From the IMG/VR virus record IMGVR_UViG_3300012007_000017, positions 1 to 64,000 of that record: a stretch of DNA of 64,000 nt; one strand, written 5' to 3'. Source of the DNA: an uncultured virus (IMG/VR IMGVR_UViG_3300012007_000017). Its lineage: Duplodnaviria; Heunggongvirae; Uroviricota; Caudoviricetes. The notes under the pieces are model-generated. The model was not told where the DNA came from. It searched no databases and saw only the letters and a program-made list of their open reading frames with translations. The translations under genes were made by a program, and so were the position numbers. This document shows positions 1-64,000 of the stretch, piece after piece (position 1 is the stretch's first letter; the number at the start of each line of letters is the position of its first letter).

Positions 1-153
1 ATGCTAAATTACACTCATTTTTATTTCATTTCCTCACTCCCCTCTAGGTATTTCTTATTTAGGAGGGTGGAGGGGGGTCTGGCGAAAATAGCCCCCCACC
101 CTGTATCGCGCCGGTCTTAAATTTTCCCCCGGAGGTGATATTTTTCTATATTC

Positions 154-294
154 TTCCAATGCCCCTTGGTCAGTTCTAGCGGCTCCACGGCTTTACAGGC
201 TGCATGTTTGCCTCTCCTTTCACGCGGATTTGCTCCCCATAGTACCTCCTATACTATCCAAAAGTCCGCTAGAACTGACGAAGAGGTATTAGAA
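154..294. ncRNA. Candidate structured RNA/leader with anti-SD-like loops
   Basis: 29-bp stem 154-182/266-294 (perfect 14-bp core gtcagttctagcgg/ccgctagaactgac); inner hairpin atagta-CCTCCTA-tactat at 239-257. Confidence 0.5.
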
Positions 295-310
295 AGGACG
301 GTAAAGTAAC

Positions 311-655
311 ATGGGACGCACGAAAAAGGTTGAAGAACCTCCCAAAAGGCCTAGGCGAAAAGCCAGGACAGCGGAGGAACGAGAGAATCAATTGATATCT
401 ATGGCCTTAGATCTCGTGGAAACCCGGATTCTTAACGGAACTGCCTCCGGACAGGAGCTTGTACAGTTTATTCGCATGGCTTCCAGCAAGAATCGCAATG
501 AAACCGAGAAGACCAGACTTGAACTTGAGCTGGTCAAGGCTAAGACAGAAAACTTAAGACTGCAGCAGCGTAACGAAGAGATGTTCGCTAACGCCATCGC
601 AGCCTTCAAACGATATTCAGGGGCGAATGACGATGAAGAAGAGGACCTATACTGA
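311..655 (+). CDS. Conserved phage protein at start of packaging module (possible terminase small subunit)
   Basis: Position upstream of HNH and TerL; helical 114-aa ORF; function inferred from position only. Confidence 0.5.
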   Translation: MGRTKKVEEPPKRPRRKARTAEERENQLISMALDLVETRILNGTASGQELVQFIRMASSKNRNETEKTRLELELVKAKTENLRLQQRNEEMFANAIAAFKRYSGANDDEEEDLY

Positions 656-1064
656 GCTGATCCAACTCCCCGACTTCGAGTCCAGGCTCGACTACTGTAA
701 GACCTACGGCAAAGTCGGTAAGGAGACTTTTGGTTACGACCGATATTTGAACCAGCTTCTTTACAGAATGCCCGAGTGGAAGAAGGTCCGAAGAGACGTG
801 ATCATACGAGATCAGTCTTGCGATCTGGCTCATCCTGACCACGAGATTCATCCACACGGCTACAAGTACAAGATTCTTGTCCATCATCTGAACCCAATCA
901 CAAAAGAAGATATTCTCAATCGGGCTGACTGCGTGTTAGACCCGAACAACCTAGTAACTGTGAGTTATGACACTCACCAAATCATTCACTATGGCTATAA
1001 GGATCAAACCAGACCTACTCTGGTAGAACGAAAGCCGTATGACACATGCCCTTGGAGGACTTAA
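627..1064 (+). CDS. HNH endonuclease
   Basis: W..VR..VI.RD..C, VHHLNP, NNL.T.S..TH..IH motifs; adjacent to terminase. Confidence 0.85.
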   Translation: MTMKKRTYTELIQLPDFESRLDYCKTYGKVGKETFGYDRYLNQLLYRMPEWKKVRRDVIIRDQSCDLAHPDHEIHPHGYKYKILVHHLNPITKEDILNRADCVLDPNNLVTVSYDTHQIIHYGYKDQTRPTLVERKPYDTCPWRT

Positions 1065-1423
1065 CAATGACAGACGCGTACATTCTCGAATCTGTGAAAG
1101 ATTATTGCCAGGTCCCACAAGAGGCCGACATCTACAATAGCGAACTATGCGGCCACATCAATACCGCGTTCTTCACACTATTCCAGCTGGGTTGTTCTGC
1201 AAGGCCATTCATTGTAACTGATGAGACAGCTACATGGGAAGACTTTACAGACAATCCCTATATTTCTTCTATAGTTCCCGAGTATGTAAAGCGGAAGGTC
1301 AAGTTACTCTTTGATCCTCCCGCTAATTCTTTTTTAGTGACACAAATGAAGGACGAGCTGGCTGAGATGGAAAGCCGGATCAGTTACGCAGTCGATCCTG
1401 GATGGGAGGACATCGATGACTGA
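1046..1423 (+). CDS. Putative head-tail adaptor/connector protein (start probably 1067)
   Basis: Size, YV..KVKLLFDPP motif and position in head module. Confidence 0.5.
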   Translation: MPLEDLTMTDAYILESVKDYCQVPQEADIYNSELCGHINTAFFTLFQLGCSARPFIVTDETATWEDFTDNPYISSIVPEYVKRKVKLLFDPPANSFLVTQMKDELAEMESRISYAVDPGWEDIDD

Positions 1424-3878
1424 TGAGATTTTAATGGCAGCCGCACAGATGACTCCTAACGATCTTATACATCATGGCGTCAAAGGTCAGAAGTGGGGCG
1501 TACGTAGATCTCCTGCCGAGCTTGCAGCAGCTTCCGGAGGTCCAGGCGGTGGAGCATCTGTTGAGGACGTTGACGAACTTGAAGAGAAGATCACCGAGAA
1601 CGAACAGAAGCTAGCTGAGATGAAAGCTGATGGCGCTGACGAGAAAGAGATCAGAGCTATGGAGGCTAGCATCAAAGCCGGTAAGGAGAGAGTAAATCAG
1701 ATTCTTGACGCAGAGAGACGTAACGGTGCTGCTTTCGAACACGCCATGTCTTTTACACCTGACGAGGTCTTCACCGGTCTGGCTGAGGATGAACTCTTCT
1801 TCGAACACCATGGCATCAAGGGAATGAAGTGGGGCATCCGCAGATTCCAGCCTTATCGTCAGGGAATGAAAGTAGCTGGCGGCAAAGTGATTGGAGCTGC
1901 TAAGAAGGTTAAACAGCGCTTCAAAGACATCGGCGACGCCCGCCAGCAGAAGAAAGCGGCTAAGGCTAAGGCCAAGTCCGTTAAGAAAGCTCAGGCAACC
2001 CGGAAAGCAAACGCCAATTTCGAGGCCGAGAAGAAGAAAGCTATCGAGTCTGGTTCCATCGAGGACCTTGCTAAGTTCAAAGGCAAGCTGACTAACGAGG
2101 AGTACACTAAGGCGTTCATCAGACTTCAAAATGAGCAGAAAGTTGCTGCAATGGTAGCGGCTAATCAGAAGACCGTTTGGGACAAAGTCGACAAAGGAAT
2201 GGAAATTGTTTCCAGACTTTCGAAGTATGCTAACACAGTTACAAATGCTAAGAACAGTTTCGATGCACTGAATGATGCTCTTCATAAGAAAGAGAAAGAA
2301 GCGGCTAAAGAGCAGGCAACACTCGAGAAGAATAAATTCCTTACCAATATAGAAAACATAACTGAACTGAACAGAGGTATGGATAAGCATAAGCTCACAC
2401 CTCAGGAGTATCAGGCGGCTATGAACATCCTCGCCAATAAGAAGATGAACAAGATTCGCTTTGGCGCCAAAGAGGGCGATACTTTTAAGGAAGATCAAGA
2501 TTTCGTTGATCAGGACAAGGCCAAGAACACTCCTGTCGACGGCACGTACCGCAGCAAAGATAACGTTAAGAAGAATGCCGGTTACGATAACTCTGATCCT
2601 AAGGACTTTGAGAAACCTAAGAAGGCTTACGAGAAGACCCCAAGCTCCATACGAGACAAAGCCGCTTACAAGAATCCGGATGGTGAGTCTGACAGTCCTA
2701 AACCGACTTCAGAAGCTGTTGCATCTGGCAAACGAGTCATCTCTGGCTTTAAGTCCGGTACAGATAAGCCGGTTTCTTATAACTCTCAGCAGACTCTAAG
2801 CTTTGGAGAATCTACTGTTAAGAGACTTTCAGCTAAACCATTAGAACCCAGCAAGATTGTAACAGATACTCGTAAGACCGTCGCCGATACACAGGCTGAA
2901 GCTGCTCGTCAGAAGGAAATTGACGAGAAACGTAAGAAGGCACTTGGCCATAGCGCCATAGACGGTCTAGACGAACTCTATCACCATGGCATCAAAGGCC
3001 AGAAGTGGGGCGTTCGTCGTTTTCAAGACAAAAAAGGTAGACTTACCGCCGCAGGTAAAGAAAGAGTTGCAAAATACAAACTGCTGAGCAGCAAAGACAC
3101 TGTAACCGAAGGCAAGAGTTATGTAGATAGACCGACTTTTTCATATAAAGTGGACTTGGATACGTATGAGGCAGAACGGCGCATAAAGCCCGACGGTACA
3201 ATTATTTTTCCAGCTGTTGCCACCGTAATAAAGGACTTTGCTAATGACGGCATGGGCAATCCGTATCCTGGGCCTAAGGGATTTGACGGATTATATGACC
3301 GTGTAAATCCTGGCTATGGCGAACCAGGAACCACTAACAATTGTCCGTTTGTTGGCGCCACTATGGAAATAGCATCACGCGGCTATAATGTCGTCGCTAG
3401 GCGTTCTTTGGGCGGAGCTTCCGTTGGCGTTTTTAGCCATTGGTTTAAAGGGGCTGACACGCAAAAATGTGATACATGGGACGAAATGAGTTCAGACCTT
3501 AAAAGTATGGACGACGGGGCTAGCGGTGTAATGCAAGGCTATTATGGTTCCGGTCTTGGATCCGGTTGCGGTGGCCATACTCTCCACTGGAGAAAAGAAA
3601 ATGGAAAAGTTATCGTTGCTGATGGACAGAGTCACAAAGAAATGGACTTTGATAAAGTACAGGATTCGTACGGCTTTGGATCGAAAGGCTGCTTCTTTAC
3701 CAGGCTTGACAACTGTGAACCAAACTGGGATGCCTTAGCCGAAGACGGCGTTTTAGGAGTAAATAATTCGGGAAGACGTATAGCGTCAAAAGACTCGGCT
3801 AATACCGTTCGGCCTTATAAAGCATGGTCAGCGACCGAGTTCTACGGATATTCTGACGTGCAAGCGTATAGAAGATAG
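1416..3878 (+). CDS. Three-module HHG.KG.KWG.RR protein with C-terminal papain-fold toxin (Tox-PL-like) domain
   Basis: HHG[VI]KG[QM]KWG[VI]RR at ~1470, 1806, 2982; C-terminal NNC (3336), GHT, ADGQ triad pattern. Confidence 0.7.
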   Translation: MTDEILMAAAQMTPNDLIHHGVKGQKWGVRRSPAELAAASGGPGGGASVEDVDELEEKITENEQKLAEMKADGADEKEIRAMEASIKAGKERVNQILDAERRNGAAFEHAMSFTPDEVFTGLAEDELFFEHHGIKGMKWGIRRFQPYRQGMKVAGGKVIGAAKKVKQRFKDIGDARQQKKAAKAKAKSVKKAQATRKANANFEAEKKKAIESGSIEDLAKFKGKLTNEEYTKAFIRLQNEQKVAAMVAANQKTVWDKVDKGMEIVSRLSKYANTVTNAKNSFDALNDALHKKEKEAAKEQATLEKNKFLTNIENITELNRGMDKHKLTPQEYQAAMNILANKKMNKIRFGAKEGDTFKEDQDFVDQDKAKNTPVDGTYRSKDNVKKNAGYDNSDPKDFEKPKKAYEKTPSSIRDKAAYKNPDGESDSPKPTSEAVASGKRVISGFKSGTDKPVSYNSQQTLSFGESTVKRLSAKPLEPSKIVTDTRKTVADTQAEAARQKEIDEKRKKALGHSAIDGLDELYHHGIKGQKWGVRRFQDKKGRLTAAGKERVAKYKLLSSKDTVTEGKSYVDRPTFSYKVDLDTYEAERRIKPDGTIIFPAVATVIKDFANDGMGNPYPGPKGFDGLYDRVNPGYGEPGTTNNCPFVGATMEIASRGYNVVARRSLGGASVGVFSHWFKGADTQKCDTWDEMSSDLKSMDDGASGVMQGYYGSGLGSGCGGHTLHWRKENGKVIVADGQSHKEMDFDKVQDSYGFGSKGCFFTRLDNCEPNWDALAEDGVLGVNNSGRRIASKDSANTVRPYKAWSATEFYGYSDVQAYRR

Positions 3879-3907
3879 CATTCGCTTAAAAGTAAAGGAG
3901 AATAAAC

Positions 3908-4156
3908 ATGGAGAAGTCATTGGAGCGTATTCGAAAGATGTTCTTACCCGAATACTTTGTAGTACGCAAAATGTATGACATTGGAAGCAGCTATCTGTTT
4001 TACATTGCCAGAAAAGATGCTGGGGACGAAGAAATTTTAGATCCCTGGTATACGATCGATAAAAAGAGTAATAAAATCGCTGGCTTTGTTGTTCATGAGC
4101 ACTTGGACGATTTCAAGAAAGCTATGCAATCAAAGCCGGTGTATACAGCTAAATAA
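3908..4156 (+). CDS. Small protein, candidate immunity protein
   Basis: 82 aa with own RBS (aaaggag), directly after the toxin domain; inferred from synteny. Confidence 0.45.
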   Translation: MEKSLERIRKMFLPEYFVVRKMYDIGSSYLFYIARKDAGDEEILDPWYTIDKKSNKIAGFVVHEHLDDFKKAMQSKPVYTAK

Positions 4157-4158
4157 CA

Positions 4159-5904
4159 ATGCTATCAAACACAGCGACGCCCAAGTATTACGGCATCTTC
4201 AGAGATCGGGTCTTACGAGGAGAGATTCCGGTTTGCAGAGAGATCGAAATGCAGATGAACCGCATCGATGCTATGATCGCAAACCCGGATTACTATTACG
4301 ATGACAAAGCAGTAGAAGGTTGGATCGAATTCTGTGAGCAGGAGCTTACCTTAACAGATGGTTCAGACCTACACTTGCTGGATTCGTTTAAACTCTGGGG
4401 TGAGGATGTCTGGGGCTGGTACTACTTTCTTGAGAAGAGAGTCTGGCAGCCTGGCATTCACGGAACCAGAGGACGTTATGTCAAGAAGCGAGTCAAGAGA
4501 CGGCTGCGCAACAAGCAGTTTCTTATAGTTGGACGAGGGGCCTCTAAGTCCTTGTACGCTTCCTGTCATCAAGCCTATGCGCTTACTGTAGACACTTCTA
4601 CAACATATCAGATCACGACGGCACCTACTATGAAGCAGGCCGACGAGATTCTATCGCCAATTCGAACAGCCATCACAAGGTCGAAAGGCCCCTACTTCAC
4701 GTTCTTAACAGATGGCTCATTACAAAACACGACCGGTTCTAAAGCGAATAGAGTAAAGCTGGCATCGACTAAGAAGGGAATTGAGAACTTTATCACAGGT
4801 TCCCTACTTGAGATCCGCCCTATGAGGATTGATAAGCTTCAGGGTATGAGATCCAAGATGAACACGATTGACGAGTGGCTCTCTGGCGACATCAGAGAAG
4901 ACCCTGTTGGCGCTATTGAGCAGGGTGCAGCTAAGATTGATGACTGGCTGATCATCGCAACTTCTTCGGAGGGAACGGTTCGTAACGGATGCGGCGATAC
5001 CATCAAAATGGAACTAATGAAGATCCTCAAAGGGGATTACGTTAACGATCATGTCTCCATTTGGTGGTACAAGCTAGACGATGTAACCGAAGTAGCCGAC
5101 CCCAACATGTGGGTTAAAGCAAACCCCAATCTCGGAATCACTGTTTCGTATGAGACATACCAGACAGAGGTCGAGAGAGCGGAGAACGCACCGGCTGCTC
5201 GTAACGATATTTTGGCGAAGAGGTTCGGTCTTCCTATGGAGGGCTTTACTTACTTCTTCACCTACGAGGAAACAATTAGGCACAGGCGCAAACGGGACTT
5301 CTGGGAGATGCCATGTGCCATGGGAGCAGACCTTTCGCAGGGCGACGACTTCTGTGCATTTACTTTCATGTTTCCTCTGCCTTCAGGTCAGTTCGGAATT
5401 AAGACTAGAAGCTATATTTCGGATCTGACCTACCACAACCTTCCTTTGGCTATGCGAGAGAAGTACGACAACTTCTTGGCTGAGGGAAGTTTAGTAGTTC
5501 TTGAAGGCGCTGTGCTGGACATGATGGAAGTTTACGACGATCTCGACTCGTTCATCGAAGAGCATAAGTATGACGTACGCTGCTTTGGTTACGATCCATA
5601 CAACGCCAAAGAATTCGTAAACCGATGGGAACTGGAGAACGGTCCTTTCGGTATTGTTAAAGTTATACAGGGTGCCAGAACAGAATCCGTTCCTCTGGGT
5701 GAGCTAAAGAAGCTTGCTGGGGAGCGGATGCTTTTGTTTGACGAAGAACTTATGGAATTCGCCATGGCTAACAGCATAACGAGAGAAGACACCAACGGCA
5801 ATAGAAAGCTGGACAAGACGCGGCGCGAAGACAAGATCGATAACGTCGCTGCTATGATGGATGCTTTCGTTGCTTACAAACTTAATAAGGATGCATTCGA
5901 ATGA
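4159..5904 (+). CDS. terL: Terminase large subunit
   Basis: VGRGASKS P-loop, IDEW Walker B, GADLSQGDD nuclease motif, YDPYNA, KIDNVAA. Confidence 0.95.
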   Translation: MLSNTATPKYYGIFRDRVLRGEIPVCREIEMQMNRIDAMIANPDYYYDDKAVEGWIEFCEQELTLTDGSDLHLLDSFKLWGEDVWGWYYFLEKRVWQPGIHGTRGRYVKKRVKRRLRNKQFLIVGRGASKSLYASCHQAYALTVDTSTTYQITTAPTMKQADEILSPIRTAITRSKGPYFTFLTDGSLQNTTGSKANRVKLASTKKGIENFITGSLLEIRPMRIDKLQGMRSKMNTIDEWLSGDIREDPVGAIEQGAAKIDDWLIIATSSEGTVRNGCGDTIKMELMKILKGDYVNDHVSIWWYKLDDVTEVADPNMWVKANPNLGITVSYETYQTEVERAENAPAARNDILAKRFGLPMEGFTYFFTYEETIRHRRKRDFWEMPCAMGADLSQGDDFCAFTFMFPLPSGQFGIKTRSYISDLTYHNLPLAMREKYDNFLAEGSLVVLEGAVLDMMEVYDDLDSFIEEHKYDVRCFGYDPYNAKEFVNRWELENGPFGIVKVIQGARTESVPLGELKKLAGERMLLFDEELMEFAMANSITREDTNGNRKLDKTRREDKIDNVAAMMDAFVAYKLNKDAFE

Positions 5905-6308
5905 GTTACAACAGATGGATGCCTCACGAGTATCAGTCAGGAGGCGAACTATACCACTACGGCGTTAAAGGCATGAAGTGGAAGAATAAGAAAGGCGTTC
6001 AGGATCAGGCTCAGGCTGGAGTAACTGGCATGGGAGCTGGTGCTATATCCAATTGGGATAGCGTATCTGGTCTTAAGAACATGACATCTACCATGAGCTT
6101 TAACACCAAATCTCGTATCGCTTACGAAAATAGCCGTCCTGAATGGCAGAAGAAATGGCGCCGTAGCGAAGCCAGAAAGAAACTTAAAGAGATTATCTCT
6201 TCAATTAAGGGCAAGAAGAAAAGCCATGGCGATCGTCCCAGGAGCCGTAAGCGCAATGTAACCGGAGGCGGCAAAGGAGTAAAACTTCGAGGCAGTGCAA
6301 CTAAGTAA
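5901..6308 (+). CDS. Basic protein with HYGVKGMKW motif (putative virion internal protein)
   Basis: ELYHYGVKGMKW; Lys/Arg rich; between TerL and portal. Confidence 0.6.
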   Translation: MSYNRWMPHEYQSGGELYHYGVKGMKWKNKKGVQDQAQAGVTGMGAGAISNWDSVSGLKNMTSTMSFNTKSRIAYENSRPEWQKKWRRSEARKKLKEIISSIKGKKKSHGDRPRSRKRNVTGGGKGVKLRGSATK

Positions 6309-6318
6309 GGAGGATGTC

Positions 6319-6858
6319 ATGTGGAAACCAACACAACAGCCTGATGAGCTCTACCATTACGGCGTCCTCGGCATGAAATGGGGCGTGCATCGGGTTAGGT
6401 CACTTCAACCTTCTAAGAGGTCTTTAAAAGAAGAAGGAAGAACAGAATTTGAAATTAAAAAGCGTTTGGCGAAGAACGCAGCTAATGCCGAGAAAGCAAA
6501 TACTATCCGCAATAAGATCGACGCCAAAGCCACTAAAAAGCTTAATAAGCTTAACGCTCGCTATGAGAAGCAGCAGGCCAAAGCAGATCGCAAGTTTGAT
6601 AAGGCTGAGCGTAAAGCTAATTCGTTATTTACATCTAAGCGTTCCGCTGAGAAGGCCTTTAAGAAAGCTTCCAAGGCTCAGTTTAAGGCAAATAAGGCAG
6701 CTCTAAAGGGCAAGAAGTGGTACGAGCAGATGGAGAAGAGCTACAAGAAAGCTAATATTTCCATGACTAAGGAGAACCAAGAGATTGGCAAAGAGCTGGT
6801 CAGACAGGTTCGAGCTAACGCCAGAGCTATGTATGCCGCTACGTATGTGAGGGGATAA
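6319..6858 (+). CDS. Basic protein with HYGVLGMKWG motif
   Basis: DELYHYGVLGMKWGVHR; RBS aaggagg before ATG 6319. Confidence 0.6.
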   Translation: MWKPTQQPDELYHYGVLGMKWGVHRVRSLQPSKRSLKEEGRTEFEIKKRLAKNAANAEKANTIRNKIDAKATKKLNKLNARYEKQQAKADRKFDKAERKANSLFTSKRSAEKAFKKASKAQFKANKAALKGKKWYEQMEKSYKKANISMTKENQEIGKELVRQVRANARAMYAATYVRG

Positions 6859-6860
6859 CT

Positions 6861-7427
6861 ATGGCTATATTTTGGAAACCATCTGAACAGTTGGAGCTTT
6901 ATCATCACGGCGTTAAAGGCCAGAAGTGGGGCGTAAGACGGTTTCAAAAGTACCCAAAGGGCTATAACGGAGAAGGCAAATACTTGGCAAAAGCTAAAAA
7001 GCAAGCTAGTAAAGGCACGGCTCGAGGTTATTCTAGGGCTTTAAATACGCTTGATAAAGGATACGCTAAGCAAGTCGGAAAATCTTATGAATCCGCATAT
7101 GCCGATAACGCTTGGTTTGGAAAAGAAAAGAAACGTGCCAAGGGAAAGAACGCGCCAAAATCAGCCGAAGCTCTACAAAAGTATACGGATAAGCTTATTA
7201 AAAAAGCTGAGAAATCTGGCTATATAGTTAATAGCAGAAGCGCAACAAGGTATACGAATTCTTATGTCAATACATCTAAATGGTCCGGCGCTTACAATGT
7301 TGAGTATATAGGCAGAAAATATGTAGTATCTAATGAACGAAAAAAGCCTAATCTTTTCCATGATTGGAATCAAGATTATAGCGGACCGCGCGTCAATTTG
7401 GTTCAAACCCGCTATTACTATTACTAA
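6861..7427 (+). CDS. Basic protein with HHGVKGQKWGVRR motif
   Basis: ELYHHGVKGQKWGVRRFQ. Confidence 0.6.
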   Translation: MAIFWKPSEQLELYHHGVKGQKWGVRRFQKYPKGYNGEGKYLAKAKKQASKGTARGYSRALNTLDKGYAKQVGKSYESAYADNAWFGKEKKRAKGKNAPKSAEALQKYTDKLIKKAEKSGYIVNSRSATRYTNSYVNTSKWSGAYNVEYIGRKYVVSNERKKPNLFHDWNQDYSGPRVNLVQTRYYYY

Positions 7428-7443
7428 CGTGAGGTAATCGCCT

Positions 7444-8721
7444 ATGCCAACACTAACTCAGCGGCTCCAGAATGCCTGGAACGCTTTTAGAAATCCGAGG
7501 GACCCGACCATTCGGGACTATGGCAGGTCTTATACATATAGGCCTGATCGCTATAAGATACGAAGCGGAAACGAACGGTCTATAGTAACCAACGTCTTTA
7601 ATCGCATTGCGGTTGACTGTGCAGCGGTAACGATGGAGCACGTTAAGCTTGACGAGAATGGTAGATACAAAGACGTCATGAAGTCAGGACTTAACGAATG
7701 CCTCACACTTAGCGCTAACCTCGATCAAACCGGAAGGGCATTCATTCAGGATGCTGTTCATTCAATGTTCGATGAAGGCGTGGTTGCGATCATTCCCACA
7801 GATACTATTGGAAATCCGCTAACTTCCCAGTCTTACAGAATCGAAACTCTTCGAACCGGTAAGATTCTGGAATGGTTTCCGCATCACATAAGAGTCAGAG
7901 TGTACAACCAGGATACCGGACAGGAACAAGACCTGATCTGGCCTAAGGAATCGGCAGCTATTGTCGAGAACCCTTTCTACTCGGTCATGAACGAACCGAA
8001 CAGCACTCTACAACGACTCATCAGAAAATTAAATCTACTTGACTACGTGGATGAGCAGTCATCGTCCGGCAAACTGGACCTTATCATTCAGCTCCCTTAC
8101 GTAATCAAATCTACTGCACGTCGCCAGCAGGCTGAAGCTCGTCGAAAAGACATTGAAATGCAGCTTGCTGGTTCTAAGTACGGTATCGCTTACACAGATG
8201 GTACCGAGAAGATCACCCAGCTTAACCGATCAATCGAAAATAACATATGGACCGAAGTCAAGGATCTCACAACCATGCTGTATGCGCAGCTCGGTATTAC
8301 TGAGACCATCCTTAACGGAACCGCCGATGAACAGACTATGATCAACTATTACAACAATACGATCGAGCCTGTTCTTTCTGCGTTTGCGCTTGAAATGCAG
8401 CGTAAGTTCCTGACTCCGACAGCCAGAACGCAAGGCCAAGCAATCCGGTTCTACAGAGACGCATTCAAACTCATTCCTATTAAGGACCTTGCTGAGCTTG
8501 CCGATAAGTTCACTCGTAATGAGATTGCGTCTTCGAACGAGATCAGGTCGGTTATTGGTTGGAAGCCTTCCGATGATCCTAAGGCAGACATGCTGGTCAA
8601 CGCCAACCTTAATCAGTCGCCTGATGAGATGGGACAGCACGGCATGACTCCTGGAGAAGGACCGGCTCTCGATCCAGCTGGAGCGGCAGTAGTTAATGCT
8701 AATAAAGACGTAACCGTCTGA
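7444..8721 (+). CDS. Portal protein
   Basis: 425 aa, HK97-like portal layout (RIAVD, NEIR...G..P), between TerL and capsid. Confidence 0.9.
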   Translation: MPTLTQRLQNAWNAFRNPRDPTIRDYGRSYTYRPDRYKIRSGNERSIVTNVFNRIAVDCAAVTMEHVKLDENGRYKDVMKSGLNECLTLSANLDQTGRAFIQDAVHSMFDEGVVAIIPTDTIGNPLTSQSYRIETLRTGKILEWFPHHIRVRVYNQDTGQEQDLIWPKESAAIVENPFYSVMNEPNSTLQRLIRKLNLLDYVDEQSSSGKLDLIIQLPYVIKSTARRQQAEARRKDIEMQLAGSKYGIAYTDGTEKITQLNRSIENNIWTEVKDLTTMLYAQLGITETILNGTADEQTMINYYNNTIEPVLSAFALEMQRKFLTPTARTQGQAIRFYRDAFKLIPIKDLAELADKFTRNEIASSNEIRSVIGWKPSDDPKADMLVNANLNQSPDEMGQHGMTPGEGPALDPAGAAVVNANKDVTV

Positions 8722-8749
8722 ACAAAACTGAATAAGGAGAAACATCAAA

Positions 8750-10552
8750 ATGGCAGTTAATTATGATTTTAGTGGTTATGCCACACGTAATGATCTGCGT
8801 TGTTCTGATGGACGTACAATTCGTAGAGGCGCTTTTAAAGATTGCGATGGAAAAAGAGTGCCTCTTGTCTGGAATCACCAGCACGAAGCTATTTCCAATG
8901 TGATTGGCTTTGCTGATCTGCAGGAAGTTTCAGACGGTATGATCGCGCATTGTGCGTTTAACAACACAGAAGGTGGGAGAGATGGCAGAGAGTGTGTACA
9001 GCACGGCGATGTCGTCTCTCTTTCTATTTATGCAAACCAGCTTCGTCAGGCTGGCGGCGATGTTCTTCACGGTATGATCCGCGAGGTAAGCCTCGTTCTG
9101 GCTGGCGCAAATCCTGGGGCATACATCGAAGAAGTAATCACGCACGGCGATGAGGAAGGACTGTTCTCTGCTGAGATTTACTCTGGCGAACCTATCGAGC
9201 TTTTCCACGCCGATGGAGGAAAAGAGAAAAAGGAGGAAAAACCCGTGGCTGATACTGAAAAGAAAGAAAAGACAATCGGAGAAATCGTAGACACTATGAC
9301 CGATGAGCAGAAGGAAGCTCTCTATGCGCTGGTCGGAATGGCCGCAGAAGGTGCTGGTGAAGACGAAGACGACGAAGATGAAGAAGATTCCGAAGGAGGA
9401 TCCGATATGAAACACAACGCATTCAATGGCGCTTCCGACAGCGTTTATACCGGTGCGGTTCCGGTTGACATGACTCTCATTCATTCCGCAGCTAAGAAGG
9501 TCGGCTCTTACAAAGAGGCCGTATCCCAGATGATCGAGAACGGTGAGCTTACTCACGCTATGACAGTTCCTATGGACGGCATGACTGGCCCTTCCCAGAC
9601 TACAGCAAACCAGACTTACGGTTTCCGCGATCCTGACATGCTCTTCCCGGAGTATAAGTCCCTGAACACTCCTCCGGAATGGATCAAGAGAGACACCGGC
9701 TGGGTGAGCGTATTCCTGAATGGTGCTCATCACCTTCCTTTCTCCCGCATTAAGTCCCAGTTCGCAGATCTTACCGGCGAGCAGGCGAGAGCGAGAGGTT
9801 ATTTGAAGGGCAACACGAAGAAAGAGCAGGTCTTCAGCCTTCTGAAGAGAACAACCGATCCCCAGACCATCTACAAGAAACAGAAGATGGACAGAGACGA
9901 CACCATCGACATCGTCGACTTCGACGTTATCGCTTGGATCAAGGGCGAGATGAGAGGCCAGCTGGACGAGGAAATCGCAAGAGCAGGCCTTATCGGCGAT
10001 GGCAGACTTGCATCCGATGATGACAAGATCTCTGAGGATCACATCAGACCTATCGCTACAGATGTTCCGCTGTTCACCATCCGTGCAACAGTTGATCCCG
10101 GCAAGAATGAGCAGGAGATGGCTAAGAACTTCATCGTATCCGCGATCAAGGCTCGTAAGAACTATAAGGGTTCCGGGAACCCGATCCTCTTCACTACAGA
10201 AGACGTTCTTACCGCTATGCTGCTGATCGAAGACGGCATCGGCCACTTCCTCTATGCTTCTGAGCAGGAGCTTTGCACCAGACTTCGTGTCTCCAGAATC
10301 ATCACCGTTGAGGTTATGGAAGGCTTCCATGTTGATACAACCGATTACGATCAGACCACCGGCGTTGAGCTGCTTGGCATCATCGTGAACCCTGTTGACT
10401 ACAGCTATGGTGCTGACAAGGGCGGCGCTGTTGCTCTGTTCGACGACTTCGACATCGATGTCAACCAGATGAAGTACCTGATCGAGACCAGATGCTCCGG
10501 CGCTCTGACCAAGCCTTTCAGCGCGATCAGACTGACCAAGGCAACGACCTGA
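8750..10552 (+). CDS. Prohead protease-scaffold-major capsid fusion
   Basis: N-terminal FSGYA..., PLVWNH, LSIYA, EVSLVLAGANPGA protease motifs; acidic linker; capsid-size C-terminal region. Confidence 0.9.
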   Translation: MAVNYDFSGYATRNDLRCSDGRTIRRGAFKDCDGKRVPLVWNHQHEAISNVIGFADLQEVSDGMIAHCAFNNTEGGRDGRECVQHGDVVSLSIYANQLRQAGGDVLHGMIREVSLVLAGANPGAYIEEVITHGDEEGLFSAEIYSGEPIELFHADGGKEKKEEKPVADTEKKEKTIGEIVDTMTDEQKEALYALVGMAAEGAGEDEDDEDEEDSEGGSDMKHNAFNGASDSVYTGAVPVDMTLIHSAAKKVGSYKEAVSQMIENGELTHAMTVPMDGMTGPSQTTANQTYGFRDPDMLFPEYKSLNTPPEWIKRDTGWVSVFLNGAHHLPFSRIKSQFADLTGEQARARGYLKGNTKKEQVFSLLKRTTDPQTIYKKQKMDRDDTIDIVDFDVIAWIKGEMRGQLDEEIARAGLIGDGRLASDDDKISEDHIRPIATDVPLFTIRATVDPGKNEQEMAKNFIVSAIKARKNYKGSGNPILFTTEDVLTAMLLIEDGIGHFLYASEQELCTRLRVSRIITVEVMEGFHVDTTDYDQTTGVELLGIIVNPVDYSYGADKGGAVALFDDFDIDVNQMKYLIETRCSGALTKPFSAIRLTKATT

Positions 10553-10584
10553 TCGGTTCAAAATGGTAGTAAAAGGAGTCCACA

Positions 10585-10926
10585 ATGAAGTTCTATGGTA
10601 ACGTCACGTTCGTAATTCAACGAGAAGATCCTGAAGCTCCCGGCGACTGGAAGGAGTACACCATCGTAAAGCCCTATAAGGGAGAATGGAAGCGCTTTAT
10701 TTCTAAGTGGACCCCCGGCAGTAAGATCAACGACGACAAGAGGGTTAACAACGAACTCGAGATTATTGCGGACTCCTTTTCATTAGCTAATTTCACACAG
10801 ATACGATGCGTAGAGTGGATGGGGCACCAATGGTCGGTTCCGACTGTTACGCTCCGCCTGCCTCGCCTTGTATTGGAAGTAGGAGATGTTTACAATGCGG
10901 GAACGGAATCGTTTAGCTCTTCATGA
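10585..10926 (+). CDS. Head-closure/stopper-like protein
   Basis: Size and position after capsid gene. Confidence 0.6.
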   Translation: MKFYGNVTFVIQREDPEAPGDWKEYTIVKPYKGEWKRFISKWTPGSKINDDKRVNNELEIIADSFSLANFTQIRCVEWMGHQWSVPTVTLRLPRLVLEVGDVYNAGTESFSSS

Positions 10927-11209
10927 GAAACTTTGTACAATTCTGGGATCGCGCAATGTATACCACGATCCCCCTTCCACTATGCACATGAATTATCCCT
11001 GTATCGTCTATAAGCGAAATTCAGCATCTCCTCGTTATGCTGATAACAAGAGATACATCATCTGGTATCCGTGGGACGTACAGATTATTTCAAAAGATCC
11101 TGATTTCAGTTTGTTTGACACATTCCTGGACAACTTTGACTACGGCAACGAAGGGGCTCCGTTTGTGGCAGACAACTTACACCATTCCAATTTCACCATT
11201 TATACCTAA
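10886..11209 (+). CDS. Tail terminator/completion protein
   Basis: NVY..PP...M.YPCIVY motif; precedes major tail gene. Confidence 0.65.
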   Translation: MFTMRERNRLALHEKLCTILGSRNVYHDPPSTMHMNYPCIVYKRNSASPRYADNKRYIIWYPWDVQIISKDPDFSLFDTFLDNFDYGNEGAPFVADNLHHSNFTIYT

Positions 11210-11221
11210 GGAGGTAATGAT

Positions 11222-11926
11222 ATGGCTAAACTTGTATGGGATGCTATCGGCGAGCACAAGTATGAGACTGGTGTTGACCACGTAGCCCTCTATAAACCTA
11301 ATGCTCAGAAGAAATACGTCGGCGGCGTAGCTTGGAACGGCGTTTCTTCGATCTCCGAGTCTCCCTCTGGAGCTGACTCTAACCCTATTTATGCAGATAA
11401 CATTAAGTACCTGGATCTGAGATCCGCAGAGGAATTCGGCGCTACGATCGAGTGCTACGCTTATCCTCCGGAATTCGCAGAGTGCAACGGCGAAGCAATC
11501 GTCACAAACGGCGTTGTCATCGGCCAGCAGTCCAGAAAGACCTTCGGCCTTGCTTATCGTTCGATTGTTGGTAACGACCTCGTCTCCAATGACTACGGCT
11601 ATAAGCTGCATCTGATCTACGGTGCAACAGCATCTCCTTCCGAGAAGCAGTACAACACCGTTAACGACAGCCCTGAGGCAGGCACGTTCTCCTTCGAACT
11701 TACGACCACTCCGATCGCGGTCAAGGGATACAAGAACACCGCCCAGCTTACCATCGATTCCACACTGTTCACGACTGAGGCGGCTAAGGCTAAGCTGACG
11801 GCTCTCGAGAATAAGCTGTTCGGCACTGAGCAGGATGAGCCTGAGCTTCCCACTCCTGATGAAGCGCTCGGACTTCTTGGCCTTACGTACAACGAGCAGA
11901 CCCATGCCTGGGAACCGACAACCTGA
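11222..11926 (+). CDS. Major tail protein
   Basis: AWNG, YADN.KY, Y.LHL.Y motifs of siphovirus tail tube; followed by terminator. Confidence 0.85.
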   Translation: MAKLVWDAIGEHKYETGVDHVALYKPNAQKKYVGGVAWNGVSSISESPSGADSNPIYADNIKYLDLRSAEEFGATIECYAYPPEFAECNGEAIVTNGVVIGQQSRKTFGLAYRSIVGNDLVSNDYGYKLHLIYGATASPSEKQYNTVNDSPEAGTFSFELTTTPIAVKGYKNTAQLTIDSTLFTTEAAKAKLTALENKLFGTEQDEPELPTPDEALGLLGLTYNEQTHAWEPTT

Positions 11927-11945
11927 TCGCTATATTTGATCCGTT

Positions 11946-11984
11946 AAAAGGCCCCTGAGCAAATTCTGGGGCCTTTATTTTTTT
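11946..11984 (+). terminator. Rho-independent terminator
   Basis: aaaggcccc...ggggccttt followed by T-run. Confidence 0.8.
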
Positions 11985-12005
11985 ACTTAAAGAAAGGAAA
12001 GAGAC

Positions 12006-12434
12006 ATGCTTAAAAAGAGAATTAAGTACACAGATTACAACGGACTTGAGAGAGAAGAGGATTTCTATTTCAACCTCTCCGAAGCTGAGATCATGAGAAT
12101 GAACTTCACAACCAAGGGAGGCCTTGAGGAGTTCTATAACCGCATCATCGCTGAGCAGGATATGCCTACACTGTACACCTACTTTGAGCAGATTGTTCAG
12201 AGTTCGTATGGTATTAAGTCTCTTGACGGCAAGTCCTTTGAGAAGGATCCCGAGCAGACTAAGAGATTCGTTCAGTGTCCGGCTTATGACAAGCTGATGA
12301 TGGAACTGATCGGCAGCTCCAACGCAGCGGCAGCTTTCTGCAACGCAATCATTCCTAAGCCTCAGGCAGGCACTCAGGTTGTTGCAGGCCCCGGAAGAGC
12401 TCCGGTAGACGGAGTCGCTACTCCTCTGAACTGA
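12006..12434 (+). CDS. Tail assembly chaperone
   Basis: Position between major tail and tape measure genes. Confidence 0.65.
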   Translation: MLKKRIKYTDYNGLEREEDFYFNLSEAEIMRMNFTTKGGLEEFYNRIIAEQDMPTLYTYFEQIVQSSYGIKSLDGKSFEKDPEQTKRFVQCPAYDKLMMELIGSSNAAAAFCNAIIPKPQAGTQVVAGPGRAPVDGVATPLN

Positions 12435-12445
12435 GGTAACGTGCC

Positions 12446-12988
12446 ATGCCTCTTCCGATCCATGTAAAAGCAGTTGAGTTGTTTAACCAGGCTACCGGAA
12501 CTTTCTATTACACAGATCCGCAGACTCTGATTCTCGAGCACTCACTTGTATCGATTTCAAAATGGGAGTCAAAATGGCACAAGATGTACCTCGAGACTCC
12601 TAACAAGACTGCCGACGAGCTGATTGATTACGTCCGCTGCATGACAATCAACAAAAACGTGCCTGATTACGTTTACTATGCTCTGAGTCAGGAGAACATT
12701 GATGAGATTGTTAAGTACATGAATGACCCCATGACGGCTTCCTCGGTTTACGAGCCTAACACAGGTGGACATCACGAACTGGTTTCTTCTGAACTGATCT
12801 ATTACTGGATGATTGCGTATAACATTCCAGTTGAGTTTGAGAAGTGGCACATTAACAGACTTCTGATGCTTATCAAGATCTGTTCTAAGAAGAATTCTAA
12901 GCCGTCTAAGAAAGACAAGGCCGCAATGGATCGCAGAAGGGCTGAAATTAACAGGCAGAGGCTCGCTAAGATGAAGCAAAGAGGCTGA
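12446..12988 (+). CDS. Tail assembly chaperone 2-like protein
   Basis: Position; LEHSLVSISKWES and ELIYYWMI..IP.E..KWH motifs. Confidence 0.55.
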   Translation: MPLPIHVKAVELFNQATGTFYYTDPQTLILEHSLVSISKWESKWHKMYLETPNKTADELIDYVRCMTINKNVPDYVYYALSQENIDEIVKYMNDPMTASSVYEPNTGGHHELVSSELIYYWMIAYNIPVEFEKWHINRLLMLIKICSKKNSKPSKKDKAAMDRRRAEINRQRLAKMKQRG

Positions 12989-12989
12989 T

Positions 12990-13376
12990 ATGGCATCTAT
13001 TATACAGTTTAAGCAGAAGGGAGATTTCAGTAAAACAGAGAGCTTTCTTAAGAAGCTCCGTAAGCTGGATCTCGATTCTGTGTTAGATAAGTACGGTAAG
13101 CTCGGTGTTGACGCTTTGTCTAAGGCAACGCCAGTCGATACCGGTAAGACAGCAGCAAGCTGGGACTATAAGATTTCAAAGACAAGGGATGCCGTTACAA
13201 TCACGTGGACTAACTCTAACGTGAACAACGGGGTCCCTATTGCTTTGCTAATACAGTACGGACACGGTACAGGAACCGGAGGATACGTCCAAGGAATAGA
13301 TTACATCAAACCTGCAATTCGTCCGATCTTCGACGATCTTGCCAAAGCTCTATGGGAGGAGGTGACTAAGCTATGA
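12990..13376 (+). CDS. HK97 gp10-like neck/tail component
   Basis: TPVDTG..A.SW and YGHGT motifs. Confidence 0.7.
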   Translation: MASIIQFKQKGDFSKTESFLKKLRKLDLDSVLDKYGKLGVDALSKATPVDTGKTAASWDYKISKTRDAVTITWTNSNVNNGVPIALLIQYGHGTGTGGYVQGIDYIKPAIRPIFDDLAKALWEEVTKL

Positions 13377-16300
13377 ATAAAGAACTCGAACAGAAGATTG
13401 TTGAGATGAAGTTTGACAACTCTGACTTCGAGCAGAAAGTCGCCCAAAGCTTAGTTACCCTCAAACAGCTTAAAGAGTCCACCAAGATGGAGGACGCTGG
13501 CAAGGGTCTTGAGAATTTGTCCAAGAGTGCTAAGAATCTCGACCTCAGTCATATTGCAGATGGCATTGAGCAGCTCAACGCAAGATTCTCTAACCTTGGT
13601 ATCGTCGGTATGACCATCATGCAGCGTCTTACTAATGCTGCTATTGATATGGGTCAGAAGATTGGCGCAGCTATTACCGAGGCTCCTACGGATGGCTGGA
13701 AAGAGTACGAGCTTAACCTGGATTCAGTTAAGACAATTTTAAATTCAGCGAAAACCGCAGACGGACTACCTGTTACGCTGGATCAGGTTAACCAGAAACT
13801 TGCAGAGCTGAATGAATATTCAGACAAGACCATCTATAGTTTCTCGGACATGACTAACAACATCGGTAAATTTACTAACGCCGGTGTTGATCTGGATTCG
13901 GCTGTTACAGCTATCCAGGGTGTCGCTAACGTAGCAGCCCTCGCAGGTGCCAACGCTAGTGACGCTTCCAGAGCAATGTATAACTTTGGACAGGCACTTG
14001 GTTCCGGTTCTGTTAAGCTGATCGACTGGAAATCAATTGAAAATGCCAACATGGCGACTGTTGATTTCAAAGAGCAGTTAATCCAGACGGCTTTAGAGCT
14101 TAAGACGGTTCGCAAAGAAGGCGATAAGTACGTCTCTACCACAAAGAACATGCAGGGCAAAGTCTCTGATGTGTTCACTGCTACTCAGGGATTTAACGAT
14201 TCCTTGTCTGCGCAGTGGATGACATCCGAGGTTCTGACAAAGACACTTGCTAAATATACCGATGAAACAACCGAACTGGGACAAGCAGCTATTGATGCCG
14301 CAACCCAGGTTACGACATTTTCTAAGATGATTGACACCTTGAAGGAGTCTATGGGCTCTGGATGGATGACAACATGGCAGTATATTTTTGGTGACTTTGA
14401 AGAATCTAAGAAACTCTGGACCGATGTTTATAGAGAACTCGACGGTATTATTCAGAAAGTCGCTGGCGCTCGTAACGAGTTCCTTAAAGGCTGGAAAGAA
14501 GCAGGCGGACGGGATCAGCTTCTCGGAGCTCTTGGCAATATTTGGACAACCGTAAAGTATTATGCAACACTTATATCTAACGCCTTCTCCACTGCATTCC
14601 CTAAGATCGATGCTACGCCTATAGTAGCTATATCTAAGGGTTTCAATGCACTTACGGAGAAAGTCAGACCGGCTCAGGAGAAAATCGACGCACTCACTAA
14701 GACCGTAGAAGGTACCGCAGAAGCCGTAACAGAGGTCGCTGAACGAGCGGAGAAATTCAATGAAATAGTTCAGCAGATCATCAATGGTGACTGGGGTAAC
14801 GGTCAAGAGAGAATAGATCGCCTTCACGAAGCTGGCTATGCGTTTGAGAATCTGCAGAATGCTGTTAATGAGGTTCTCGGCTGTGAGAAGCGTTACGAAA
14901 CGGTAATGTCTGACAACGAAGCTGTCGGCTTATCTGCTAATGAAGTTCTGTCTGAGAATGCAGAGCTGCTAGGCGAGCAAAAGACGAACTTAGAGGCTAT
15001 TACTGAGCAGGTTAAAAAACAGAACCCTATTGTTGGAAACCTTGCTATGATATTGCTCGGCGTTTCGTCTACCGTTAAGGTCATCAAGAAAGCTGCTTCC
15101 GGACTGTGGGGAACCATTGCCAAGGGAGCATCACTTATTGAGGTTCTTCGAAAAGGCTTGAGCTTCATTCTCGATATTTTCGGTACGATCGGCGCTAAGC
15201 TGTATAGCTTCAATAGCTGGATACTGAGCTTTAGCAACTTCTATGGCGTCTTAAACGGCATTAGAATGCGCTTATCTCAAATGTCTGACAGGCTTAAAGA
15301 CACCGGTATTTCCTTCAAAGCGCTGATTGATTTTATTGAGCTGCTGAGAACAGGTCTCGGTAAAGCAGAGCGTAAGGTCATAGAATTCTTTAAGAAATTC
15401 AAAGATGGCGCAAAATCTGTCGGCTTTGACGGCTTAAAGAACGCGTTAATATCTATCGGTAAGTTCATCGGAGGAGCTTTACTGGTTTCTCTGAATGCAC
15501 TGGCCGACATTATTGTACGTGTCTACAACGCAGCAAAGGATCTTAAGGATACTCTTGCCGCAATGCCAATTATTCAGAAGATCACAGGCCATATTCAGGA
15601 AATGTGGGACGAGCTGAAGGGACTTGTTGGCTCCATGAAGGATGCTGACTTCTACGCAACAGTTCTGGCACCCATAATTTCTGGCATTTCCAACACTCTG
15701 AGCAGACTTGGAACAGCTATTCTTCCGATCCTCAGCAGTATATTTGAAGAGATTAAGAAGAAACTTGTAGAGATAGCTACTAAAGTCGAAGAACTCTACA
15801 ATAAACTCAAAGAAGACGGAACGCTCGAGAAGGCCACAACCGCTTTCGAAGACTTCAAGGCAGCTTTGCGCGATATTCCGGAACTCATTACGGCTTTCTA
15901 CAATGCTCTTAAACTTGGAAGATTGCCACTTCTTGAGGAACTTCCTGAGTCGGCTAAGAACTTTGTAACTTCGTTCACCGATCTTAAGGCTCTTGTTCAG
16001 ACTAAGATCGATGAGAAGTTCGCAACCTGGCTTACGACGATATCTGAGTGGTTTAAGAAAGCTCCCACAGAGGAAGAAGTCGGACCGTTTGCCGGATTTG
16101 TTAACAAAATGCGTACAGCCTTCGAAGACTTCAAGGCTACGGCAGAAACAGCAGGAGGCGCAGTCGCTTTATTTTCTACTAAGGTGGCAGATGTTCTTAA
16201 TAAGATCGATTTCAGAGGTGGCGTTATTACTGCTCTGATCGGTTCCATCGCTATATTTGTATTTCGCTGGTCTAAGGTTGGTAAGAGCGCTTCCAAGACA

Positions 16301-19300
16301 CTTAAGGCCCTGGCTACGTTTATAAAGAACGGCGGCCAAGTTGCTAAGAGCGCTTCGGCCAAGTATGACGCGTTTCTTAAGATCGCTGCAGCAATTGGTA
16401 TATTAGCTGGTTCTATCTGGTTAGTAGCCAGTATTCCTGCGGATCGTTTCAGAGAAGCTTGCATTGCTCTTGGCGTAGGCTTTGCGGCAATGGCGGGTAT
16501 AATCACGGCTCTCTCTGTTATGCAGATCCCCGAAGGCAAGATGAAAGAAATCGGAACGGCCTTTGGTGGTTTGGGAGTTGGATTACTTGCCATCGCAGTT
16601 GCAGCTAAGATATTAGCAACCATGGATTTACCTCAGCTTGTTAAGGGCGGAGGAGCGCTGGTTGTGTTCATGGTTTTAATGACCAAGGCTGTTAAAGCAG
16701 CTGGTAATATCGGTCCTGGAGCTGGAGCAGCGTTTGCAGGATTAGGTCTTGCATTACTGTTACTTGCGCCTTCTATTAAGATATTCTCAACCATGGATGC
16801 TCATACGCTTATTAAAGGCGGAGCAGCCGTGTATGTATTTATGCAGATGATCGCCAGATCGGCTAAAGCTGCCGGAGACGCTAAGGGTGCATTTGGTGCG
16901 TTCTTAGGCATATCCTTGGCTCTGTTACTGCTTATTCCGTCCATCAAGCTCCTGAGTAACATGGATGCTAAAACCTTAATTAAGGGCGGAGCGGCTGTGG
17001 CAGCGTTAATGTATATGTTGTCTGACGCAGCGAAGAGAGCTAACGGAGGGTCTAAAGGATTCTTCGGAATGGCTATCGCTATTGGTGTCATTACCGGTGC
17101 GATGTACGTTCTGTCTGGTTTGCCTTGGGCGGCTCTTGTTACATCAGCTCATGCTATGTCGGTTGTACTTACGTCTGTAGCCGAGGCTATGGCTAAGATC
17201 GGCGGCATGGAGTTTAAGGATATTGGTAAGGCGCTTGCAGGACTTGTCGGAGCTATCGTAGTTGTAGGAGGAGCACTATGGCTTCTTACCAAATTTGGTG
17301 ACGGCAAGGAACAGCTTATGGCAGCCCTCGGTATATCCGCGATCCTATTGGCATTCAGCTTAATGGGCCCTACTATCGAGACCTTATCTAAGATCCCGTT
17401 CCAGGCAGGTGTCGTAGCGGCCGGAAACGCTATGGTATTCTTCGGCGCTATGGTAATTTGCTTAGGCGCTCTTGGCGAGATCAGTCAGATGGGCGGAGGC
17501 AAAGCAGGCGATGCAATCGTTAACGGATGTACTTTAATAGGACGTGCTATTTCAGGCTTCCTTGATGGATTCGTTGGAGATACGTTTAACGGCGTCGGTG
17601 AGATGGTCTCTTCGATTGGTGAGCACCTGAGCAGCTTTGGTCAGTCGATCGGAGGATTTATTGATGGCTTATCTAACGTTGACGAGCAGACTGTAACCAA
17701 CGCTAAGAACCTTGCTCTGGCTATATTAGCTATTTGTGGAGCAGACCTTTTGGATGCTCTTACAGGTTGGCTTAGAGGCAGTCATGATCTCGACAGTTTC
17801 AGCGAAAGCTTTGAACCGTTAACGAATGCTGTAATCGCCATGAACGCTGCGCTGGCTAATGAGACTCTTGACAGTGAAAAGATCGGTCAGATGGCTGACG
17901 TTGTAACCAAGATGACTGAACTTGCTGATGCTGTTCCTAAAACCGGTGGAAAGCTACAAGTGCTTACTGGCGTTAAAGATTTGTCTGCGTTTGCAACTGA
18001 CATGAACGAGTTCATCGGCGAAGGCGGGTTCACCGACTTTATGGCTTCGGTCGACAGCCTTAACATTTCGCCGACGGTCCTTGCTAAGATGTTTATGATC
18101 ACGAGCTCTACGTCGGCAATGATTGACCTTGCAAATGCGCTTCCTAAGAGCGGCATTATCTCGACGTTCATCGACGGCACAGCCGATCTTGGAGAGTTCG
18201 CGGCTAACATGGCAGCATTCCTTGCTTACGATAAGTACGGTTTGTTTGTGACGCGCGTTGACTTAGTGGGCGACGCCGATCTTGGTAAGCTTAGAGGTAA
18301 CATTATCCCTGCAACCCAGGAGATGATCAACCTCGCTAGCAAGATCAAAGCTAACACTTCCATTATCGACGCCATCACGGGTCGTACTAATCTTGGTAAG
18401 TTCGGTGAAACCCTTGCTGACTTTGGTGGAGGCATCGAGAAGTTCTCCCTGAGCATCGCGAATGTCTCAACCTTCAAAATGGGTAGTGTAATCGACAGTG
18501 TGCTTAGGATCGCGGAACTCAACGAGAGGGGTACGATCAAGACCAACAACCTGACAACATTTGGTACAGGCATAACATCGATCGGCAGTGCTCTTGGCTC
18601 GTTCTCTACCGCCACTGAGGGTGTTGCTCTCGAGCGCGTTACTGCTGTTGTTATGGGTCTGACGAACCTTCACGAACTCATGATGGTGATAGCAGATTCC
18701 GACTACTCCGGCGTTGATAATTTCGCTGAAGCTATGAGGAAACTCGCTGAAACGTCTGTAACAGAGTTTGTCGAAGGATTCACTACCAACACAGAAGAAG
18801 CTACACTGGCAATTCAAGGCTTTACAAACGCCGTTACGGAGGCTCTTACTGGAGATCCTGAAGCAGTTAAAGCAAAAGCCAGGAGCATCATTACAACGTT
18901 TAGCTCTGAGATCTATGCCCCGAGCGGCGGATTAATGATGCAGGCTTCCGGTGAACATCTGGTTAATAAGCTCATTGATGGCATTAACAACATCAAAGAA
19001 GGTACACTTGAGACTAGCGCAAAGGGTATCATCACAACTCTGAGCGCTGAGATCTATGCTCCCGGCGGTGGACTGATCATGAAGGCGTCCGGTGAGCACA
19101 TGGTAACCTCCATTGTTGAGGGTATTACAGCAATGCTCTCGGAGATCACCAAGGCTGCTCTGACTATTGTTACCATGTACGGTGCAGGAATTCTCTCGAG
19201 AAGAGCGGTCCTTAGCCAGTACGGTAACATTATGGTGGCTGCCGCTTACAACGGCGCAAGGACCAAGAACGAAGACTTCTACGACTTAGGCCAAGATGCT

Positions 19301-19897
19301 GCTGACGGTTACGCCAGAGGTATCAGGTCTAAGGCTGAAGATGCTGCTAGAGAAGCCAGAGAGATGGTCGCTAATGCTATTACGGCAGCTCAGAGGGAAC
19401 AGGACTCTGCTTCGCCTTCAAAGGTGTTCAGAGGTCTGGGTCAGGATGGTGGCGAAGGTTATGCTCTTGGTTTCGGCGATATGGTTTCTATGGTCGTTAC
19501 TTCGGTCAGAGACATGGGTCATGCCGGTATATTCGCTATGCAGGACACCATTTCACACATTAAAGATTCGGTCGATTCTGGTATAGACTTCAATCCGGTT
19601 ATTACGCCGGTACTTGATCTGAGCCAGATGACCAGTGGTGTAACATCTGCTAATGCCATGCTTTCGAGTATGCAACTTAACGGACTTGCGGCAACGGCTG
19701 CTATAACTATTGCCAACCAGCATAACGCTGCACTGGCGCAGGCTAAAGCAGTGGAACCGATTGATTACACCAAGTATCTTAGCAGCCTGATTGAGAACAC
19801 CAGGAATACTACTAATGCCGTCAGAGAAAATCGTTATGCGATCATTGACGGAGATTCTGCCTTTGACTATTTCGATAGACGCTTAGGCATGGCTTGA
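13373..19897 (+). CDS. Tape measure protein
   Basis: 2174 aa, helical Ala/Gly-rich with hydrophobic repeats; C-terminal SPSKVF motif. Confidence 0.95.
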   Translation: MNKELEQKIVEMKFDNSDFEQKVAQSLVTLKQLKESTKMEDAGKGLENLSKSAKNLDLSHIADGIEQLNARFSNLGIVGMTIMQRLTNAAIDMGQKIGAAITEAPTDGWKEYELNLDSVKTILNSAKTADGLPVTLDQVNQKLAELNEYSDKTIYSFSDMTNNIGKFTNAGVDLDSAVTAIQGVANVAALAGANASDASRAMYNFGQALGSGSVKLIDWKSIENANMATVDFKEQLIQTALELKTVRKEGDKYVSTTKNMQGKVSDVFTATQGFNDSLSAQWMTSEVLTKTLAKYTDETTELGQAAIDAATQVTTFSKMIDTLKESMGSGWMTTWQYIFGDFEESKKLWTDVYRELDGIIQKVAGARNEFLKGWKEAGGRDQLLGALGNIWTTVKYYATLISNAFSTAFPKIDATPIVAISKGFNALTEKVRPAQEKIDALTKTVEGTAEAVTEVAERAEKFNEIVQQIINGDWGNGQERIDRLHEAGYAFENLQNAVNEVLGCEKRYETVMSDNEAVGLSANEVLSENAELLGEQKTNLEAITEQVKKQNPIVGNLAMILLGVSSTVKVIKKAASGLWGTIAKGASLIEVLRKGLSFILDIFGTIGAKLYSFNSWILSFSNFYGVLNGIRMRLSQMSDRLKDTGISFKALIDFIELLRTGLGKAERKVIEFFKKFKDGAKSVGFDGLKNALISIGKFIGGALLVSLNALADIIVRVYNAAKDLKDTLAAMPIIQKITGHIQEMWDELKGLVGSMKDADFYATVLAPIISGISNTLSRLGTAILPILSSIFEEIKKKLVEIATKVEELYNKLKEDGTLEKATTAFEDFKAALRDIPELITAFYNALKLGRLPLLEELPESAKNFVTSFTDLKALVQTKIDEKFATWLTTISEWFKKAPTEEEVGPFAGFVNKMRTAFEDFKATAETAGGAVALFSTKVADVLNKIDFRGGVITALIGSIAIFVFRWSKVGKSASKTLKALATFIKNGGQVAKSASAKYDAFLKIAAAIGILAGSIWLVASIPADRFREACIALGVGFAAMAGIITALSVMQIPEGKMKEIGTAFGGLGVGLLAIAVAAKILATMDLPQLVKGGGALVVFMVLMTKAVKAAGNIGPGAGAAFAGLGLALLLLAPSIKIFSTMDAHTLIKGGAAVYVFMQMIARSAKAAGDAKGAFGAFLGISLALLLLIPSIKLLSNMDAKTLIKGGAAVAALMYMLSDAAKRANGGSKGFFGMAIAIGVITGAMYVLSGLPWAALVTSAHAMSVVLTSVAEAMAKIGGMEFKDIGKALAGLVGAIVVVGGALWLLTKFGDGKEQLMAALGISAILLAFSLMGPTIETLSKIPFQAGVVAAGNAMVFFGAMVICLGALGEISQMGGGKAGDAIVNGCTLIGRAISGFLDGFVGDTFNGVGEMVSSIGEHLSSFGQSIGGFIDGLSNVDEQTVTNAKNLALAILAICGADLLDALTGWLRGSHDLDSFSESFEPLTNAVIAMNAALANETLDSEKIGQMADVVTKMTELADAVPKTGGKLQVLTGVKDLSAFATDMNEFIGEGGFTDFMASVDSLNISPTVLAKMFMITSSTSAMIDLANALPKSGIISTFIDGTADLGEFAANMAAFLAYDKYGLFVTRVDLVGDADLGKLRGNIIPATQEMINLASKIKANTSIIDAITGRTNLGKFGETLADFGGGIEKFSLSIANVSTFKMGSVIDSVLRIAELNERGTIKTNNLTTFGTGITSIGSALGSFSTATEGVALERVTAVVMGLTNLHELMMVIADSDYSGVDNFAEAMRKLAETSVTEFVEGFTTNTEEATLAIQGFTNAVTEALTGDPEAVKAKARSIITTFSSEIYAPSGGLMMQASGEHLVNKLIDGINNIKEGTLETSAKGIITTLSAEIYAPGGGLIMKASGEHMVTSIVEGITAMLSEITKAALTIVTMYGAGILSRRAVLSQYGNIMVAAAYNGARTKNEDFYDLGQDAADGYARGIRSKAEDAAREAREMVANAITAAQREQDSASPSKVFRGLGQDGGEGYALGFGDMVSMVVTSVRDMGHAGIFAMQDTISHIKDSVDSGIDFNPVITPVLDLSQMTSGVTSANAMLSSMQLNGLAATAAITIANQHNAALAQAKAVEPIDYTKYLSSLIENTRNTTNAVRENRYAIIDGDSAFDYFDRRLGMA

Positions 19898-19902
19898 TAT
19901 TT

Positions 19903-19936
19903 AGGAGGCTCTTCTTTCACCGGAAGGGCCTCTTTT
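19903..19936 (+). terminator. Rho-independent terminator
   Basis: gaggctcttc-tttcaccg-gaagggcctc followed by tttt. Confidence 0.7.
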
Positions 19937-19955
19937 CTATTAACGGGGATGGAGT

Positions 19956-20864
19956 ATGAGATATTTTAAACTAGAGAATTCTTCGGGTTCCTCCTTTGAC
20001 ATTACGAATGAAGAGTTTTTCTTTCATGATGTGACAGGTCTTGGGTTTGACGAGGAAAACAATTTTAGGCGAGTTGGACCTGTGTGGAGGCTTACCTCAA
20101 CCGCGTATGCTCAGTCGAAGCCCGGCGGTAAGATGATGTTCACGGAGTACGGCTCTGGGACGCCATACGACAAATACGACGTTTTCAAGCGTTTTATATC
20201 TCAGCCCCCGCTAACTCTTATTTATTATCCCAATGGTCTTGGGACCACTGCATACAGAAAAAAGGTAAGGGTATCAAAACTCGGAAAGACTGAAATAACA
20301 GAACTGGGTGTCTTAGACTGCGACATAGAGTTCGTGTCATATAGCCCCTGGTATGAGATCCGACATTACGAAATCATACCGATAACCGTTGACGAAAACG
20401 CTGGATGGATTTGGGACGTCGGTAATAGCTGGGATCGCTCAGACGAAGATCTTACAAGTCCCAGATACAAGTTTGGCGCTGAGGCCAGAAATGAAATAAT
20501 CTTCGACTGTGAATCTAACATGAAGGGCCTTATCAAATTAACTATAAACGGACCGGCTATCAATCCGGTATGGACGCACCATGTCGATGGAAAAGTCGTA
20601 GAGTTGGGCGGCTTTGCCGCAGGTAACGATGTAACACTTACCGAGAGTGACCGCTTAATCATAGACAACACCGAAGGCCAGTATTCAATGATTATCGAGA
20701 ATACACAAACTTTGGTTAAGAGAAACGTCTATTCGCTTCAAGATTTCGACAAAGAGTGCTTTTTCACTATCGAAGGAGGACGCAACATGTTCGCTGTGGC
20801 TTCCGCAGACGAAACTGCATTAAATGTAGAATTAGAGGGGCATTTCCACTATGCAACAGTTTAA
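19956..20864 (+). CDS. Distal tail (Dit)-like protein
   Basis: Immediately after tape measure; 302 aa; GPAINP motif. Confidence 0.7.
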   Translation: MRYFKLENSSGSSFDITNEEFFFHDVTGLGFDEENNFRRVGPVWRLTSTAYAQSKPGGKMMFTEYGSGTPYDKYDVFKRFISQPPLTLIYYPNGLGTTAYRKKVRVSKLGKTEITELGVLDCDIEFVSYSPWYEIRHYEIIPITVDENAGWIWDVGNSWDRSDEDLTSPRYKFGAEARNEIIFDCESNMKGLIKLTINGPAINPVWTHHVDGKVVELGGFAAGNDVTLTESDRLIIDNTEGQYSMIIENTQTLVKRNVYSLQDFDKECFFTIEGGRNMFAVASADETALNVELEGHFHYATV

Positions 20865-21948
20865 AGTCGATATTTTTGATAGAAGTATGTCGTTTGTTGA
20901 CAACGCAGTTATTGACGCAACATCGATAGATGATGATTACATTTCTGCGTCGCTGAATATAGTTGAGGTTCCGCCCACGCAGCTGGTAGAGAACGGTCAG
21001 TTTATACGTCTTCAGAATAAAGACTACTATTTCTTTGGGCATATTACTGAAGTTTCGCCGGGAGAATTTGCCACTAGAATTGGGTTTAAATCATTTCTCA
21101 CCGTATTTGATGAGGAAGTGCTATTTGATACCAATTGGCAGGGTACCGGTCATGCTGCTTCAAGACCGACTCTTGAGACAGTATTACGCAACTTTATTTC
21201 AGACACATATGTTAATCCAAGTGATACTTATCAAAGGCTTCCACTAGTTGTAACTATAGATGCCACTATAACAGAAACCCTCGATTGGAGTTTTGGCATA
21301 AGACCGGAGAAAGATACATCGCATTATGCCGTAGCTAATTTATATTCTGACATAATCGTTCGCGCTTTAAAGGAGTACGGGATCACTATTACGGTAGATC
21401 CGGTGTTTTATGACCATAAGATTCATTTGACGATAACTAAGAGGCCCACGCCCTTTAAGATCAGCGCGGATCGAAATAATGTCGTAGTTAAGACACTCAA
21501 GTATAGCGATAAAAATGTCGGCCTTAACAAACTGATCGTCTACAATGCTGATAACTATAATCAGAGCCTTACATTTTATGTTCATCCGGACAAGACGTGG
21601 AATACAACGAACAGCAATCGTATTACTCCGGTTGTTCGTGGTATAAAACTTGTAGCTCCTCAAGAAAACACCGTTGATTCATTTGTTGAGGCTGCTGCAG
21701 AAGCCGCGTACAGTGAGCTGTCGTCATCGTCTTGGGATAACTGCATAGAACTAGAAGTATACGTAGACGACGTTAACATTACACCGATGGAGTTATATAT
21801 TGGCCAGGTTGTAGAGGTTCGCTATGAAGGGGCTAGTTACAAGAGTATCTTGACAGGTAGAATTCTTGACGGCGATAAAATCACTCTCATCTTTGGATCA
21901 GAGCGAATAGAGTATACCAAACGCCGTAAATTAAACGGAGGTAAATAA
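20851..21948 (+). CDS. Baseplate hub/Tal-like tail protein
   Basis: Position after Dit; 365 aa. Confidence 0.6.
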   Translation: MQQFKVDIFDRSMSFVDNAVIDATSIDDDYISASLNIVEVPPTQLVENGQFIRLQNKDYYFFGHITEVSPGEFATRIGFKSFLTVFDEEVLFDTNWQGTGHAASRPTLETVLRNFISDTYVNPSDTYQRLPLVVTIDATITETLDWSFGIRPEKDTSHYAVANLYSDIIVRALKEYGITITVDPVFYDHKIHLTITKRPTPFKISADRNNVVVKTLKYSDKNVGLNKLIVYNADNYNQSLTFYVHPDKTWNTTNSNRITPVVRGIKLVAPQENTVDSFVEAAAEAAYSELSSSSWDNCIELEVYVDDVNITPMELYIGQVVEVRYEGASYKSILTGRILDGDKITLIFGSERIEYTKRRKLNGGK

Positions 21949-22826
21949 TGGCAGATGCTTCAATTGATATCCGCATCTTTGAGAACAAAGAGATGAAAGC
22001 GGTTGACATGGCAGAGCTTATGGATGCTGCCATCTTTAGAAATGGTGTTATACAAGGCTGCGAAACAAAAATCGAAAACGGTCTGTTCACTATCGAAGGC
22101 GGCAGGATTGTCGTTGGCGGAAGGCTTGGAGTAGTCACAGGGGGAACTGTGCCCAATCCGACAGCTCTTTCAAAAACTGATATATGCTATCCAATAGCGG
22201 TTTGCGATCTGGCCGACGCCAATAAACCTTTTTATTTTATGATTGCGACCAAAGACGACCTTACGAGTCTTGGGTTAGACTATGAAAATAGAAGCTCGAA
22301 CTTTAACGTGCAAAATGGTCGCGACGCGCTATTCTTTGGTACCGTTGAAGTAGATCCCGCAACCGGTTTAATTAATCAGAATACGTACCAGAAATGGGGA
22401 CAAGCTACAGCTAGAAAGGGCTGGGAGTGGTATACTACGATACTTAACGAGATTCAAAAAATCGACACCAAGTATAACGACAAACTTACTTGGAAATCCG
22501 TGCAAGAAGCAGATTATCAAGGAACTGATTTTCATGCTATACCTGCCGGTGCTAAGGAGATTTATGTAGTAATATGGATTAGATGGACCGCCGGAGATAA
22601 TTCTCAAAAAACAAGTATAGGTTTTCATATACCTGTTAACGATACTTTATTCGTATCTAGTGCAAGTCTAGTAGGACATGTTAATCATTGGACAAAAACC
22701 AACGACGGATTTGTTAGACTTAGACTTGTTAAGAATAACGAGGGCTACTTTGTACAGATTTACAACGTTTATCAGGGAGATACTGACGTCACCAATAGCG
22801 CGTACTGGCGCATCCTTTACAGATAA
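21948..22826 (+). CDS. Minor tail/baseplate protein
   Basis: Position; GRIVVGGR beta-rich N-terminus. Confidence 0.5.
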   Translation: MADASIDIRIFENKEMKAVDMAELMDAAIFRNGVIQGCETKIENGLFTIEGGRIVVGGRLGVVTGGTVPNPTALSKTDICYPIAVCDLADANKPFYFMIATKDDLTSLGLDYENRSSNFNVQNGRDALFFGTVEVDPATGLINQNTYQKWGQATARKGWEWYTTILNEIQKIDTKYNDKLTWKSVQEADYQGTDFHAIPAGAKEIYVVIWIRWTAGDNSQKTSIGFHIPVNDTLFVSSASLVGHVNHWTKTNDGFVRLRLVKNNEGYFVQIYNVYQGDTDVTNSAYWRILYR

Positions 22827-22840
22827 CGGAGGAATTCAAA

Positions 22841-25675
22841 ATGGCAGTAGATGGATACCTTCCTAAGATTACTCCTCCCAAAAGCTATGATAACTACCGC
22901 ATGGGCGATGGCCTTGGCATGATCATCACTCTTGCTGATGGCAAAAAAGTCGCATATTTGTACGACGGTTTCCAAGGCGGCGAACCTACAGATGCTCTTA
23001 TCGAGTGGTTCAAGTCTAATGGCATCACAGAGATTGATATTTGCACAGTCTCTCATGCGCATGGCGATCACTACGGTGGACCTAGACGAATCGTAGAAAG
23101 CGGAAAGCTTAAGATCAAACAGGTGCTATGTTACCATCCCGATTCTCTCAAGCATGGGGTTGACAACACGTCTAACGGCAGGTCTGTGGCCGAAGATATC
23201 GATAACATGTACGAGTTCATAAGAGCTGTGCAGGCTAAGGGAACCAAAGTCAACTTTATCGACCACGGTAGTGTAGTTAAGGTTGGCGATATTTCGTTTA
23301 AAGTTTATAGGAAGCAGCCTCGTTCATTTACGGATGAGGATCAAGGAAACGGGTGGGCTTTTGGCAACAACGGCTCGCTCGTTTTGTGTTCTCCGGAACT
23401 TGATATCGTACTTCCTGGTGATGGTCCTGATGAACTTAAAGACGCGCTCGATTACTTTAATCAACCGATCGTAGCAATGAGTGTTCCTCATCATGGAGGC
23501 TCATGCAACAGACCTAACGCTAAGGCTGCTAAGGCCAGAGGATGTGCTTTGGCTTGGGAGTCCTGTGTTGAGAAGAACGGCGTCGGAACCAGTGACCATA
23601 CAATGTATGGCTCTAGGCGTGTTAAGGAGCAGGGTATTCCTGTCTGGATGCAGAACCAGCCTATGACGTTCCACGCTGAGAAAGGAAAGATTACATTCAT
23701 GCAAAACGGCAAGACCGTATCGGCCAACATTCCTTATCAGGGCGCCGAGGTCAAAATAGAACCTGGCTGGGTCAAGAATGCTAAAGGCTGGTGGTACAAG
23801 GAAGCAGACGGTTCCTATGCCACTGGCTGGAAGAAAAAAAAGTGGTCTGGTGAAAAGGTAAACGGAAGCTGGTTTCTCTTCGACGATAAAGGCTACATGC
23901 AGACTGGTTGGGTATATTCCGAGTGGTCTGGCGGTAGAAGCTGGTTCTTCCTCGATCGCAAGACAGGAGCTATGAAGACCGGATGGCTTTACGATGGCGG
24001 ACTATGGTATTACCTTGATCCTGCAACTGGCGCAATGAAGACTGGCTGGCTTAAGTATAAAGAGAAATGGTGCTATCTGGAACCTGCAGCAGGACCTGGC
24101 AAGAAACAAGGCCATTGCTATGTGAATTGCAGAGCTACCATTGGCGGTAAGTTATATTCTTTCGATAAAGATGGCTATGCAACGGAAATCTCTAATAAAG
24201 GGACTCTCGATGGCTGTGATGTAGCTTCATATCAGTACGACATTAATCCGAGTCAGATGACGACTACGGATTTCTTTATTGTTAAGTTCACACAGGGTAC
24301 TTGGTATGTGAACCCTTATGCTGAGCAACAATATTCCAAAGCCAAAGCGGCTGGCAAACTACTCGCGGCATACCACTATGGCGAAGGCGGCGATCCAGTT
24401 AAGGAAGCTCGATTCTTTGTTTCCACGTTAGGCGATAAGATTGGGGAATGCGTTCTCTGTATCGACTGGGAGGGCAAGAGTAACGGCAAATTCAATACGG
24501 CCGAAGAAGTCGCATGGGTCCTTAAGTTCGCCATGGAAGTATACAGGCTTACTGGCGTGCATATTTTCTTGTACATGTCCAAGTCTGTTACATGGAGAAG
24601 GAATTGGTCTGAAGTTGCCAAGGACGTAAGACTCTGGTGTGCTCAGTATGCCAATTCTAATTTTACTAACTATCAAGACGATCCTTGGACTGATCGTAAT
24701 GGTTTTGGAGCATGGGCTAAGGACACTATCAGACAATATTCTTCGCACGGCCGAGTCAGAGGCTATGGCAAGAACCTCGATATCAACAAGGCTTATCTGA
24801 GCCGCAACGAGTGGCTTAGTGCTGCCGCTGGTAAGATCGTGAGCGAACCGTCTATTGCGCAGAAACCTAAGACTCAGTGGGCGGAATGTATTAATCAGAC
24901 TACATCTCCTGTCAAACTTAGTAACTCTGGCTCCGATGAGAACAAAGCTTACAAGAACGGTAAAGCTGGAGATCAAAATGGTAGGGAATGGTACATCAGA
25001 GACTGGTATAACTACCCTTGGAACTGTGTACTGAGACACCCGCTGGCAGAAGTCAGGGCTTGTATCGCAACTCTGGCGTATAAAGCTGCTCAGAATGACA
25101 ACATAGGTTACGACCAGAATCAGAGAGACTCATACGGCGTAGCTCTGGCTAAGGCTGATTACGATCCCAGTAAGATTACCACACCAGTGGAGTCTGATTG
25201 CTCTAAGGGAGTTATCGACAACACTAAAGCGACTGGTTATATTCTCGGCATGCCAGAACTTCAGAAAATTGAAGCGACTTACACTGGCAATATGAGAGCT
25301 GGATTTGCTAAGGCTGGTTTCATTGTCCTTACCGAGAGCAAGTATCTCACAAGCGGTGATTATCTGCTGGCTGGCGATATTGTACTTAATGATAAGCATC
25401 ACACAGCAACTGTTGTAACGAACGGCGTTAAGAGCGGTAATGAGACTAGCACTATGCCGTTGGTTAAGGACGGCAGTAAAGGATATGCAGTTTCTCAGCT
25501 CCAGCAGATGCTTAATAAAACAAGCTATCGTAACCAGAAGAGACTAACTGTCGATGGCGAATTCGGCCCGCAGACCAAGGCCCAGGTTATTTTCTATCAG
25601 ATGGATAGAAGGCTTGAACCTGATGGAGAAGTCGGGCCTAAGACTTGGGGTCAGCTTTACGAAGACGTATACTAA
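22841..25675 (+). CDS. Multidomain lysin: MBL-fold hydrolase, cell-wall-binding repeats, GH25 muramidase, Cys/His amidase, PG-binding domain
   Basis: SHAHGDH and PHHG; M.TGW..WYY repeats; DVASYQ, IDWE, LDIN; GYDQ..R, DCS, HHT; DGEFGPQT/DGEVGPKTW. Confidence 0.85.
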   Translation: MAVDGYLPKITPPKSYDNYRMGDGLGMIITLADGKKVAYLYDGFQGGEPTDALIEWFKSNGITEIDICTVSHAHGDHYGGPRRIVESGKLKIKQVLCYHPDSLKHGVDNTSNGRSVAEDIDNMYEFIRAVQAKGTKVNFIDHGSVVKVGDISFKVYRKQPRSFTDEDQGNGWAFGNNGSLVLCSPELDIVLPGDGPDELKDALDYFNQPIVAMSVPHHGGSCNRPNAKAAKARGCALAWESCVEKNGVGTSDHTMYGSRRVKEQGIPVWMQNQPMTFHAEKGKITFMQNGKTVSANIPYQGAEVKIEPGWVKNAKGWWYKEADGSYATGWKKKKWSGEKVNGSWFLFDDKGYMQTGWVYSEWSGGRSWFFLDRKTGAMKTGWLYDGGLWYYLDPATGAMKTGWLKYKEKWCYLEPAAGPGKKQGHCYVNCRATIGGKLYSFDKDGYATEISNKGTLDGCDVASYQYDINPSQMTTTDFFIVKFTQGTWYVNPYAEQQYSKAKAAGKLLAAYHYGEGGDPVKEARFFVSTLGDKIGECVLCIDWEGKSNGKFNTAEEVAWVLKFAMEVYRLTGVHIFLYMSKSVTWRRNWSEVAKDVRLWCAQYANSNFTNYQDDPWTDRNGFGAWAKDTIRQYSSHGRVRGYGKNLDINKAYLSRNEWLSAAAGKIVSEPSIAQKPKTQWAECINQTTSPVKLSNSGSDENKAYKNGKAGDQNGREWYIRDWYNYPWNCVLRHPLAEVRACIATLAYKAAQNDNIGYDQNQRDSYGVALAKADYDPSKITTPVESDCSKGVIDNTKATGYILGMPELQKIEATYTGNMRAGFAKAGFIVLTESKYLTSGDYLLAGDIVLNDKHHTATVVTNGVKSGNETSTMPLVKDGSKGYAVSQLQQMLNKTSYRNQKRLTVDGEFGPQTKAQVIFYQMDRRLEPDGEVGPKTWGQLYEDVY

Positions 25676-25723
25676 AAATTCCCCGGGGTGGATTTTTCTG
25701 AAAACTTTTTATAAGGAGCAGCA

Positions 25724-27745
25724 ATGGCTATTACCAATATTCTTAAGTCTATAGTTTTAGACGTATACGATCACGATAAAACTCCGAAGACAATTAAAAC
25801 CATTGCCGCGGATAATGATGTTAGATATATTGCTGCTGAAATTCAGAGCGAAGGCGTTCGGTATGATGTTAGTGCATCATCTACCGTCGAACTCATTATC
25901 TTGCGGCCAGATAAAGTAGGGGTTTCCGTTACTGGTCAGCCTCAGGAGTTCACATATCAGGGTCCAGATATTTTTGATACAGACACTGGTGAAACAACTC
26001 CAGGCGAAACCATTACATATTATGGAGTCTACGCCGAGCTTGATCAGGTGGCCCTTGCTAAGACAGGTACACTGCTTGGCCAATTCAAAATCACCAATGG
26101 GGAGCAACTACTTCGCACTGAGATATTTAAGATTAATAACGGCAGAGCTCTTGACGGAGAAACATCCGAGTGGGCAGACCAGTATCAAGGATATGATCTC
26201 GAAGAAGTCATGCAGACGGTTAACGAAGCAGTCAGCAAAGTTGATGCGATGGAAGAGGATGTATCGGACTTAAAGAGCGGTTTAAGTGCTATACAGAATG
26301 GATATTCATATCTGTTAGGGTATGGGGAGTTTGTTCGTGGAACATTATACAATGGTGCGTTAAGAACAAATGTAACATATCGTGTTACGACAACTAATAT
26401 CCTTCAGTTTGATTATGACATCACTCTGGACGTTTCAAGCACCTTTAAATTCGGTGCGCATCTGTTTGTGAACGGTACATTTTCCCAAGATACAGGATGG
26501 CATACTACTGCTTATAAAATCCCTGCTGGAACTCAGTTTAAGCCTGTTATCGCAAGAAGAACTGAGAATACATCAGAAGTTGCTGACATCCTGACTTTCG
26601 TACAGCAAGTAACCTTCCAAAATGCCGAACAGCAGACAATCGCAGAATCAGACAAACATCTTGCATCGCACTTTTACCTTCCAATCTTCACGATCAGCGA
26701 AGAATTATTAAAGCAGGGAAATTTGGGAGATCATGGAGAAGATTCCACTTACGCACAGAATGCAGGTGCTATCTCAGATTTTCTTTTTGCGGTTAATGAC
26801 GTAGCAATCTATGCAGATACGGACAACTATCCCAATGCGAGAGTGTATGTGCATTATTTTGACGAATCCTGCACATGGACAAAGGGGAGTGGATGGCAAG
26901 CAAAGTACATCATCCCAAAGGGAAGTATTTTCAGAATCCTTTTGCGTCAGGTTTATAACTCGACTTCTGCTGTTTCTGTCAGTAATATTTATTCAAGTTT
27001 CAGCATCTATACAGCCATCAGCAACAAATGCTGTCAGGCTGTATCCCATCAGGGAAACGTAAACACGACAGATAACTCCTGTAAAATTGACGGATATATC
27101 AGGGCAGGGATGGCAGGATTTGAATTTGCAGAATGCGATGTCAAATTCACTTCTGACGATGTTCCTGTATGCTCTCATGACGGAGTTTTTACGGATGCCA
27201 CGACAGGCACGTCCATCAGGATTGAAAGTTATACACTTACACAGCTAAAGGGTTTCAATTTTCATGGTGGAACTATAGCAACACTTGATGAGGTAGTAGC
27301 GGTCTGCAAAAAATACGGCATGGACTTACTGATTGACCAGTACAACGCAGATTGGACTGCCGCAAGGTATGATGCTATTTTTGCGATACTTAATAAATAT
27401 CGGTATGCGAAGCATTGCAGACACATCATATATGATTCTGCTTGTGCATCTCCCATTTTAAGTCGTGATAAAACGGCATGGATTATCTGCGGTCAATCTT
27501 ATTCATCCACATCTCCTGACAGTGCCATAGCACTTGCGGATGCGGTGGTCACTGATTACAACAGGGTCGATGTAATGTTCTATTATGGTTTGGGGGCTGA
27601 CGTTATAAGTACCGCACTTGCAAGTGCTGACAGCCGATATGGGGTTAATATTTATATCCTTGACACCATAGCTTCGAAGGCAGAATTTGCACCGATGGCA
27701 ACGCTGATAACCACGAATACAGACCCCCAAGTGTATTTTGAGTAA
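25724..27745 (+). CDS. Baseplate/receptor-binding protein with BppU-like N-terminus and glycerophosphodiester phosphodiesterase domain
   Basis: RPD motif in N-terminus; coiled linker; SHQG and ECDVKFTSDDVPVCSHD GDPD motifs. Confidence 0.75.
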   Translation: MAITNILKSIVLDVYDHDKTPKTIKTIAADNDVRYIAAEIQSEGVRYDVSASSTVELIILRPDKVGVSVTGQPQEFTYQGPDIFDTDTGETTPGETITYYGVYAELDQVALAKTGTLLGQFKITNGEQLLRTEIFKINNGRALDGETSEWADQYQGYDLEEVMQTVNEAVSKVDAMEEDVSDLKSGLSAIQNGYSYLLGYGEFVRGTLYNGALRTNVTYRVTTTNILQFDYDITLDVSSTFKFGAHLFVNGTFSQDTGWHTTAYKIPAGTQFKPVIARRTENTSEVADILTFVQQVTFQNAEQQTIAESDKHLASHFYLPIFTISEELLKQGNLGDHGEDSTYAQNAGAISDFLFAVNDVAIYADTDNYPNARVYVHYFDESCTWTKGSGWQAKYIIPKGSIFRILLRQVYNSTSAVSVSNIYSSFSIYTAISNKCCQAVSHQGNVNTTDNSCKIDGYIRAGMAGFEFAECDVKFTSDDVPVCSHDGVFTDATTGTSIRIESYTLTQLKGFNFHGGTIATLDEVVAVCKKYGMDLLIDQYNADWTAARYDAIFAILNKYRYAKHCRHIIYDSACASPILSRDKTAWIICGQSYSSTSPDSAIALADAVVTDYNRVDVMFYYGLGADVISTALASADSRYGVNIYILDTIASKAEFAPMATLITTNTDPQVYFE

Positions 27746-27757
27746 GGAGGTGACCGC

Positions 27758-28069
27758 ATGACACGAATCATAATCGGGACAACTCCGACAATCACATACA
27801 CGTTCAAGGTTGTGCCTGTTTCCACCATCACCAAAGCGGTACTCACTGTTAAGGAACGTGGCGTGAACATCATAGAGAAAGACCTCTCCGATGCAACAGT
27901 CGGAGAGGATACACTCTCATGGACGCTCACACAGGAAGAAACGCTTGCGATAGGTGCGAGGGGTGCATCCATCATGCTCAATTGGCTTACTGCTGACGGA
28001 GTGCGTGGGGCAAGCAGAGAAGAGGTCGTAAACGGAGTGAATAACCACATCAGGGAGGTGATGACATGA
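27758..28069 (+). CDS. Small tail-associated protein
   Basis: GTTPTITY..LTQEETL; strong RBS; tail module context. Confidence 0.5.
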   Translation: MTRIIIGTTPTITYTFKVVPVSTITKAVLTVKERGVNIIEKDLSDATVGEDTLSWTLTQEETLAIGARGASIMLNWLTADGVRGASREEVVNGVNNHIREVMT

Positions 28070-28332
28070 ACTCCCACAAGGAGATAGTGCTTGACGGTGA
28101 ATTATCACTGAATATCCCTATGGATGGAGAGGTCGGCGCTGTCATGAAGGTGGTGGAACACGACCTTCCTGTGTACACAGGGGCAACAACCGTTGAGCCA
28201 GACTTTGACGGAACTGTATTAATGACCGCTCAAAAGGTCGTGAATCAGAATATAACTGTAAACCCGATACAGGTCGAATCTGTATCCAATCCTGCAGGCG
28301 GCAGAACCGTCTATATCGGAGGAATTATCTAA
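28066..28332 (+). CDS. Small tail-associated protein
   Basis: C-terminal SNPAGGRTVYIG shared with next ORF (DNAAGGQTVTIG). Confidence 0.5.
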   Translation: MNSHKEIVLDGELSLNIPMDGEVGAVMKVVEHDLPVYTGATTVEPDFDGTVLMTAQKVVNQNITVNPIQVESVSNPAGGRTVYIGGII

Positions 28333-28919
28333 TGGCAAACGAATATGCAAGTAAAGTTGTTCTCAGTAACGGCACAACAATCATCGACCTGACAGGGGAT
28401 ACGATCACCGCATCAGACCTTCTTACAGGGGTTACTGCACACGATAAGAGTGGTGCTACCATCACAGGAACATGCGCATATGATTCCGACACATCGGACG
28501 ACACGGCGGCAGTATCTGAAATCCTTGCTGGCAAGACCGCTCATGCTAGGGGTGCACTGCTCACTGGTACAATGGCGAACAACGGCGCACAGACAGGGAA
28601 CATTACCACCAAGGCTCAGCAGGTCACCATTGCACAGGGCTATCATGATGGTAGCGGCAAGATCGGCATTGCATCCGCAGAACAGGCGAAAATCATCGCT
28701 ACCAACATCAGGCAGGGTGTAACGATCCTTGGAGTTGAGGGAACAATGAGCGGCTCTGAGGGAGTCAATGCACAGGCAAAGAGCGCAACTCCGTCATGGA
28801 GTCAGCAGGTCATCTCTCCCGACACAGGGTATACGCATCTGTCACAGGTGACCGTAGCAGCTATCCCGATCGCTTACAGTGACAATGCCGCAGGTGGACA
28901 GACAGTTACCATCGGATAA
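28332..28919 (+). CDS. Tail fibre-like protein
   Basis: GKTA..G..LTGTM, GYHDGSG, NIRQGVTILGVEGT repeats. Confidence 0.6.
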   Translation: MANEYASKVVLSNGTTIIDLTGDTITASDLLTGVTAHDKSGATITGTCAYDSDTSDDTAAVSEILAGKTAHARGALLTGTMANNGAQTGNITTKAQQVTIAQGYHDGSGKIGIASAEQAKIIATNIRQGVTILGVEGTMSGSEGVNAQAKSATPSWSQQVISPDTGYTHLSQVTVAAIPIAYSDNAAGGQTVTIG

Positions 28920-28930
28920 GGTGGTGTGTT

Positions 28931-29761
28931 ATGCCTAATCCATATGTAAATAAGGTTGTGCAGTCAAATGGCACGACTCTAATAGATATATCCGACACTA
29001 CTGCCGTAGCGGCTGATGTGGCAAGCGGTAAGTATTTCTATCTTGCCACAGGCGAAAAAGTCGCAGGCACGAAAGCGGAAAAAACACTTGTGCAGAAGTC
29101 CATCACTCTCAATGGCACTTACGATCCTGACGATGATAATGCAGACGGCTATTCGGAAGTAACCGTTAATGTACAGGGCGGTGCAAGCATGGCAGAGGTT
29201 GCCAATACCTACGGCACAGAGTTGGTCATCACTTCCGCTCCTGGCTCTGCTCCATCAGCAACACGGCATACATTGTATTTCGAGTATGAGGATTCGACCA
29301 ATGAGACCGTCTACGCCTATTACGATGATCCATTCATCAGTAGTGCCATAACCGCAACGACACCAACCACACGGAGCAGTAAGACGGTCACAAGCGCACA
29401 ACTTGATGGAGTGGAATGGTACAGTTACACGCCTACGCCTAGCGGAAACTACGAAACAATCTATGACGGCACGGTTACGACCAACAACGGACAGGTTATA
29501 ATCAGCAGTTTGTCAGACTATTACTTTGCTCAAAACGAAACTTATCGTGTAACTATAGACGGAACGTCTTATATCTGTGAAACGACACCTTTGCAGGGCA
29601 GTGCTATTTTAGGTAACTATGATTTGTACAACGACATCACGGCAGAGGGTGATTATCCGTTCCTGTTCTTCAACGCCGGATGGGGTGGTGTATACGCTTA
29701 TCTCCAGAACGGCGGCAGTACTAATCACACTATCAAACTTGAGAAGCAAACATCGTCATAA
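28931..29761 (+). CDS. Tail fibre-like protein
   Basis: N-terminus paralogous to previous ORF (KVV.SNGTT.ID); Thr/Tyr rich. Confidence 0.55.
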   Translation: MPNPYVNKVVQSNGTTLIDISDTTAVAADVASGKYFYLATGEKVAGTKAEKTLVQKSITLNGTYDPDDDNADGYSEVTVNVQGGASMAEVANTYGTELVITSAPGSAPSATRHTLYFEYEDSTNETVYAYYDDPFISSAITATTPTTRSSKTVTSAQLDGVEWYSYTPTPSGNYETIYDGTVTTNNGQVIISSLSDYYFAQNETYRVTIDGTSYICETTPLQGSAILGNYDLYNDITAEGDYPFLFFNAGWGGVYAYLQNGGSTNHTIKLEKQTSS

Positions 29762-29773
29762 GGGGGTGATGAT

Positions 29774-30541
29774 ATGGGCGTAAACAAAATCACAATAGAT
29801 GGAGTGACCAAAATCAACCTCTTGAACACTGACATTGAGTCAGCCGCTGACATTCCCACAGGCAAACGTGGTTATCTCAAGACGGGAGAGTTGGTCACAG
29901 GAACGGGGGGCAACATGAGCAATCCATTAAATGGCAAAATCCTTGCGGTAACAGGGGATTCACTCTGCGCAGGAGTTGCGGTCGAGGGCGGTTATGCAAC
30001 GCTTATCGGCACAGACAACAACATGACCGTGCAAAACATTGCGGTCGGGGGCGGAACAGTAACCCCTGTCAGTGGTAAATTCTGCATCAGCACATCAATC
30101 CCAAATCTCAGAGCAGATGCGGATTACGTCATCCTTGAGGGTGGATGTAATGATGCGTGGGACGTAGTAACGGAAGGGACACTGACCACAGGTTTTGATG
30201 ACACACTTAACACAAACACATTCGCAGGCTCATTTGAGAAAATGCTGAAAGATACAATTGCAAGATTTCCTACTGCGAAACTTGGTTATATTTTCGCTCA
30301 TAAATGGGCGCCTCAGTGGGATTGCCGAAATCTCAACGGCAACTATCACGGCATTGCTAAAGCGGCTTGCGAAAAGTGGGGTATTCCGTATCTTGACCTT
30401 AATTCGCAAGCACCGCCGATTGGGTATCTTGCATCAATCTATGAGACTTACACGTATCAGAGCGACAGGATGCACCCTACAGAACAGGGTTACAGATTAT
30501 TCTACGTGCCCAAAATCACCGCATGGATGAAGACATTATGA
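29774..30541 (+). CDS. SGNH/GDSL hydrolase with tail-type N-terminus
   Basis: GDSL, GG.ND and DRMHP blocks. Confidence 0.85.
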   Translation: MGVNKITIDGVTKINLLNTDIESAADIPTGKRGYLKTGELVTGTGGNMSNPLNGKILAVTGDSLCAGVAVEGGYATLIGTDNNMTVQNIAVGGGTVTPVSGKFCISTSIPNLRADADYVILEGGCNDAWDVVTEGTLTTGFDDTLNTNTFAGSFEKMLKDTIARFPTAKLGYIFAHKWAPQWDCRNLNGNYHGIAKAACEKWGIPYLDLNSQAPPIGYLASIYETYTYQSDRMHPTEQGYRLFYVPKITAWMKTL

Positions 30542-30625
30542 CAACCATCAAAAAACTCTACGGCATCATATTCGTTCTGATATGGTCTGTGGTGGGATAT
30601 ATCGGAGAACATTGCAACTAATTAA

Positions 30626-30778
30626 CCGAGAGGGCAGTTTCTTGAGCGCGGCTGGATAACCAGAGATGAATACGAAACTATGCAGGAATTATATAAACCG
30701 TATGTTAAACTTGGCGGTAATGGTTCAGGCACGAAAATAATGAAAGAAATCGAAAATCTACCAATCCGAGATAAATAA
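30626..30778 (+). pseudogene. 3' remnant of a conserved holin-like/lysis-adjacent phage gene
   Basis: Frame reads ERGWITRDEYE...YKPYVKLGGNG...IENLPIRDK*; in-frame stop at 30623 and no N-terminal half. Confidence 0.55.
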
Positions 30779-30788
30779 CACATTTAAT

Positions 30789-31157
30789 ATGTATGTTTAC
30801 TATAACGCGAATCCTTCGGGTAAGGCTACGGGAGACTGCGTAATAAGGGCTATCTCCACAATTACAGGTCTTCCGTGGCGAACAGTTCATTGGGAACTTG
30901 CAACTCTCAGTAACGAAATGTACCAAATGATGGATGATAACGTAGTTTGGCATGAATATTTGCGCAGGCTCGGATTCGATATTCGTACGGTACAGCTTCC
31001 TTGCACTAAAGTTGCAGACTTTGGTAAATGCTTTCCACACGGCAAGTATATCCTTGGAACAGGAAAGCACGTTGTAGCAGTAATTGACGGCGATTATTTA
31101 GATACTTGGGACTCAGGTAACGAACTCGCCGTCTTTTATTGGAAGTTGGAGGAGTAA
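30789..31157 (+). CDS. Conserved phage protein, possible papain-like fold
   Basis: NP...GDCVIRAI, HVVAVIDG, DTWDS (Cys/His/Asp). Confidence 0.55.
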   Translation: MYVYYNANPSGKATGDCVIRAISTITGLPWRTVHWELATLSNEMYQMMDDNVVWHEYLRRLGFDIRTVQLPCTKVADFGKCFPHGKYILGTGKHVVAVIDGDYLDTWDSGNELAVFYWKLEE

Positions 31158-31266
31158 TAACTTCGGTGGCGGAATAGGTAGACGCTTAGGAACCATAAGA
31201 CGTTTCCGTACAGTTAACGGTGGAAAAGTATGTCATGCGAGGTGCAGATCCTTGCCCGAAGTTATT
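31156..31266 (+). ncRNA. tRNA-like element (non-canonical)
   Basis: Closing stem aataacttcgg/ccgaagttatt, D-arm tggcggaataggtagacgc, T-arm-like gcgaggtgcagatccttgc; aberrant anticodon region; no CCA. Confidence 0.6.
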
Positions 31267-31286
31267 TCATATAGAAAGGAGACAAA

Positions 31287-31619
31287 ATGCCAACTAACTA
31301 TAATCAGTATCAGATTCCCCAGACGATTACCATGTTTACGGTACACGGGGAAGAGGGAGCCAATGCTTTTCCGGTAGCTCCAGGTCAGAAGGTAACTCTT
31401 ATTGATGCTGATAATGCAGTAATTTATGTCAAAAGTACCAATCAATTTGGACAGGCTCTGCCGCTTGAGGTTTATGACATGGTATTCAGACAGCCTCCTC
31501 AGCCTGAAGTACCGTCGGCCAATTCTTCCATGAGCAAAGAGGAGATCATCAGCACTGTCAACGACGCGGTTAAGGCTGCGATGAAACATTATTTTCCTCA
31601 GATCAAAATTGACGCATAA
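31287..31619 (+). CDS. Hypothetical protein (VAPG..V.L.D family)
   Basis: ORF with strong RBS. Confidence 0.6.
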   Translation: MPTNYNQYQIPQTITMFTVHGEEGANAFPVAPGQKVTLIDADNAVIYVKSTNQFGQALPLEVYDMVFRQPPQPEVPSANSSMSKEEIISTVNDAVKAAMKHYFPQIKIDA

Positions 31620-31629
31620 GGAGCATAAC

Positions 31630-31833
31630 ATGACATTTACAGAAGCGTATCGCGAGATGCGGAACGGAAAGAAGATAACGCACGAAAAATTCCACGGCGG
31701 TTATTGGGCATGGGAAAACGAAACCATCATGATTCATTGCCATGACGGAAGAGTCCTTGATATTCGACAGACTGAGGATGTATCATTTACCTTTGGCTTT
31801 ATCACCGAAGGCAAGTGGGATGTAATCGCTTAA
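31630..31833 (+). CDS. DUF2829-like small protein
   Basis: MTF.EA...M..GKK... and terminal W.V pattern; family name from recall. Confidence 0.5.
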   Translation: MTFTEAYREMRNGKKITHEKFHGGYWAWENETIMIHCHDGRVLDIRQTEDVSFTFGFITEGKWDVIA

Positions 31834-31852
31834 AATGCATGGAGGTGATGAC

Positions 31853-32074
31853 ATGGCTAATCCTTTATTTGGAAATGGCGGTAACAATAACATATTTGCT
31901 CCGTTTGGCGGCGCTATGAACTTTATGAATCAGTTTAATCAGTTCCGGCAGGGTATTCAGGGCAACCCTCAGCAAATGGTTCAGAACATGCTTCAAAATG
32001 GACAGATGAGCCAGGAGCAGTTCAACCAGCTGAGCAACATGGCCAGCCAGATCATGCCGTTTATGCGACGGTAA
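31853..32074 (+). CDS. Gln/Asn-rich small protein
   Basis: NPLF...NQFNQF..GNPQQMVQ; RBS ggaggtg. Confidence 0.6.
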   Translation: MANPLFGNGGNNNIFAPFGGAMNFMNQFNQFRQGIQGNPQQMVQNMLQNGQMSQEQFNQLSNMASQIMPFMRR

Positions 32075-32184
32075 ATCTGTCATATTTGCGAAAGAGGGTG
32101 ATTCCGTTGAGCTAGGTTCACGTCTTTCGAACACAACTTCATATGGAACAACTACATTATATTTTTACTTAAGGAGGAAACAAT

Positions 32185-32948
32185 ATGTCTCTTACCGATA
32201 ATAACAACGGAATGGTTATGCCTGTGTCTCCTATGTATGGTAACGGCGGTTATGGAAACAGCTTTGGCTACGGCGGAGATGGACTGTTCTGGATCATCAT
32301 TCTGTTCCTCTTCGCGGCCATGAACGGTAACGGCTTTGGAGGATGGGGCGGTAACGCCGGTGGTGTTCTTCCCTTTATGATGAACCAGTCCGGGCAGAGC
32401 GAAGTCCAGCGCGTTGTTGATCAGCAGTCTGTAATGACCGGTATTTCCGCACTCAGCGCAGCCCAGGCTAACGGATTTGCCAATGCCGAGATCTCGAGAT
32501 GCAATGGTCTCTATAACCTTACAAGTCAGCTCAATAATATCGCTATGAATCAGCAGAATTGCTGCTGTGAGAACAGGGCTGCAGTGGCTGATCTGAAGTA
32601 CACGATGGCTCAGGAGGCGGCTGCTACAAGAGCTAACACTGACGCCAAGGTCCAGAACGTTATGGATAAGCTTTGCCAGCTCGAGTTGGATGGAATTAAG
32701 CAGAACTATGAGAACAGAATCGCTAACATGCAGAACACGATCGATTCCCTGCGCACCATGAACTCCAACGCGAGATTTGATGCTTCTCAGAACCTGCAGA
32801 CGGCTCAGATCGTAGCTGACAACGCAGCCCAGACAGCGGCCCTTGAGCAGTATCTGGCTCCTACGCCAAAACCTTGCTATNNNNNNNNNNCCAGAACCCT
32901 AACTGCTGTGCTCCCCAGACCTTTGGCTGCAATTGCGGTGTTGCCTGA
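32185..32948 (+). CDS. Gly/Asn-rich, Cys-tailed protein (spans the N gap)
   Basis: One TM stretch, CCCE motif; after the Ns another frame gives QNPNCCAPQTFGCNCGVA* ending at 32948. Confidence 0.6.
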
Positions 32949-32958
32949 GGAGGACTAG

Positions 32959-33351
32959 ATGGAAGATATTTTACAGTTTGTAGAGCAGTTTCATTTTCGT
33001 AATGAACTGTGGGTATTATTCATTCCGCTGGGGCTGATGGCGATCGACGTGCTTACAGGTATCATCAAAGCTTGGGCGCATAATGATTTCCAGTCTGCAA
33101 TTATGCGTGCGGGTCTTGCTAAGAAAGCTGGAGAGATCATGATTCTGGTGGTTGGAGAACTGATTTCATATGGCCTTATGCTTCCTAACGTGATCATGAA
33201 TTGCATCAGTTTCTACATTATATTTATGGAGATCATGTCAATTCTGGAGAACGCTGACGAACTTGGAATACCAGTTCCCAAGTTTGTCAGAGATGTCATT
33301 AACAATGTAGACGATACGCTCCAGAACGGAGATAAGAAAGAAGAGGAATAA
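32959..33351 (+). CDS. Holin (phage holin 4-like family)
   Basis: D.LTG..KA, S..MR.GL.KK, E..SI.EN...G.P.P motifs; TM helices. Confidence 0.85.
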   Translation: MEDILQFVEQFHFRNELWVLFIPLGLMAIDVLTGIIKAWAHNDFQSAIMRAGLAKKAGEIMILVVGELISYGLMLPNVIMNCISFYIIFMEIMSILENADELGIPVPKFVRDVINNVDDTLQNGDKKEEE

Positions 33352-33353
33352 AT

Positions 33354-33791
33354 ATGGCAGCAGAATATGGAAGTGTTCAGGATCAGACTGTCGAAGACAA
33401 CCAGAACGTGCTCTTCGATAATATTACTCCTTGCGCTAGGGGCTTAATTCTTCACGGTAATGGTTCTGGCATTTTTACCATTAAGCCTCAGGTCGCAAAC
33501 CCTTGCACAAGATATGTAAGGCTTCTTGCGCTGTATCATGCCAATGTAAGCATACCTGAAGGCGGCACACCCGGACCCATTTCATTTGCAATTTCCATTA
33601 ACGGAGAGGCCGACCAGACCGTTGTAGCTACGACAACTCCTACTGTGGCGGAAGCCCTGTTCAATATCAGTCTTGCAAAGCTCATAACGATTCCGGTTGG
33701 TTGCTGCACACAGATCGCGGTGAAGAACATTACGGGCGCTGCTGTTGATGTCAATAAACCTCACTTGATCATCATGCCGCCCACTAACTAA
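33354..33791 (+). CDS. Hypothetical beta-rich protein (BclA C-terminal-like?)
   Basis: GSGIFT, GCC motifs; fold is inference. Confidence 0.45.
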   Translation: MAAEYGSVQDQTVEDNQNVLFDNITPCARGLILHGNGSGIFTIKPQVANPCTRYVRLLALYHANVSIPEGGTPGPISFAISINGEADQTVVATTTPTVAEALFNISLAKLITIPVGCCTQIAVKNITGAAVDVNKPHLIIMPPTN

Positions 33792-33807
33792 GGGGAGGAA
33801 TTATATT

Positions 33808-34230
33808 ATGTCTATGACTCGTGAACAGATGAACACAATTACAGATTTTGTCGACCTCTTGTGCAAGCAGATCGATAAGATTAATAAGAAGGGCGACATT
33901 ACTCCCGATGAGCTGCAGCGCATGGATAAAGCAATCGATATCATTAAGGATTGCTCTGTTATCTGCGCTATGGAAGAGTACGGCAAGGATCCTGAGGAGG
34001 AGATGTATTCTTCTATGGGCTACTACGGGAGAAACTCAAGAACCCAGATGCCGATGTGGTCTTCTCAGGTTAGAGACTCTATGGGCCGCTACTCCTCTTC
34101 AATGGGATATTCCAGGGATGATGGAGCCAAGCAGACTATGCGACACGATCTGGAAATGAAACTTGCAAACGCACACAACGAAGAAGAGCGCCGTATGTAT
34201 ATGCGCATGATGGACGCTCTGAATGGATGA
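33808..34230 (+). CDS. Hypothetical protein with RDSMGRYS motif
   Basis: ORF with RBS. Confidence 0.55.
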   Translation: MSMTREQMNTITDFVDLLCKQIDKINKKGDITPDELQRMDKAIDIIKDCSVICAMEEYGKDPEEEMYSSMGYYGRNSRTQMPMWSSQVRDSMGRYSSSMGYSRDDGAKQTMRHDLEMKLANAHNEEERRMYMRMMDALNG

Positions 34231-34238
34231 GGTGAATT

Positions 34239-34424
34239 ATGGCTAACACAATTCTTGAAAAGCTGCAGGAGAAATATCCTAACGCTTCGGGTATCGATGA
34301 CGCAAGGAATATTGCTGAGGCTGTAGCATGTATCAACGGCACCGGCGGCAGAGGGGCCAATGCGATCGCTGATAAGTTCCCTGTAATAACGGAGGACGAG
34401 GAAGAAGAGCCCGCCGAACATTAA
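34239..34424 (+). CDS. Hypothetical protein
   Basis: ORF with RBS gaggtg. Confidence 0.5.
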   Translation: MANTILEKLQEKYPNASGIDDARNIAEAVACINGTGGRGANAIADKFPVITEDEEEEPAEH

Positions 34425-34476
34425 GAGTTGAACATCCCTGCTAGCACATGTTTAACAAATAAAAAGTGGAGACGTA

Positions 34477-34695
34477 TGGTCACGGAATTGGTCATGAGTA
34501 GTGGCTAAAGCTTATATTTATGGGCAATGTAAAGTGGGTTCGAATCCCGCTATCTCCACTCACACAAAATCACCCCTAGGCATCATCACCGGTGTCTAGG
34601 GGGCTTTCTTTATGCATTTCTGAGAAACACTTCTTACAAATGCTATTATTTTTTCAGTTTTGAGAACCTAATTTGTCACGAATTTGGTCACGGAA
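34477..34695. mobile_element. attP-like site: tRNA 3'-end core flanked by arm-type repeats
   Basis: gtgggttcgaatcccgctatctcca at 34534-34558; paired (g)gtcacg repeats at 34477-34497 and 34673-34695. Confidence 0.65.
34573..34603. terminator. Hairpin terminator between convergent genes
   Basis: cccctaggcatc...ggtgtctagggg. Confidence 0.65.
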
Positions 34696-34925
34696 TCGAA
34701 GTGATTTAGCGCCTTGTCCGTAAGAGCAGCAGTCTCATCAGATATGGTGTGGCGATAGACGTAGATAAGGACATCAGGAGTCGACCAACCACCTCGTTCC
34801 ATAATGTAGGCGTCTGGCAGTCCGTTGGCATGAAGCGAAGAGACACAATAATGACGAGTAGAATGGAAGCAGTAAACGTCTTCTAGTCCAACGCGCTGTT
34901 GCATACGCCTGAAGTAGTGGCTGCT
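34668..34925 (-). pseudogene. int: C-terminal fragment of tyrosine integrase
   Basis: FHSTRH (HxxR), RGGW, VYRH catalytic Tyr; only ~80 codons remain. Confidence 0.85.
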
Positions 34926-35005
34926 AGATAAAGTTAGGTGATGGTTATATTTTACAGGTTCTTAAATAGGAAACTTTACAACCTATTTTTCAAAGGAGGT
35001 ACAAA

Positions 35006-35209
35006 ATGACTGGAGCAGACAATATTCGTATCGCATTGGACAATTTGACGATGGCTGTACAAGAAAATAGCTATGGTGGCCTCGGCATAGAGGTCATTCA
35101 GAGTTTTGGAGAGCTATATTCGGCAATCGGAATCTATGCTATGGAGATGGAATCGCTCAAGAAAGAAAATGCCATGCTTAGGAAAATGTTAGTTGAGAAG
35201 TTTGGCTAA
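35006..35209 (+). CDS. Cassette gene, hypothetical
   Basis: Motif, RBS, ORF, hairpin 35217-35248. Confidence 0.7.
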   Translation: MTGADNIRIALDNLTMAVQENSYGGLGIEVIQSFGELYSAIGIYAMEMESLKKENAMLRKMLVEKFG

Positions 35210-35307
35210 TGTTGAGGAGAGTACCTGTAGAATCTTACTGGTACTCTCTGTTTTTCTTTTACAGGTCTTAATATAGCAATAATGCTGTTTAAGAAAGGAG
35301 TAAGAAA

Positions 35308-35619
35308 ATGAGTAATCTGAAAGATCAAACGAGTATAACCAAAAAGCATTACATAGCGGGGCTCTTTACCGGACTAGGCGCTGGCGAAGTGGAGCGGAGA
35401 AAACGGGCGGTCGAAATGTTGATTGCTGACAAGGCTGAAGACGTAGATCTTATTGAAACGTTCTATGCCAGAGTTGACATGGAAATCGTGGGGTTGAAGG
35501 CGGCACTTGAACAGAGCAAGTCTGCTGAAGAGGCAAAAGCATGGGCAAAAGATGTTCGGGAGATAATCGAAGATTCTGGATTTATAGAAGCTTATATTGA
35601 CGGCAAATTTGCTATCTGA
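35308..35619 (+). CDS. Cassette gene, hypothetical
   Basis: Motif, RBS, ORF, hairpin 35630-35657. Confidence 0.7.
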   Translation: MSNLKDQTSITKKHYIAGLFTGLGAGEVERRKRAVEMLIADKAEDVDLIETFYARVDMEIVGLKAALEQSKSAEEAKAWAKDVREIIEDSGFIEAYIDGKFAI

Positions 35620-35714
35620 TGAAAAGACGGAGGGTCGCCAAATTTACGGTGGCTCTCTGTTTTTCTTTTACAGCTCTTGTTATAGCAAACTGTGCTGTAG
35701 AGAAAGGAGACTAT

Positions 35715-35984
35715 ATGGTAATCGGTAGAGTTGAAAGAGGCGGAGACCTTGAGATTCTTAAAGATTGGGATCTGAATTTCGAGTTGATAGAAGACAAAGA
35801 CGACTATCTTATCGCTATGACTATAGGCGATAAAGATGAAGAGAACGGAATTGTCGTAACGATCAACGCTGTAGATTTCGATGAAATTAGAGAAACTCTC
35901 ATGTTGGTCCGTTCACAGATTAACAAGAAGATTATACAGAAAAGAAAACTGAATAGAGCATTAGATCGTGAATTTAAAGAATAA
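35715..35984 (+). CDS. Cassette gene, hypothetical (start 35715)
   Basis: RBS aaaggag; the upstream extension in the ORF track runs through a terminator and the motif. Confidence 0.7.
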   Translation: MVIGRVERGGDLEILKDWDLNFELIEDKDDYLIAMTIGDKDEENGIVVTINAVDFDEIRETLMLVRSQINKKIIQKRKLNRALDREFKE

Positions 35985-36129
35985 TATCGAGGAGGGTCAT
36001 TGTGAATTACAGTGGCTCTCCGTTTTTTCTTACAGTGGCTCTCCGTTTTTTTCTAATTTTAGGTGTACACAATTTACAACCATTATTATAGCAATAATGC
36101 TGATTCAATTTACTTAGGAGGAAAATGAA

Positions 36130-36498
36130 ATGAAGAAAATGTTTATGGCAGTAGTAGCAGTAGTTATGGCAATGGCAACCGCAATGCCGGTAATGGCAAA
36201 GGAGGCGGAAGAACCTGTCGTATTGGCTGAGACAACAACTGAATACACTTTCTCAGAGATCGTTGAAGAAATTGAATATTTGGACATTGAGGAGGACGGA
36301 GAAGTCAAGTCCGTAGTCAAGAATGTTGACTATGAGCGTGAAACGTACACTCTGATTGTCACATACAAAGAGACCAATGATGATGGATTCGATTGGGTTT
36401 CCGTAATAGTTGAAAACGGAATGGTCGAGATCCAGGGCAAAGGTCCCGGACAGATGGTGGCAGCAGAGTACGGCTACGAACAGTTCATGGAACAGTAA
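36130..36498 (+). CDS. Cassette gene, acidic exported protein with signal peptide
   Basis: MKK-hydrophobic-VMA signal peptide; Glu-rich mature part. Confidence 0.7.
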   Translation: MKKMFMAVVAVVMAMATAMPVMAKEAEEPVVLAETTTEYTFSEIVEEIEYLDIEEDGEVKSVVKNVDYERETYTLIVTYKETNDDGFDWVSVIVENGMVEIQGKGPGQMVAAEYGYEQFMEQ

Positions 36499-36612
36499 GA
36501 ATACGGAGTGAGGAGTTTAACCGCTCCTCCTCTTTTTTATTTTCAGGTGTACAAAATTTACAGCCCTTATTATAGAAAGAATACACCATTTAAATATAGG
36601 AGGTACAAAACA

Positions 36613-36717
36613 ATGTTAGGAATTATTGATATGGTGCTTGGAGTAGCACTTATTATGGTATTAGTAGCATTCCCGATTTATGTACTTACATGGGAGAAAA
36701 GGTGGAGAGAAAATTGA
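36613..36717 (+). CDS. Cassette gene, 34-aa membrane peptide
   Basis: RBS aggagg; single TM helix. Confidence 0.6.
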   Translation: MLGIIDMVLGVALIMVLVAFPIYVLTWEKRWREN

Positions 36718-36840
36718 ATATGGATAAAGAGAGCATCTAAGACAGGTGCTCTTCTTTTTTTCTAATTTTAGGTGTACACAATTTACAACCCTTATTATAG
36801 AAAGATTACACTAGATTTCTATCTATAAGGAGGCAATAAA

Positions 36841-37034
36841 ATGGCAATCATTATGTTAATCGTATGTGTTAGCTGCAGAATTATCATGGACGTTATTGAT
36901 ATTCAGGAGGCAAGAGCATGATTAAGTGGTTGAGGAATTTACTAAAACTGAATAAAAAGAAAGAAGAGAAACATGTAATAACTATCGATACCGTCTTAGA
37001 GTGGACGGTGTACATTGAGGAATTTGGAGCATAA
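36841..37034 (+). CDS. Two coupled micro-ORFs (36841-36921, 26 aa; 36918-37034, 38 aa)
   Basis: Each has aggagg RBS; ATGA overlap; not in ORF track. Confidence 0.55.
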
Positions 37035-37124
37035 TTTAGGGCTCCTATTCCTTTTATTTTTGCCATGTTTGCCTTTTACAGTTCTTATATTAGAAACAAC
37101 TAACCTTAAAGAAAGGAGAACAAT

Positions 37125-37448
37125 ATGAAAATGTTTAGAAAATGGGAATTAGTCGTTCAGGAATGTGCTCGCCAGGGCAAAGAAAGTGTGCTTGCACTGG
37201 TGACGTTGGACGCAATAGCAGCGATATTCACCGTAGGCGTTATCACCATTTTCAGCGCAATTGTAGAGGCTTTTATAGGCGCTCCCAATTGGCCTGAATT
37301 GGTGCTGGCCTGGTTGGTGGTATATATCGGATGCTTCAATGTAGTCATCGAAGCCACGGCATACGGATTATGCAGGGACGAGCTTGGATGTGACAACGAC
37401 TACATGATCAGAAAATATGTAAAAGAACGTTTTGATGAAGAGATTTGA
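37125..37448 (+). CDS. Cassette gene, two-TM membrane protein
   Basis: Motif, RBS, hydrophobic segments, hairpin 37460-37487. Confidence 0.7.
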   Translation: MKMFRKWELVVQECARQGKESVLALVTLDAIAAIFTVGVITIFSAIVEAFIGAPNWPELVLAWLVVYIGCFNVVIEATAYGLCRDELGCDNDYMIRKYVKERFDEEI

Positions 37449-37519
37449 AAGGAGGTTGTGAGAGGCGTCTATTACAGGCGCTTCTCTTTTTTCCTGATTA
37501 TATTCTACAGTTTTTATAG

Positions 37520-37767
37520 TAGAGGTAAACATAGGCACCCTTAAGAAGCCAACGAACCTGTTAAGCAGGGGAGGCTGCTGTGGAAGTAACAGCTACCTAT
37601 GTATAAGCAGTAGCGTGGCTCACCTCTAATAAAAGGAACCGTGCCCATGTGTGGTAACCCTGAGAAGCATATGAAACTATCAGGGAGGTCTGGATAAAGG
37701 CCTTTAAAAGAGGGTTCGTCAACCACGGTAAATGTCCAGGGCGACGATAGTGACAAAGCCTTTTATT
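37520..37767 (+). ncRNA. Candidate structured ncRNA 1 (~250 nt, two multibranch domains)
   Basis: Follows motif at 37504; no RBS-led ORF; nested stems tagaggt/acctcta, acatagg/cctatgt, aataaaagg/ccttttatt, accgtg/cacggt, ccctga/tcaggg. Confidence 0.7.
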
Positions 37768-37800
37768 TTTCGGGTGTACACAATTTACAGCCCTTATTAT

Positions 37801-37925
37801 AGAAAGAATCAATGGATGACAACCACTCGTGATGGGGGCGTGTTAAGGCGTAAGGACCATCCACAGTAAGTCACTGAGCCGTCTTAGAACGGAGTGCTCA
37901 AACTGAACTTAACAGGTTCTTTTTA
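37801..37925 (+). ncRNA. Candidate structured ncRNA 2 (~120 nt)
   Basis: Follows motif at 37784; stems aaagaatc/ggttcttt, tggatg/catcca, tgagc/gctca, ccgt/acgg. Confidence 0.65.
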
Positions 37926-38121
37926 TTTTTGTAATTTCGGGTGTACGAGAATTACAGCTTTTAATATAGAAGAAAGGAGATGAATTAGATTACATATCTG
38001 TTTCACATCTAAACCCACAAGGAGGCTCGTTACAGGGCCTCTTCTTTTTTTGGTGTGCATAAATTACAGTTCCTAATATAGAAACTTATTGACCACAAAC
38101 AAACTTAAAAGGAGAAATGAA

Positions 38122-38253
38122 ATGAAGAAAGCAATCTTAGGTATCGTAGTGGTGGCAGTAGCAGGTATCGTAGTATGCGCTGTCGCAAAAGCGAACGGTG
38201 TTGACTTTGTTCAGGTTGAGGATACACCTGAGGAGAAGTTCGTGGAAGAGTGA
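38122..38253 (+). CDS. Cassette gene, 43-aa membrane-anchored peptide
   Basis: MKKAILGIVVVAVAG...; RBS aaaggag; not in ORF track. Confidence 0.6.
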   Translation: MKKAILGIVVVAVAGIVVCAVAKANGVDFVQVEDTPEEKFVEE

Positions 38254-38365
38254 GCCTGATCCACTTTACGGATTGACAACTGAATAATGGATTTGGAAGA
38301 GTCGTTAGCGGAAATTGCAACGGCTCTTTCCTTTTTTTACTTAATTATTTTTAGGAGGAGACGGA

Positions 38366-39058
38366 ATGAGACAACCCGAAGATATTAAGATTGGCAATAG
38401 GACATTGGCAGAGGTCATTGAGAATCACAAGCATTGGTGGAAGGAGGATTGCGAAGGATGGAGAGACATGAGAGCAGGCCTCTTTAGAGCAGGCCTCTTT
38501 AGAGCAGACCTCAGTGGAGCAGACCTCTTTAGAGCAAACCTCCGTGGAGCAAACCTCCGTGGAGCAGACCTCAGTGGAGCAGACCTCAGTGGAGCAGACC
38601 TCAGTGGAGCAGACCTCAGTGGAGCAAACCTCAGTGGAGCAGACCTCAGTGGAGCAAACCTCAGTGGAGCAAACCTCAGTGGAGCAGACCTCTGTGGAGC
38701 AAACCTCAGTGGAGCAAAGAATGTTCCATATATCCCTTATGCTTGCCCCGACTTTGGGATGTTCATAGGTTTCAAAAAAGCGTCTGGTTACATTGTTGTG
38801 CTAGAAATCCCAGAGGATGCAAAAAGGCTCTCCGCAACAGGTCGCAAATGCAGATGCGACAAGGCAAAGGTTCTTGAGATTCAGAACGTTGATGGCACCA
38901 AAGCTAATGTTACAAAGGTTAAGAGCGGCTATGATTCGAACTTTGTTTATGAGGTAGGCAAAACGGTAAGCGTTGACAACTTCTGTGAGGACAGGTGGAG
39001 TGAATGCAGCCCAGGAATCCACTTTTTTATCAATCGCCAAGAGGCTATTAATTATTGA
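38366..39058 (+). CDS. Pentapeptide-repeat protein
   Basis: A[DN]L[SR]G repeats; C-terminal KCRC.KA..., EC.PGIHFF domain. Confidence 0.9.
38471..38716 (+). repeat. 15-bp tandem repeat (~16 units) encoding the pentapeptides
   Basis: gagcaRacctcagtg units. Confidence 0.95.
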
Positions 39059-39152
39059 GAGGTGACGGAATGAGCTACATAGATCGTAAGCAGTAAACCC
39101 GTACGCAGGTGACGAGGTAAGCGGATATATTTGTAGAAAGGAGTTACAGGCG

Positions 39153-39920
39153 ATGGGACGAGGATTGTATGGGCAGCGTATCATACAGGATTGGATAGAG
39201 GATAAACGTAAATCTCCTCTTAAAGAAGGAGACATATCTCTCTTGAATGTAGAGTACGCTATGGACATGTATAGAATTAAGAGAGAGTTTTCTCGGATTA
39301 CAACACTTAATTATTTTTGTATGATGCGGCTGTCTAAAAGCAAATACGAAGAAAACAATTATCGATGCATGCTGAATTCAGCGGTTAAGCAGCGGGATTT
39401 TTGTTGGGCAGTATACTGCAATCTTGAGAAATGGGTTGTTGATCCTAAATGGAAAAAGACCTTTGAGCGGGAAATTAAGCAGCTCGACAGTCGCCAAAAG
39501 CATATATACAGGATCGTTCAGGAAAATTTGAAGCTAACCGAATATTGGCCATTTTTTGAGGCAGTTGGCTTTGAACGTCTTTTAAACTTTGAAACTGAAT
39601 ATCGCGAAGATCCTTATGACATTGTGCTTGATCCGTTATTGACGGAAATCGAAGCATGGAACCGTGAGCACAAAGATGAGGTCGACGCCTACACGAAGAA
39701 GATTCAGCCCGAGCTTGACCGTAAAATCGCTTTTCTTACTAGAAAGGAGGCAATGGCAGAAGCTGAAAAAGAAGCCGAGCGAGCTAAGAAAAAAGCTGCC
39801 AAAGACGAGGAGAAAATGCTTAAAGAACAGCGCATACTTAACGACCGGGAAAGACGCAGAGAAGAGCGTGAGTTTAATAGCCTTATGCGTCGGACTAGTA
39901 CACCAGGCTGGACAAGCTGA
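39153..39920 (+). CDS. Hypothetical protein, charged coiled C-terminus
   Basis: 255-aa ORF with RBS. Confidence 0.65.
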   Translation: MGRGLYGQRIIQDWIEDKRKSPLKEGDISLLNVEYAMDMYRIKREFSRITTLNYFCMMRLSKSKYEENNYRCMLNSAVKQRDFCWAVYCNLEKWVVDPKWKKTFEREIKQLDSRQKHIYRIVQENLKLTEYWPFFEAVGFERLLNFETEYREDPYDIVLDPLLTEIEAWNREHKDEVDAYTKKIQPELDRKIAFLTRKEAMAEAEKEAERAKKKAAKDEEKMLKEQRILNDRERRREEREFNSLMRRTSTPGWTS

Positions 39921-39952
39921 TTATATTTTGTAGAAAGGAAATATGAGCAAAT

Positions 39953-40171
39953 ATGATCGAAATATCACTCACTTTAGCGATTATTCTGCTGATTATATTT
40001 TTTATAAGCGGTTTTTTGGCTGGAAGATACTCCAAAAAGCCTGATAAGCGCAAGGGCACTATGACTGTCGATGAGATGATGGGAATCGCTTCTATCAGTT
40101 GGGAAGTTCCTTACGAGGAGGTGGTACAGGCCGATACCATCAGACTCGATGTCATTCATAAGGATGCTTGA
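39953..40171 (+). CDS. Small membrane-anchored protein
   Basis: N-terminal TM helix. Confidence 0.6.
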   Translation: MIEISLTLAIILLIIFFISGFLAGRYSKKPDKRKGTMTVDEMMGIASISWEVPYEEVVQADTIRLDVIHKDA

Positions 40172-40229
40172 ATTTTACAGTTCCTATAATAGGTAACTAT
40201 TGGCTTGCATAAGAAAAGGAGGATTTATT

Positions 40230-40808
40230 ATGCAAATGGAGAAACTGGATAAAATAGCAGATGATTTGGCGGACATGATTTCTGCCGGAACTTCATCAGC
40301 TGCAGAATCGGAAGAGGAACAAGGGAATGTGTTTATCCCTGTAGGCGAATTCCGAGATGTTGCAAAGGCCAGAAACGAACAGGCTAAGCAGGACAATGAG
40401 CAACTCCACTGGGAGACTGAGTGGAAGAAAGCCGAGTTGGACGCAGCAACCAAGCAGAAAGAGGTTGAACTGGAACTGAAGAAGCTGGAGCAGGCGCTGG
40501 AAATCGAGAAGATGAGAGCCGAGAATGAAAAGGCGATCGCGGAGATGAAAGCACTTAACGATCAGCAGGTAGCAGAGACCAGAGCCGCATCTGAAAAGGA
40601 AGCTGCGGAAATTAATAAGGCTGCTTCTGACACTCGCTCTAAGAGAGATCTCATCGGCCGTATCTTGGACTTTATCGGAAGGGTACTTGTTGCAGTCTTG
40701 GGGCTCGGGGCATGCATTTATCAAGCCTCGACCATTCTGCGGGAGGAGGAAGACGGAAATTACGTCAATACCCGCAGCACCAATTTCTGGCATAAGCCCA
40801 GAACGTAA
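40230..40808 (+). CDS. Cassette gene, coiled-coil protein with C-terminal TM helix
   Basis: Motif 40174, RBS, hairpin 40822-40851. Confidence 0.7.
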   Translation: MQMEKLDKIADDLADMISAGTSSAAESEEEQGNVFIPVGEFRDVAKARNEQAKQDNEQLHWETEWKKAELDAATKQKEVELELKKLEQALEIEKMRAENEKAIAEMKALNDQQVAETRAASEKEAAEINKAASDTRSKRDLIGRILDFIGRVLVAVLGLGACIYQASTILREEEDGNYVNTRSTNFWHKPRT

Positions 40809-40932
40809 GTCAGTAACCAAAGGAGGACTTGGCAGAAATGTCAGGTCCTCTGTCTTTTTCATGGTGTACACAAATTACAGTTCCTAATATAGACACTATA
40901 AACTTTGTATTTTTGGGAAAGGAGAAGAAGGC

Positions 40933-41004
40933 ATGAGTTTCGGTATCGTACTTATCTTAATAGGAGTACTCTGGATCATGTTCGAAAACAAGAAGTCAGA
41001 GTAA
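40933..41004 (+). CDS. Cassette gene, 23-aa hydrophobic peptide
   Basis: MSFGIVLILIGVLWIMFENKKSE; sole ORF between motif 40874 and hairpin 41028-41061. Confidence 0.6.
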   Translation: MSFGIVLILIGVLWIMFENKKSE

Positions 41005-41112
41005 CACATAGTATCTAAGGAACTGGCGAAGAGTCGTTGTAAAAGAATACAGCGGCTCTTCTGTTTTTGCTGTAGGAGGCAAGCGATTATATTTTTAGAA
41101 AAGGAGAACAGA

Positions 41113-42162
41113 ATGAGTAACTACAAGACAAAGGAAGCAAACGAAAAGTCAGAGAAGATTCTTGATTATATTTCTGCAAACAGCGAGCAGGGCGTAACCA
41201 TCAAAGACATCGCAATCGCCTTTAACATGCCTGCAGAGACAGTTCGCCATTACGTCAAGACCTTATTCAACAACGGTTACATCGATCGCAGACAGCAGGG
41301 CTATGGTTCTACTCACAGATATTTCTGGAAGAAGCCTGAGGACAAGTCTCAGAATACTATGGAGGATACTGACAAAGAAGCAATGGGCGGAGTCGAGAGA
41401 GATCCTAGCACAATCATTAAGTGCGGCGAGTTCTGCAAAACCGGTGATGTCGTAGAGTGCTCCAGCAGATCTGGTGAAGGATTATATTTCAAGTATCTTG
41501 TACTGGTACCGTGGGAGCGTAAGGCGATGGTTCTCGGAATCTTTCCCGAAGGCCATCCGAATCTCAATCTTAATGACCCGAACCATATTTACATCGGTGA
41601 CGATCCTGAGACCGGCAACAAGCTCTATGTAGATGTCACCAATGTGTGCCAGAGAGGATACAAAACCTTCGGCAAGAGATTCTTCCACGCTGAGAAAGAA
41701 CGCATGGATGATGTCAAGAGCAGACTCAAGAGGGTTTTGCGTCTGGCTGAGCCTGGGCCTAATATCAAAGCTGAGAACCAGGAGCTTCAGGATGATATTC
41801 GGCAGTATAAGCTCGAGAATAAGGCAATGGCTCAGAGATACGAGCAGGATATTAAGGACATTAAAGCGACTCTCGATGCTGCACACGGAGCGGCTATGGA
41901 GTATGAGGCTAAGTACATAGCGGTGCTTAAGGAGAATCAGGAGCTTAACAGGCTTATTGAAAAGCTTAAGGACGAGACTCCTCACGATAAGGAAACCATC
42001 GAACCTGAGTACGATCCTGATTATGTGCAGAAACTGGAAGCCAAGTATGGAGACGCTTTGGTCAAGCTCAAGGCTGCAGAAACCAGAGTCGAGGATTACG
42101 ACTATTTTACTGATGCTATGAAAGATATTGTGATGAAAGTACTTGATAAAGGAGGAAATTAA
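41113..42162 (+). CDS. Winged-HTH and coiled-coil protein
   Basis: TIKDIA..FNM..ETVRHYVK.L...GYI; heptad-rich C-terminus. Confidence 0.7.
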   Translation: MSNYKTKEANEKSEKILDYISANSEQGVTIKDIAIAFNMPAETVRHYVKTLFNNGYIDRRQQGYGSTHRYFWKKPEDKSQNTMEDTDKEAMGGVERDPSTIIKCGEFCKTGDVVECSSRSGEGLYFKYLVLVPWERKAMVLGIFPEGHPNLNLNDPNHIYIGDDPETGNKLYVDVTNVCQRGYKTFGKRFFHAEKERMDDVKSRLKRVLRLAEPGPNIKAENQELQDDIRQYKLENKAMAQRYEQDIKDIKATLDAAHGAAMEYEAKYIAVLKENQELNRLIEKLKDETPHDKETIEPEYDPDYVQKLEAKYGDALVKLKAAETRVEDYDYFTDAMKDIVMKVLDKGGN

Positions 42163-42332
42163 TGCACGAACGTAAAGTTGGTAGACCGCCTCTTCCTGCA
42201 GGAGACCGTAAGGACAAGTCTGTACGGATTAGGCTGTCAACTGATGAACTGAATAGTGTGGTGAAGAAGGCTGAGGAAGAACAAACCTCGGTCTCTTCTT
42301 ATATTCGCGAGAGGATTAAGAACAATGGATGA
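42162..42332 (+). CDS. Ribbon-helix-helix-like DNA-binding protein
   Basis: GRPP...VRIRLS.DE......AEE...SVS.YIR; not in ORF track. Confidence 0.65.
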   Translation: MHERKVGRPPLPAGDRKDKSVRIRLSTDELNSVVKKAEEEQTSVSSYIRERIKNNG

Positions 42333-42483
42333 ACTGAAATTTGTAGAATTTGATAAGTACTGCAGTACATGCATTCACAAGGATGAAGAGGAGAGCGATC
42401 CTTATAAGAAATGCAATGACTGTCTGGCTATTCCGGCAAGAGAGTATTCGCACAAACCTGAGTACTATAAGAAGAAAGATTAA
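42325..42483 (+). CDS. Small Cys-rich protein
   Basis: YCSTC...CNDC; not in ORF track. Confidence 0.6.
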   Translation: MDELKFVEFDKYCSTCIHKDEEESDPYKKCNDCLAIPAREYSHKPEYYKKKD

Positions 42484-42503
42484 TTATATTTAGGAGGAGC
42501 ATT

Positions 42504-42701
42504 ATGGCAGAAAGAATTACGAACACTCTGTTCAAAATTCATGTTGGACGCTTTATTTGGTATGTCAATATGTGGACGTGGTGCTGGGAACATAACGCAC
42601 CGATTTTCATTACGCGGTTGCTCGTTATGCTAATCAAAGTTAATGCAAAAACCGCAGACTTTTTATACAGGTCCCCCGAGTACTCCAAAAAGAAAGATTA
42701 A
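42504..42701 (+). CDS. Hypothetical protein flanked by 43-bp direct repeats
   Basis: RBS; repeats 42457-42499 and 42675-42717. Confidence 0.55.
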   Translation: MAERITNTLFKIHVGRFIWYVNMWTWCWEHNAPIFITRLLVMLIKVNAKTADFLYRSPEYSKKKD

Positions 42702-42722
42702 TTATATTTAGGAGGAGGTACT

Positions 42723-42998
42723 ATGTTAGGTTTTTTCTGTGACTGGTGCGGTAAACCATACAAGCCATATCCTGTGAAAGAATACGGAAACACCATGGCT
42801 GCCGGTTTCTTAAGTAAGAAAAGCGACGCTGACAAGAAAGAGATTCCTATAGGCACTAAAGTTGTTGGCGAAGCCTGGGCATCAATAGAGGGACGCAGCG
42901 AATATGGCTTAAATACTTCTCAAATTTGCCCTGACTGCTATGAGGCATATTTGGAATTTGTGAAGAATAGGAAGGAAGGAACCAATGATCAAGCTTGA
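42723..42998 (+). CDS. Zinc-finger-like protein
   Basis: CDWC...CPDC. Confidence 0.6.
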   Translation: MLGFFCDWCGKPYKPYPVKEYGNTMAAGFLSKKSDADKKEIPIGTKVVGEAWASIEGRSEYGLNTSQICPDCYEAYLEFVKNRKEGTNDQA

Positions 42999-43842
42999 TA
43001 AGATATTCAATCCTAAGGTGCTTAGCGCATTGGCTGTGGCGGGTGTCGTGGCTACAGCAATAATGGCGGCACTCGAAGGAATCAATGGCAGCGATGTTAT
43101 CAGAGAAGCTAAGAAAACCGCTCCTAAGGAAGGCGTCTGGGCTATCTCCAAGCATTATATTCCCAGAGTAGTTCCTGCATTTGGCAAAACCATTGTCATA
43201 GGTGGCGTAACCGTGTTCTGCGTTGTAACATCATGCTACCTCAGTGGTCTGCAGATTGTAGCTTTATCTGGCACCATTGCAGGACTTGTCAGTCAGAGAG
43301 ATGCAGTAGAGAAGGAAATCGTTAAGCTTCCAGGCGGCAAAGAAGCTCTTGCAAAGGTCAAGAAGGAAGTCGCTCTGGCTACGGCTGAGAAGAAGATCGC
43401 TGAGAATGAAAAGCGTAAACCTTGGAAGTATCAGACGATCGAAGATACCGGTTACGGAGATGAATTGTTCCTTGACGAATGGTCTGGGCGATTGTTCCTG
43501 TCATCAGAAGAAGCGGTGAGAAGAGGCTTCGAAAACTTCAATGCTGAAAGAGATGATGGAATGGATCTTCCTTACAATGGGCATAGTGATATGAATCTAC
43601 CGCCAGCAAGTTCATATAACGACTTGTTTACAGCGTGGGGTTTGGTCCCAAGCGGATTAGGCTGGGCTTTTGGATGGCCTGCTAGCGATGATTATTATGA
43701 GCACAGAGCTATACCCTATACTATCGAAGTTATTCCTGTCGAAGAAATGAAAGACAAGGAACTTGAGAAGTACGGAAAAGATCTGCATATCATCCGTATT
43801 CCTGCAGGCTACTATCCTATGGAGTGTTACCTCGAGGTCTGA
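42985..43842 (+). CDS. Membrane-anchored paralogue 1 (DUF6353-like, from recall)
   Basis: P.hydrophobic N-terminus, second TM, acidic C-domain; similar layout to 44186 and 53045. Confidence 0.55.
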   Translation: MIKLDKIFNPKVLSALAVAGVVATAIMAALEGINGSDVIREAKKTAPKEGVWAISKHYIPRVVPAFGKTIVIGGVTVFCVVTSCYLSGLQIVALSGTIAGLVSQRDAVEKEIVKLPGGKEALAKVKKEVALATAEKKIAENEKRKPWKYQTIEDTGYGDELFLDEWSGRLFLSSEEAVRRGFENFNAERDDGMDLPYNGHSDMNLPPASSYNDLFTAWGLVPSGLGWAFGWPASDDYYEHRAIPYTIEVIPVEEMKDKELEKYGKDLHIIRIPAGYYPMECYLEV

Positions 43843-43902
43843 TTATATTTTACAGTTCCTATAGTAGGTAGCATTGAAATATTTTTGGAAAGGAGGAGCA
43901 GG

Positions 43903-44124
43903 ATGGTAACTATGATATTGGTATTTTGCCTTATCGTGGTGCTGATCGGGTTCGCTATCGGAGCACTCGTGTTAGGAGTATGCTCGATTGGAACTCTTTT
44001 GGCGCTTGGATTCGAGTTGGCACTGTACCTGATGCCGGTAATTATCATCTACATGATTGCAAGAGTAGTGTGGAAGATGACTACCACGAAAAAGGCCATA
44101 AAGAAGGCTAAAGAAAAAGAGTAA
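43903..44124 (+). CDS. Cassette gene, small membrane protein
   Basis: Motif 43849; hairpin 44132-44163. Confidence 0.65.
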   Translation: MVTMILVFCLIVVLIGFAIGALVLGVCSIGTLLALGFELALYLMPVIIIYMIARVVWKMTTTKKAIKKAKEKE

Positions 44125-44185
44125 CTGAGATAGAGGACTCGTAAGATTGATTACGGGTCCTCTTATATTTTTTTTGGAGGTAGAA

Positions 44186-44977
44186 ATGAAACTCAAGAAC
44201 ATAGCCAAATTTGCCAGCGCTATCGGGAAGGGCATAGATGAGTATGGTCCCCAGATTATGGCGGTTGGCAGTGCTATATGCTTTGTAACAGGTGTTATAT
44301 TTGCGGCAAAGGAAAGCCCTGCAGCATTAGAGGCATTAGAAGAGAAGGTAGCAGAGAACCCTGATATGAATATTTTTGAGAAGGGCGCTACAGTAGTCAG
44401 CAGAATGCCTAAGACAGTAATCGCTACAGTTTCCGGTTTAGCGATGCATATTTTTGCCTGGAAGAAAGTTCTGGGAAAACTCGCCACTGTTACAGGCATT
44501 GCGGCCGTTGTCACACAGGATAATGTTAATCTCGTAGAAGCAGCAAAGGAGGTAGTAGGCCCTGACAAGGCCAAGGAAATTGTCAAGGTTAAGGACCAGA
44601 TGACCCAATGGGATGAAGATCCAACGGATAAGATTGATGTTATATATCCTTACACATGGGATGGCCTGGGTATAACGGTTTGGATGACTCCTGCCGAGTA
44701 TGCAGATCGAACTAACGAGAATATCGACCAGTTAGCTGACAACGAAGAGCTTCCTGTATTTGACTACTTCTACAATTACAAATGCGCGTATCCGCCTAAT
44801 CAGGACTATGGATGGAGCCTTGATAGCAGCGGTTGCGGGGCAAATCCCAGTGACATAAGAAGATGGGCTAAGGATGAACTCCATGCTGAACTGAAGCAGC
44901 ATATGTATAAGGGCAAGTATCCTGGGTATCTGGTTGTGCTCGACAACATGCCGTGTGAGCCTGTCGAGAATCGCTAA
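44186..44977 (+). CDS. Membrane-anchored paralogue 2
   Basis: YGPQIMAVG...AAKE pattern. Confidence 0.55.
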   Translation: MKLKNIAKFASAIGKGIDEYGPQIMAVGSAICFVTGVIFAAKESPAALEALEEKVAENPDMNIFEKGATVVSRMPKTVIATVSGLAMHIFAWKKVLGKLATVTGIAAVVTQDNVNLVEAAKEVVGPDKAKEIVKVKDQMTQWDEDPTDKIDVIYPYTWDGLGITVWMTPAEYADRTNENIDQLADNEELPVFDYFYNYKCAYPPNQDYGWSLDSSGCGANPSDIRRWAKDELHAELKQHMYKGKYPGYLVVLDNMPCEPVENR

Positions 44978-45072
44978 TTATATTTGGTAACATAGGGGCT
45001 GTGCACAAATAACAGCTCCTATAATAGCAAGAAATAGTTCTTGTGTTATACATTAAGAAAGGAGGACTTATT

Positions 45073-45510
45073 ATGTCCAACAGAAACAAGGTAGCAAAGG
45101 ATTATGATGCAAAGAAGGCAGAGGATCAGAAGGATGTAAAGAATCCCGAGACCCCGGATGAGAAGACGGAAGGAACTGAAAACGATCAGCAGGATTCCGG
45201 TGAGGACAAGAAGGAAGAGAAGAAGAAATTCTCACTTCCCAAGATCGCACTCCCGAAACTCAAACTGCCTTCCAAGGAGACTGTGTTTGCATGGTTGAAA
45301 GGGATCTTTGTGTTCCTGCTGGGTACCGTTGCTGGAGCAATTGGTATTGTAGCAGCGGCTACGAAGATCGTTGAAGCCGGCAAGATCGCAGATGACTCTG
45401 AGGAAGAGCAGGACGAGAAGACGGAAGAGACGGGCTGGGTTGTAGAGGAAACCAAACTCGAACCTGAAACTGAGCCGGAACCTGACGAGGCAGAGGCAAC
45501 TGAGGCTTAA
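45073..45510 (+). CDS. Cassette gene, acidic single-TM protein
   Basis: Motif 45009; hairpin 45518-45550. Confidence 0.65.
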   Translation: MSNRNKVAKDYDAKKAEDQKDVKNPETPDEKTEGTENDQQDSGEDKKEEKKKFSLPKIALPKLKLPSKETVFAWLKGIFVFLLGTVAGAIGIVAAATKIVEAGKIADDSEEEQDEKTEETGWVVEETKLEPETEPEPDEAEATEA

Positions 45511-45731
45511 TCAACCGGGAGGGGGTCAGCAACAAAAGCTGGTCCTCTCCTTTTTTATTTTTTTTTCTTAGGAGGTTAATATGAAGAAACTTATTAGATG
45601 GCTTGGTCAGTCAAGTATTACCTTTGGGTTCTGGCTCCTTGATGTAATTGGAGATGTTAAGCACTTCTGATTTGCTTGAAAATTACAGTTCCTATAATAG
45701 GTAACTATCGTTAAGCAAGAAAGGAGAAAGG

Positions 45732-45896
45732 ATGAATACACTGGTCTTGCTCAAGATCATTGGCGGATTTGTCGGAGCCCTGATTGGAGCCGCAGGAGGT
45801 TTCACAGCAGGCGCAAAGGCACTCCCCAAGATTCAGAGAGCATGGAAAGAGATGACATCGTTGTTCTCGGAACTTCACGAAGACGATGATGAGTAA
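45732..45896 (+). CDS. Cassette gene, 54-aa Gly-rich membrane peptide
   Basis: Motif 45682, RBS, hairpin 45905-45936; not in ORF track. Confidence 0.6.
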   Translation: MNTLVLLKIIGGFVGALIGAAGGFTAGAKALPKIQRAWKEMTSLFSELHEDDDE

Positions 45897-45956
45897 CTGA
45901 TGGCAAGGGTCACTGTAGAACTTTACAGTGGCTCTTATATTTTTGAGGAGATGAAC

Positions 45957-46571
45957 ATGGCTGAAGTAAAGCTTAGTGACATCGTAACCAATAACAGTGA
46001 CGCAGCAAGACGCCACGAACAGGCACCGCCGCCTACCACAGAAGAATTCGAACCGCCTGTAGAAAGACGTCATGGTTTTTTCGGCAGGATGTTTGGCCGT
46101 ATACATATTGCCGACAACTTCGAAGGCGCAGGACAGACTGTGCTTGAAGAGGTGATTATCCCCACTGTCATTGACGGAATCAGGGATGTCATCTACACAG
46201 CTACTGATTATATTCTGTACGGCGGTGGACAAAGACACAGCAGGAACAACAGACGAGGAGGCTCTTACACATCCTACAGTAAGAAGAGCCAGCAGAAGTC
46301 AGCTAGACGGAACGCACCTTCATCCTCTTCTTACTATTTCACTTATGATGATCGCGCTACGGCTGACAAGGACCTAGAAAAGATGAGGGACGTTGTCGAC
46401 CAGAGAGATTTTGTAACCATTATGGATATGTTCTCAATCGCCAAGAGACCTACCAGCAACTACACCTATAACGACTGGGGCTGGTATGATCTCAGATCGG
46501 CGATGGTCAGGAGGACGACGGACGGCAGGTATTATATCGACTTGCCTAAGCCTGTTCCGATTGAGGAGTAA
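45957..46571 (+). CDS. Conserved hypothetical phage protein
   Basis: WGW.DL...Y.I.LP.P C-terminal motif. Confidence 0.6.
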   Translation: MAEVKLSDIVTNNSDAARRHEQAPPPTTEEFEPPVERRHGFFGRMFGRIHIADNFEGAGQTVLEEVIIPTVIDGIRDVIYTATDYILYGGGQRHSRNNRRGGSYTSYSKKSQQKSARRNAPSSSSYYFTYDDRATADKDLEKMRDVVDQRDFVTIMDMFSIAKRPTSNYTYNDWGWYDLRSAMVRRTTDGRYYIDLPKPVPIEE

Positions 46572-46765
46572 TTATGAAGTGCCCGTGTAAAGGGTGCGAC
46601 TTTAGGGATGCAGAATGCCATGCTAATTGCCGATTATATTCTAAATGGAAGAAAGAGCAGGAATCCATTAAGAAGAAAAGGACTTTAGATGCTGTTCTGC
46701 ATGCCTATTTTAAGCAACCCGAACGTTGGCAAGACCACTGTTTTATGTAGAAAGGAGAGGCTGAG

Positions 46766-46990
46766 ATGAGTATCCCGACTATCAATCTCATAGCCACTGG
46801 AGAAAACATTAACCGTATGCGCTTGGAGGCGGGTATTGCGGTAAAAGATGTTCAGGAAGCTTGCGGGTTCTCTACGCCGAATGCCGTGTACAAATGGATT
46901 CACGGACAGAGTCTTCCAACAATTGATAACATGCTTATCTTAGCCTCTATGCTTAATGTAACACTTAACGACATTTTGGTTGTCGAGTAA
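46766..46990 (+). CDS. XRE-family HTH regulator
   Basis: AVYKW.HG.SLP.IDN..LA HTH pattern. Confidence 0.85.
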   Translation: MSIPTINLIATGENINRMRLEAGIAVKDVQEACGFSTPNAVYKWIHGQSLPTIDNMLILASMLNVTLNDILVVE

Positions 46991-47000
46991 AGGAGGTACT

Positions 47001-47633
47001 ATGACGAAAGACGAGAAGGTTAAGTCTTTATGTAATTGGTGTAACAGTCATACCTGTTATCCGACACACTGCAGAATCTATGACCTTTGTCAACAATACC
47101 CATTTAGTACGGCTTGGACTAATTTGCCAGACGAGGATATCGATAAAATTTTTGAAGCACTTTGGAAGGAGGACGTGGAAAGAACAGAGAAAGGAGACCA
47201 GAAGGTCATGGAGGAAAGGCGTGAGAGTACTGAGATGACGAGAGAGGAAGTTGCAGAAAAGGTTATGAAAGATCTGATAGGTACGAATAATCCTAGAGAG
47301 GCAGCTACACGGATTCTATTCGGAACATATAGTTCTTCATCTTCCGATCAGAAAGCCAAAGCAGACTACGGTAAGGAAGAACTTACTCTGGTACCCAGGC
47401 GAATTATTCACGATATTTGTGCGATCCGCATGTATGGTAATAAGAAGTATCCTGAGGGCGGACCTGATAACTGGAAGCAGGTTGCGATCGAGAGATATCG
47501 GAATGCGACATTCAGACATTTCCTTGCATATTTGGACGATCCTCAAGGGAAAGATAAAGAAAGCGGTTTCCCTCACCTGTGGCATCTGGCTTGTAATATA
47601 GCATTTCTGTGTGAGATGGAGGATAAAGTATGA
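47001..47633 (+). CDS. Protein with C-terminal dATP/dGTP diphosphohydrolase-like (DUF5664) domain
   Basis: K.D.GK..L.L.P, YG.KKY...NW, RH, D.ESG.PHL.H.ACN..FL. Confidence 0.75.
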   Translation: MTKDEKVKSLCNWCNSHTCYPTHCRIYDLCQQYPFSTAWTNLPDEDIDKIFEALWKEDVERTEKGDQKVMEERRESTEMTREEVAEKVMKDLIGTNNPREAATRILFGTYSSSSSDQKAKADYGKEELTLVPRRIIHDICAIRMYGNKKYPEGGPDNWKQVAIERYRNATFRHFLAYLDDPQGKDKESGFPHLWHLACNIAFLCEMEDKV

Positions 47634-48184
47634 GCAATAGAGATGAGTCTCTGGATATGTTCCTACAGAAACTTGACGCTATAAATTCGTTCTGTGAGTC
47701 TAGGGGAGACGAAAGCCAGCACGCTTGCGACGGTTGTATTCTTAGCGATTATTGCGTCGACATTCCAAGTCGCGAGTCATATAAAACGGCAGTTAAAAGC
47801 ACGGATAAATGCATGGAGCTTATTAGGAGAGCTAAAGAGGAGGATAAAGATGTTTGATACGACAATCGATTTGCTGTTGAGCATGTTCTGTATTGCTTTA
47901 CTCGCTGCAGCTTTTGCAGTCATAGTAGCTGGTGGAGCGTATATTACAATACGCATCATAGTAAGTATCATGATATTTATTAGGGAGGAATTATGACCCC
48001 AACAAGACTGTATGAGTTCGCCAAAGAAGGCGCGAAGGATATTGTGGATCTGGATGAGATCGTGGACACCTATAAGCGTTTAGATTCCGGGGCGATCGAG
48101 ATGAACCTAAAGAATGGTATGAAGGGTGTATTCAGGATTGACGGCAACAGCAAGACAAAATATCTGATGATTCAGTGGAGGTGA
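47630..48184 (+). CDS. Three small coupled hypothetical ORFs (47630-47857, ~47850-47996, 47993-48184)
   Basis: Overlapping start/stop codons with RBSs. Confidence 0.5.
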
Positions 48185-48187
48185 AAT

Positions 48188-48781
48188 ATGAAAGTATATA
48201 TTTCTCCCACAAGACCGGACGTAAGTGAGATTGATGGTAGTTGCACGTACGTATTTCTGGCGGGTGGTATAACAAAGTGTTGGGATTGGCAAGACCGATG
48301 CTGTGAATTGATTCAGGAAATAGCTAAAGACAATGAGATAAACACGGATAGACTGATCATCTTTAACCCTAGAAGATTATCTTTTGATACTGCCAATAAA
48401 ACCGCTTCTGATGAGCAGATTAAGTGGGAATATGACTATTTAAATTTTTGCGATATTTTTAGTATGTATTTCTGCGAGTCAGATAGTGTTCAGCCCATAT
48501 GTCTCTATGAACTTGGTCATTATATTCCTGGCATTGTGAGTCAATATTCAAACTATCAAAAAGCTCTACAGCACATCATAGTAACTGCTGAATCAAATTA
48601 TGCACGCTGCTATGATGTGGAGAAACAGCTTGAACTGGATCTTGGACGAATTGAGAAAAGATTGATATTTGATAAAAACGAGCATAGAGAAGAAGCTATA
48701 AAATCTCACGCCAGCAGAATTTTGATTGCCTATGAAAGGGATCAGACAAATAAGGTAATAAAGCGTATAAACATTGTGTAA
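48188..48781 (+). CDS. Nucleoside 2-deoxyribosyltransferase-like protein
   Basis: VFLAGGI...WQ, FNPRR, QI.WE, PI.L.ELG. Confidence 0.8.
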   Translation: MKVYISPTRPDVSEIDGSCTYVFLAGGITKCWDWQDRCCELIQEIAKDNEINTDRLIIFNPRRLSFDTANKTASDEQIKWEYDYLNFCDIFSMYFCESDSVQPICLYELGHYIPGIVSQYSNYQKALQHIIVTAESNYARCYDVEKQLELDLGRIEKRLIFDKNEHREEAIKSHASRILIAYERDQTNKVIKRINIV

Positions 48782-48803
48782 AAAGGAAGTGGAGGTGAAT
48801 AAA

Positions 48804-49103
48804 ATGGACGAAAATTTATCTAATGTTGGCATTGACGCCGATATGGAAACCAAAGCGATCATCATCGTAGCTAGGTATATCAAGGAGCATCTCGATAAAA
48901 CAGACGGCGAAGTATATTTCGATGTTTATACCGTGTGGAAATGCAAGACCATACAGAACTGGAAATTCCTTATTAGTTCTTCTCTGCCTGATGGTATGTA
49001 CTACGAGGTCACATATAACGGGGATAAGGAAGAGTGGTATCTCGATGCCTATAAGAAGTTCGAGGATCGCTGTATTAAGTCTGGCTATGACGATTATATT
49101 TAG
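48804..49103 (+). CDS. DUF6275-like protein (from recall)
   Basis: VW.CKT.QNWK, DGMYYE.TYNGDK.E.Y.DAYKK. Confidence 0.65.
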   Translation: MDENLSNVGIDADMETKAIIIVARYIKEHLDKTDGEVYFDVYTVWKCKTIQNWKFLISSSLPDGMYYEVTYNGDKEEWYLDAYKKFEDRCIKSGYDDYI

Positions 49104-49118
49104 AAAGGAGAATCAAAC

Positions 49119-52072
49119 ATGATCTTAACGTTTATTGCATTTGCTATATTGGTTGCTGGCCTGTACATGGGCATTAAAGGAGGTAAAACCTACAATTATG
49201 GACTTCAGGAATGTGGCTTTGTAGTTGCTGTAGTTGGAGCTATTGCCGCTATTATTATGGTATTTCTTATTATAATGGCGCATGTCGGTGTTGATGTCGT
49301 TATCGAGAAAAACCGGATTAAATATGAATCCCTTTGCGAGCGATATGAGTTGATTACATCCGAATACGAAGATGTTTCAAAATCTGACATAATTAAGGAA
49401 ATCACTGAGTGGAATCTATCTGTTTATTCTGAAAAGCACTGGGCTAATAATCCATGGACCAACTGGTTTTATTCAAAGCGTGTTGCTGATTCGGTGGAGA
49501 TGATAGAGATAGAGCAAGAGTAATTATATTTAGGAGGTTCTATGGATCATTTAGTTCAATTTACAATCAGCATTGATGACGCGCATATTGCAAATAAGGT
49601 TGAGCAAGAGGCGGCCAATGCGCTGAAAGATGAAGTCATTAAAGTGTGCAAATCTCACATTGGCGACGAAAGAAATTACTGGGGAGATGGGCAGCCTGGT
49701 CCTGCTCTTAAGAAAGCCATTGATGATTTCATGAACGACAATCGCGAAGAGATCATCAACAAAGCAGCAGACAAGTTGGCTGAGAGATTATCCAAGACGA
49801 AGATCGTCAAGGAAGCTGCAGCGAAGAGAGTTGAGGAGGTACTATGACTAACTGTCCTAACTGTGGGGCTCCGCTTACTGGCCACAAGTGCGAGTATTGC
49901 GGGGCCATTATATTTGACTTTGCGGCGATAGAGATCGGTAAGCCAGTATGGATTAATTTCAAGATGGGTGATCGTTGGGTGCTAGCTCATGTATTACTGG
50001 AGTCAGGCGATATACATGTCGAACCCATGGACGAGTTCATTATGTATGCTGATGGAATAGCTCAAGCTACATTCAGAAGACCAGCCCCCGTTAGAATAGA
50101 AATGAATTTCATTGAGATTCCGACCGATAAAGGCTATGGGCATATTGTGTCTGAGAGAAACGTTGTACCATCAATAGATTTGGAGGGATATTTATGACAA
50201 ATGTAGAAATTTTCATCGATGAACTGGGGAAACTGCCGCATGATAACGGGAATAATCTTAAGTGGGCCGTTGAGACCGACTACGACAAGAGAGTAGTCAA
50301 GATTGTAATGAGGGATCGTACAAGAAAGCCAGTCAGAGTAAAAACCCAGAAGTGTCCTTTCGAAGATATTATGGCTATGGTTGAGCCCAGGCTAGCAGCT
50401 AAGTCGATCATTGAGAAAATGTATTATGACTTCGGAGAGCATATTGTCGACAAGAAACTTCTTATGTCTCCAGATGAAGCGGCGGGCATTCTTAGAGAAT
50501 TCGCTAAAGACTTCGAGGAATGTGGCGCTTGGGATATTGAAGACGATGCGCTTGTAACGGCTCTCAAAGTTGCGATTAAGTGTCTGGAGGTTACGCTATG
50601 ATGAGTCCTGATGAAGCTATTGAGGTTTTGAGAAACCTACAGGATTGGTTATATTTGTGCTCAATGAATGGCGGCACTAGAATACAGAGAGAGGCGCTCG
50701 ATATAGCCATAGCTTGCTTGGAGGAGAAGTGTCATGAATAGAGAGCTTACAAGAGAAGAAGCCATAGAGCTGCATAGACAAATGTGGACTGACATGCAAG
50801 CTGAGTTGGGTGACACTCCTTCTTACCAAGAAAGAGTGGAATTCAAGGGAAAATGGGTTGATGAGCATTTTCCTAATGAGCGCGTGAATTCAGATTGCTT
50901 TTTATGCGAATACGCTGAATCTGTTACTAAAGATTCATTTACTAGATGCCGTAACTGTCCTATAGCGTGGAATTCTGGCTTTTTTCCTAATTGTAGGTCC
51001 AGTAGGGTAAATTATAGATATTCGCCTATTTCTGTGATCTTAGCGTTGCCGGAAAGGGAGGTTGCAGAATGAGTAAGAAAATACCTCTTTATCTTTGTGA
51101 TAAGAAGCAGGACTGTAATGGTCCTTGTTATAGGTACTGTCGTTTAACGCATGATATTAATCACGCCGTAAGAGACGATAAAGGTAATCCTATCATTGTG
51201 ACTTATTTTGAAGATCCTGGAGATACGTGGTCAGGGTTTAAGGAGGTTGAGAAGTGAAGAGCGTGAAACTGTATACGGATGGTGAATACGAAAACATGGT
51301 CGGACTTGTGCAGAATGCTCTCTGTGAAGTCGAAAACATGGAAGAAGATTATAAAACGCTTCTAGTTATGGATTATCTTACGAGACTGCGCGATGCGATC
51401 ACTGGTAAGGAGGCGACAGAATGATTGAAAACGGATTCTACAAGCATTATAAAGGCGGTTTGTATGAAGTAATCGGAAATGCAGTACATACAGAAACAGG
51501 AGAAAAACTTGTTATTTATCGTCCTGTCGGTATGATTTCTAAGATATGGGCAAGACCCGAATGTATGTGGAATGAAAAAGTCGATGAGCAGATAAGACGG
51601 TTCGAGAGGGTGGAAAAATGACTTACTGGGAAGCAGCTTATATTCTTGAGCATGGGTCAACGGATTACGAAAAGATTCGAGAGGCGGGAGCAATAGCATT
51701 GAAAGTTATTAAAGAATTGAATAAGAAGCTTGATGAAGCTGAAGCTGCGAATTTTAGGGAGCCGCCAAAGAGAGGACCGCTTTATGGATCTAACTCCGGT
51801 GTGATATTTGTTGATGAGTTTTGCGGGGAGGTTGAAAAATGAAACCAACGCTAGCAGGATACTTGGAACTGCTGATTAAGGTATTCATGGCCATGATCGC
51901 CCTTATATTTTGGGGAGTCCTGATCGCTGTGGTTGCCATGGCGGTTCCATTTTTATTAAGTCTTATTTGTGTATTGGCTCTGGCTTCGGCTGGAGCTTTT
52001 GTTTTTAGCTGGGAATATGTGTGGGTCGGGACAATATTCTTTTTAATCCTGATTGGTATAGCGATGGAGTGA
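49119..52072 (+). CDS. Run of about 11 small coupled hypothetical genes, incl. DUF1653-like 51421-51621 and Zn-ribbon 49844-50197
   Basis: Back-to-back ORFs with RBSs; YKHYKG..Y.V...A.HTET.E..VIY...WARP motif; CPNC..CEYC. Confidence 0.6.
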
Positions 52073-52125
52073 TTATATTTTACAGCTCTTGTAATAGAAA
52101 GACTATTTTTACAGGAGGTAACAAG

Positions 52126-52951
52126 ATGACAAAAGCAAGAAGAGCATGGCTTATCATTGTCGGAAGCGCCATGACCGTAGTTGGTTATAGGTGCATGTGC
52201 AATGGAGCAGAAGGTGTTATTTGCGGAATCTTGGGTATTGAACCCGAAAAGTAAAAACTGAATATGGAAGCGAAGAGTCGTTGTAGAAGATTACAGCGGC
52301 TCTTCTGTTTTTCATTATATTTTTAAAAACGAAAGGAGAAAAATCATGAAAAAGATCAAGAGTTTGCTGTGGAGTATTATGGGTGTTGGCTGTGCTGTAG
52401 GTTTCGCTTGCCTGGGAGCAATTGCGAGTCTGTCCTATATCGGCTGGGCACTCGAAGACTTCAGACAGTTCAGAGACAACTGATTATATTTAGAAAGGAG
52501 ATCGAAACTATGAAGACATTTTTCTACGGTGTAAAACTCGGTGCAGGACTGGTAGCAGGCAAGGTTATCATCACAGCGGCAGCTTACGTGGCACTGAGAG
52601 CTGTGTTCGGCATGGATGGGCTTAATTATATTCTCGGCAGAGGACCTAAGCCCAGCTGGATGAAAGGCCAGGAAGAGCCTAAAGTCGAGTGATCTAATAT
52701 TACAGCTCCTATAGTAGAGTAGCAATATTTCACTTAGGAGGTGCAGGATGAAAAAGAAAAGTATGATCAAGACACTCGCTGCTGGTATCGCTTTTGGAGC
52801 TATCGTAGGCGTAAAGGTCTGTCTCGACATTTATGACTTTGGCTATCAGACCAGAGTCAAAGAAGAAATGGGCGACAAAGCCGCGGCAAGACTCAACAAG
52901 AGCGTGCAGGAGGTCCGTGTGATCGTCAAAGACACACTTAAGAAAAACTGA
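52126..52951 (+). CDS. Four small membrane-type ORFs (52126-52254, 52346-52483, 52510-52692, 52748-52951)
   Basis: RBSs, hydrophobic N-termini; first and last sit in motif-hairpin cassettes. Confidence 0.6.
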
Positions 52952-53044
52952 ATACTGAGAAAAGGGGCTGTTGGCAGAAGATTACCACAGCTCCTTTTAT
53001 TTTTCTAACCGTTCATTATATTTTTCCCAGAAAGGAGATTTGGC

Positions 53045-53995
53045 ATGGGAATCAGGAAAACTCTGGTCAAAACGGGCTTATTTATCAAGAAATATTCACC
53101 TACGATCCTGGCAGTTGCCGGTACAGTATGCACAATTGCTGGTGTGGTGCTGGCTTGCAAGGCTTCTGCAGAGAGCGCTGATGATATTTCAGAGGCTAAG
53201 GAAGAGATCCAGGAGATTAAGGAGACTCTTAAGGACAAAGAGAACAAAGACGAGATCAAAGCCTGCAAGAAAGAGATCCGTGGTATCCGCTGGAAGGTCG
53301 TTAAGAAGGTCGGCCCCAAGTACATTATATCTGTGTTACTGATGGTAGGAGGTGTTGGTGCCCTATGGGCCAGTAAGTTGATAGTTACATACTGGCTGAA
53401 CGGCACCTCGGCTGCTTATATTGCGCTTGAAAACAAGTATCAGGTGCTGGAAGATGGGGTGCGTAGAGAGTACGGCGAGGATGCCCTTGAGAGGCTCAAA
53501 ATGGGCTGTAGAGACGATTTAGCAGAGGTGAGGTACACTGATACCAACGGCATCGAAACGTCCCGTATAGAGGCATTTAACGACGTTGTAGACCTGAATC
53601 AGGTAGAGCTCTTCACCCTGACCTTCGACAGGACTTCTCCTCGTTATGTGGGCGATGCTCAGCATGATCTGGCGACTATTCTCGATTACCAGAGTCATAT
53701 TTTCACACCTCTCTTGCAGAAACAGGGCGCCATTTCCCTTGACCAAATCGCGAATATTCTCTGCATTGCTCCTAAGAATAAGGAACAGCTGCTGGTATGG
53801 CGTAACACTTGGTGGACTTATGATCCCACAAGAGCGGACAAGGACTGCCACGTTAACCTGAGACCTAAGGTAGTTTACAACAAAGATACCAAGAATTATG
53901 TCAATGGCTTCGATAAGGTCATCGTTATGGATCCTAATTATGACGTTGTGGTCACAAATGGGGACTATAGCGAGGTTTACAAGGCCATGAAATGA
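53045..53995 (+). CDS. Membrane-anchored paralogue 3 (DUF6353-like)
   Basis: KYSPTILAVAG...LACKA pattern. Confidence 0.6.
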   Translation: MGIRKTLVKTGLFIKKYSPTILAVAGTVCTIAGVVLACKASAESADDISEAKEEIQEIKETLKDKENKDEIKACKKEIRGIRWKVVKKVGPKYIISVLLMVGGVGALWASKLIVTYWLNGTSAAYIALENKYQVLEDGVRREYGEDALERLKMGCRDDLAEVRYTDTNGIETSRIEAFNDVVDLNQVELFTLTFDRTSPRYVGDAQHDLATILDYQSHIFTPLLQKQGAISLDQIANILCIAPKNKEQLLVWRNTWWTYDPTRADKDCHVNLRPKVVYNKDTKNYVNGFDKVIVMDPNYDVVVTNGDYSEVYKAMK

Positions 53996-54168
53996 GGTAA
54001 AATAGATGGATAAAGGCAGTAATTGGGGTAAATGCCCTCTTAGGATTCTCGGTTGGGCTGAAATAAGAGGACACAGAGTCGGCTGGTGTTATATTTGTGG
54101 CAAGAATGGCGATGTCTGTGACCCCGATTACTGTCTTGGGCCAGATGAGGATAAGAAAGGAGACGAGG

Positions 54169-54930
54169 ATGAACGTAAAACTGTGTAAACTGCTTATATT
54201 TTCGGCAGGTGCAGTCATCGGAGCGGTGATTTCTGCGGTTGCGACTAAGAAAATTCTGCAGAAAAAGTACTGGGATGAGTTCGATCGGGAGCTTAATGAG
54301 CAATCTCTGCGGCATAAGGACGACATGAAGGCGCTCAAAGAGGAAAACGCTGAGCTTAGAGATAAGATTTCCCAGCAGAATGTAGCAATTCAGACCCTCG
54401 CGGACCAGATTTCGGGCAAAAAGTGCGTTAATGAGGGCGGATTAGCTGCTGATAGCGATGCGGAGGAGGACCGATCGAAGGCTAATGGAGTCCAAAACAG
54501 CGTTGAAGGAGAGGCTGAAGCAGGCAGACGGCGATATTCTGGCGCCTTTGACGAGGAAAATGACGGGATTGAGGATGATATTCCGGGAGAAGACGGGTAT
54601 TTTTCAGAGGAAGAAGTCGAAACAGAAGAGCTCATAGTGATGGCGGACAAGATCCAGCGCATTGATGAGACCGATTTCGACACAACTTGCTTCGATTACA
54701 GTAAGGAAGAGCTCACATATTACACTCGTGACGGTAAAATGGTGACCGAAGATGGCGAGTGGATGGAAAGATATCCTGAATTTGTGGGTGATTTCTGGAC
54801 CGGAGACGTCAATAATGGCGATGTTATATTTGTGAGGAACAATTACTACAACGCCGACTACATGATCACCGTGAAAGCTGACTTCGGAGAGAACTTTATT
54901 ACCTGTTCTGATAGTGAATGGGAGGACTAA
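54169..54930 (+). CDS. Acidic protein with N-terminal TM helix
   Basis: GAVIGA helix; LTYY..D, VRN...DY.I. Confidence 0.6.
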   Translation: MNVKLCKLLIFSAGAVIGAVISAVATKKILQKKYWDEFDRELNEQSLRHKDDMKALKEENAELRDKISQQNVAIQTLADQISGKKCVNEGGLAADSDAEEDRSKANGVQNSVEGEAEAGRRRYSGAFDEENDGIEDDIPGEDGYFSEEEVETEELIVMADKIQRIDETDFDTTCFDYSKEELTYYTRDGKMVTEDGEWMERYPEFVGDFWTGDVNNGDVIFVRNNYYNADYMITVKADFGENFITCSDSEWED

Positions 54931-55491
54931 GTGGATAAAGTTGAAGTTCAGAAAGACTATTATATTTGGCTGAAAGGGATCTCTGAGCTTGGCGAAAAAT
55001 ACTCTATGTTGTGCGATAAACTGCACAGAACGCCATTTGTATGGATTATCGACATGGATGCAAACAGGGCTTCGGACGGTAAAACACTCAGATATTTGTA
55101 CACTTGTGAACGTAATTTCGATAACGAAGAGCGGGAAAAAGCGGAAGAATATCTGAGTGGACCGTGCTCTTTGCTGGAGTTTTTGGTAGCTTTAGCCAGG
55201 CGAATTGAGGTCGATATTATGGCCGAAGGCGGCATCGATGACCGTACTGGAGAGTGGTTTTGGGACATGATTAGCAATCTCGGACTACTCAAATTTGATG
55301 ATAAACACTATAACGAGAACCAGGTTGATTATATTTTGAACCGGTTTATGAGCCGAAAATACAAGGAAAATGGGGACGGAAACATCTTCAAAAACGTGAA
55401 AATAGGCCGGGACAAGGGTGGGCCACTTTTCAGGGATTTGGAGGTGTGGTCGCAGGCTCAAGCATATTTGGTGGACAAAATTGGATTATGA
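54931..55491 (+). CDS. Conserved hypothetical protein upstream of replication origin
   Basis: D.NRA.DG..LR, CS.LE..VALA, WFW.M..NLGL. Confidence 0.65.
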   Translation: MDKVEVQKDYYIWLKGISELGEKYSMLCDKLHRTPFVWIIDMDANRASDGKTLRYLYTCERNFDNEEREKAEEYLSGPCSLLEFLVALARRIEVDIMAEGGIDDRTGEWFWDMISNLGLLKFDDKHYNENQVDYILNRFMSRKYKENGDGNIFKNVKIGRDKGGPLFRDLEVWSQAQAYLVDKIGL

Positions 55492-55760
55492 AGGGCGAAA
55501 AACCCCAAAAATAGCCTCAGGGTGGGCCACTTTTACCTGGGGTGGGCCACTTTTGGCCCACTTTTTCGAAACAAAAATGGCCCACCTTTTTGCACAAAAA
55601 TGGCACTTTTTGCACAAAAATGGCACTTTTTTGGCACTTTTTTGCACATTTAAGGGGGGTGGGCCACTTTGCCCACTTTTTTTTCTACCTTTATATAGAA
55701 AAAATTAACATATATAAAAAGTTGTTTGAGGCCCAATTTGTCCCGCCCATTTGGCCCAAT
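55416..55760. repeat. Iteron-like repeat cluster, probable replication origin
   Basis: gggtgggccacttt at 55416, 55520, 55540, ~55657; tandem tttttgcacaaaaatggcac; AT-rich tract; upstream of primase-polymerase. Confidence 0.75.
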
Positions 55761-55792
55761 TTTTCATCAAATTAGGAGGTACGAAATGAACG

Positions 55793-58700
55793 ATGCTTGA
55801 CTTTATAAAAATTAAAACCAAGGTAAACAAGGACGCCTCCATCGAAGTTTCACCTGATTATATTTGCAACAAGAAAGTCAGCGATGTAATGATTCGTGGC
55901 GGAGCTTTCTATGCTATCTGGGACGAAGCGCTCGGACTCTGGTCTACAGATGAGCACGACGTCTTTAGGCTGGTTGACAACGAACTCTGGCATAAGGTCG
56001 AGGAGTTGAAGCAGAAGTACGGAACGGATCGTAATTATATTGTCAAGACCATGTCCGAATTCTCTACCAGCAAACTCACCGACTGGAAGAAGTATCTTAA
56101 GGCTAGTCCAGACCTCTATCACGAATTGGATAGTACTGTAACTTTCCGTGATGACGAGGTTGCCAAGGAAGACTATGTAAGTAAGCGCTTGCCTTATTCA
56201 TTGTCTAACGGTCCAACACCTTGCTATGATACTCTGATGAATACATTATATTCTGAGGAGGAGAGAGACAAGATTGAGTGGGCTGTTGGTTCTATATTGA
56301 CTGGCGACTCTCGTAAGATACAGAAGTTCCTTGTCCTGTACGGTGAAGGAGGTATCGGTAAGGGAACAGTTCTGAGAATAGTGGAGGCTATATTTCAGGG
56401 CTATACAATTTCCTTTAACGCAAAGTCTCTTACGTCAAGTAATAACCAGTTTGCCTTATCTCAGTTTAGGTCAAATCCTTTGGTCGCTATTCAGTTTGAC
56501 GGCAAGCTTAACAGAATTGAAGACAATACGCTCTTAAATAGCCTTGTTGCTCATGAACCCATGACTGTAAACGAGAAGTATAAAGCTCAGTATGATGCTT
56601 GCTTCTCGACTTTTTTATTTATGGGTACCAACAGTCCGGTGGCTATTACGGATGCTAAGTCTGGATTGATCAGAAGGCTTATTGATGTTCAGCCAACTGG
56701 TAAACTTCTTCAGCATGATGTTTATGACAGAGCCACGAACGGAGTTAAGTTTGAACTTGGCGCTATTGCTCAGCATTGTATCGACAGGTATAAGGAAATG
56801 GGCATTAGTTATTATGACAAGTACAAACCGACCAGCATGTTCAGCGCTACCAATGACATGTATAACTTTGTCTATGATAATTATGACGAGTTCAATGCAG
56901 AAAATTATATTACTCTTAAACATGCCTGGACTCTGTACAAGGATTATGTGGAAGAAGCCAAGCTGTCATATCCTATGAGTCTTCGAGTCTTTAAATCGGA
57001 ACTAGCTAACTATTTCGAAAAGTTTACCGAGAGAGCCAGAGTCGGTAACGGAGAACGCATTCGCAATGTCTATCAAGGATTTAAAACCGACAAGTTTCAG
57101 ATTCGAGAAGACTTTGTGGATGATTATATTCCCATTGAAGAGCTTGAGGCTAAGGAAGCAGAAGCTGAGAAGGTAACAATGCCCTTCGATTGGCTCAATC
57201 TGGACAAGACAGAGAGTTCTCTTGATTATATTCTTGCAGACTGTCCTGCTCAGTATGCTAAAGAAGATGGAACTCCTGAGAAGCCATGGGACAGAGTTAC
57301 TACGAAGCTTAGGGATTTGGATACGTCCAAGGTTCATTACATTTTGTTACCCGACGGGCATATCATTATCGACCTTGATCTTAAGGACGAAGATGGCAAC
57401 AAATCCATGAAGCTTAACCTGGAGTATGCCAAGAAGTTCCCTCCGACTTATGCTGAGTTCAGTAAAAGCGGAGGCGGTATCCATTTGCATTATGTTTATG
57501 ACGGAGATGTTAATGCGTTACGCCGTATGTATGATGACAATGTGGAAATCAAGGTGTACAGAGGAAATGCATCGCTCAGAAGGAGGCTGAGTTATTGCAA
57601 CGATGTTCCGATTGCTACTATCAGCAGCGGACTGCCAACGAAAGGAGACACCACAACTATGCTTAATGTTGACAGCATTAAGAGTGAGGCGCAGTTGCGG
57701 AGTCTGATTAAGAACTGTTTGGCGAAGAAACATCACGGACACACAACGCCTGAGGTTAATTATATTTTCTCAGAGCTGGAGAAAGCCTATAACAATGGCG
57801 TGTCTTATGATGTTACTGACCTGCGCCCCAAAATCAGGTCTTTTGCGCTTAACAGCCATAATCAGCCCAAACAGTGTATGCGCCTTGTAGGCAAGATGAA
57901 GTTCAAATCCAAGGACTTCGAAGAGAAAGACCTGAATCCTGAAGTACGGACATTGCCTGAGAGCTGGGTCAAAGCTGTGATCAAGGATCATGACCAGCCT
58001 GACGATTACGAAGAAGCCAAAGCGAAAGAAGATTCTTCTAAACCCCTTGTTATATTTGACATTGAGGTTTTCCAGAATCTTCTTTTAATTTGCTGGAAAA
58101 AACTCGGCAAGGAAAATCCTGTAATGACCATGATTAATCCTACGCCTCAGGAAGTTTCTGACTTTGTGGAGAAGTACAGACTCATTGGCTTCAACTGCAG
58201 AGGATACGATAATCATATTTTGTATGCTCGTATTCTTGGCAATGATAATATGGCTATCTACAAGGTATCTCAGAGTATTATCAACAACACTTTCAATGGC
58301 TATGGTCCTGCCTACAGAATTTCTGAAGCTGATATTTATGATATTTGCAAGAAGAAACAGGGCTTGAAGAAGTGGGAGATTGAGCTCGCTGAGAAAGGTC
58401 TATTGGTGCATCACCAGGAGCTTGGCTTCAGATGGGATGAGCCGGTCCCTGAAGATCAGTGGGGTGTTGTTGCTGAGTATTGTGCCAACGACGTTATCGC
58501 TACAGAAGCCGTTTGGGATGCGAATCAGGAAGACGTTAAGGCTCGTATGGCTCTGGCTAAGATTAGCGGTTTGAGCATCAATGAGCGTAACAGAGCGCAT
58601 GCGGCACGGATTATATTTGGGAACAATAAGAATCCTAAGCTTGTCTATACTAAATTGGCTACAGGTGAAAGAAGCGATGGAACCATGGACATCGCTTGCT

Positions 58701-59896
58701 TCCCTGGCTATGAGTACAGGTCGGAAGGCTTTGATCATGATGATTATATTTCCAAAGTAATCACTGGTAAGTCAATGTATAAGAAGCACGACCCGGGAGA
58801 AGGCGGCTTTGTGTATGCTGAACCCGGCATTCACAGGAATGTTGCTCTCTTAGATATTGCTTCAATGCATCCGTCGAGCATTATTGCTCTGAATCTCTTT
58901 GGGGAATACACTCAGAGATTCAAGGAGATAGTTGATGCTCGTCTGGCTATTAAGCACAGAGATACTGAGAAGCTCAAGACTCTGCTTGGTGGCGCTCTTA
59001 TGGATGCTATAGGAAGCGACGAGGACATGGATATTTTGTCTGATGCGCTAAAGCTGGTAATCAACAGTGTCTATGGCTTTACCACAGCTACGTTTGATAA
59101 TCCTTTTAAGGATCCCAGAAATATCGATAATATTGTTGCTAAGCGCGGTGCCTTATTTATGGTTGACCTCAAAGAGGAAGTCCAGAAGAGAGGCTACACG
59201 GTTGCTCATATTAAGACAGATTCTATCAAGATCCCGAATGCTACGCCTGAGATTATTGAGTTCGTCATGGAGTTCGGCAAGAAGTATGGCTATAACTTTG
59301 AGCATGAAGCCACATATGAAAAGATGTGCCTCATGAACGATGCTGTTTATATTGCCAAGTACGACATGAAAGGGCAGCGTAACAAAGGCGGAAAGCATGC
59401 TGGAGAATGGACAGCAACAGGAAAGCAGTTTCAGGTTCCTTATGTATTCAAGAGCTTGTTCAGTCATGAGCCTATCGAGTTCAAGGATCTTTGTGAAACA
59501 AGATCGGTGTCGACCGCGATGTATCTTGACATGAATGAACAGCTTAAGGACGGCGAACACAATTATATTTTCGTTGGTAGAGTTGGTCAGTTCTGTCCTA
59601 TTAAGCCTGGTTGCGGTGGCGGAGAATTACTTAGAGAAAGCAAAGAGCGTGACAAATTTAGCGCTGTTGGAGGCACTAAGGAATTCAGATGGCTTGAGTC
59701 CGAAACGGTTAAGACTTTGGGAAAAGAAGTTGATATCGATCGGGAATATTACAAGCGGCTTGTTGACAGAGCTGTAGAAGATATTTCTAAACTTGGGGAC
59801 TTTGAGTCCTTTGTATCGGAAGGCGTTGATGATTATGTCAGCGCCGTTCCTTTTATGAACGCACCGGAGACTAACGATGATGAAGTCCCGTTCTAA
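55793..59896 (+). CDS. SF3 helicase/primase-DNA polymerase fusion
   Basis: GEGGIGKGT P-loop; DLD..D and SKSGGGIHLHY primase motifs; FDIEV exonuclease; LDIASMHPS, LKLVINSVYG, KTDS polymerase B-type motifs. Confidence 0.9.
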   Translation: MLDFIKIKTKVNKDASIEVSPDYICNKKVSDVMIRGGAFYAIWDEALGLWSTDEHDVFRLVDNELWHKVEELKQKYGTDRNYIVKTMSEFSTSKLTDWKKYLKASPDLYHELDSTVTFRDDEVAKEDYVSKRLPYSLSNGPTPCYDTLMNTLYSEEERDKIEWAVGSILTGDSRKIQKFLVLYGEGGIGKGTVLRIVEAIFQGYTISFNAKSLTSSNNQFALSQFRSNPLVAIQFDGKLNRIEDNTLLNSLVAHEPMTVNEKYKAQYDACFSTFLFMGTNSPVAITDAKSGLIRRLIDVQPTGKLLQHDVYDRATNGVKFELGAIAQHCIDRYKEMGISYYDKYKPTSMFSATNDMYNFVYDNYDEFNAENYITLKHAWTLYKDYVEEAKLSYPMSLRVFKSELANYFEKFTERARVGNGERIRNVYQGFKTDKFQIREDFVDDYIPIEELEAKEAEAEKVTMPFDWLNLDKTESSLDYILADCPAQYAKEDGTPEKPWDRVTTKLRDLDTSKVHYILLPDGHIIIDLDLKDEDGNKSMKLNLEYAKKFPPTYAEFSKSGGGIHLHYVYDGDVNALRRMYDDNVEIKVYRGNASLRRRLSYCNDVPIATISSGLPTKGDTTTMLNVDSIKSEAQLRSLIKNCLAKKHHGHTTPEVNYIFSELEKAYNNGVSYDVTDLRPKIRSFALNSHNQPKQCMRLVGKMKFKSKDFEEKDLNPEVRTLPESWVKAVIKDHDQPDDYEEAKAKEDSSKPLVIFDIEVFQNLLLICWKKLGKENPVMTMINPTPQEVSDFVEKYRLIGFNCRGYDNHILYARILGNDNMAIYKVSQSIINNTFNGYGPAYRISEADIYDICKKKQGLKKWEIELAEKGLLVHHQELGFRWDEPVPEDQWGVVAEYCANDVIATEAVWDANQEDVKARMALAKISGLSINERNRAHAARIIFGNNKNPKLVYTKLATGERSDGTMDIACFPGYEYRSEGFDHDDYISKVITGKSMYKKHDPGEGGFVYAEPGIHRNVALLDIASMHPSSIIALNLFGEYTQRFKEIVDARLAIKHRDTEKLKTLLGGALMDAIGSDEDMDILSDALKLVINSVYGFTTATFDNPFKDPRNIDNIVAKRGALFMVDLKEEVQKRGYTVAHIKTDSIKIPNATPEIIEFVMEFGKKYGYNFEHEATYEKMCLMNDAVYIAKYDMKGQRNKGGKHAGEWTATGKQFQVPYVFKSLFSHEPIEFKDLCETRSVSTAMYLDMNEQLKDGEHNYIFVGRVGQFCPIKPGCGGGELLRESKERDKFSAVGGTKEFRWLESETVKTLGKEVDIDREYYKRLVDRAVEDISKLGDFESFVSEGVDDYVSAVPFMNAPETNDDEVPF

Positions 59897-59926
59897 TGAT
59901 TATATTTCTAGAAAAGGAGAAAGATT

Positions 59927-60469
59927 ATGCCTAATTTGACTGTTAACAATAAGGACAACACTATTGCGTTTAACAATGCAGATTTGGGAAGAGGCGGTTG
60001 GAGTAATTTCTCAGGCAGACCTTTGCCTTGGGATCCTACCAACACCAAGCGCACCTTCACTATATTTCTTACAGAAGAAGAGTACAAAAGGCTCAAAGAT
60101 CTCGGCTGGAACGTTAAAGAGCGTGAGCCTAAGAACGCCTCCGAGCCTTCCACATATCATCTCAAAGTCACCGTGAACTACGAAGTATCCAGAAAGCTCC
60201 AGCCTCGCATCTGGTTGGTAAGAAATTCTGGAGATCCTGTCCTGCTTGAGCCTGAAGATCTGTTTCAGCTTGATGATGAGGATACGATCATCACCAGAGC
60301 CAAAGTCCAGATCAGAGCTTATGATTGGGAATGGGGAACAGGTAAGAACGCTAGAAAGGGTCGTAAGGCTATGCTCAAACAGATGTTTATCACTATTGAG
60401 CAGGAACACGATGATTTCGGTGCTGAGTTCTTCAACCGTGACGAAGAAGAGATGCCATTCGAGGAGTGA
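59927..60469 (+). CDS. Putative single-stranded DNA-binding protein
   Basis: Acidic EEMPFEE tail; NFSG motif; position in replication module. Confidence 0.65.
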   Translation: MPNLTVNNKDNTIAFNNADLGRGGWSNFSGRPLPWDPTNTKRTFTIFLTEEEYKRLKDLGWNVKEREPKNASEPSTYHLKVTVNYEVSRKLQPRIWLVRNSGDPVLLEPEDLFQLDDEDTIITRAKVQIRAYDWEWGTGKNARKGRKAMLKQMFITIEQEHDDFGAEFFNRDEEEMPFEE

Positions 60470-60497
60470 TTATATTCTAGGAGTGATTATATTCTAG

Positions 60498-61700
60498 ATG
60501 AGCTTTGAATTAAGAGAACACCAAAAAGCCGCACTCAAAAAGATGCGGAATGGTTGTATTCTGAATGGTTCTGTCGGCTCTGGTAAGTCTCTTACATCGC
60601 TCGCGTATTATTATATTTACATTTGTGGAGGTTCTTTGGAAACTTGGACAATCAAGAAACCAAAGGACCTCTATATTATTACGACTGCGATGAAGCGAGA
60701 CCGTAAAGAATGGCCTGTTGAGCTCATACAGTTTGGCTTGCTTGAAGGCGCTAACGACAACGGAATTAACGTAAAGGTCGATAGCTGGAACAATATCGGC
60801 AAGTACGTCCAAGCCAGTGGCGCCTTCTTTATATTTGATGAACAGCGAGTAGTCGGCAAAGGGGCATGGGTTAAAGCCTTTCTCTCCATTACTAAGAAGA
60901 ATGAGTGGATTCTTTTGTCTGCTACTCCTGGTGATAATTTCATGGATTATTGTCCTGTTTTTATTGCTAATGGCTTTTATAGGAATCGAACCGACTTCAT
61001 TAAGCAACATGTGATTCCTAAGCCATATGTCAAGTATTGGGCTGTGGACCGCTATGTGAATGTGAGGAAATTATATTATTACAGAGACAAGATTCTCGTG
61101 CCTATGGATTTTGAGAGGAACATAGAGTATCACCATATGGACGTGATTGCTCCATATTCATCGTCACTCTACAAGACTGTTCTTAGAGACCGATGGCATA
61201 TTTACGAGAACCGTCCCGTAATTAACGCCAGTGAGCTGTGCTATCTGCTAAGAAGAATAGTTAATAGCGATGAGCGAAGGCTGAATATGGTTTCGGACTT
61301 GCTTGACACGCATCAGAAGGCGATTATATTTTTCAACTTCACTTATGAGGCCAATCTGCTGACCAGACTGTGCAACACAAAAGGAATAGCTGTCGCTAAA
61401 TGGGATGGCGAAAAGCACGAGCAGATACCCAAAGCAGAACGATGGGCTTACCTCGTTCAGTACGCAGCAGGCGACAGTGGATGGAACTGCACAGAGACAG
61501 ACACAATTATATTTTACAGCCAAAACTATTCGTACAAATCAACCGTTCAGGCAGCAGGACGAATTGATAGATTGAACTCTCCGTTCTCAGACTTATATTA
61601 CTATCACATTCGTTCTCACGCAGGAATAGACAACGCAATACATCGTGCACTCAAACAGAAGAAGAAATTTAATGAGAGATCCTTCTGTGGATCTTTGTAG
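60498..61700 (+). CDS. SF2 (SNF2-like) helicase
   Basis: GSGKS, FDE, LSATP, QAAGRIDR motifs. Confidence 0.9.
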   Translation: MSFELREHQKAALKKMRNGCILNGSVGSGKSLTSLAYYYIYICGGSLETWTIKKPKDLYIITTAMKRDRKEWPVELIQFGLLEGANDNGINVKVDSWNNIGKYVQASGAFFIFDEQRVVGKGAWVKAFLSITKKNEWILLSATPGDNFMDYCPVFIANGFYRNRTDFIKQHVIPKPYVKYWAVDRYVNVRKLYYYRDKILVPMDFERNIEYHHMDVIAPYSSSLYKTVLRDRWHIYENRPVINASELCYLLRRIVNSDERRLNMVSDLLDTHQKAIIFFNFTYEANLLTRLCNTKGIAVAKWDGEKHEQIPKAERWAYLVQYAAGDSGWNCTETDTIIFYSQNYSYKSTVQAAGRIDRLNSPFSDLYYYHIRSHAGIDNAIHRALKQKKKFNERSFCGSL

Positions 61701-61791
61701 GTGTGCACATTTTACAATCATTGTAATAGAGAGGAAGAAACGATATACATGACACATCGTTCCGGCCTCTTTTTTCTTTTGGAGAAGAAAC

Positions 61792-62082
61792 ATGCTTGAA
61801 AGTAAATTCAAGACGAAACTTATCAAAGAAATAAAAGTCAGACTTCCAGGTTCTTTTGTTTTTCATCTAGATCCTTCAGAAAGGCAAGGCGTACCTGACT
61901 TAATTGTTTTGTACAAAGACAAGTGGGCTGTCCTTGAAGGAAAGAGAAAGTCTAAGGCAACGCATCAGCCTAATCAGGATTTCTATGTATGGCTGTTCAA
62001 TGAGATGTCGTTCGCCAGGATTATATTTCCAGAAAACGCTAAGGAGGTACTAGATGAAATGGAACGAGCATTATCGGCTTAA
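61792..62082 (+). CDS. VRR-NUC-like nuclease
   Basis: E..F, GVPDL, LEGK, QPNQ. Confidence 0.8.
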   Translation: MLESKFKTKLIKEIKVRLPGSFVFHLDPSERQGVPDLIVLYKDKWAVLEGKRKSKATHQPNQDFYVWLFNEMSFARIIFPENAKEVLDEMERALSA

Positions 62083-62617
62083 AGGTCAACATGCGATCTT
62101 TAGTCCATCTACTCCAAGCTGGCTTCGCTATGATGAGGCAAAAATCAGAAGCTTCTTAGAAGCGAAAGAAGCAATGGTTCTTGGCACAAAGCTTCATGAC
62201 TATGCTTGTCAGAGTATTCAGCTTGGACGCAACTTACCCAAAAGACCTGCTGACACTGTATCGCTCTATGTCAACGACGCAATTAAGTACGGAATGACGC
62301 CAGAGCAATGCTTATATTTTTCACCAAGTGTCTTCGGACATGCGGATGCTATCAAATTTGATAGAGGACTCTTACGGATACACGACCTTAAAACAGGCGC
62401 GAATCCAGGCAAAATGGATCAGCTGCTAATCTACGATGCCCTGTTCTGTCTTGAGTATGGATACGATCCTCATAGCATTAAGCACAACTTGAGAATCTAT
62501 CAGTACGACGACATTAACGAGGTTACGCCTGACCCAGACGAGATTGCACAAATCATGGATCAGATTATTCGAGTTGATGACATCAAGACAGAAAGAGAGG
62601 AATCGATGTATGAATGA
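62054..62617 (+). CDS. PD-(D/E)XK exonuclease-like protein
   Basis: GT.LH, GHADAI, IHDLKTG, QL.IY. Confidence 0.8.
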   Translation: MKWNEHYRLKGQHAIFSPSTPSWLRYDEAKIRSFLEAKEAMVLGTKLHDYACQSIQLGRNLPKRPADTVSLYVNDAIKYGMTPEQCLYFSPSVFGHADAIKFDRGLLRIHDLKTGANPGKMDQLLIYDALFCLEYGYDPHSIKHNLRIYQYDDINEVTPDPDEIAQIMDQIIRVDDIKTEREESMYE

Positions 62618-64000
62618 ATTATATTCTAGATTAGTTGGACCTTTCTTAAGACATGAAGGCAGAGGACGAGACGATCCAAGACTTGCCAGCGAATCTCAAA
62701 GAGGTTCTGGTCGTTATCCTAAGGACTCAGGTAAGAATCCTGGACAGCATCAGGATACTATTCCATGGAGCAGACGAGAAATCGATAGACTACGTGGAGA
62801 AGGTATCTCTATGGCTGAAATAGCCGAGATGTATGGCACAAGTCAGAATAAGTTAAGAGCTTATATTTCTCAGTCTAATGTTGAAAGAATTGCTGATGAA
62901 AGAGCCGAATGCATTAGACTCAGTAAAGAAAAAGGCATGTCTATTCGAGATATTGCCAAAGAAACAGGTTTAACCCCTACCACTGTTCGAAATCGCCTTG
63001 CCGATTACACTCAGGCAAAGATCGATAAAGAAGAGAAGTATAAAGAGATCCTCAGAGAACAGATTGAAAAACATGGCCATCTCGATGTAGGACTTGGTAA
63101 TGAGCACAATCTTGGTGTAAGCGAAACCAAGATGAAACAGCTTGTTCAGGCACTTAAAGACGAAGGCTATGTCCTTAGTAAACCTCGTATTCCTCAGGCT
63201 GGCACCGGTTACGACACGCATTTGCTTGTTCTGTCTAAGAAAGGCACTCCCAAGAATTATATTTATAACCACATCGAAGAAATCAAGCCGATGGACGATT
63301 TAAACATCGTCGATCTTGGAGATGGTCCTAAAAAGAAGGAACTTCATGACCCTTTAAGTATCGATTCCAAGCGTTGTATGGTTCTTTACAACGAAGAAGG
63401 AGGATTAGCTAAAGACGGACTTGTTGAGCTTCGTAGAGGCGTTCCTGAACTCAACCTTGGAAAGAGCAACTATGCCCAGGTTCGTATTGTTGTTGATAAT
63501 TCGCATTATATTAAGGGGATGGCAGTATATTCTGACGATCTTCCCGAAGGTGTGGATATTCGCTTCAACACTAATAAGCACGAGGGAACGCCTATGCTTG
63601 GCGCTGATAAAGACAATACGGTCTTTAAGCCTCTTAAAGGCGAAGGACTGAATGGATTTGGCGCTACGATTAGAGACCAGAATGAATGGGTTGATGACAA
63701 AGGCCAGACTCATTTTGGCGTTGTCAATATCGTAAAAGAACAGGGCGTTTGGGCAGACCAGCAGAAGACGCTTGCGTCCCAGTTCTTGAGTAAACAGCCC
63801 CATGCTCTAGCTAAAAAGCAGTTACAAATCGATTTGGATAATCGCAAGGACGAATTTGACACAATCATGTCCCTTACTAATCCTGCGATTAAACAGCGCA
63901 TGCTTAAGTCGTATGCTGACGAATGCGATGCTGCCGCAGTTCATTTAAAAGCTGCCGCAATTCCTAGGCAGGCATGGAATGTTATAATTCCGATGACTAC
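62610..64000 (+). CDS. Large HTH-containing protein, 5' part; probable single-subunit RNA polymerase (runs off window)
   Basis: Open frame from ATG 62610 (MNELYSRL...), absent from ORF track; two HTH-like segments; SGRYP..SG, DGLVELRRGV, NYAQVRI, LASQFLSKQ, AVHLKAAA motifs recalled from this family; catalytic motif not in window. Confidence 0.6.
   Translation, partial: MNELYSRLVGPFLRHEGRGRDDPRLASESQRGSGRYPKDSGKNPGQHQDTIPWSRREIDRLRGEGISMAEIAEMYGTSQNKLRAYISQSNVERIADERAECIRLSKEKGMSIRDIAKETGLTPTTVRNRLADYTQAKIDKEEKYKEILREQIEKHGHLDVGLGNEHNLGVSETKMKQLVQALKDEGYVLSKPRIPQAGTGYDTHLLVLSKKGTPKNYIYNHIEEIKPMDDLNIVDLGDGPKKKELHDPLSIDSKRCMVLYNEEGGLAKDGLVELRRGVPELNLGKSNYAQVRIVVDNSHYIKGMAVYSDDLPEGVDIRFNTNKHEGTPMLGADKDNTVFKPLKGEGLNGFGATIRDQNEWVDDKGQTHFGVVNIVKEQGVWADQQKTLASQFLSKQPHALAKKQLQIDLDNRKDEFDTIMSLTNPAIKQRMLKSYADECDAAAVHLKAAAIPRQAWNVIIPMT

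Follow-up and report, generated by a model that had tools for sequence, protein, structure and literature searches.

Selection, orientation and spacing of the word (T)KATATTY(Y) in phages of the 1706/Oengus/actinophage supercluster, and candidate readers of it

Short words selected densely through coding sequence are known from KOPS/FtsK, from Chi and from DNA uptake sequences, and KOPS and Chi are skewed as well. Mycobacteriophage L5 possesses stoperators, many asymmetric sites of 13 bases which are oriented with transcription. In the late promoters of SPO1 the -10 box reads GATATT (PMC3601020). For the polymerase of P23-45, a relative of the one encoded here, an AT-rich promoter motif was proposed (PMC10770324). 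The primase-polymerase of NrS-1 reads an 8-base word on the template (PMC8718748). The window, i.e. the whole stretch of 64,000 nucleotides analysed here, contains 63 copies of the octamer TTATATTY on the + strand and a single one on the - strand. This asymmetry is oriented with transcription in the window and absent from some related lineages.

A first-pass annotation, made from the sequence alone, had estimated about 50 + strand copies between positions 34,944 and 63,265. We counted 56, and all 24 coordinates it had listed lay within 3 bases of a copy. Its statement that the first 21 kb were devoid of the octamer and that the following part up to 34.9 kb held a handful was confirmed by counts of 0 and 7, respectively. 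The density climbs toward the right end. Out of the 56 early-arm copies, 37 resided within genes and 19 outside, 13 of the latter at most 35 nt in front of a start codon, in agreement with the described location in coding sequences and before ribosome binding sites. The claim that the octamer usually occurs as GATTATATTT was overstated: 16 of the 56 copies had this form, and 23 read GATTATATTY. Under a third-order Markov model TTATATTY ranked first among the 7- and 8-mers of the early arm, and its one-mismatch neighbours reached counts of 0 to 8, TTATATTC excepted. A special tie to ribosome sites was unsupported, the excess in front of Shine-Dalgarno sequences being equalled by other T-rich hexamers.

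Table 1. Words, genes and regions of the window (position 1 is its first letter)
Feature	Position	Strand	Remarks
Head and tail module	1..21000	+	TTATATTY 0; KATATTY 21 on + vs 2 on -
Late word TCAAAATG, 10 copies	2126, 5003, 8745, 10558, 12557, 12569, 18474, 22836, 24973, 31993	+	within 2126..32000
TTATATTY, 7 more copies	21340..34519	+	on the gradient's rising flank; region of tail tip, lysis and attachment
Integrase gene, 3' remnant	34668..34922	-	95% identical to relative G001
TTATATTY, 56 copies	34945..63264	+	strong form of (T)KATATTY(Y); all three frames used
Cassette motif ACAGYYYYTAWWATAG, 15 copies	35261..52719	+	separate motif, upstream of small genes
Putative origin	55491..55793	.	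non-coding; GGSCCACTTTT-type repeats, AT-rich patch
SF3 helicase - AEP primase - PolB fusion	55793..59896	+	rival reader
Primase domain, residues 472-619	57206..57649	+	AEP motifs; NrS-1 primase-polymerase fold (6a9w, Z 10.1, rmsd 3.4, 142 aligned)
SF2 helicase	60498..61700	+	weak covariation with motif variant; rival reader
Two-barrel (YonO/gp64-like) RNA polymerase, 5' part	62610..64000	+	N-terminal HTH domains; candidate reader

The early coding sequences contained 38 copies of TTATATTY, while 1000 synonymous shuffles yielded 5.6 +/- 2.2 (highest 13). Thus, the enrichment was retained under a codon-aware null model, the control that had been named beforehand as decisive. Where the proteins permitted the octamer, 37 of 48 places were filled. 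The first-pass annotation had assigned the word to the early arm, which holds for the octamer and not for its core: in the late arm ATATTY was found 45 times as against 17.6 expected from codon shuffling, and its reverse 10 times as against 23.0. With an observed/expected (O/E) ratio of 2.3-3.2 in six of seven genome zones, the core word is genome-wide with an early bias. Opportunities for the 8-mer amounted to 1.7 per kb in the early region and 0.4 in the head module, so that amino-acid use is shaped too. Realisation was flat along genes (0.59-0.63 by gene fifths) and highest in the stretch from the DNA polymerase to the exonuclease (14/15). A composition or codon artefact was rejected by the codon-shuffle and O/E controls. 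We also infer that no single mutational bias created the word, because the changes required differ from frame to frame (TAT, ATT, the rare ATA, TTA) and because opportunities that had newly arisen in single lineages were filled (74/112 and 66/99).

The reverse 8-mer was depleted, being realised at 8 of 167 places in the six closest genomes. Reverse depletion was judged on these genomes and not on the O/E of 0.23 from 46 of 100 loci, a biased figure since the loci had been picked partly for low reverse counts. For the orientation test we used the intact integrase copies of relatives, inside which the word follows the genome strand even though these genes are reverse-oriented. Family-labelled integrases showed the word in 2/17 places in sense and in 19/28 in antisense orientation. 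The genome-strand 8-mer was realised at 10/10 places in family integrases (four related genes) as against 5/21 in unrelated ones. The Oengus integrase does not follow this pattern (+ strand core 1/6). The earlier idea of a polar DNA site is supported. The antisense word, depleted in the closest clade, is enriched along with the sense word in seven actinophages, although all of their genes point one way. No genome examined revealed a polarity switch at the putative origin, and bidirectional replication from there was rejected.

Copies avoid one another within about 60 bp, and where both strands carry the word they do so across orientations too. At a distance of 20 bp or less from another copy realisation was 34/130, and past 60 bp it reached a plateau of 0.58-0.71; the effect was symmetric. 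In the window four close pairs were present (11.0 expected). Eight genomes together had 22 close opposite-facing pairs instead of 41.2 +/- 5.9; in the two AM genomes alone this exclusion was absent (25/71 vs 185/565). The pattern fits a phage-encoded protein that would be seated on duplex DNA; it suits neither a mark on mRNA nor a stoperator of lysogeny.

Of 116 dereplicated phages from the 1706/Oengus/actinophage supercluster, 84 had the core (T)KATATTY(Y) enriched at least twofold, most strongly Tanis, ReqiPepy6 and Camille, and the same word occurs in phages of Bacillota and Actinomycetota. L227 carries non-coding arrays near its right end, 34 copies within 1.25 kb. P118, CHPC971 and L263 retain the polymerase and lack the word. 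L198 and L267 have CCAAAATR in place of the usual early word, with the same bias (six-fold toward the early region for CCAAAAT) and the same spacing. These two phages have many substitutions in common, and the swap may have been a single event. CCAAAAT loses its polarity where the L267 prophage ends, one 15-kb flank being without it. CCAAAATR differs by one base from the late word TCAAAATG, whose O/E was 3.9 in the late and 0.51 in the early region; in the window one extra copy lies at 53496. Cross-exclusion between ATATTY and TCAAAATG (6/43 vs 509/1451) is suggestive, this comparison being confounded by gene class.

The word has to be distinguished from the cassette motif. As had been stated, the two are fused at places: TTATATTY directly precedes four cassette-type sites (34945, 37498, 43843, 52073). 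With just these four in the window, a fixed tie to cassette promoters was rejected. The cassette motif is better placed than the word as a promoter. The stretch of highest realisation has a sole cassette nearby, at about 61.7 kb, which argues against the word simply funnelling a protein to cassette promoters. Cluster AU phages of the same supercluster possess a 32-bp intergenic repeat, six copies around a gene cassette (10.1101/2020.01.10.891226). Compared by this description, the repeat probably corresponds to the cassette motif and not to the TTATATTY word.

The selection, the polarity, the indifference to position within genes, the spacing, the replacement by CCAAAATR and the pairing with a late word might be explained by a phage-encoded complex which binds the word on double-stranded DNA, covers about 60 bp and usually faces gene traffic. 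Each site lying more than one footprint from the next would give a small independent benefit, and for this reason selection would have placed the word at any position that the proteins permit, with the early arm filled most densely. As the reader we tentatively favour the HTH-bearing, YonO-like two-barrel RNA polymerase, a candidate proposed from sequence with more reserve than confidence. The -10-like words (N-A-W-A-W-T) would then act as loading sites or weak starts scattered along the DNA, with KATATTY as a general, early-biased class and TCAAAATG as a late class. The whole proposal, a single-chain polymerase which does not depend on a few dedicated promoters alone but is loaded genome-wide at footprint-spaced, codon-embedded words of 7-9 bases, with early and late classes and a code that can be swapped throughout the genome between lineages, is a good deal more doubtful.

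The polymerase gene extends to position 65,438 of the genome, and this part contains the DFDGD motif. A relative's polymerase matches the folds of QDE-1, P23-45 gp64 and phi14:2 gp66. The enzyme was found in 25/25 genomes or long genome stretches, with HTH domains at both ends (see also 10.1101/842583); its range was judged from the fetched genomes and from that study, leaving out MT835495, whose fetched stretch gave no polymerase match. For the polymerase speak the SPO1 and P23-45 motifs mentioned above, and the annotation of the 1706 homologue as a structural protein. In L198 and L267 an HTH recognition helix bears R127K, R being present in 108 of 115 polymerases. Against promoters stand the lack of positional logic, the flat realisation and the intragenic majority of copies. 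A downstream purine peak as a mark of start sites was absent. The both-strand enrichment in the seven one-way actinophages would also not be favoured by antisense starts. The second HTH recognition helix varies among phages sharing the same word. Distances of the N-terminal and middle parts did not track the motif variant, and those of the catalytic and C-terminal parts did so weakly, in one of two tests each. Covariation disclosed no diagnostic residue to name the reader, the trees being poorly resolved. TTATATT as a late promoter of phage K was not confirmed (0 occurrences in PMC11598898).

A replication signal is possible, though we rather doubt it. The word may be recognised by the fused AEP primase on the template of the lagging strand (with forks moving rightward, this would be the + strand), or it may be a duplex loading site for the hexameric helicase-primase-polymerase. 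This fusion was found in all 25 genomes or long stretches, and its primase domain folds like the NrS-1 enzyme. The genome-strand polarity across antisense genes, the flat distribution along genes and the genome-wide enrichment of the core suit such a signal, and both-strand use could reflect forks running in both directions. A single-strand reader, however, would not predict exclusion between opposite-facing sites, and the polarity stays constant at the putative origin. Moreover, CCAAAAT is biased toward the early region and TCAAAATG is avoided in early genes, both of them features of timing. The primase domains of L198 and L267 carry Y488L, and a residue other than Y at 488 accompanies tolerance of C at position -1 (7 vs 32 genomes, p=0.013, uncorrected for relatedness). 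But L488 exists in five other genomes, and the three of these that were checked, Circum, L013 and L019, have 0-2 copies of CCAAAAT ahead of their RNA polymerase gene. Neither primase nor helical-bundle distances went along with the variant (partial r 0.03 and -0.10, n=33). Among the 253 records matched by the primase region, the host spectrum of which equalled that of the terminase, no case was found in which nature had parted the primase from the RNA polymerase.

It is unlikely, but deserves consideration, that another core phage protein coats the duplex or translocates on it, e.g. with the SF2 helicase being loaded in the manner of KOPS, or that one of the uncharacterised core proteins, such as the product of gene 45957 or 54931, tethers or shields the genome. 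The bound complex would act as a one-way obstacle or motor and thereby generate the polarity. Such a protein would account for the additive benefit, the footprint, the cross-orientation exclusion and the lineages with relaxed orientation, and the arrays of L227 suit a coating role. The SF2 distance was the best tracker of the preference at -1 (partial r 0.15, p=0.022, n=60; 0.23, p=0.024, n=33), yet this correlation is weak and carries no correction for the several tests made; it may stem from SF2 being a better phylogenetic marker, or from the way in which loci were fetched. Neither SF2 nor the other candidates exhibited a diagnostic residue. Genes 45957 and 54931 are present in 25/25 and 23/25 genomes or long stretches, respectively; a DNA-binding family was not recognised for either, and the ESM Atlas gave no result. 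Taken alone, a core protein of this kind leaves the pair of early and late words unexplained.

A negative element, either a repressor-bound stoperator, as had been suggested, or a sequence-specific terminator, which would silence or attenuate transcription, is improbable. The close relatives are temperate, and the capsid gene avoids the word (0/35) which low-copy late genes carry. However, the capsid gene is also without the reverse word (0/32), so codon bias can account for this, and the terminase genes upstream of it are enriched. Terminators would not predict reverse depletion. The word is strongest in lytic-type members, Tanis, ReqiPepy6 and Camille, for which neither an integrase nor a repressor is listed in the stretches fetched; cluster EL has neither (PMC7302621). 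Candidate repressors are patchy. The proteins proposed earlier as readers, HTH 41113, RHH 42162 and HTH 46766, were present in 5, 3 and 1, respectively, of the 25 genomes or long stretches, and because of this patchiness they are not the reader.

The first-pass annotation had also considered a mark on early transcripts, i.e. a site for an endoribonuclease, an RNA-binding protein or an antiterminator, for instance in mRNA shut-off. The sense orientation in nearly all genes and the 13 copies just before start codons agree with this, and + strand read-through could cross the integrase gene, with the low Oengus value counting in the same direction. Nevertheless, such a mark is very improbable, given the reverse depletion, the both-strand enrichment, the exclusion between opposite-facing copies, the missing preference within genes and the genome strand kept in reverse integrases, where a RegB-like enzyme would be expected to follow gene sense. 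An antitermination role as such is conceivable. A signal read by the host, whether a Chi-like site, a decoy for the sigma -10 element or a site for a nucleoid protein, is least credible of all: Chi-rich phages exist (PMC12315714), and the density climbs toward the right end, but phages of two host phyla, Bacillota and Actinomycetota, have the word in common, Circum and Niktson differ in strand use on one host strain, the CCAAAAT polarity ends with the L267 prophage, and TATAAY shows no enrichment (O/E 0.74).

Selection has left the word as a strong and long-lived imprint on coding sequence in a large phage group, which extends over gut Bacillota and soil Actinomycetota and includes many cultured laboratory phages. 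Since the footprint can be measured, a replacement exists in nature and some lineages have lost the word or use both strands, its reader is directly findable, and whichever of the three leading candidates proves right, the biochemistry would be new. A polymerase would reveal how an HTH-bearing two-barrel RNA polymerase finds DNA, a replication enzyme the specificity of a helicase-primase-polymerase fusion, and another core protein would be a phage-made genome-marking protein. Searches of an open-access collection gave no description of the word; the subscription papers on 1706 and ReqiPepy6, figures and supplements lay outside this scope and may mention it.

Compared with the known systems, the word resembles uptake sequences in shaping amino-acid use, and KOPS and Chi in being skewed. 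It differs from all three by its sequence, by being apparently phage-read and replaceable, by the 60-bp exclusion and by its late sibling; an FtsK-like gene was not seen in the window. Unlike the L5 stoperators, it comprises 7-9 bases, lies mostly within genes and is strongest in phages without a listed repressor. With the primase sites of NrS-1 (TTTGGTTA/GTG) and pRN1 (GTG) (PMC8718748), it shares the primase fold encoded alongside and a short, strand-polar, position-independent word, whereas the opposite-strand exclusion, the early/late partition and the constancy at the putative origin set it apart. P23-45 gp96/gp64, YonO of SPbeta and the late promoters of SPO1 are similar in the related polymerase fold, the short AT-rich -10-like word and the early and late classes. 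YonO has one mapped start and an undefined promoter (PMC5467207), and P23-45 has 23 mapped starts (PMC10770324), as against more than 100 core sites per genome here. Unlike the P23-45 and YonO promoters, these sites are indifferent to gene starts and in some lineages occupy both strands.

TTATATTY is a selected, footprint-spaced and usually directional DNA word, which occurred 63 times on the plus strand and once on the minus strand of the window. The first-pass annotation had claimed about 50 plus-strand copies for 34,944-63,265, none for 1-21 kb and a handful for 21-34.9 kb; we counted 56, 0 and 7, respectively, and all 24 quoted copy coordinates matched. Of the 56 copies, 37 lay inside genes. 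The enrichment also held against a codon-preserving null, early genes containing 38 copies vs 5.6 expected after synonymous codon shuffling. Where the protein sequence allows the word, it was present at 37 of 48 places in early genes and at 5 of 18 in late genes. One-base neighbours remained at about background counts, indicating a sharp signal. The supposed restriction to the early arm was true of the 8-mer but not of its core, ATATTY, which reached 45 copies in the late arm (17.6 expected); reverse-oriented ATATTY was depleted there (10 vs 23.0 expected by codon shuffling).

The full phage record has 66,153 bases, of which the window covers 1-64,000. All intact genes called there are on the plus strand, with head, tail and lysis genes (late) in the left half and small and replication genes (early) in the right. 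By polymerase and terminase, the phage was grouped with Faecalibacterium phage Oengus, Lactococcus 1706-like phages and the actinophage clusters AM, AU, AW, DJ, CC, BI and EL (10.1101/842583). The right end of the window falls inside the gene for the HTH-flanked two-barrel RNA polymerase typical of this group.

Features of the window and their coordinates
Feature	Position	Description
Left end	70-120	GC-rich inverted repeat, then ATCGCGCCGG; kept at the presumed cos junction of relatives, which often carries the genome's own polar word
Genes around terminase	1,416-7,427	four genes with a common short N-terminal motif family; DUF7211 in the first, PHROG matches common to all four
Late word TCAAAATG(G)	2,126-31,993	polar, exact across the group
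Integrase remnant	34,480-34,960	cut down to its 3' remnant, ending beside the cassette at 34,945; tRNA-like stretch just ahead may be attP (ARAGORN finds no tRNA)
Cassette motif ACAGYYYYTAWWATAG	35,261-52,719	15 copies, upstream of small genes
Pentapeptide-repeat gene	38,366-39,058	its DNA repeat is the early arm's second strongest word family
Putative origin	55,420-55,793	nine repeats of GGSCCACTT/GGCACTTTT type, with an AT-rich patch, ahead of the polymerase gene
Helicase-primase-PolB gene	55,793-59,896	primase placed after helicase
Tandem duplication	60,462-60,495	17 bases, doubling the word ahead of the helicase start; the 17 bases are absent from a related contig

Expected counts for the family were derived from codon usage at positions that could not hold the motif. 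On this basis, the core was at least 2-fold enriched in 84 of 116 dereplicated members, this genome included, and less than 1.5-fold in 20. Fifty-kb stretches of the cultured phages Tanis, ReqiPepy6 and Camille contained 99, 142 and 68 plus-strand copies vs 0, 1 and 2 on the minus strand. Synonymous flanks of 2,515 sites from 72 phages gave the consensus TKATATTYY, with z values inflated by homologous sites, and no downstream purine peak; the 5' variants (TT, TG or C-containing) differed by lineage. Four-fold sites of the DNA polymerase gene are at saturation (identity 0.29); its conserved word positions were still filled (21/21 and 36/38), and lineage-specific opportunities were filled at 74/112 and 66/99. 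Among the six closest genomes, core observed/expected ratios were 2.3-3.2 in six of seven zones, the exception being the portal-to-neck zone (1.45). For the TT 8-mer, the ratio climbed from about 2 (head module) to 6.6-8.3 (early arm). In the relative L227, 34 same-strand ATATTY copies, mostly GCATATTT, lie 200-1,455 bases past the RNA polymerase stop in a largely non-coding right end; L088 carries a looser AAAGATATTT array at the same place. GATC-containing words exceeded codon-shuffle expectation in three other relatives (G002, G003 and G004).

The earlier proposal of a polar DNA site or RNA-level mark stood in its first part. In reverse-oriented integrases of close relatives (four related genes and a further entry whose flanks lack the motif), the 8-mer was realised on the genome plus strand at 10/10 places vs 5/21 in 25 unrelated integrases, the core at 19/28 vs 52/171, and the sense-strand word at 2/17. 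The Oengus integrase showed no plus-strand effect (1/6). The six closest genomes avoided the reverse 8-mer (8/167 opportunities filled) and had 80 reverse 7-mers vs 148 expected, zones summed. Enrichment covered the same regions of both strands in seven actinophages (Circum, Xenomorph, MrAaronian, Lewando, Argan, JoyLin and Pippin15), was confined to the forward strand in Niktson and Qui, and was absent from P118, CHPC971 and L263. Realisation was flat along genes. Just ahead of ribosome sites the excess was 4.5-fold (median of 64 A/T hexamers, 1.75), a level other T-rich words also reach.

At 46 motif-rich loci, the share of opportunities filled was 0.26 where another copy stood within 20 bp, 0.33-0.47 at a distance of 20-59 bp and 0.58-0.71 farther away, equally on the upstream and the downstream side. 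No comparable dip appeared for the reverse word or for six of seven control hexamers; the remaining hexamer overlaps the motif. The window held 4 close KATATTY pairs vs 11.0 expected. Opposite-facing pairs within 60 bp numbered 22 in eight of the genomes named above for their strand use (41.2 +/- 5.9 expected); by opportunities, this exclusion was strong in six (11/124 vs 352/1371) and absent in the two AM genomes. Mutual exclusion of opposite-facing copies is predicted if a protein sits on duplex DNA, not if the word is read in single-stranded DNA or in RNA. The RNA-level mark, very improbable in our judgement, was among the worst fits.

Two relatives, L198 and L267, lack ATATTY and carry CCAAAAT instead (75 plus vs 2 minus and 90 vs 2). 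Copies of this word are early-biased, close pairs numbering 1 (15.4 expected), and their polarity ends at the edge of the L267 prophage. Throughout the group, late regions are marked by TCAAAATG(G) (9-mer, 139 copies vs 0 reverse in 653 kb; observed/expected 3.9 for late genes, 0.51 for early ones), which is spread over the whole genome in L085 and L112. A start codon lies within 50 of its 204 pooled copies, that of the capsid gene at 8,745 among them. As a promoter, the cassette motif (ACA-N6-TATAATG forms in relatives) is better placed than TTATATTY, and its 15 copies ahead of genes make a plain promoter role for TTATATTY less likely.

The reader of the word is most likely a phage product. 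Three regulators suggested initially dropped out, being present in only 5, 3 and 1 of the 25 genomes or long genome stretches compared; RNA polymerase, DNA polymerase, SF2 helicase, exonuclease, the DUF6353 family and gene 45957 were present in all 25. A serious, if doubtful, rival is the replicase, in which helicase, primase and PolB are fused. Its primase domain matches NrS-1, an enzyme reading short template words (PMC8718748). Searches with the primase region gave matches in this phage group only, and the primase did not track the motif variant in covariation. The order in NrS-1 and D5-type enzymes is the reverse of the helicase-primase order of the phage fusion. Another core protein, coating or translocating on DNA, is also a serious rival, which we hold to be unlikely; the SF2 helicase covaried weakly with the motif variant. 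Among the worst fits were a negative element, which is improbable, and a host-read signal, which is scarcely credible.

We tentatively favour RNA polymerase, which would load, or weakly start, at word copies distributed over the genome. This preference is due to the early/late word pair, the -10-like shape and the footprint, a spacing of about 60 bp being the size expected of a polymerase; it is weakened by the indifference of the word to gene starts and by the two-strand lineages. Covariation of RNA polymerase parts with the motif variant was inconsistent. L198 and L267 both carry R127K, in an HTH of the RNA polymerase, and Y488L, which lies in the primase. The modelled structure of a relative's RNA polymerase matches QDE-1, P23-45 gp64 and phi14:2 gp66. 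Judged by sequence, the KATATTY, CCAAAAT and TCAAAATG words probably have in common the N-A-W-A-W-T shape of a -10 element, and the late -10 box of SPO1 is given as GATATT (PMC3601020).

What the first reader, a model, noticed from the sequence alone, without database searches (positions are those of the whole stretch)
37520..37767. Cassette containing a ~250-nt structured non-coding RNA instead of a gene
Seen: after the motif at 37504 there is no RBS-led ORF. Domain 1 has nested stems 37520-26/37622-28, 37529-35/37596-602, agcc/ggct, cctg/cagg and gctgt/acagc. Domain 2 is closed by aataaaagg/ccttttatt (37628-36/37759-67) with accgtg/cacggt, ccctga/tcaggg, aggtct/aggcct and a possible tcgtc/gacga pseudoknot. 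I do not recognise it as tRNA, tmRNA, SRP, 6S or a hammerhead.
Basis: partly seen in the sequence, partly recalled or inferred. Interest (0 to 1): 0.8.

Follow-up and report, generated by a model that had tools for sequence, protein, structure and literature searches.

The report
Orphan small RNA unit in phage
A rumen phage carries a short promoter-to-terminator unit that holds no gene and probably makes a roughly 240-base RNA of unknown family, sitting exactly where its closest relative carries a tRNA gene; the elaborate fold proposed for it is not supported.

Summary
The window is a complete 66-kb siphophage record from ruminant gut. Its early region is built of units: a promoter-like motif, a Shine-Dalgarno-led small gene, and a terminator. 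Of 17 such units, 14 hold a gene. Three consecutive ones (A = the finding, then B and C) do not.

Unit A (motif 37505-37524, body about 37527-37770) has no + strand ORF over 18 aa. It has no Rfam match and no tRNA or tmRNA.

In the only relative found (L007) the flanks are conserved, but the slot holds a tRNA. One RNA-library contig of 231 nt covers 37530-37760.

But the + strand folding energy is no better than shuffles (z -0.63 to -0.87). Only 2 of the 9 stems are stable in the ensemble, and the first stem overlaps the -10 element.

No divergent homologue was found, so covariation is untestable.

Verdict: a probable accessory phage small-RNA gene of a new sequence family. Its structure and function are unproven. 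Interest is moderate.

The parts
37460..37486 (+). Intrinsic terminator of the upstream 107-aa gene (37125-37448). It marks the left border of unit A.
   Evidence: 11-pair stem with 6 GC pairs, followed by TTTTTT. It is conserved in L007 4323-4366.
37505..37524 (+). Promoter-like motif of unit A, CTACAG-TTTT-TATAGT-AGAG. The -10-like hexamer is 37515-37520.
   Evidence: Aligned by eye with the other units. It matches the copy at 52700 at 16 of 20 positions. It has 4 mismatches to the search pattern, so it is not among the 17 matches. The DNA run X2 variant has T>C at 37511, 37513 and 37514, which makes it 19 of 20 identical to the 52700 copy.
37527..37770 (+). Predicted non-coding transcript A, about 240 nt. 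The 5' end is inferred at about 37523-37530 and the 3' end in the U-run.
   Evidence: The start is inferred from -10 geometry. The RNA-library contig X17 record 1 (231 nt) lies on 37530-37760 with 4 differences. There is no ORF over 18 aa and no Rfam, tRNA or tmRNA match.
37658..37685 (+). Hairpin ccctga / 16-nt loop / tcaggg. One of the two helices that are robust in the ensemble.
   Evidence: pair probabilities 0.89-0.99. It is present in every MFE and centroid structure.
37686..37703 (+). Hairpin aggtct / ggataa / aggcct. The second robust helix.
   Evidence: pair probabilities 0.86-0.99.
37628..37636 (+). A-rich arm aataaaagg, complementary to ccttttatt at 37759-37767.
   Evidence: Its ensemble probability is only 0.12 when the transcript starts at 37520, and 0.00 when it starts at 37523 or 37527.
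37759..37770 (+). ccttttattttt: the U-run that ends the unit. No canonical GC-rich hairpin stands directly before it.
   Evidence: The terminator scan lists none here. The same 12-mer ends two other units, at 37050 and 52993.
37493..37760 (+). The stretch that has no counterpart in relative L007, where 110 nt with a tRNA stand instead.
   Evidence: the flanks match (37450-37492 at 95%, 37761-38098 at 89%) and nothing matches between them. The L007 tRNA lies at 4399-4476.
37785..37935 (+). Neighbouring unit B: motif 37785-37804, about 125 nt without an ORF, and a terminator with U-run.
   Evidence: It is conserved in L007. 2 of 36 predicted pairs changed on both sides and stayed paired. RNA-library contigs cover 37803-37979 and 37820-37989.
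37952..38050 (+). Neighbouring unit C: motif 37952-37971, AAAGGAG followed by ATG-AAT-TAG, and a terminator at 38020-38043.
   Evidence: L007 keeps the mini-frame with GTG and keeps the terminator stem through paired changes (read by eye).

Best explanation
Unit A is an independent small-RNA gene of the phage.

Host RNA polymerase starts at the unit's own promoter-like motif (-10-like TATAGT at 37515-20; start inferred near 37527). It stops in the U-run at 37761-37770. The product is an untranslated RNA of about 240 nt.

The RNA is accessory cargo of a slot in the early region. In the closest relative that slot carries a tRNA gene. It is followed by two more gene-less units (B, C), so the phage has a small cluster of RNA genes.

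I infer that the product acts in trans as an RNA early in infection, on the host's translation or defence machinery, as phage tRNAs do. It is not an mRNA or a leader.

Shown: the anatomy, the lack of a gene, the slot exchange, and near-identical copies in other samples.
Hinted: that it is transcribed as a discrete RNA.
Inferred: its strand, its ends and its trans action.
Unknown: its fold and its target.
For: 1. Unit architecture. The motif occurs 17 times, all on the + strand, against 2.53 +/- 1.48 expected; 0 of 100 shuffles reach 17. One of these 17 (35582, 3 mismatches) lies inside a gene and is dropped; with A's own copy added that makes 17 units. In 14 of them a Shine-Dalgarno sequence and a start codon follow within about 25-45 nt. 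A, B and C are the 3 exceptions.

2. A has no + strand ORF over 18 aa.

3. In L007 the neighbour gene is 92% identical. The flanks align, but the 268 nt are replaced by a unit with its own motif and a tRNA. ARAGORN calls tRNA-Leu(taa), and Rfam tRNA scores 31.7 bits against a gathering score of 29. So the slot holds RNA genes.

4. A 231-nt contig from an RNA library (X17) lies wholly on 37530-37760 with 4 differences. These ends are 3 and about 1-10 nt from the predicted start and the U-run.

5. In DNA run X2 one contig carries A with 9 differences in 285 nt. In that same contig the neighbour gene is diverged: 6 of 40 differ in the only piece laid, and the rest is reported as replaced or diverged. 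Three of those differences bring A's promoter spacer closer to the consensus of other copies.

6. Neighbour B shows 2 compensatory pairs against L007. Structured-RNA cargo in this cluster is therefore plausible.
Against: - The + strand folding energy is not better than shuffles (z -0.63, -0.87, -1.39, +0.19). The - strand folds relatively better (z -2.67).
- There is no canonical terminator hairpin before the U-run.
- The RNA evidence is one low-depth contig (3.29) from one study. Contigs show neither strand nor true ends, and DNA carry-over in that library is not excluded.
- No divergent homologue was found anywhere. Neither conservation over distance nor covariation supports a function.
- A 16-18-aa frame with a weak ribosome site exists.
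Confidence: 0.5

Rival explanations
1. Transcribed but functionless filler. On this reading the body is a decayed or scrambled remnant, of an old small gene or of recombination between units. It keeps a promoter and a U-run and drifts neutrally, and its stems are incidental.
For: - The + strand folding energy is indistinguishable from shuffles.
- The ensemble is ill-defined.
- No homologue was found beyond near-identical copies.
- The relative L007 does without it in the 27.5 kb held.
Against: - The frames carry 4-10 stops in about 100 codons, so it is not a recent pseudogene.
- In X2 it is much better conserved than the adjacent protein gene on the same contig.
- Complementary words exceed shuffles at p about 0.01-0.03.
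- Its promoter copy is kept, and in X2 it is closer to consensus.
Confidence: 0.22
2. A cis-acting element rather than a trans-acting RNA. It could be a long leader or attenuator that sets how much transcription runs on into units B and C and the genes after them. Or it could be a DNA-level site (inverted repeats bound by a protein, or a replication or recombination site).
For: - The U-run has no strong hairpin, so read-through is likely.
- CCCUG at 37658-62 could pair with either CAGGG at 37681-85 or CAGGG at 37737-41, as in a switch.
- The excess of complementary words is Watson-Crick only, and the - strand folds better, as expected for DNA-level inverted repeats.
- The region has the lowest G+C of the window, 0.398 in 36001-38000.
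Against: - B has its own full promoter motif directly downstream, so a leader is not needed.
- The slot holds a tRNA in the relative, so the site is not an essential cis element.
- Cumulative GC skew shows no turn here.
- The RNA-library contig stops at 37760.
Confidence: 0.1
3. A micropeptide gene. On this reading the unit's product is the 16-aa peptide MCGNPEKHMKLSGRSG (ATG 37647) or its 18-aa GTG-started form, and the rest is untranslated region.
For: The frame exists, with AAAGGAA about 9 nt upstream. No difference was listed in 37640-37700 in X2 or X17, but 13 differences were not shown.
Against: - All 14 coding units have a strong AGGAGG-type site within about 45 nt of the motif. This frame starts about 120 nt in and has a weak site.
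- The peptide is neither hydrophobic nor otherwise recognisable.
- About 190 of about 240 nt would be untranslated.
Confidence: 0.06

Closest known systems
Small stable RNAs encoded in the phage T4 tRNA gene cluster (species 1 and 2, rnaC/rnaD) - recalled from memory, no call
   Same: Untranslated phage RNAs of 100-250 nt with no known function, encoded among or in place of phage tRNA genes in a non-essential region.
   Different: No sequence relation was tested or expected. The T4 RNAs are matured from a tRNA precursor, whereas unit A has its own promoter-like motif and U-run. The host and phage type also differ.
Phage-encoded tRNA genes as accessory or counter-defence cargo. The abstract start of PMC13096335 was seen in the listing; the general knowledge is recalled.
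   Same: Unit A occupies the same slot, with the same unit design (own motif, RNA, U-run), as the tRNA of relative L007.
   Different: A has no cloverleaf. ARAGORN found 0 genes at default and under 6 relaxed settings, and the Rfam tRNA model gave no match even at E<=10.
Large phage-associated structured RNAs near tRNAs (GOLLD, ROOL) and other Rfam phage RNAs - names recalled
   Same: Non-coding RNA of unknown role carried by phages of Firmicutes-type hosts.
   Different: Those RNAs are 500-800 nt and are Rfam families. No Rfam family matched A at gathering score, or at E<=10 within its body.
6S RNA, SRP RNA and tmRNA (stable RNAs of similar size)
   Same: Size range 100-350 nt, with paired ends possible.
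   Different: No match to any of these models. The only tmRNA-like signal in the window is a weak 3' fragment at 34380-34561, far from A.

Membership tests
tRNA | Cloverleaf with acceptor, D, anticodon and T arms | tested here: not met
   ARAGORN found 0 genes in the window and 0 in 37450-38100 under 6 settings, including introns, a lowered threshold and mitochondrial type. There is no Rfam tRNA match at E<=10. The same tools do find the tRNA in L007.
tmRNA | tRNA-like domain plus tag reading frame | tested here: not met
   ARAGORN -m found 0. No Rfam tmRNA match in 36500-38500.
Any curated RNA family (Rfam 15: riboswitches, ribozymes, 6S, SRP, RNase P, GOLLD, ROOL, HEARO and others) | Score at or above the family's gathering threshold | tested here: not met
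   0 matches in the window at gathering score. At E<=10 nothing lies inside 37562-37767.
Independent bacterial/phage sRNA gene | Own promoter upstream | tested here: inconclusive
   The motif copy at 37505-37524 is of the same type as the 16 gene-leading copies. Its promoter activity is inferred, not measured.
Independent bacterial/phage sRNA gene | Intrinsic terminator (GC-rich hairpin plus U-run) at the 3' end | tested here: inconclusive
   A U-run is present at 37761-37770, but no hairpin meets the scan's criteria. Only a long-range A/U-rich 9-bp complement exists, with ensemble p <= 0.12.
Independent bacterial/phage sRNA gene | A discrete transcript | tested here: inconclusive
   One 231-nt RNA-library contig lies on 37530-37760, from one study at depth 3.29. 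Contigs give no strand or true ends.
Structured non-coding RNA | Folding energy below that of dinucleotide shuffles | tested here: not met
   z -0.63, -0.87, -1.39 and +0.19 on the + strand.
Structured non-coding RNA | Covariation in base pairs across homologues | not testable with these tools
   Only near-identical copies are known, and they were seen only as difference tables. No homologue was fetched.
Small-protein gene | Ribosome-binding site and ORF close behind the promoter, as in the other units | tested here: not met
   The two 71-aa - strand frames have no Pfam match, and one of them has no relative in the protein collection.
Integron-type gene cassette | Promoterless cassette bounded by attC inverted repeats, next to an integron integrase | tested here: not met
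   Each unit carries its own promoter-like motif and terminator, and the motif is directional rather than an inverted repeat. The only integrase signal is a 78-aa remnant below Pfam's cut-off (24.4 bits against 27.1).

The most novel reading that the evidence does not exclude
The slot is an exchange point for RNA cargo, and A is a new class of phage accessory RNA. On this reading it is a stable decoy or mimic that neutralises a host RNA-binding or RNA-targeting factor, such as a defence nuclease or a translation regulator. It would be functionally interchangeable with the odd tRNA that the sister phage carries at the same place. Together with B and C it would form an RNA-only counter-defence or host-takeover cluster.
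Probability: 0.12. Interest if true: 0.75.

Novelty: new member of a known kind. Interest (0 to 1): 0.4.

Why it matters
Phage-encoded non-coding RNAs other than tRNAs are few, and most have no known role. This case offers three things:

- a cleanly bounded unit with a predictable promoter and end;
- a natural allele swap (tRNA against orphan RNA) in otherwise syntenic phages;
- two further gene-less units next door, one of which has compensatory changes.

If the RNA is real and active, the trio would be a compact test bed for RNA-based host manipulation by gut and rumen phages. It would also add an RNA family that no library holds. If it is inert, it shows how promoter-terminator modules in phage early regions shuffle and decay.

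Tried and rejected
HOMOLOGUE HUNT FOR A. Every search was empty or gave chance hits only.

- Phage GenBank collection: blastn of 37450-38100 and megablast of 30000-45000 found nothing.
- IMG/VR exact patterns: a 27-mer that, as I later saw, spans two variable sites; a 19-mer; and a 16-mer that gave 28 loci, about the number I estimate by chance, none alignable by nhmmer at E<=100.
- Metagenome contigs: a 20-mer found nothing. A 21-mer found one locus, L239. It shares 23 nt and nothing more, lies in an unrelated bacterial contig inside an open frame, and has no Rfam match there. I judge it chance.
- nhmmer of A against all fetched loci found nothing.
- 1,203 sampled genomes of three Clostridia-type orders, and 5 named genomes, gave only T-run matches.
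- The relative's whole record gave no match.
- A protein search with the 71-aa - strand frame, meant to catch mis-called ORFs over copies of A, found no candidate.
- A scan for the shared promoter-flank word and one for a B-specific 20-mer brought back only the L007 contig, besides single chance hits.

REJECTED READINGS AND WITHDRAWN POINTS.

- Empty-slot allele. The X19 joint 37493->37773 first looked like an empty slot. Its side is only 26 letters. Its loose end and inserted letters match, by eye, the paralogous terminator-promoter junction of L007 at 3570-3660. I withdrew it.
- X17 flanks. X17 shows no cover on the flanks of A. I do not use that as evidence.
- Antisense targets. The longest complement in the phage genome is 12 nt, and 41 of 100 shuffles reach 12 or more. 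This includes a 12-mer against B's terminator (37554-65 against 37908-19).
- DGR template or repeat. The own-genome search finds only promoter and terminator repeats.
- Phage RNA polymerase or sigma factor for the odd promoter. None was seen among the 30 proteins scanned against PHROGs or the 35 scanned against Pfam.

FAILED CALLS.

Full report
WHAT THE WINDOW IS

The window is the first 64,000 bases of a 66,153-base virus record that CheckV rates complete. PHROGs identify a large terminase, a portal, a protease/major-head fusion, a 2,174-aa tape measure, tail fibre, holin and endolysin-type proteins, and a 1,367-aa primase-polymerase. It is therefore a siphophage-type genome. Every long ORF lies on the + strand.

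Public runs that hold parts of the 36.9-38.4 kb stretch are mostly labelled bovine, goat or animal gut. Relatives of a neighbouring protein sit in Clostridia-type genomes. The host itself is not known.

THE UNITS

From about 34.9 kb onward the genome is cut into short units. A search for TTACAG-N4-TWW-TATAGAA with up to 3 mismatches gives 17 matches, all on the + strand, against 2.53 +/- 1.48 expected. None of 100 shuffles reaches 17.

Aligning the copies shows that the conserved core is TTACAG, four pyrimidine-rich bases, a -10-like hexamer (TATAAT, TATTAT, TAATAT, TATAGT) and AG. One of the 17 matches (35582, 3 mismatches) lies inside a gene, and I dropped it.

Unit A's own copy, CTACAGTTTTTATAGTAGAG at 37505-37524, has four mismatches to the pattern and so was not in the list. 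It is 16 of 20 identical to the copy at 52700. That makes 17 units in all.

- 14 of the 17 units have an AGGAGG-type site and a start codon about 25-45 nt behind the motif.
- The three that do not are consecutive: A (37505-), B (37785-) and C (37952-).
- Terminator-like hairpins with U-runs follow the small genes: 16 found against 9.2 +/- 3.4 in shuffles. One lies at 37460-37486, just before A.
- I found no phage RNA polymerase or sigma factor, so I take the motif to be read by the host enzyme. That is an inference.
- There is no good -35 hexamer at the usual distance, and TTACAG sits only four bases from the -10. I cannot explain this.

CHECKING THE OBSERVATION

The negative part holds.

- Each + frame of 37490-37800 has 4-10 stops.
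- The longest + ORFs are 18 and 16 aa, behind a weak AAAGGAA.
- Rfam gives nothing at gathering score in the window and nothing inside the body at E<=10.
- ARAGORN finds no tRNA or tmRNA, even with relaxed settings.

Perfect complementary words are more frequent than in dinucleotide shuffles: 6-mers 17 against 6.67 (11 of 1000 shuffles reach it), and 7-mers 6 against 1.59 (25 of 1000).

The claim of a defined two-domain fold does not hold up.

- The + strand minimum free energy is ordinary: z -0.63, with 51 of 200 shuffles folding as well.
- From the predicted start, z is -0.87.
- Domain 2 alone gives -1.39 and domain 1 alone +0.19.
- The - strand does better (z -2.67, 2 of 200). This fits stems made of Watson-Crick pairs only, and it gives no support for the + strand RNA in particular.
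- In the ensemble, only the two adjacent hairpins at 37658-37685 and 37686-37703 are stable (p about 0.9-0.99). The other seven helices have p <= 0.17.
- The 5' arm of stem P1 (37520-26) overlaps the last base of the -10-like hexamer and the bases before the expected start. That start is about 7 nt after the hexamer, near 37527. So P1 is probably not part of the RNA.

THE RELATIVE

One IMG/VR contig (L007; 27.5 kb, rated 44% complete) encodes the neighbouring 107-aa protein at 92% identity. It is syntenic with 32-43 kb of the window, with mosaic gaps.

Around the finding, 37450-37492 aligns at 95% and 37761-38098 at 89%. Nothing aligns to 37493-37760. In L007 that slot is 110 nt. It holds another copy of the promoter motif, a tRNA (ARAGORN Leu-taa; Rfam tRNA 31.7 bits against 29) and a U-run.

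So the slot carries RNA genes, and the two phages differ in which one. A is not elsewhere in the 27.5 kb held.

The window itself has no tRNA.

READS

I laid Logan contigs of three RNA-library runs and one DNA run on 36900-38400.

- X17 (RNA library) has a contig of 231 nt that lies wholly on 37530-37760, with 4 differences. Its ends fall 3 nt from the predicted start and at the first base before the U-run.
- This is one contig, from one study, at depth 3.29. Contigs give neither strand nor true ends, and DNA in the library is not excluded. I count it as a hint only.
- X2 (DNA) has a 1,164-nt contig that carries 37431-37715 with 9 differences. The neighbouring gene in the same contig is largely too diverged to lay, and the one 40-nt piece that was laid has 6 differences.
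- Two of the X2 differences (37551 A>C, 37553 C>T) are shared with X17.
- Three more (37511, 37513, 37514 T>C) turn A's promoter spacer into the CTCC of the 52700 copy.
- A second X2 contig (894 nt) shares only 37664-37715, with 4 differences. It may be a more distant relative, but I could not fetch it.
- A joint in X19 that looked like an empty slot turned out, on comparison with L007 3570-3660, to be the paralogous junction upstream. I withdrew it.
- An X19 contig that ends 24 letters past 37492 reads, by eye, like the L007-type promoter. That suggests the tRNA allele occurs there too.

NEIGHBOURS

Unit B (about 37807-37935) is 89% conserved in L007. In a two-sequence consensus fold, 2 of 36 pairs changed on both sides and stayed paired. 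Its single-sequence energy is unremarkable (z +0.34).

Unit C starts with AAAGGAG and a two-codon frame (ATG-AAT-TAG). L007 keeps this frame with GTG, and C's terminator stem differs from L007's by paired changes (read by eye).

A therefore sits at the head of a three-unit stretch without genes.

HOMOLOGUES

I found none beyond the near-identical copies above. The searches are listed under Tried and rejected. Covariation, the test that would settle the structure, could not be run.

INTERPRETATION

The most economical reading is an independent small-RNA gene carried as accessory cargo. Its promoter, its lack of a gene, its U-run, its exchange with a tRNA, its better conservation than the neighbouring gene in X2, and the RNA-library contig all point that way.

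What the RNA does is not shown. By analogy with the tRNA in the same slot, and given the early-region setting, I infer action in trans on host translation or defence (confidence 0.5 for the whole statement).

The main rival is an inert transcribed remnant (0.22). A cis-acting leader or DNA site (0.10) and a 16-aa peptide (0.06) follow.

COMPARISON WITH KNOWN THINGS

It works most like the small stable RNAs that phage T4 encodes in its tRNA cluster, and like other orphan phage RNAs. Those names are recalled, not tested. It is not a member of tRNA, tmRNA or any Rfam family (tests above), and it is not an integron-type cassette.

Literature searches:
- Searches (phage non-coding RNA and metatranscriptomes; phage small RNA, anti-defence, tRNA, decoy) returned nothing on such a unit.
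- I saw only listings and abstract starts, including PMC13096335 on tRNA-linked counter-defence in T6.
- These two searches were general and cannot show that the element is unpublished.

VERDICT

This is a real, cleanly bounded, gene-less unit that probably makes an orphan RNA of about 240 nt. It is a new member of a known kind, and interest is moderate (0.4).

Noticed in passing
window 37785-37935; L007 4519-4652: Unit B is a second gene-less promoter-to-terminator unit of about 125 nt. It is conserved in the relative, with 2 pairs changed on both sides and kept. RNA-library contigs cover 37803-37979 and 37820-37989. There is no Rfam match.
   Followed up: partly
window 37952-38050; L007 about 4670-4790: Unit C has a strong AAAGGAG followed by a two-codon frame (ATG-AAT-TAG). 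The relative keeps this frame as GTG-AAT-TAG. The relative also has extra letters in the body, and its terminator stem differs by paired changes (read by eye).
   Followed up: no
L007 4399-4476: The tRNA in the relative's slot is unusual. It has anticodon UAA (Leu) but only a short variable region. G stands where U33 is expected, and the last anticodon-stem pair is mismatched. Its Rfam score is barely above threshold, 31.7 against 29.
   Followed up: no
window 34380-34904: There is a weak match to the 3' part of tmRNA (13.8 bits, E 9.4e-4, model positions 162-374) ending in a T-arm-like GGGTTCGAATCCC. Next to it, on the - strand, is a 78-aa integrase remnant (Pfam 24.4 bits, below the cut-off of 27.1). 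Together they look like a decayed attachment-site and integrase module.
   Followed up: partly
window, 17 sites between 34952 and 52719: The promoter-like motif has an odd geometry. The conserved TTACAG lies only four bases upstream of the -10-like hexamer, and there is no conserved -35 at 16-18 nt. A subset of copies adds GGTGTACA further upstream. No phage sigma factor or RNA polymerase was found.
   Followed up: partly
window 37557-37579; L239 94-118 (- strand): A shares an exact 23-nt word with an unrelated bacterial metagenome contig. The word lies inside an open frame there, and nothing else is shared. It is probably chance.
   Followed up: yes
window 37554-37565 and 37908-37919: Twelve bases of A are the exact complement of the terminator hairpin of unit B. 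Matches of this length are common in shuffles: 41 of 100 reach 12 or more.
   Followed up: partly
window 38366-39920 against L007: The pentapeptide-repeat + DUF5758 protein (38366-39058) has 228 confirmed relatives among viral contigs. It and the following 255-aa ORF have no counterpart in the otherwise syntenic relative.
   Followed up: no
window 46980-47633 and 48188-48781: There are Pfam matches to the dATP/dGTP diphosphohydrolase N-terminal domain and to a nucleoside 2-deoxyribosyltransferase-like family. This may point to altered nucleotide metabolism or a modified base.
   Followed up: no
window 36614-37034: Several motif-led units encode very small, apparently hydrophobic peptides of about 25-40 aa, each with its own promoter-like motif and terminator (read by eye).
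   Followed up: no

Follow-up and report, generated by a model that had tools for sequence, protein, structure and literature searches.

The locus at 37801–37925 of this phage genome raises the question of whether it is an RNA gene and, if so, what its product would do. From the letters alone, a preliminary description had presented it as a compact non-coding cassette of about 120 nt, following a full-length motif, with a possible double pseudoknot and a ribozyme-like or protein-decoy function. We refer to this unit as RNA2. Small RNAs of phages are emerging as tools against host immunity, in the form of tRNAs, repeat mimics, and single-guide-like decoys. To our knowledge, most of these anti-immunity RNAs were found through likeness to something already known. 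RNA2 matches no family, yet within an accessory region that otherwise shuffles fast it is the best-conserved stretch; the phage belongs to a gut lineage related to Faecalibacterium phage FP_oengus. Should a partner be identified, RNA2 would represent a new RNA effector.

Results

The phage genome and its setting

The window, which is the stretch of DNA analysed here, covers positions 1–64,000 of an IMG/VR virus record 66,153 bases in length, which CheckV rates as complete. It encodes the large terminase, portal, prohead protease, tape measure, distal tail protein, and holin, as well as a GH25 lysin with cell-wall-binding repeats (Pfam/PHROGs scans). Downstream of these structural and lysis genes lies a long series of small genes on the + strand, with a primase-polymerase, an annealing protein, a helicase, and nucleases. 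The best cultured match is Faecalibacterium phage FP_oengus, the primase-polymerase of which is 50% identical to that of the window, and the public runs with related sequence are labelled as animal or bovine gut metagenomes. The window belongs to a tailed, siphovirus-type phage of the animal gut, and its host is probably a gut Firmicute.

RNA2 lies in an array of motif-headed cassettes

The full-length motif placed upstream of RNA2 by the preliminary description is real. Its core, TTACAGNNNNTANTATAG, matched 19 times with up to two mismatches, versus 1.38 expected from 100 shuffles (18 of the 19 on the + strand; span 34952–52717), and a stricter motif expression added a copy at 61712. Two classes of the motif share the common core TTTACAG, four bases, TA, one base, TATAG, and differ upstream (GGTGTACAC-type versus TGCTTGA-type). 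The copy before RNA2 belongs to repeat families of 64 nt and 42 nt. All inspected copies stand ahead of either Shine-Dalgarno/ATG starts or small RNAs, and a scan with the sigma-70 consensus picked up none of the copies. The motif before RNA2 presumably acts as a promoter.

From ~36050 to 38340, eight tiny units form a chain, each opening with the motif. The coding units of this array, unlike RNA2, carry strong Shine-Dalgarno sequences. These coding units and the cassette after RNA2 end in a hairpin plus a T-run (five terminator-like sites versus 1.7 expected), and the terminator loops share TTACAG just before the 3′ arm, whereas RNA1 and RNA2 finish with a U-run and have no compact hairpin before it. 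Three consecutive units are without a usable open reading frame (ORF):

37523–37770, + strand: variable slot occupied by RNA1, a non-coding unit of 220–250 nt with its own motif and U-run
37802–37930, + strand: RNA2, the whole non-coding unit, from the inferred start at 37802–37807 through the end of the U-run
37970–38050, + strand: next cassette, with motif, ~75 nt, and terminator at 38020–38043; its length varies in relatives

In the last of these cassettes, a strong Shine-Dalgarno sequence precedes a minimal frame of start codon, a single codon, and stop, and a canonical terminator comes next. The version in the relative described below has the same layout, with a GTG start, a 12-nt insertion, and compensatory substitutions in the terminator stem.

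The array resembles the promoter/stem-loop cassettes (PeSLs) that, according to PMC2839356, drive modular shuffling in T4-type phages. As with PeSLs, repeated terminator-plus-promoter junctions bound small swappable units, and the units differ between close relatives exactly at the junctions. Unlike the sigma-70-like promoters of PeSLs, the motif here is not sigma-70-like by the consensus scan. Moreover, PeSLs are the junctions themselves, whereas RNA2 is a conserved non-coding payload between two junctions.

A YonO-like polymerase is a candidate reader of the motif

Judging from its sequence, the phage protein encoded at 62544–65438 is a single-chain two-barrel RNA polymerase of the YonO type. 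Because the gene extends beyond the end of the window, it does not appear in the ORF lists:

62544–64000, + strand: 5′ part of the polymerase gene, which reaches genome position 65438 (L095:1045–3939)

The predicted protein of ~940–964 residues gave a full-length match to phrog_4291 (E = 5.6e-294) and scored 23.7 bits against the Pfam RdRP family, for which the cut-off is 23.8 bits. It also contains a Sigma70_r4_2 match (44.8 bits, residues 118–153, a helix-turn-helix), another helix-turn-helix at the C-terminus, and a DFDGD metal-binding motif at residue 554.

The YonO-like polymerase is a candidate reader of the motif. However, sequence comparisons do not support a simple link between the two: FP_oengus has a polymerase homologue, annotated as 'RNA-dependent RNA polymerase', yet no motif copy, and tandem copies of the motif occur in an AT-rich phage of 175.7 kb that has no homologue of the YonO-like polymerase. 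A search for a MotA-type activator domain had no match in that phage or anywhere else, and so carries no weight. In the 175,720-base IMG/VR contig of that unrelated large phage (L090:1480–1900), each of the tandem 72-nt units contains a TGCTTGA-type motif followed by a short hairpin, and two more copies lie near 141,973 and 142,498. The promoter of the YonO-type polymerase was not determined in the 2017 report (PMC5467207), and a search of one literature collection for a later consensus of YonO-type promoters found none. The array described here would be useful in this respect, as it offers many copies of one promoter-like motif in a phage with a putative YonO-type polymerase.

Limits, parts, and coding capacity of RNA2

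The relative carries this motif as well, 5 nt ahead of the 5′ end of a tRNA gene, a spacing which implies that transcription begins at the G of TATAG or a few bases beyond it and thus, for RNA2, somewhere within 37802–37807. The parts of the unit are as follows:

37763–37802, + strand: promoter-like motif before RNA2, with its core at 37785–37802, ending in TATAG
37803–37810, + strand: 5′ strand of the closing stem, the partner of which (37915–37922) abuts the U-run; 8–9 pairs in the minimum-free-energy (MFE) fold and the RNAalifold consensus
37811–37863, + strand: invariant 5′ domain
37841–37847, + strand: candidate pseudoknot strand TGTTAAG, a perfect 7-bp complement of 37908–37914
37864–37908, + strand: fast-evolving helical arm, with ~14 pairs in four short helices
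37905–37930, + strand: invariant tail, a 4-bp hairpin with a 7-nt loop, followed by the U-run

RNA2 contains no plausible ORF, and its sole ATG opens six codons without a Shine-Dalgarno sequence. We therefore rejected the reading of RNA2 as a small-peptide gene, for which a six-codon frame and no ribosome-binding site were found. The promoter-like motif, the U-run directly after the closing stem, and the absence of coding capacity are the features of a stand-alone small RNA gene.

The terminator scan found no compact G+C-rich terminator hairpin in RNA2. The U-run is preceded by GGTTCTTT, which pairs with the first bases of the RNA (37803–37810); the bases ahead of the U-run can instead form a local hairpin of 4 bp, the 7-nt loop of which resembles the other terminator loops of the phage. 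A covariance model of RNA2 (R1) retrieved 37802–37930 at 162 bits and the relative at 160 bits, with one copy per genome. With the filters off, R1 also matched the ordinary terminators of the relative at 8–16 bits, and these matches consist of the closing stem and the U-run with the inside deleted. These results suggest that RNA2 can be read as a terminator-type hairpin with ~105 nt of additional RNA in its loop. The copies of the promoter motif share a downstream part, and in RNA2 this part doubles as the 5′ strand of the closing stem (37803–37810). Since this strand is derived from the motif and the 3′ strand is terminator-like, the closing stem could exist without selection for it.

The pairings alone do not exceed chance expectation

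The pairings put forward for RNA2 are all in the sequence:

37803–10/37915–22, + strand: terminal stem AAAGAA(TC)/(GG)TTCTTT
37813–18/37858–63, + strand: stem TGGATG/CATCCA
37864–67/37902–05, + strand: stem CAGT/ACTG
37875–79/37896–900, + strand: stem TGAGC/GCTCA
37879–82/37889–92, + strand: stem CCGT/ACGG
37841–47/37908–14, + strand: cross pairing TGTTAAG/CTTAACA
37824–28/37892–96, + strand: cross pairing CACTC/GAGTG

However, C37879, G37892, and G37896 are each used twice, so that these stems cannot all form together. The 125-nt stretch has an MFE of −32.5 kcal/mol, compared to −28.9 ± 3.5 kcal/mol for 200 shuffles (z = −1.01), and 31 of the 200 shuffles fold at least as stably; on the minus strand, folding is no stronger than in shuffles (z = −0.09). 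A perfect helix of at least 7 bp occurs in 29.9% of 1000 dinucleotide shuffles of the RNA2 region, and the region contains eight helices of at least 5 bp, versus a shuffle mean of 5.4. These results indicate that the pairings by themselves are no better than chance.

The double pseudoknot was not borne out in the form proposed. The 7-bp pairing (37841–47/37908–14) is invariant in the sole relative, helices of this length are common by chance, and the pairing clashes with two basal arm pairs of the consensus fold. As for the second, 5-bp pairing, two of its bases also belong to nested stems, and the relative has a weaker version of it with no compensating change. For the 5′ domain, there are two mutually exclusive helix options, in which either 37813–18 or 37829–35 pairs with 37857–64.

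RNA2 is conserved in a three-part pattern

Conservation was compared with the one retrievable relative, a 27.5-kb IMG/VR contig (loci L002/L086), of which 7,548 bases were aligned at 82.3% identity overall. RNA2 is 93.6% identical in this relative, compared to 80–83% for the flanking blocks; the third-codon positions of the two best-kept neighbour genes are 79–80% identical. All eight differences in RNA2 (seven transitions and one deletion) fall in the arm, as shown by identities of 61/61 for 37803–37863, 34/42 for 37864–37905, and 25/25 for 37906–37930. The two longest runs of perfect identity in the alignment are 37903–37979 (77 nt) and 37795–37870 (76 nt).

The motif copies are 90–100% identical to the relative, with 36/40 for the one before RNA2, and identity runs of 55–74 nt are also found around other copies (36782, 37052, 40160, and 44977). 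The conservation of RNA2 may therefore be partly promoter-proximal, or partly due to recent recombination between the repeated junctions. Among the runs listed, however, identity extends 68 nt past the motif at RNA2 versus at most ~36 nt at the other copies.

The RNAalifold consensus of the two sequences contains 37 pairs, of which two are compensatory (37871/37902 and 37882/37889, each U-A to C-G) and none is broken; the remaining four arm changes are in loops or a bulge. When seven random transitions and one deletion were placed in the arm and the structure was re-predicted each time, at least two compensatory pairs were obtained in 42 of 1000 simulations (P = 0.042). On the structure proposed earlier, the changes amount to one compensatory pair, two wobbles, and a single broken pair, and 31 of its 37 pairs never vary. 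The broken pair is in the 5-bp cross pairing, in which another pair changes to a wobble. Covariation in this single homologue, which had been named as a check, tends to favour the arm of the consensus fold through its two compensatory pairs, and the 5-bp cross pairing is broken once. The terminal stem, the 6-bp stem, and the 7-bp cross pairing are all invariant in the relative. Because the closing stem, the 5′ domain, and the 7-bp pairing do not vary in this one homologue, covariation says nothing for or against them.

Exact 21–24-mers of the invariant domain were found only in the related IMG/VR contig and not in metagenome_contigs or genome_contigs. Scans anchored on the proteins of the upstream 107-aa gene and of the 349-aa gene also returned only the same contig. 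RNA2 was absent from 79 loci around relatives of the pentapeptide-repeat gene that lies downstream (blastn and covariance model), and the covariance model found no RNA2 in the motif-bearing 175-kb phage, FP_oengus, or GenBank MT835495.1. Among the INPHARED phages, there was no DNA match to 37400–38100.

RNA2 persists in public runs while its neighbours are swapped

The public runs with related sequence amounted to 20 rows from 13 studies. Contigs across RNA2 were obtained in all four of the runs examined, from four studies, and cover 37783–38336, 37766–38336, 37784–37933, and 37803–37979, the last being from an RNA-seq library. In most of the runs listed, less than 0.2 of the sampled words were present, and uncovered bins count as absence only where contigs join across them. 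The RNA-seq-library contig (176 nt, depth 4.1) has five differing letters and one gap. It starts at 37803, which is ~20 nt downstream of the match starts of the DNA contigs in two other runs (37783 and 37784), and the longer DNA contig of the third run passes through the promoter-like motif of RNA2. Since contigs cannot prove ends, strand, or transcription, the start at 37803 is a weak hint. At its other end, the contig passes the U-run and the next motif, ending at 37979.

RNA1 is scarcely covered in the four runs, where contigs join from 37520 to elsewhere, and a joint from 38336 to 39099 in three runs skips the pentapeptide-repeat gene. The presence of RNA2 in all four runs with its neighbours swapped indicates that RNA2 is a stable resident of the variable region.

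The claim of a compact, ~120-nt non-coding cassette after the motif is thus supported by the motif, the U-run, and the lack of an ORF, and it is also backed by the strong conservation, the compensatory arm changes, and the RNA-library contig. The case for an RNA gene comes from this context and not from the pairings alone. The motif, the absence of coding capacity, the pattern of conservation, the structure-preserving changes in the arm, and the presence in relatives and in an RNA library are direct observations. They make it quite probable that RNA2 is a real, separately transcribed, conserved small RNA gene.

It could be argued instead that RNA2 has no RNA function and is a filler or decayed cassette between junctions, conserved through junction constraint or recombination. 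The likeness of the array to the shuffling promoter/stem-loop cassettes of T4-type phages described in PMC2839356 is consistent with this explanation. So are the differences in cassettes among relatives (RNA1 versus a tRNA; the pentapeptide-repeat gene skipped in three runs), the 55–74-nt identity runs within which other motif copies likewise lie, and the modest fold statistic of RNA2 (z only −1.0). In contrast, the extent of identity past the motif (68 nt, versus at most ~36 nt at the other copies listed) exceeds that of the other junctions. Furthermore, the arm changes at a near-neutral rate, yet all of its pairs are kept, two of them by double change, and RNA2 was kept in the four runs while its neighbours were swapped. 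We regard the absence of any RNA function as unlikely, although it deserves to be taken seriously.

The tail is complementary to RNAs of the upstream slot

RNA1, which occupies the slot upstream of RNA2, has no Rfam match, a fold z of −1.1, and no counterpart in any relative seen. In the relative, its place is taken by a tRNA gene (Rfam tRNA, 31.7 bits; ARAGORN anticodon TAA). The anticodon loop of this tRNA is odd.

The RNA2 tail (37908–37919) is a perfect 12-nt Watson-Crick complement of RNA1 at 37554–37565, which is the longest perfect + strand complement among those listed for the window. In the relative, the tail is a perfect 10-nt complement of positions 5–14 of the tRNA (L086:4776–4785 versus 4992–5001). 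Sites complementary to the tail over at least 10 nt are rare, with nine in 64 kb and four in 15 kb.

These matches raise the possibility that RNA2 acts by base pairing, with its tail (37904–37919) docking on the RNA of the upstream slot or on a host RNA that carries an identical short sequence. The chance that both complements fall in the adjacent cassette is estimated to be less than 1 in 1000, in a test that was chosen post hoc. However, the RNA1 and tRNA matches use different registers of the tail, the matching tRNA segment would be buried in the folded tRNA, and the near-palindromic tail hairpin makes inverted matches easier to find. Pairing to the ribosome-binding regions of 81 phage genes was not enriched, either: the best energy was −33.8 kcal/mol, compared to −27.4 to −42.8 kcal/mol for 40 shuffles. 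An antisense run-length scan with G-U pairs allowed gave a longest run of 15, within the 13–18 of 30 shuffles. Docking by the tail is, in our estimation, rather improbable.

We consider it more doubtful still that RNA2 is the conserved core of a full RNA–RNA docking system with a dedicated promoter, in which the tail pairs with the 'cargo' RNA of the swappable slot. Such a system could control the processing, stability, or delivery of the cargo RNA. Its promoter would possibly be read by the YonO-like polymerase of the phage with its sigma-region-4-like domain. It is just as conceivable that the invariant core of RNA2 is instead a new catalytic or protein-capturing fold.

RNA2 as a possible leader of the next cassette

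Several features of RNA2 would also fit a cis-acting leader or attenuator, in which a structured RNA and a weak terminator set the read-through into the next cassette or cassettes. RNA2 is without a compact G+C-rich terminator hairpin, the RNA-library contig does not stop at the U-run but extends to 37979, and there are alternative pairings, both in the 5′ domain (37813–18 or 37829–35 with 37857–64) and at the 3′ end (tail hairpin versus closing stem). However, the cassette that follows is headed by a motif copy of its own, 30 nt downstream, and no product can be recognised in it, so that a gene to be regulated is not evident. An attenuator therefore appears highly improbable.

RNA2 matches no known RNA family

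In searches with Rfam 15, which covers the known self-cleaving classes (hammerhead, twister, twister-sister, pistol, hatchet, HDV-like, and others), there was no match at gathering score in the whole window and none at E ≤ 10 in 37400–38100 or 37780–37940. ARAGORN found no tRNA or tmRNA genes in the window, and no tRNA-clan match at E ≤ 10 was found near RNA2, with the neighbour cassette of the relative (31.7 bits) as the positive control.

Two reports describe RNAs of phages that act on, or resemble components of, CRISPR systems: stand-alone 89-nt single-guide-like RNAs, ended by a terminator, that sequester Cas9 (bioRxiv 10.64898/2026.06.01.729453), and solitary-repeat RNAs (PMC10651486). 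By likeness to these, RNA2 could be an RNA anti-CRISPR, sequestering a Cas protein of the host by imitating a tracrRNA, a single-guide RNA, or a CRISPR repeat. As in the viral single-guide RNAs and RNA anti-CRISPRs described there, RNA2 is short, stand-alone, ended by a terminator, and located in an accessory (variable) region. Unlike the viral single-guide RNAs, RNA2 has no long repeat/anti-repeat duplex, its longest helices being 6–8 bp, and no Rfam family, CRISPR-related ones included, matched at E ≤ 10. No anti-CRISPR protein family was found among the neighbours (Pfam and PHROGs scans). We rejected the identification of RNA2 as a single-guide RNA or tracrRNA because of the missing long duplex, with no helix above 8 bp, and we see only a slim chance for the anti-CRISPR explanation as a whole.

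The suggested ribozyme-like character of RNA2 fared no better, as the recommended cmscan-type check for small ribozyme families gave no match at RNA2, and none of any Rfam 15 family at E ≤ 10 around it. Ribozymes are common in phage intergenic regions, and RNA2 is compact, with an invariant core, a variable peripheral arm, and a 7-bp loop-to-tail complement that adjoins the closing stem, but a self-cleaving ribozyme of a new class around two pseudoknots is barely credible given that the 5-bp cross pairing is weaker in the relative, the 7-bp one does not exceed chance expectation, no conserved cleavage-site signature is identifiable, and RNA2 needs no processing because the unit has its own start and stop.

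Discussion

Proposed mode of action of RNA2

The reading that we prefer is that RNA2 is a stand-alone gene for a stable non-coding RNA of ~120–125 nt, which has a closed three-part build and acts in trans. We put the probability of this reading at roughly 0.5. From the features of the locus, we infer the exact ends of the RNA, its polymerase, the fold of its 5′ domain, its partner, and its biological effect.

Transcription would start at the end of the repeated promoter-like motif, within 37802–37807, and stop at the U-run. The terminator stem would be built from the 5′ end of RNA2 itself and the bases just ahead of the U-run, in which case the two ends of the product would pair with each other and close a junction. 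The part enclosed by this stem would consist of the invariant 5′ domain of ~55 nt, the fast-evolving arm, and the invariant tail hairpin. The helices of the arm appear to be kept though its sequence changes, and the arm may be a structural spacer only.

RNA2 would then bind a partner in trans via the invariant 5′ domain and the tail, and this binding through the invariant parts is its likeliest mode of action. RNA2 would sequester or mark its partner, which may be a protein of the host or the phage, or else a second RNA. As with the viral single-guide RNAs, a protein-decoy mode would seem the likeliest, which is one of the two functions first suggested for the cassette.

Relation of RNA2 to other phage RNAs

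RNA2 most likely belongs to a kind already known, that of the orphan phage small RNAs. The 'species 1 and 2' RNAs of phage T4, rnaC and rnaD, are stable small RNAs encoded beside the phage tRNA genes. By their description, RNA2 resembles rnaC and rnaD in being a stable phage non-coding RNA of 100–140 nt with mutually paired ends and no assigned function, and it adjoins a tRNA gene in the relative. Unlike rnaC and rnaD, RNA2 has its own promoter-like motif and U-run, outside a tRNA precursor. No T-arm or acceptor/CCA-like features were seen in RNA2.

RNA2 is also similar to the phi29-type pRNA, which is likewise ~120 nt in length, with paired ends and loops able to pair between molecules. However, we rejected its identification as a phi29-type pRNA since there was no Rfam match. 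Unlike a phi29-like podovirus, the phage described here packages its DNA with the usual large terminase and portal.

Other features of the phage genome

The gene at 38366–39058 encodes a pentapeptide-repeat plus DUF5758 protein and has no motif copy of its own. Relatives of this protein were found in >200 IMG/VR contigs, and the gene looks like a recent insertion. Three paralogous DUF6353 genes are located at 42985–43842, 44147–44977, and 53045–53995, and FP_oengus likewise has three. The genes at 46980–47633 and 48188–48781 encode domains of the dATP/dGTP diphosphohydrolase type and the nucleoside 2-deoxyribosyltransferase type, which hint at modified DNA bases in the phage. Finally, the third longest run of perfect identity with the relative (74 nt) is at 34774–34847, where no convincing + strand gene is seen, and this stretch may be another conserved non-coding element.
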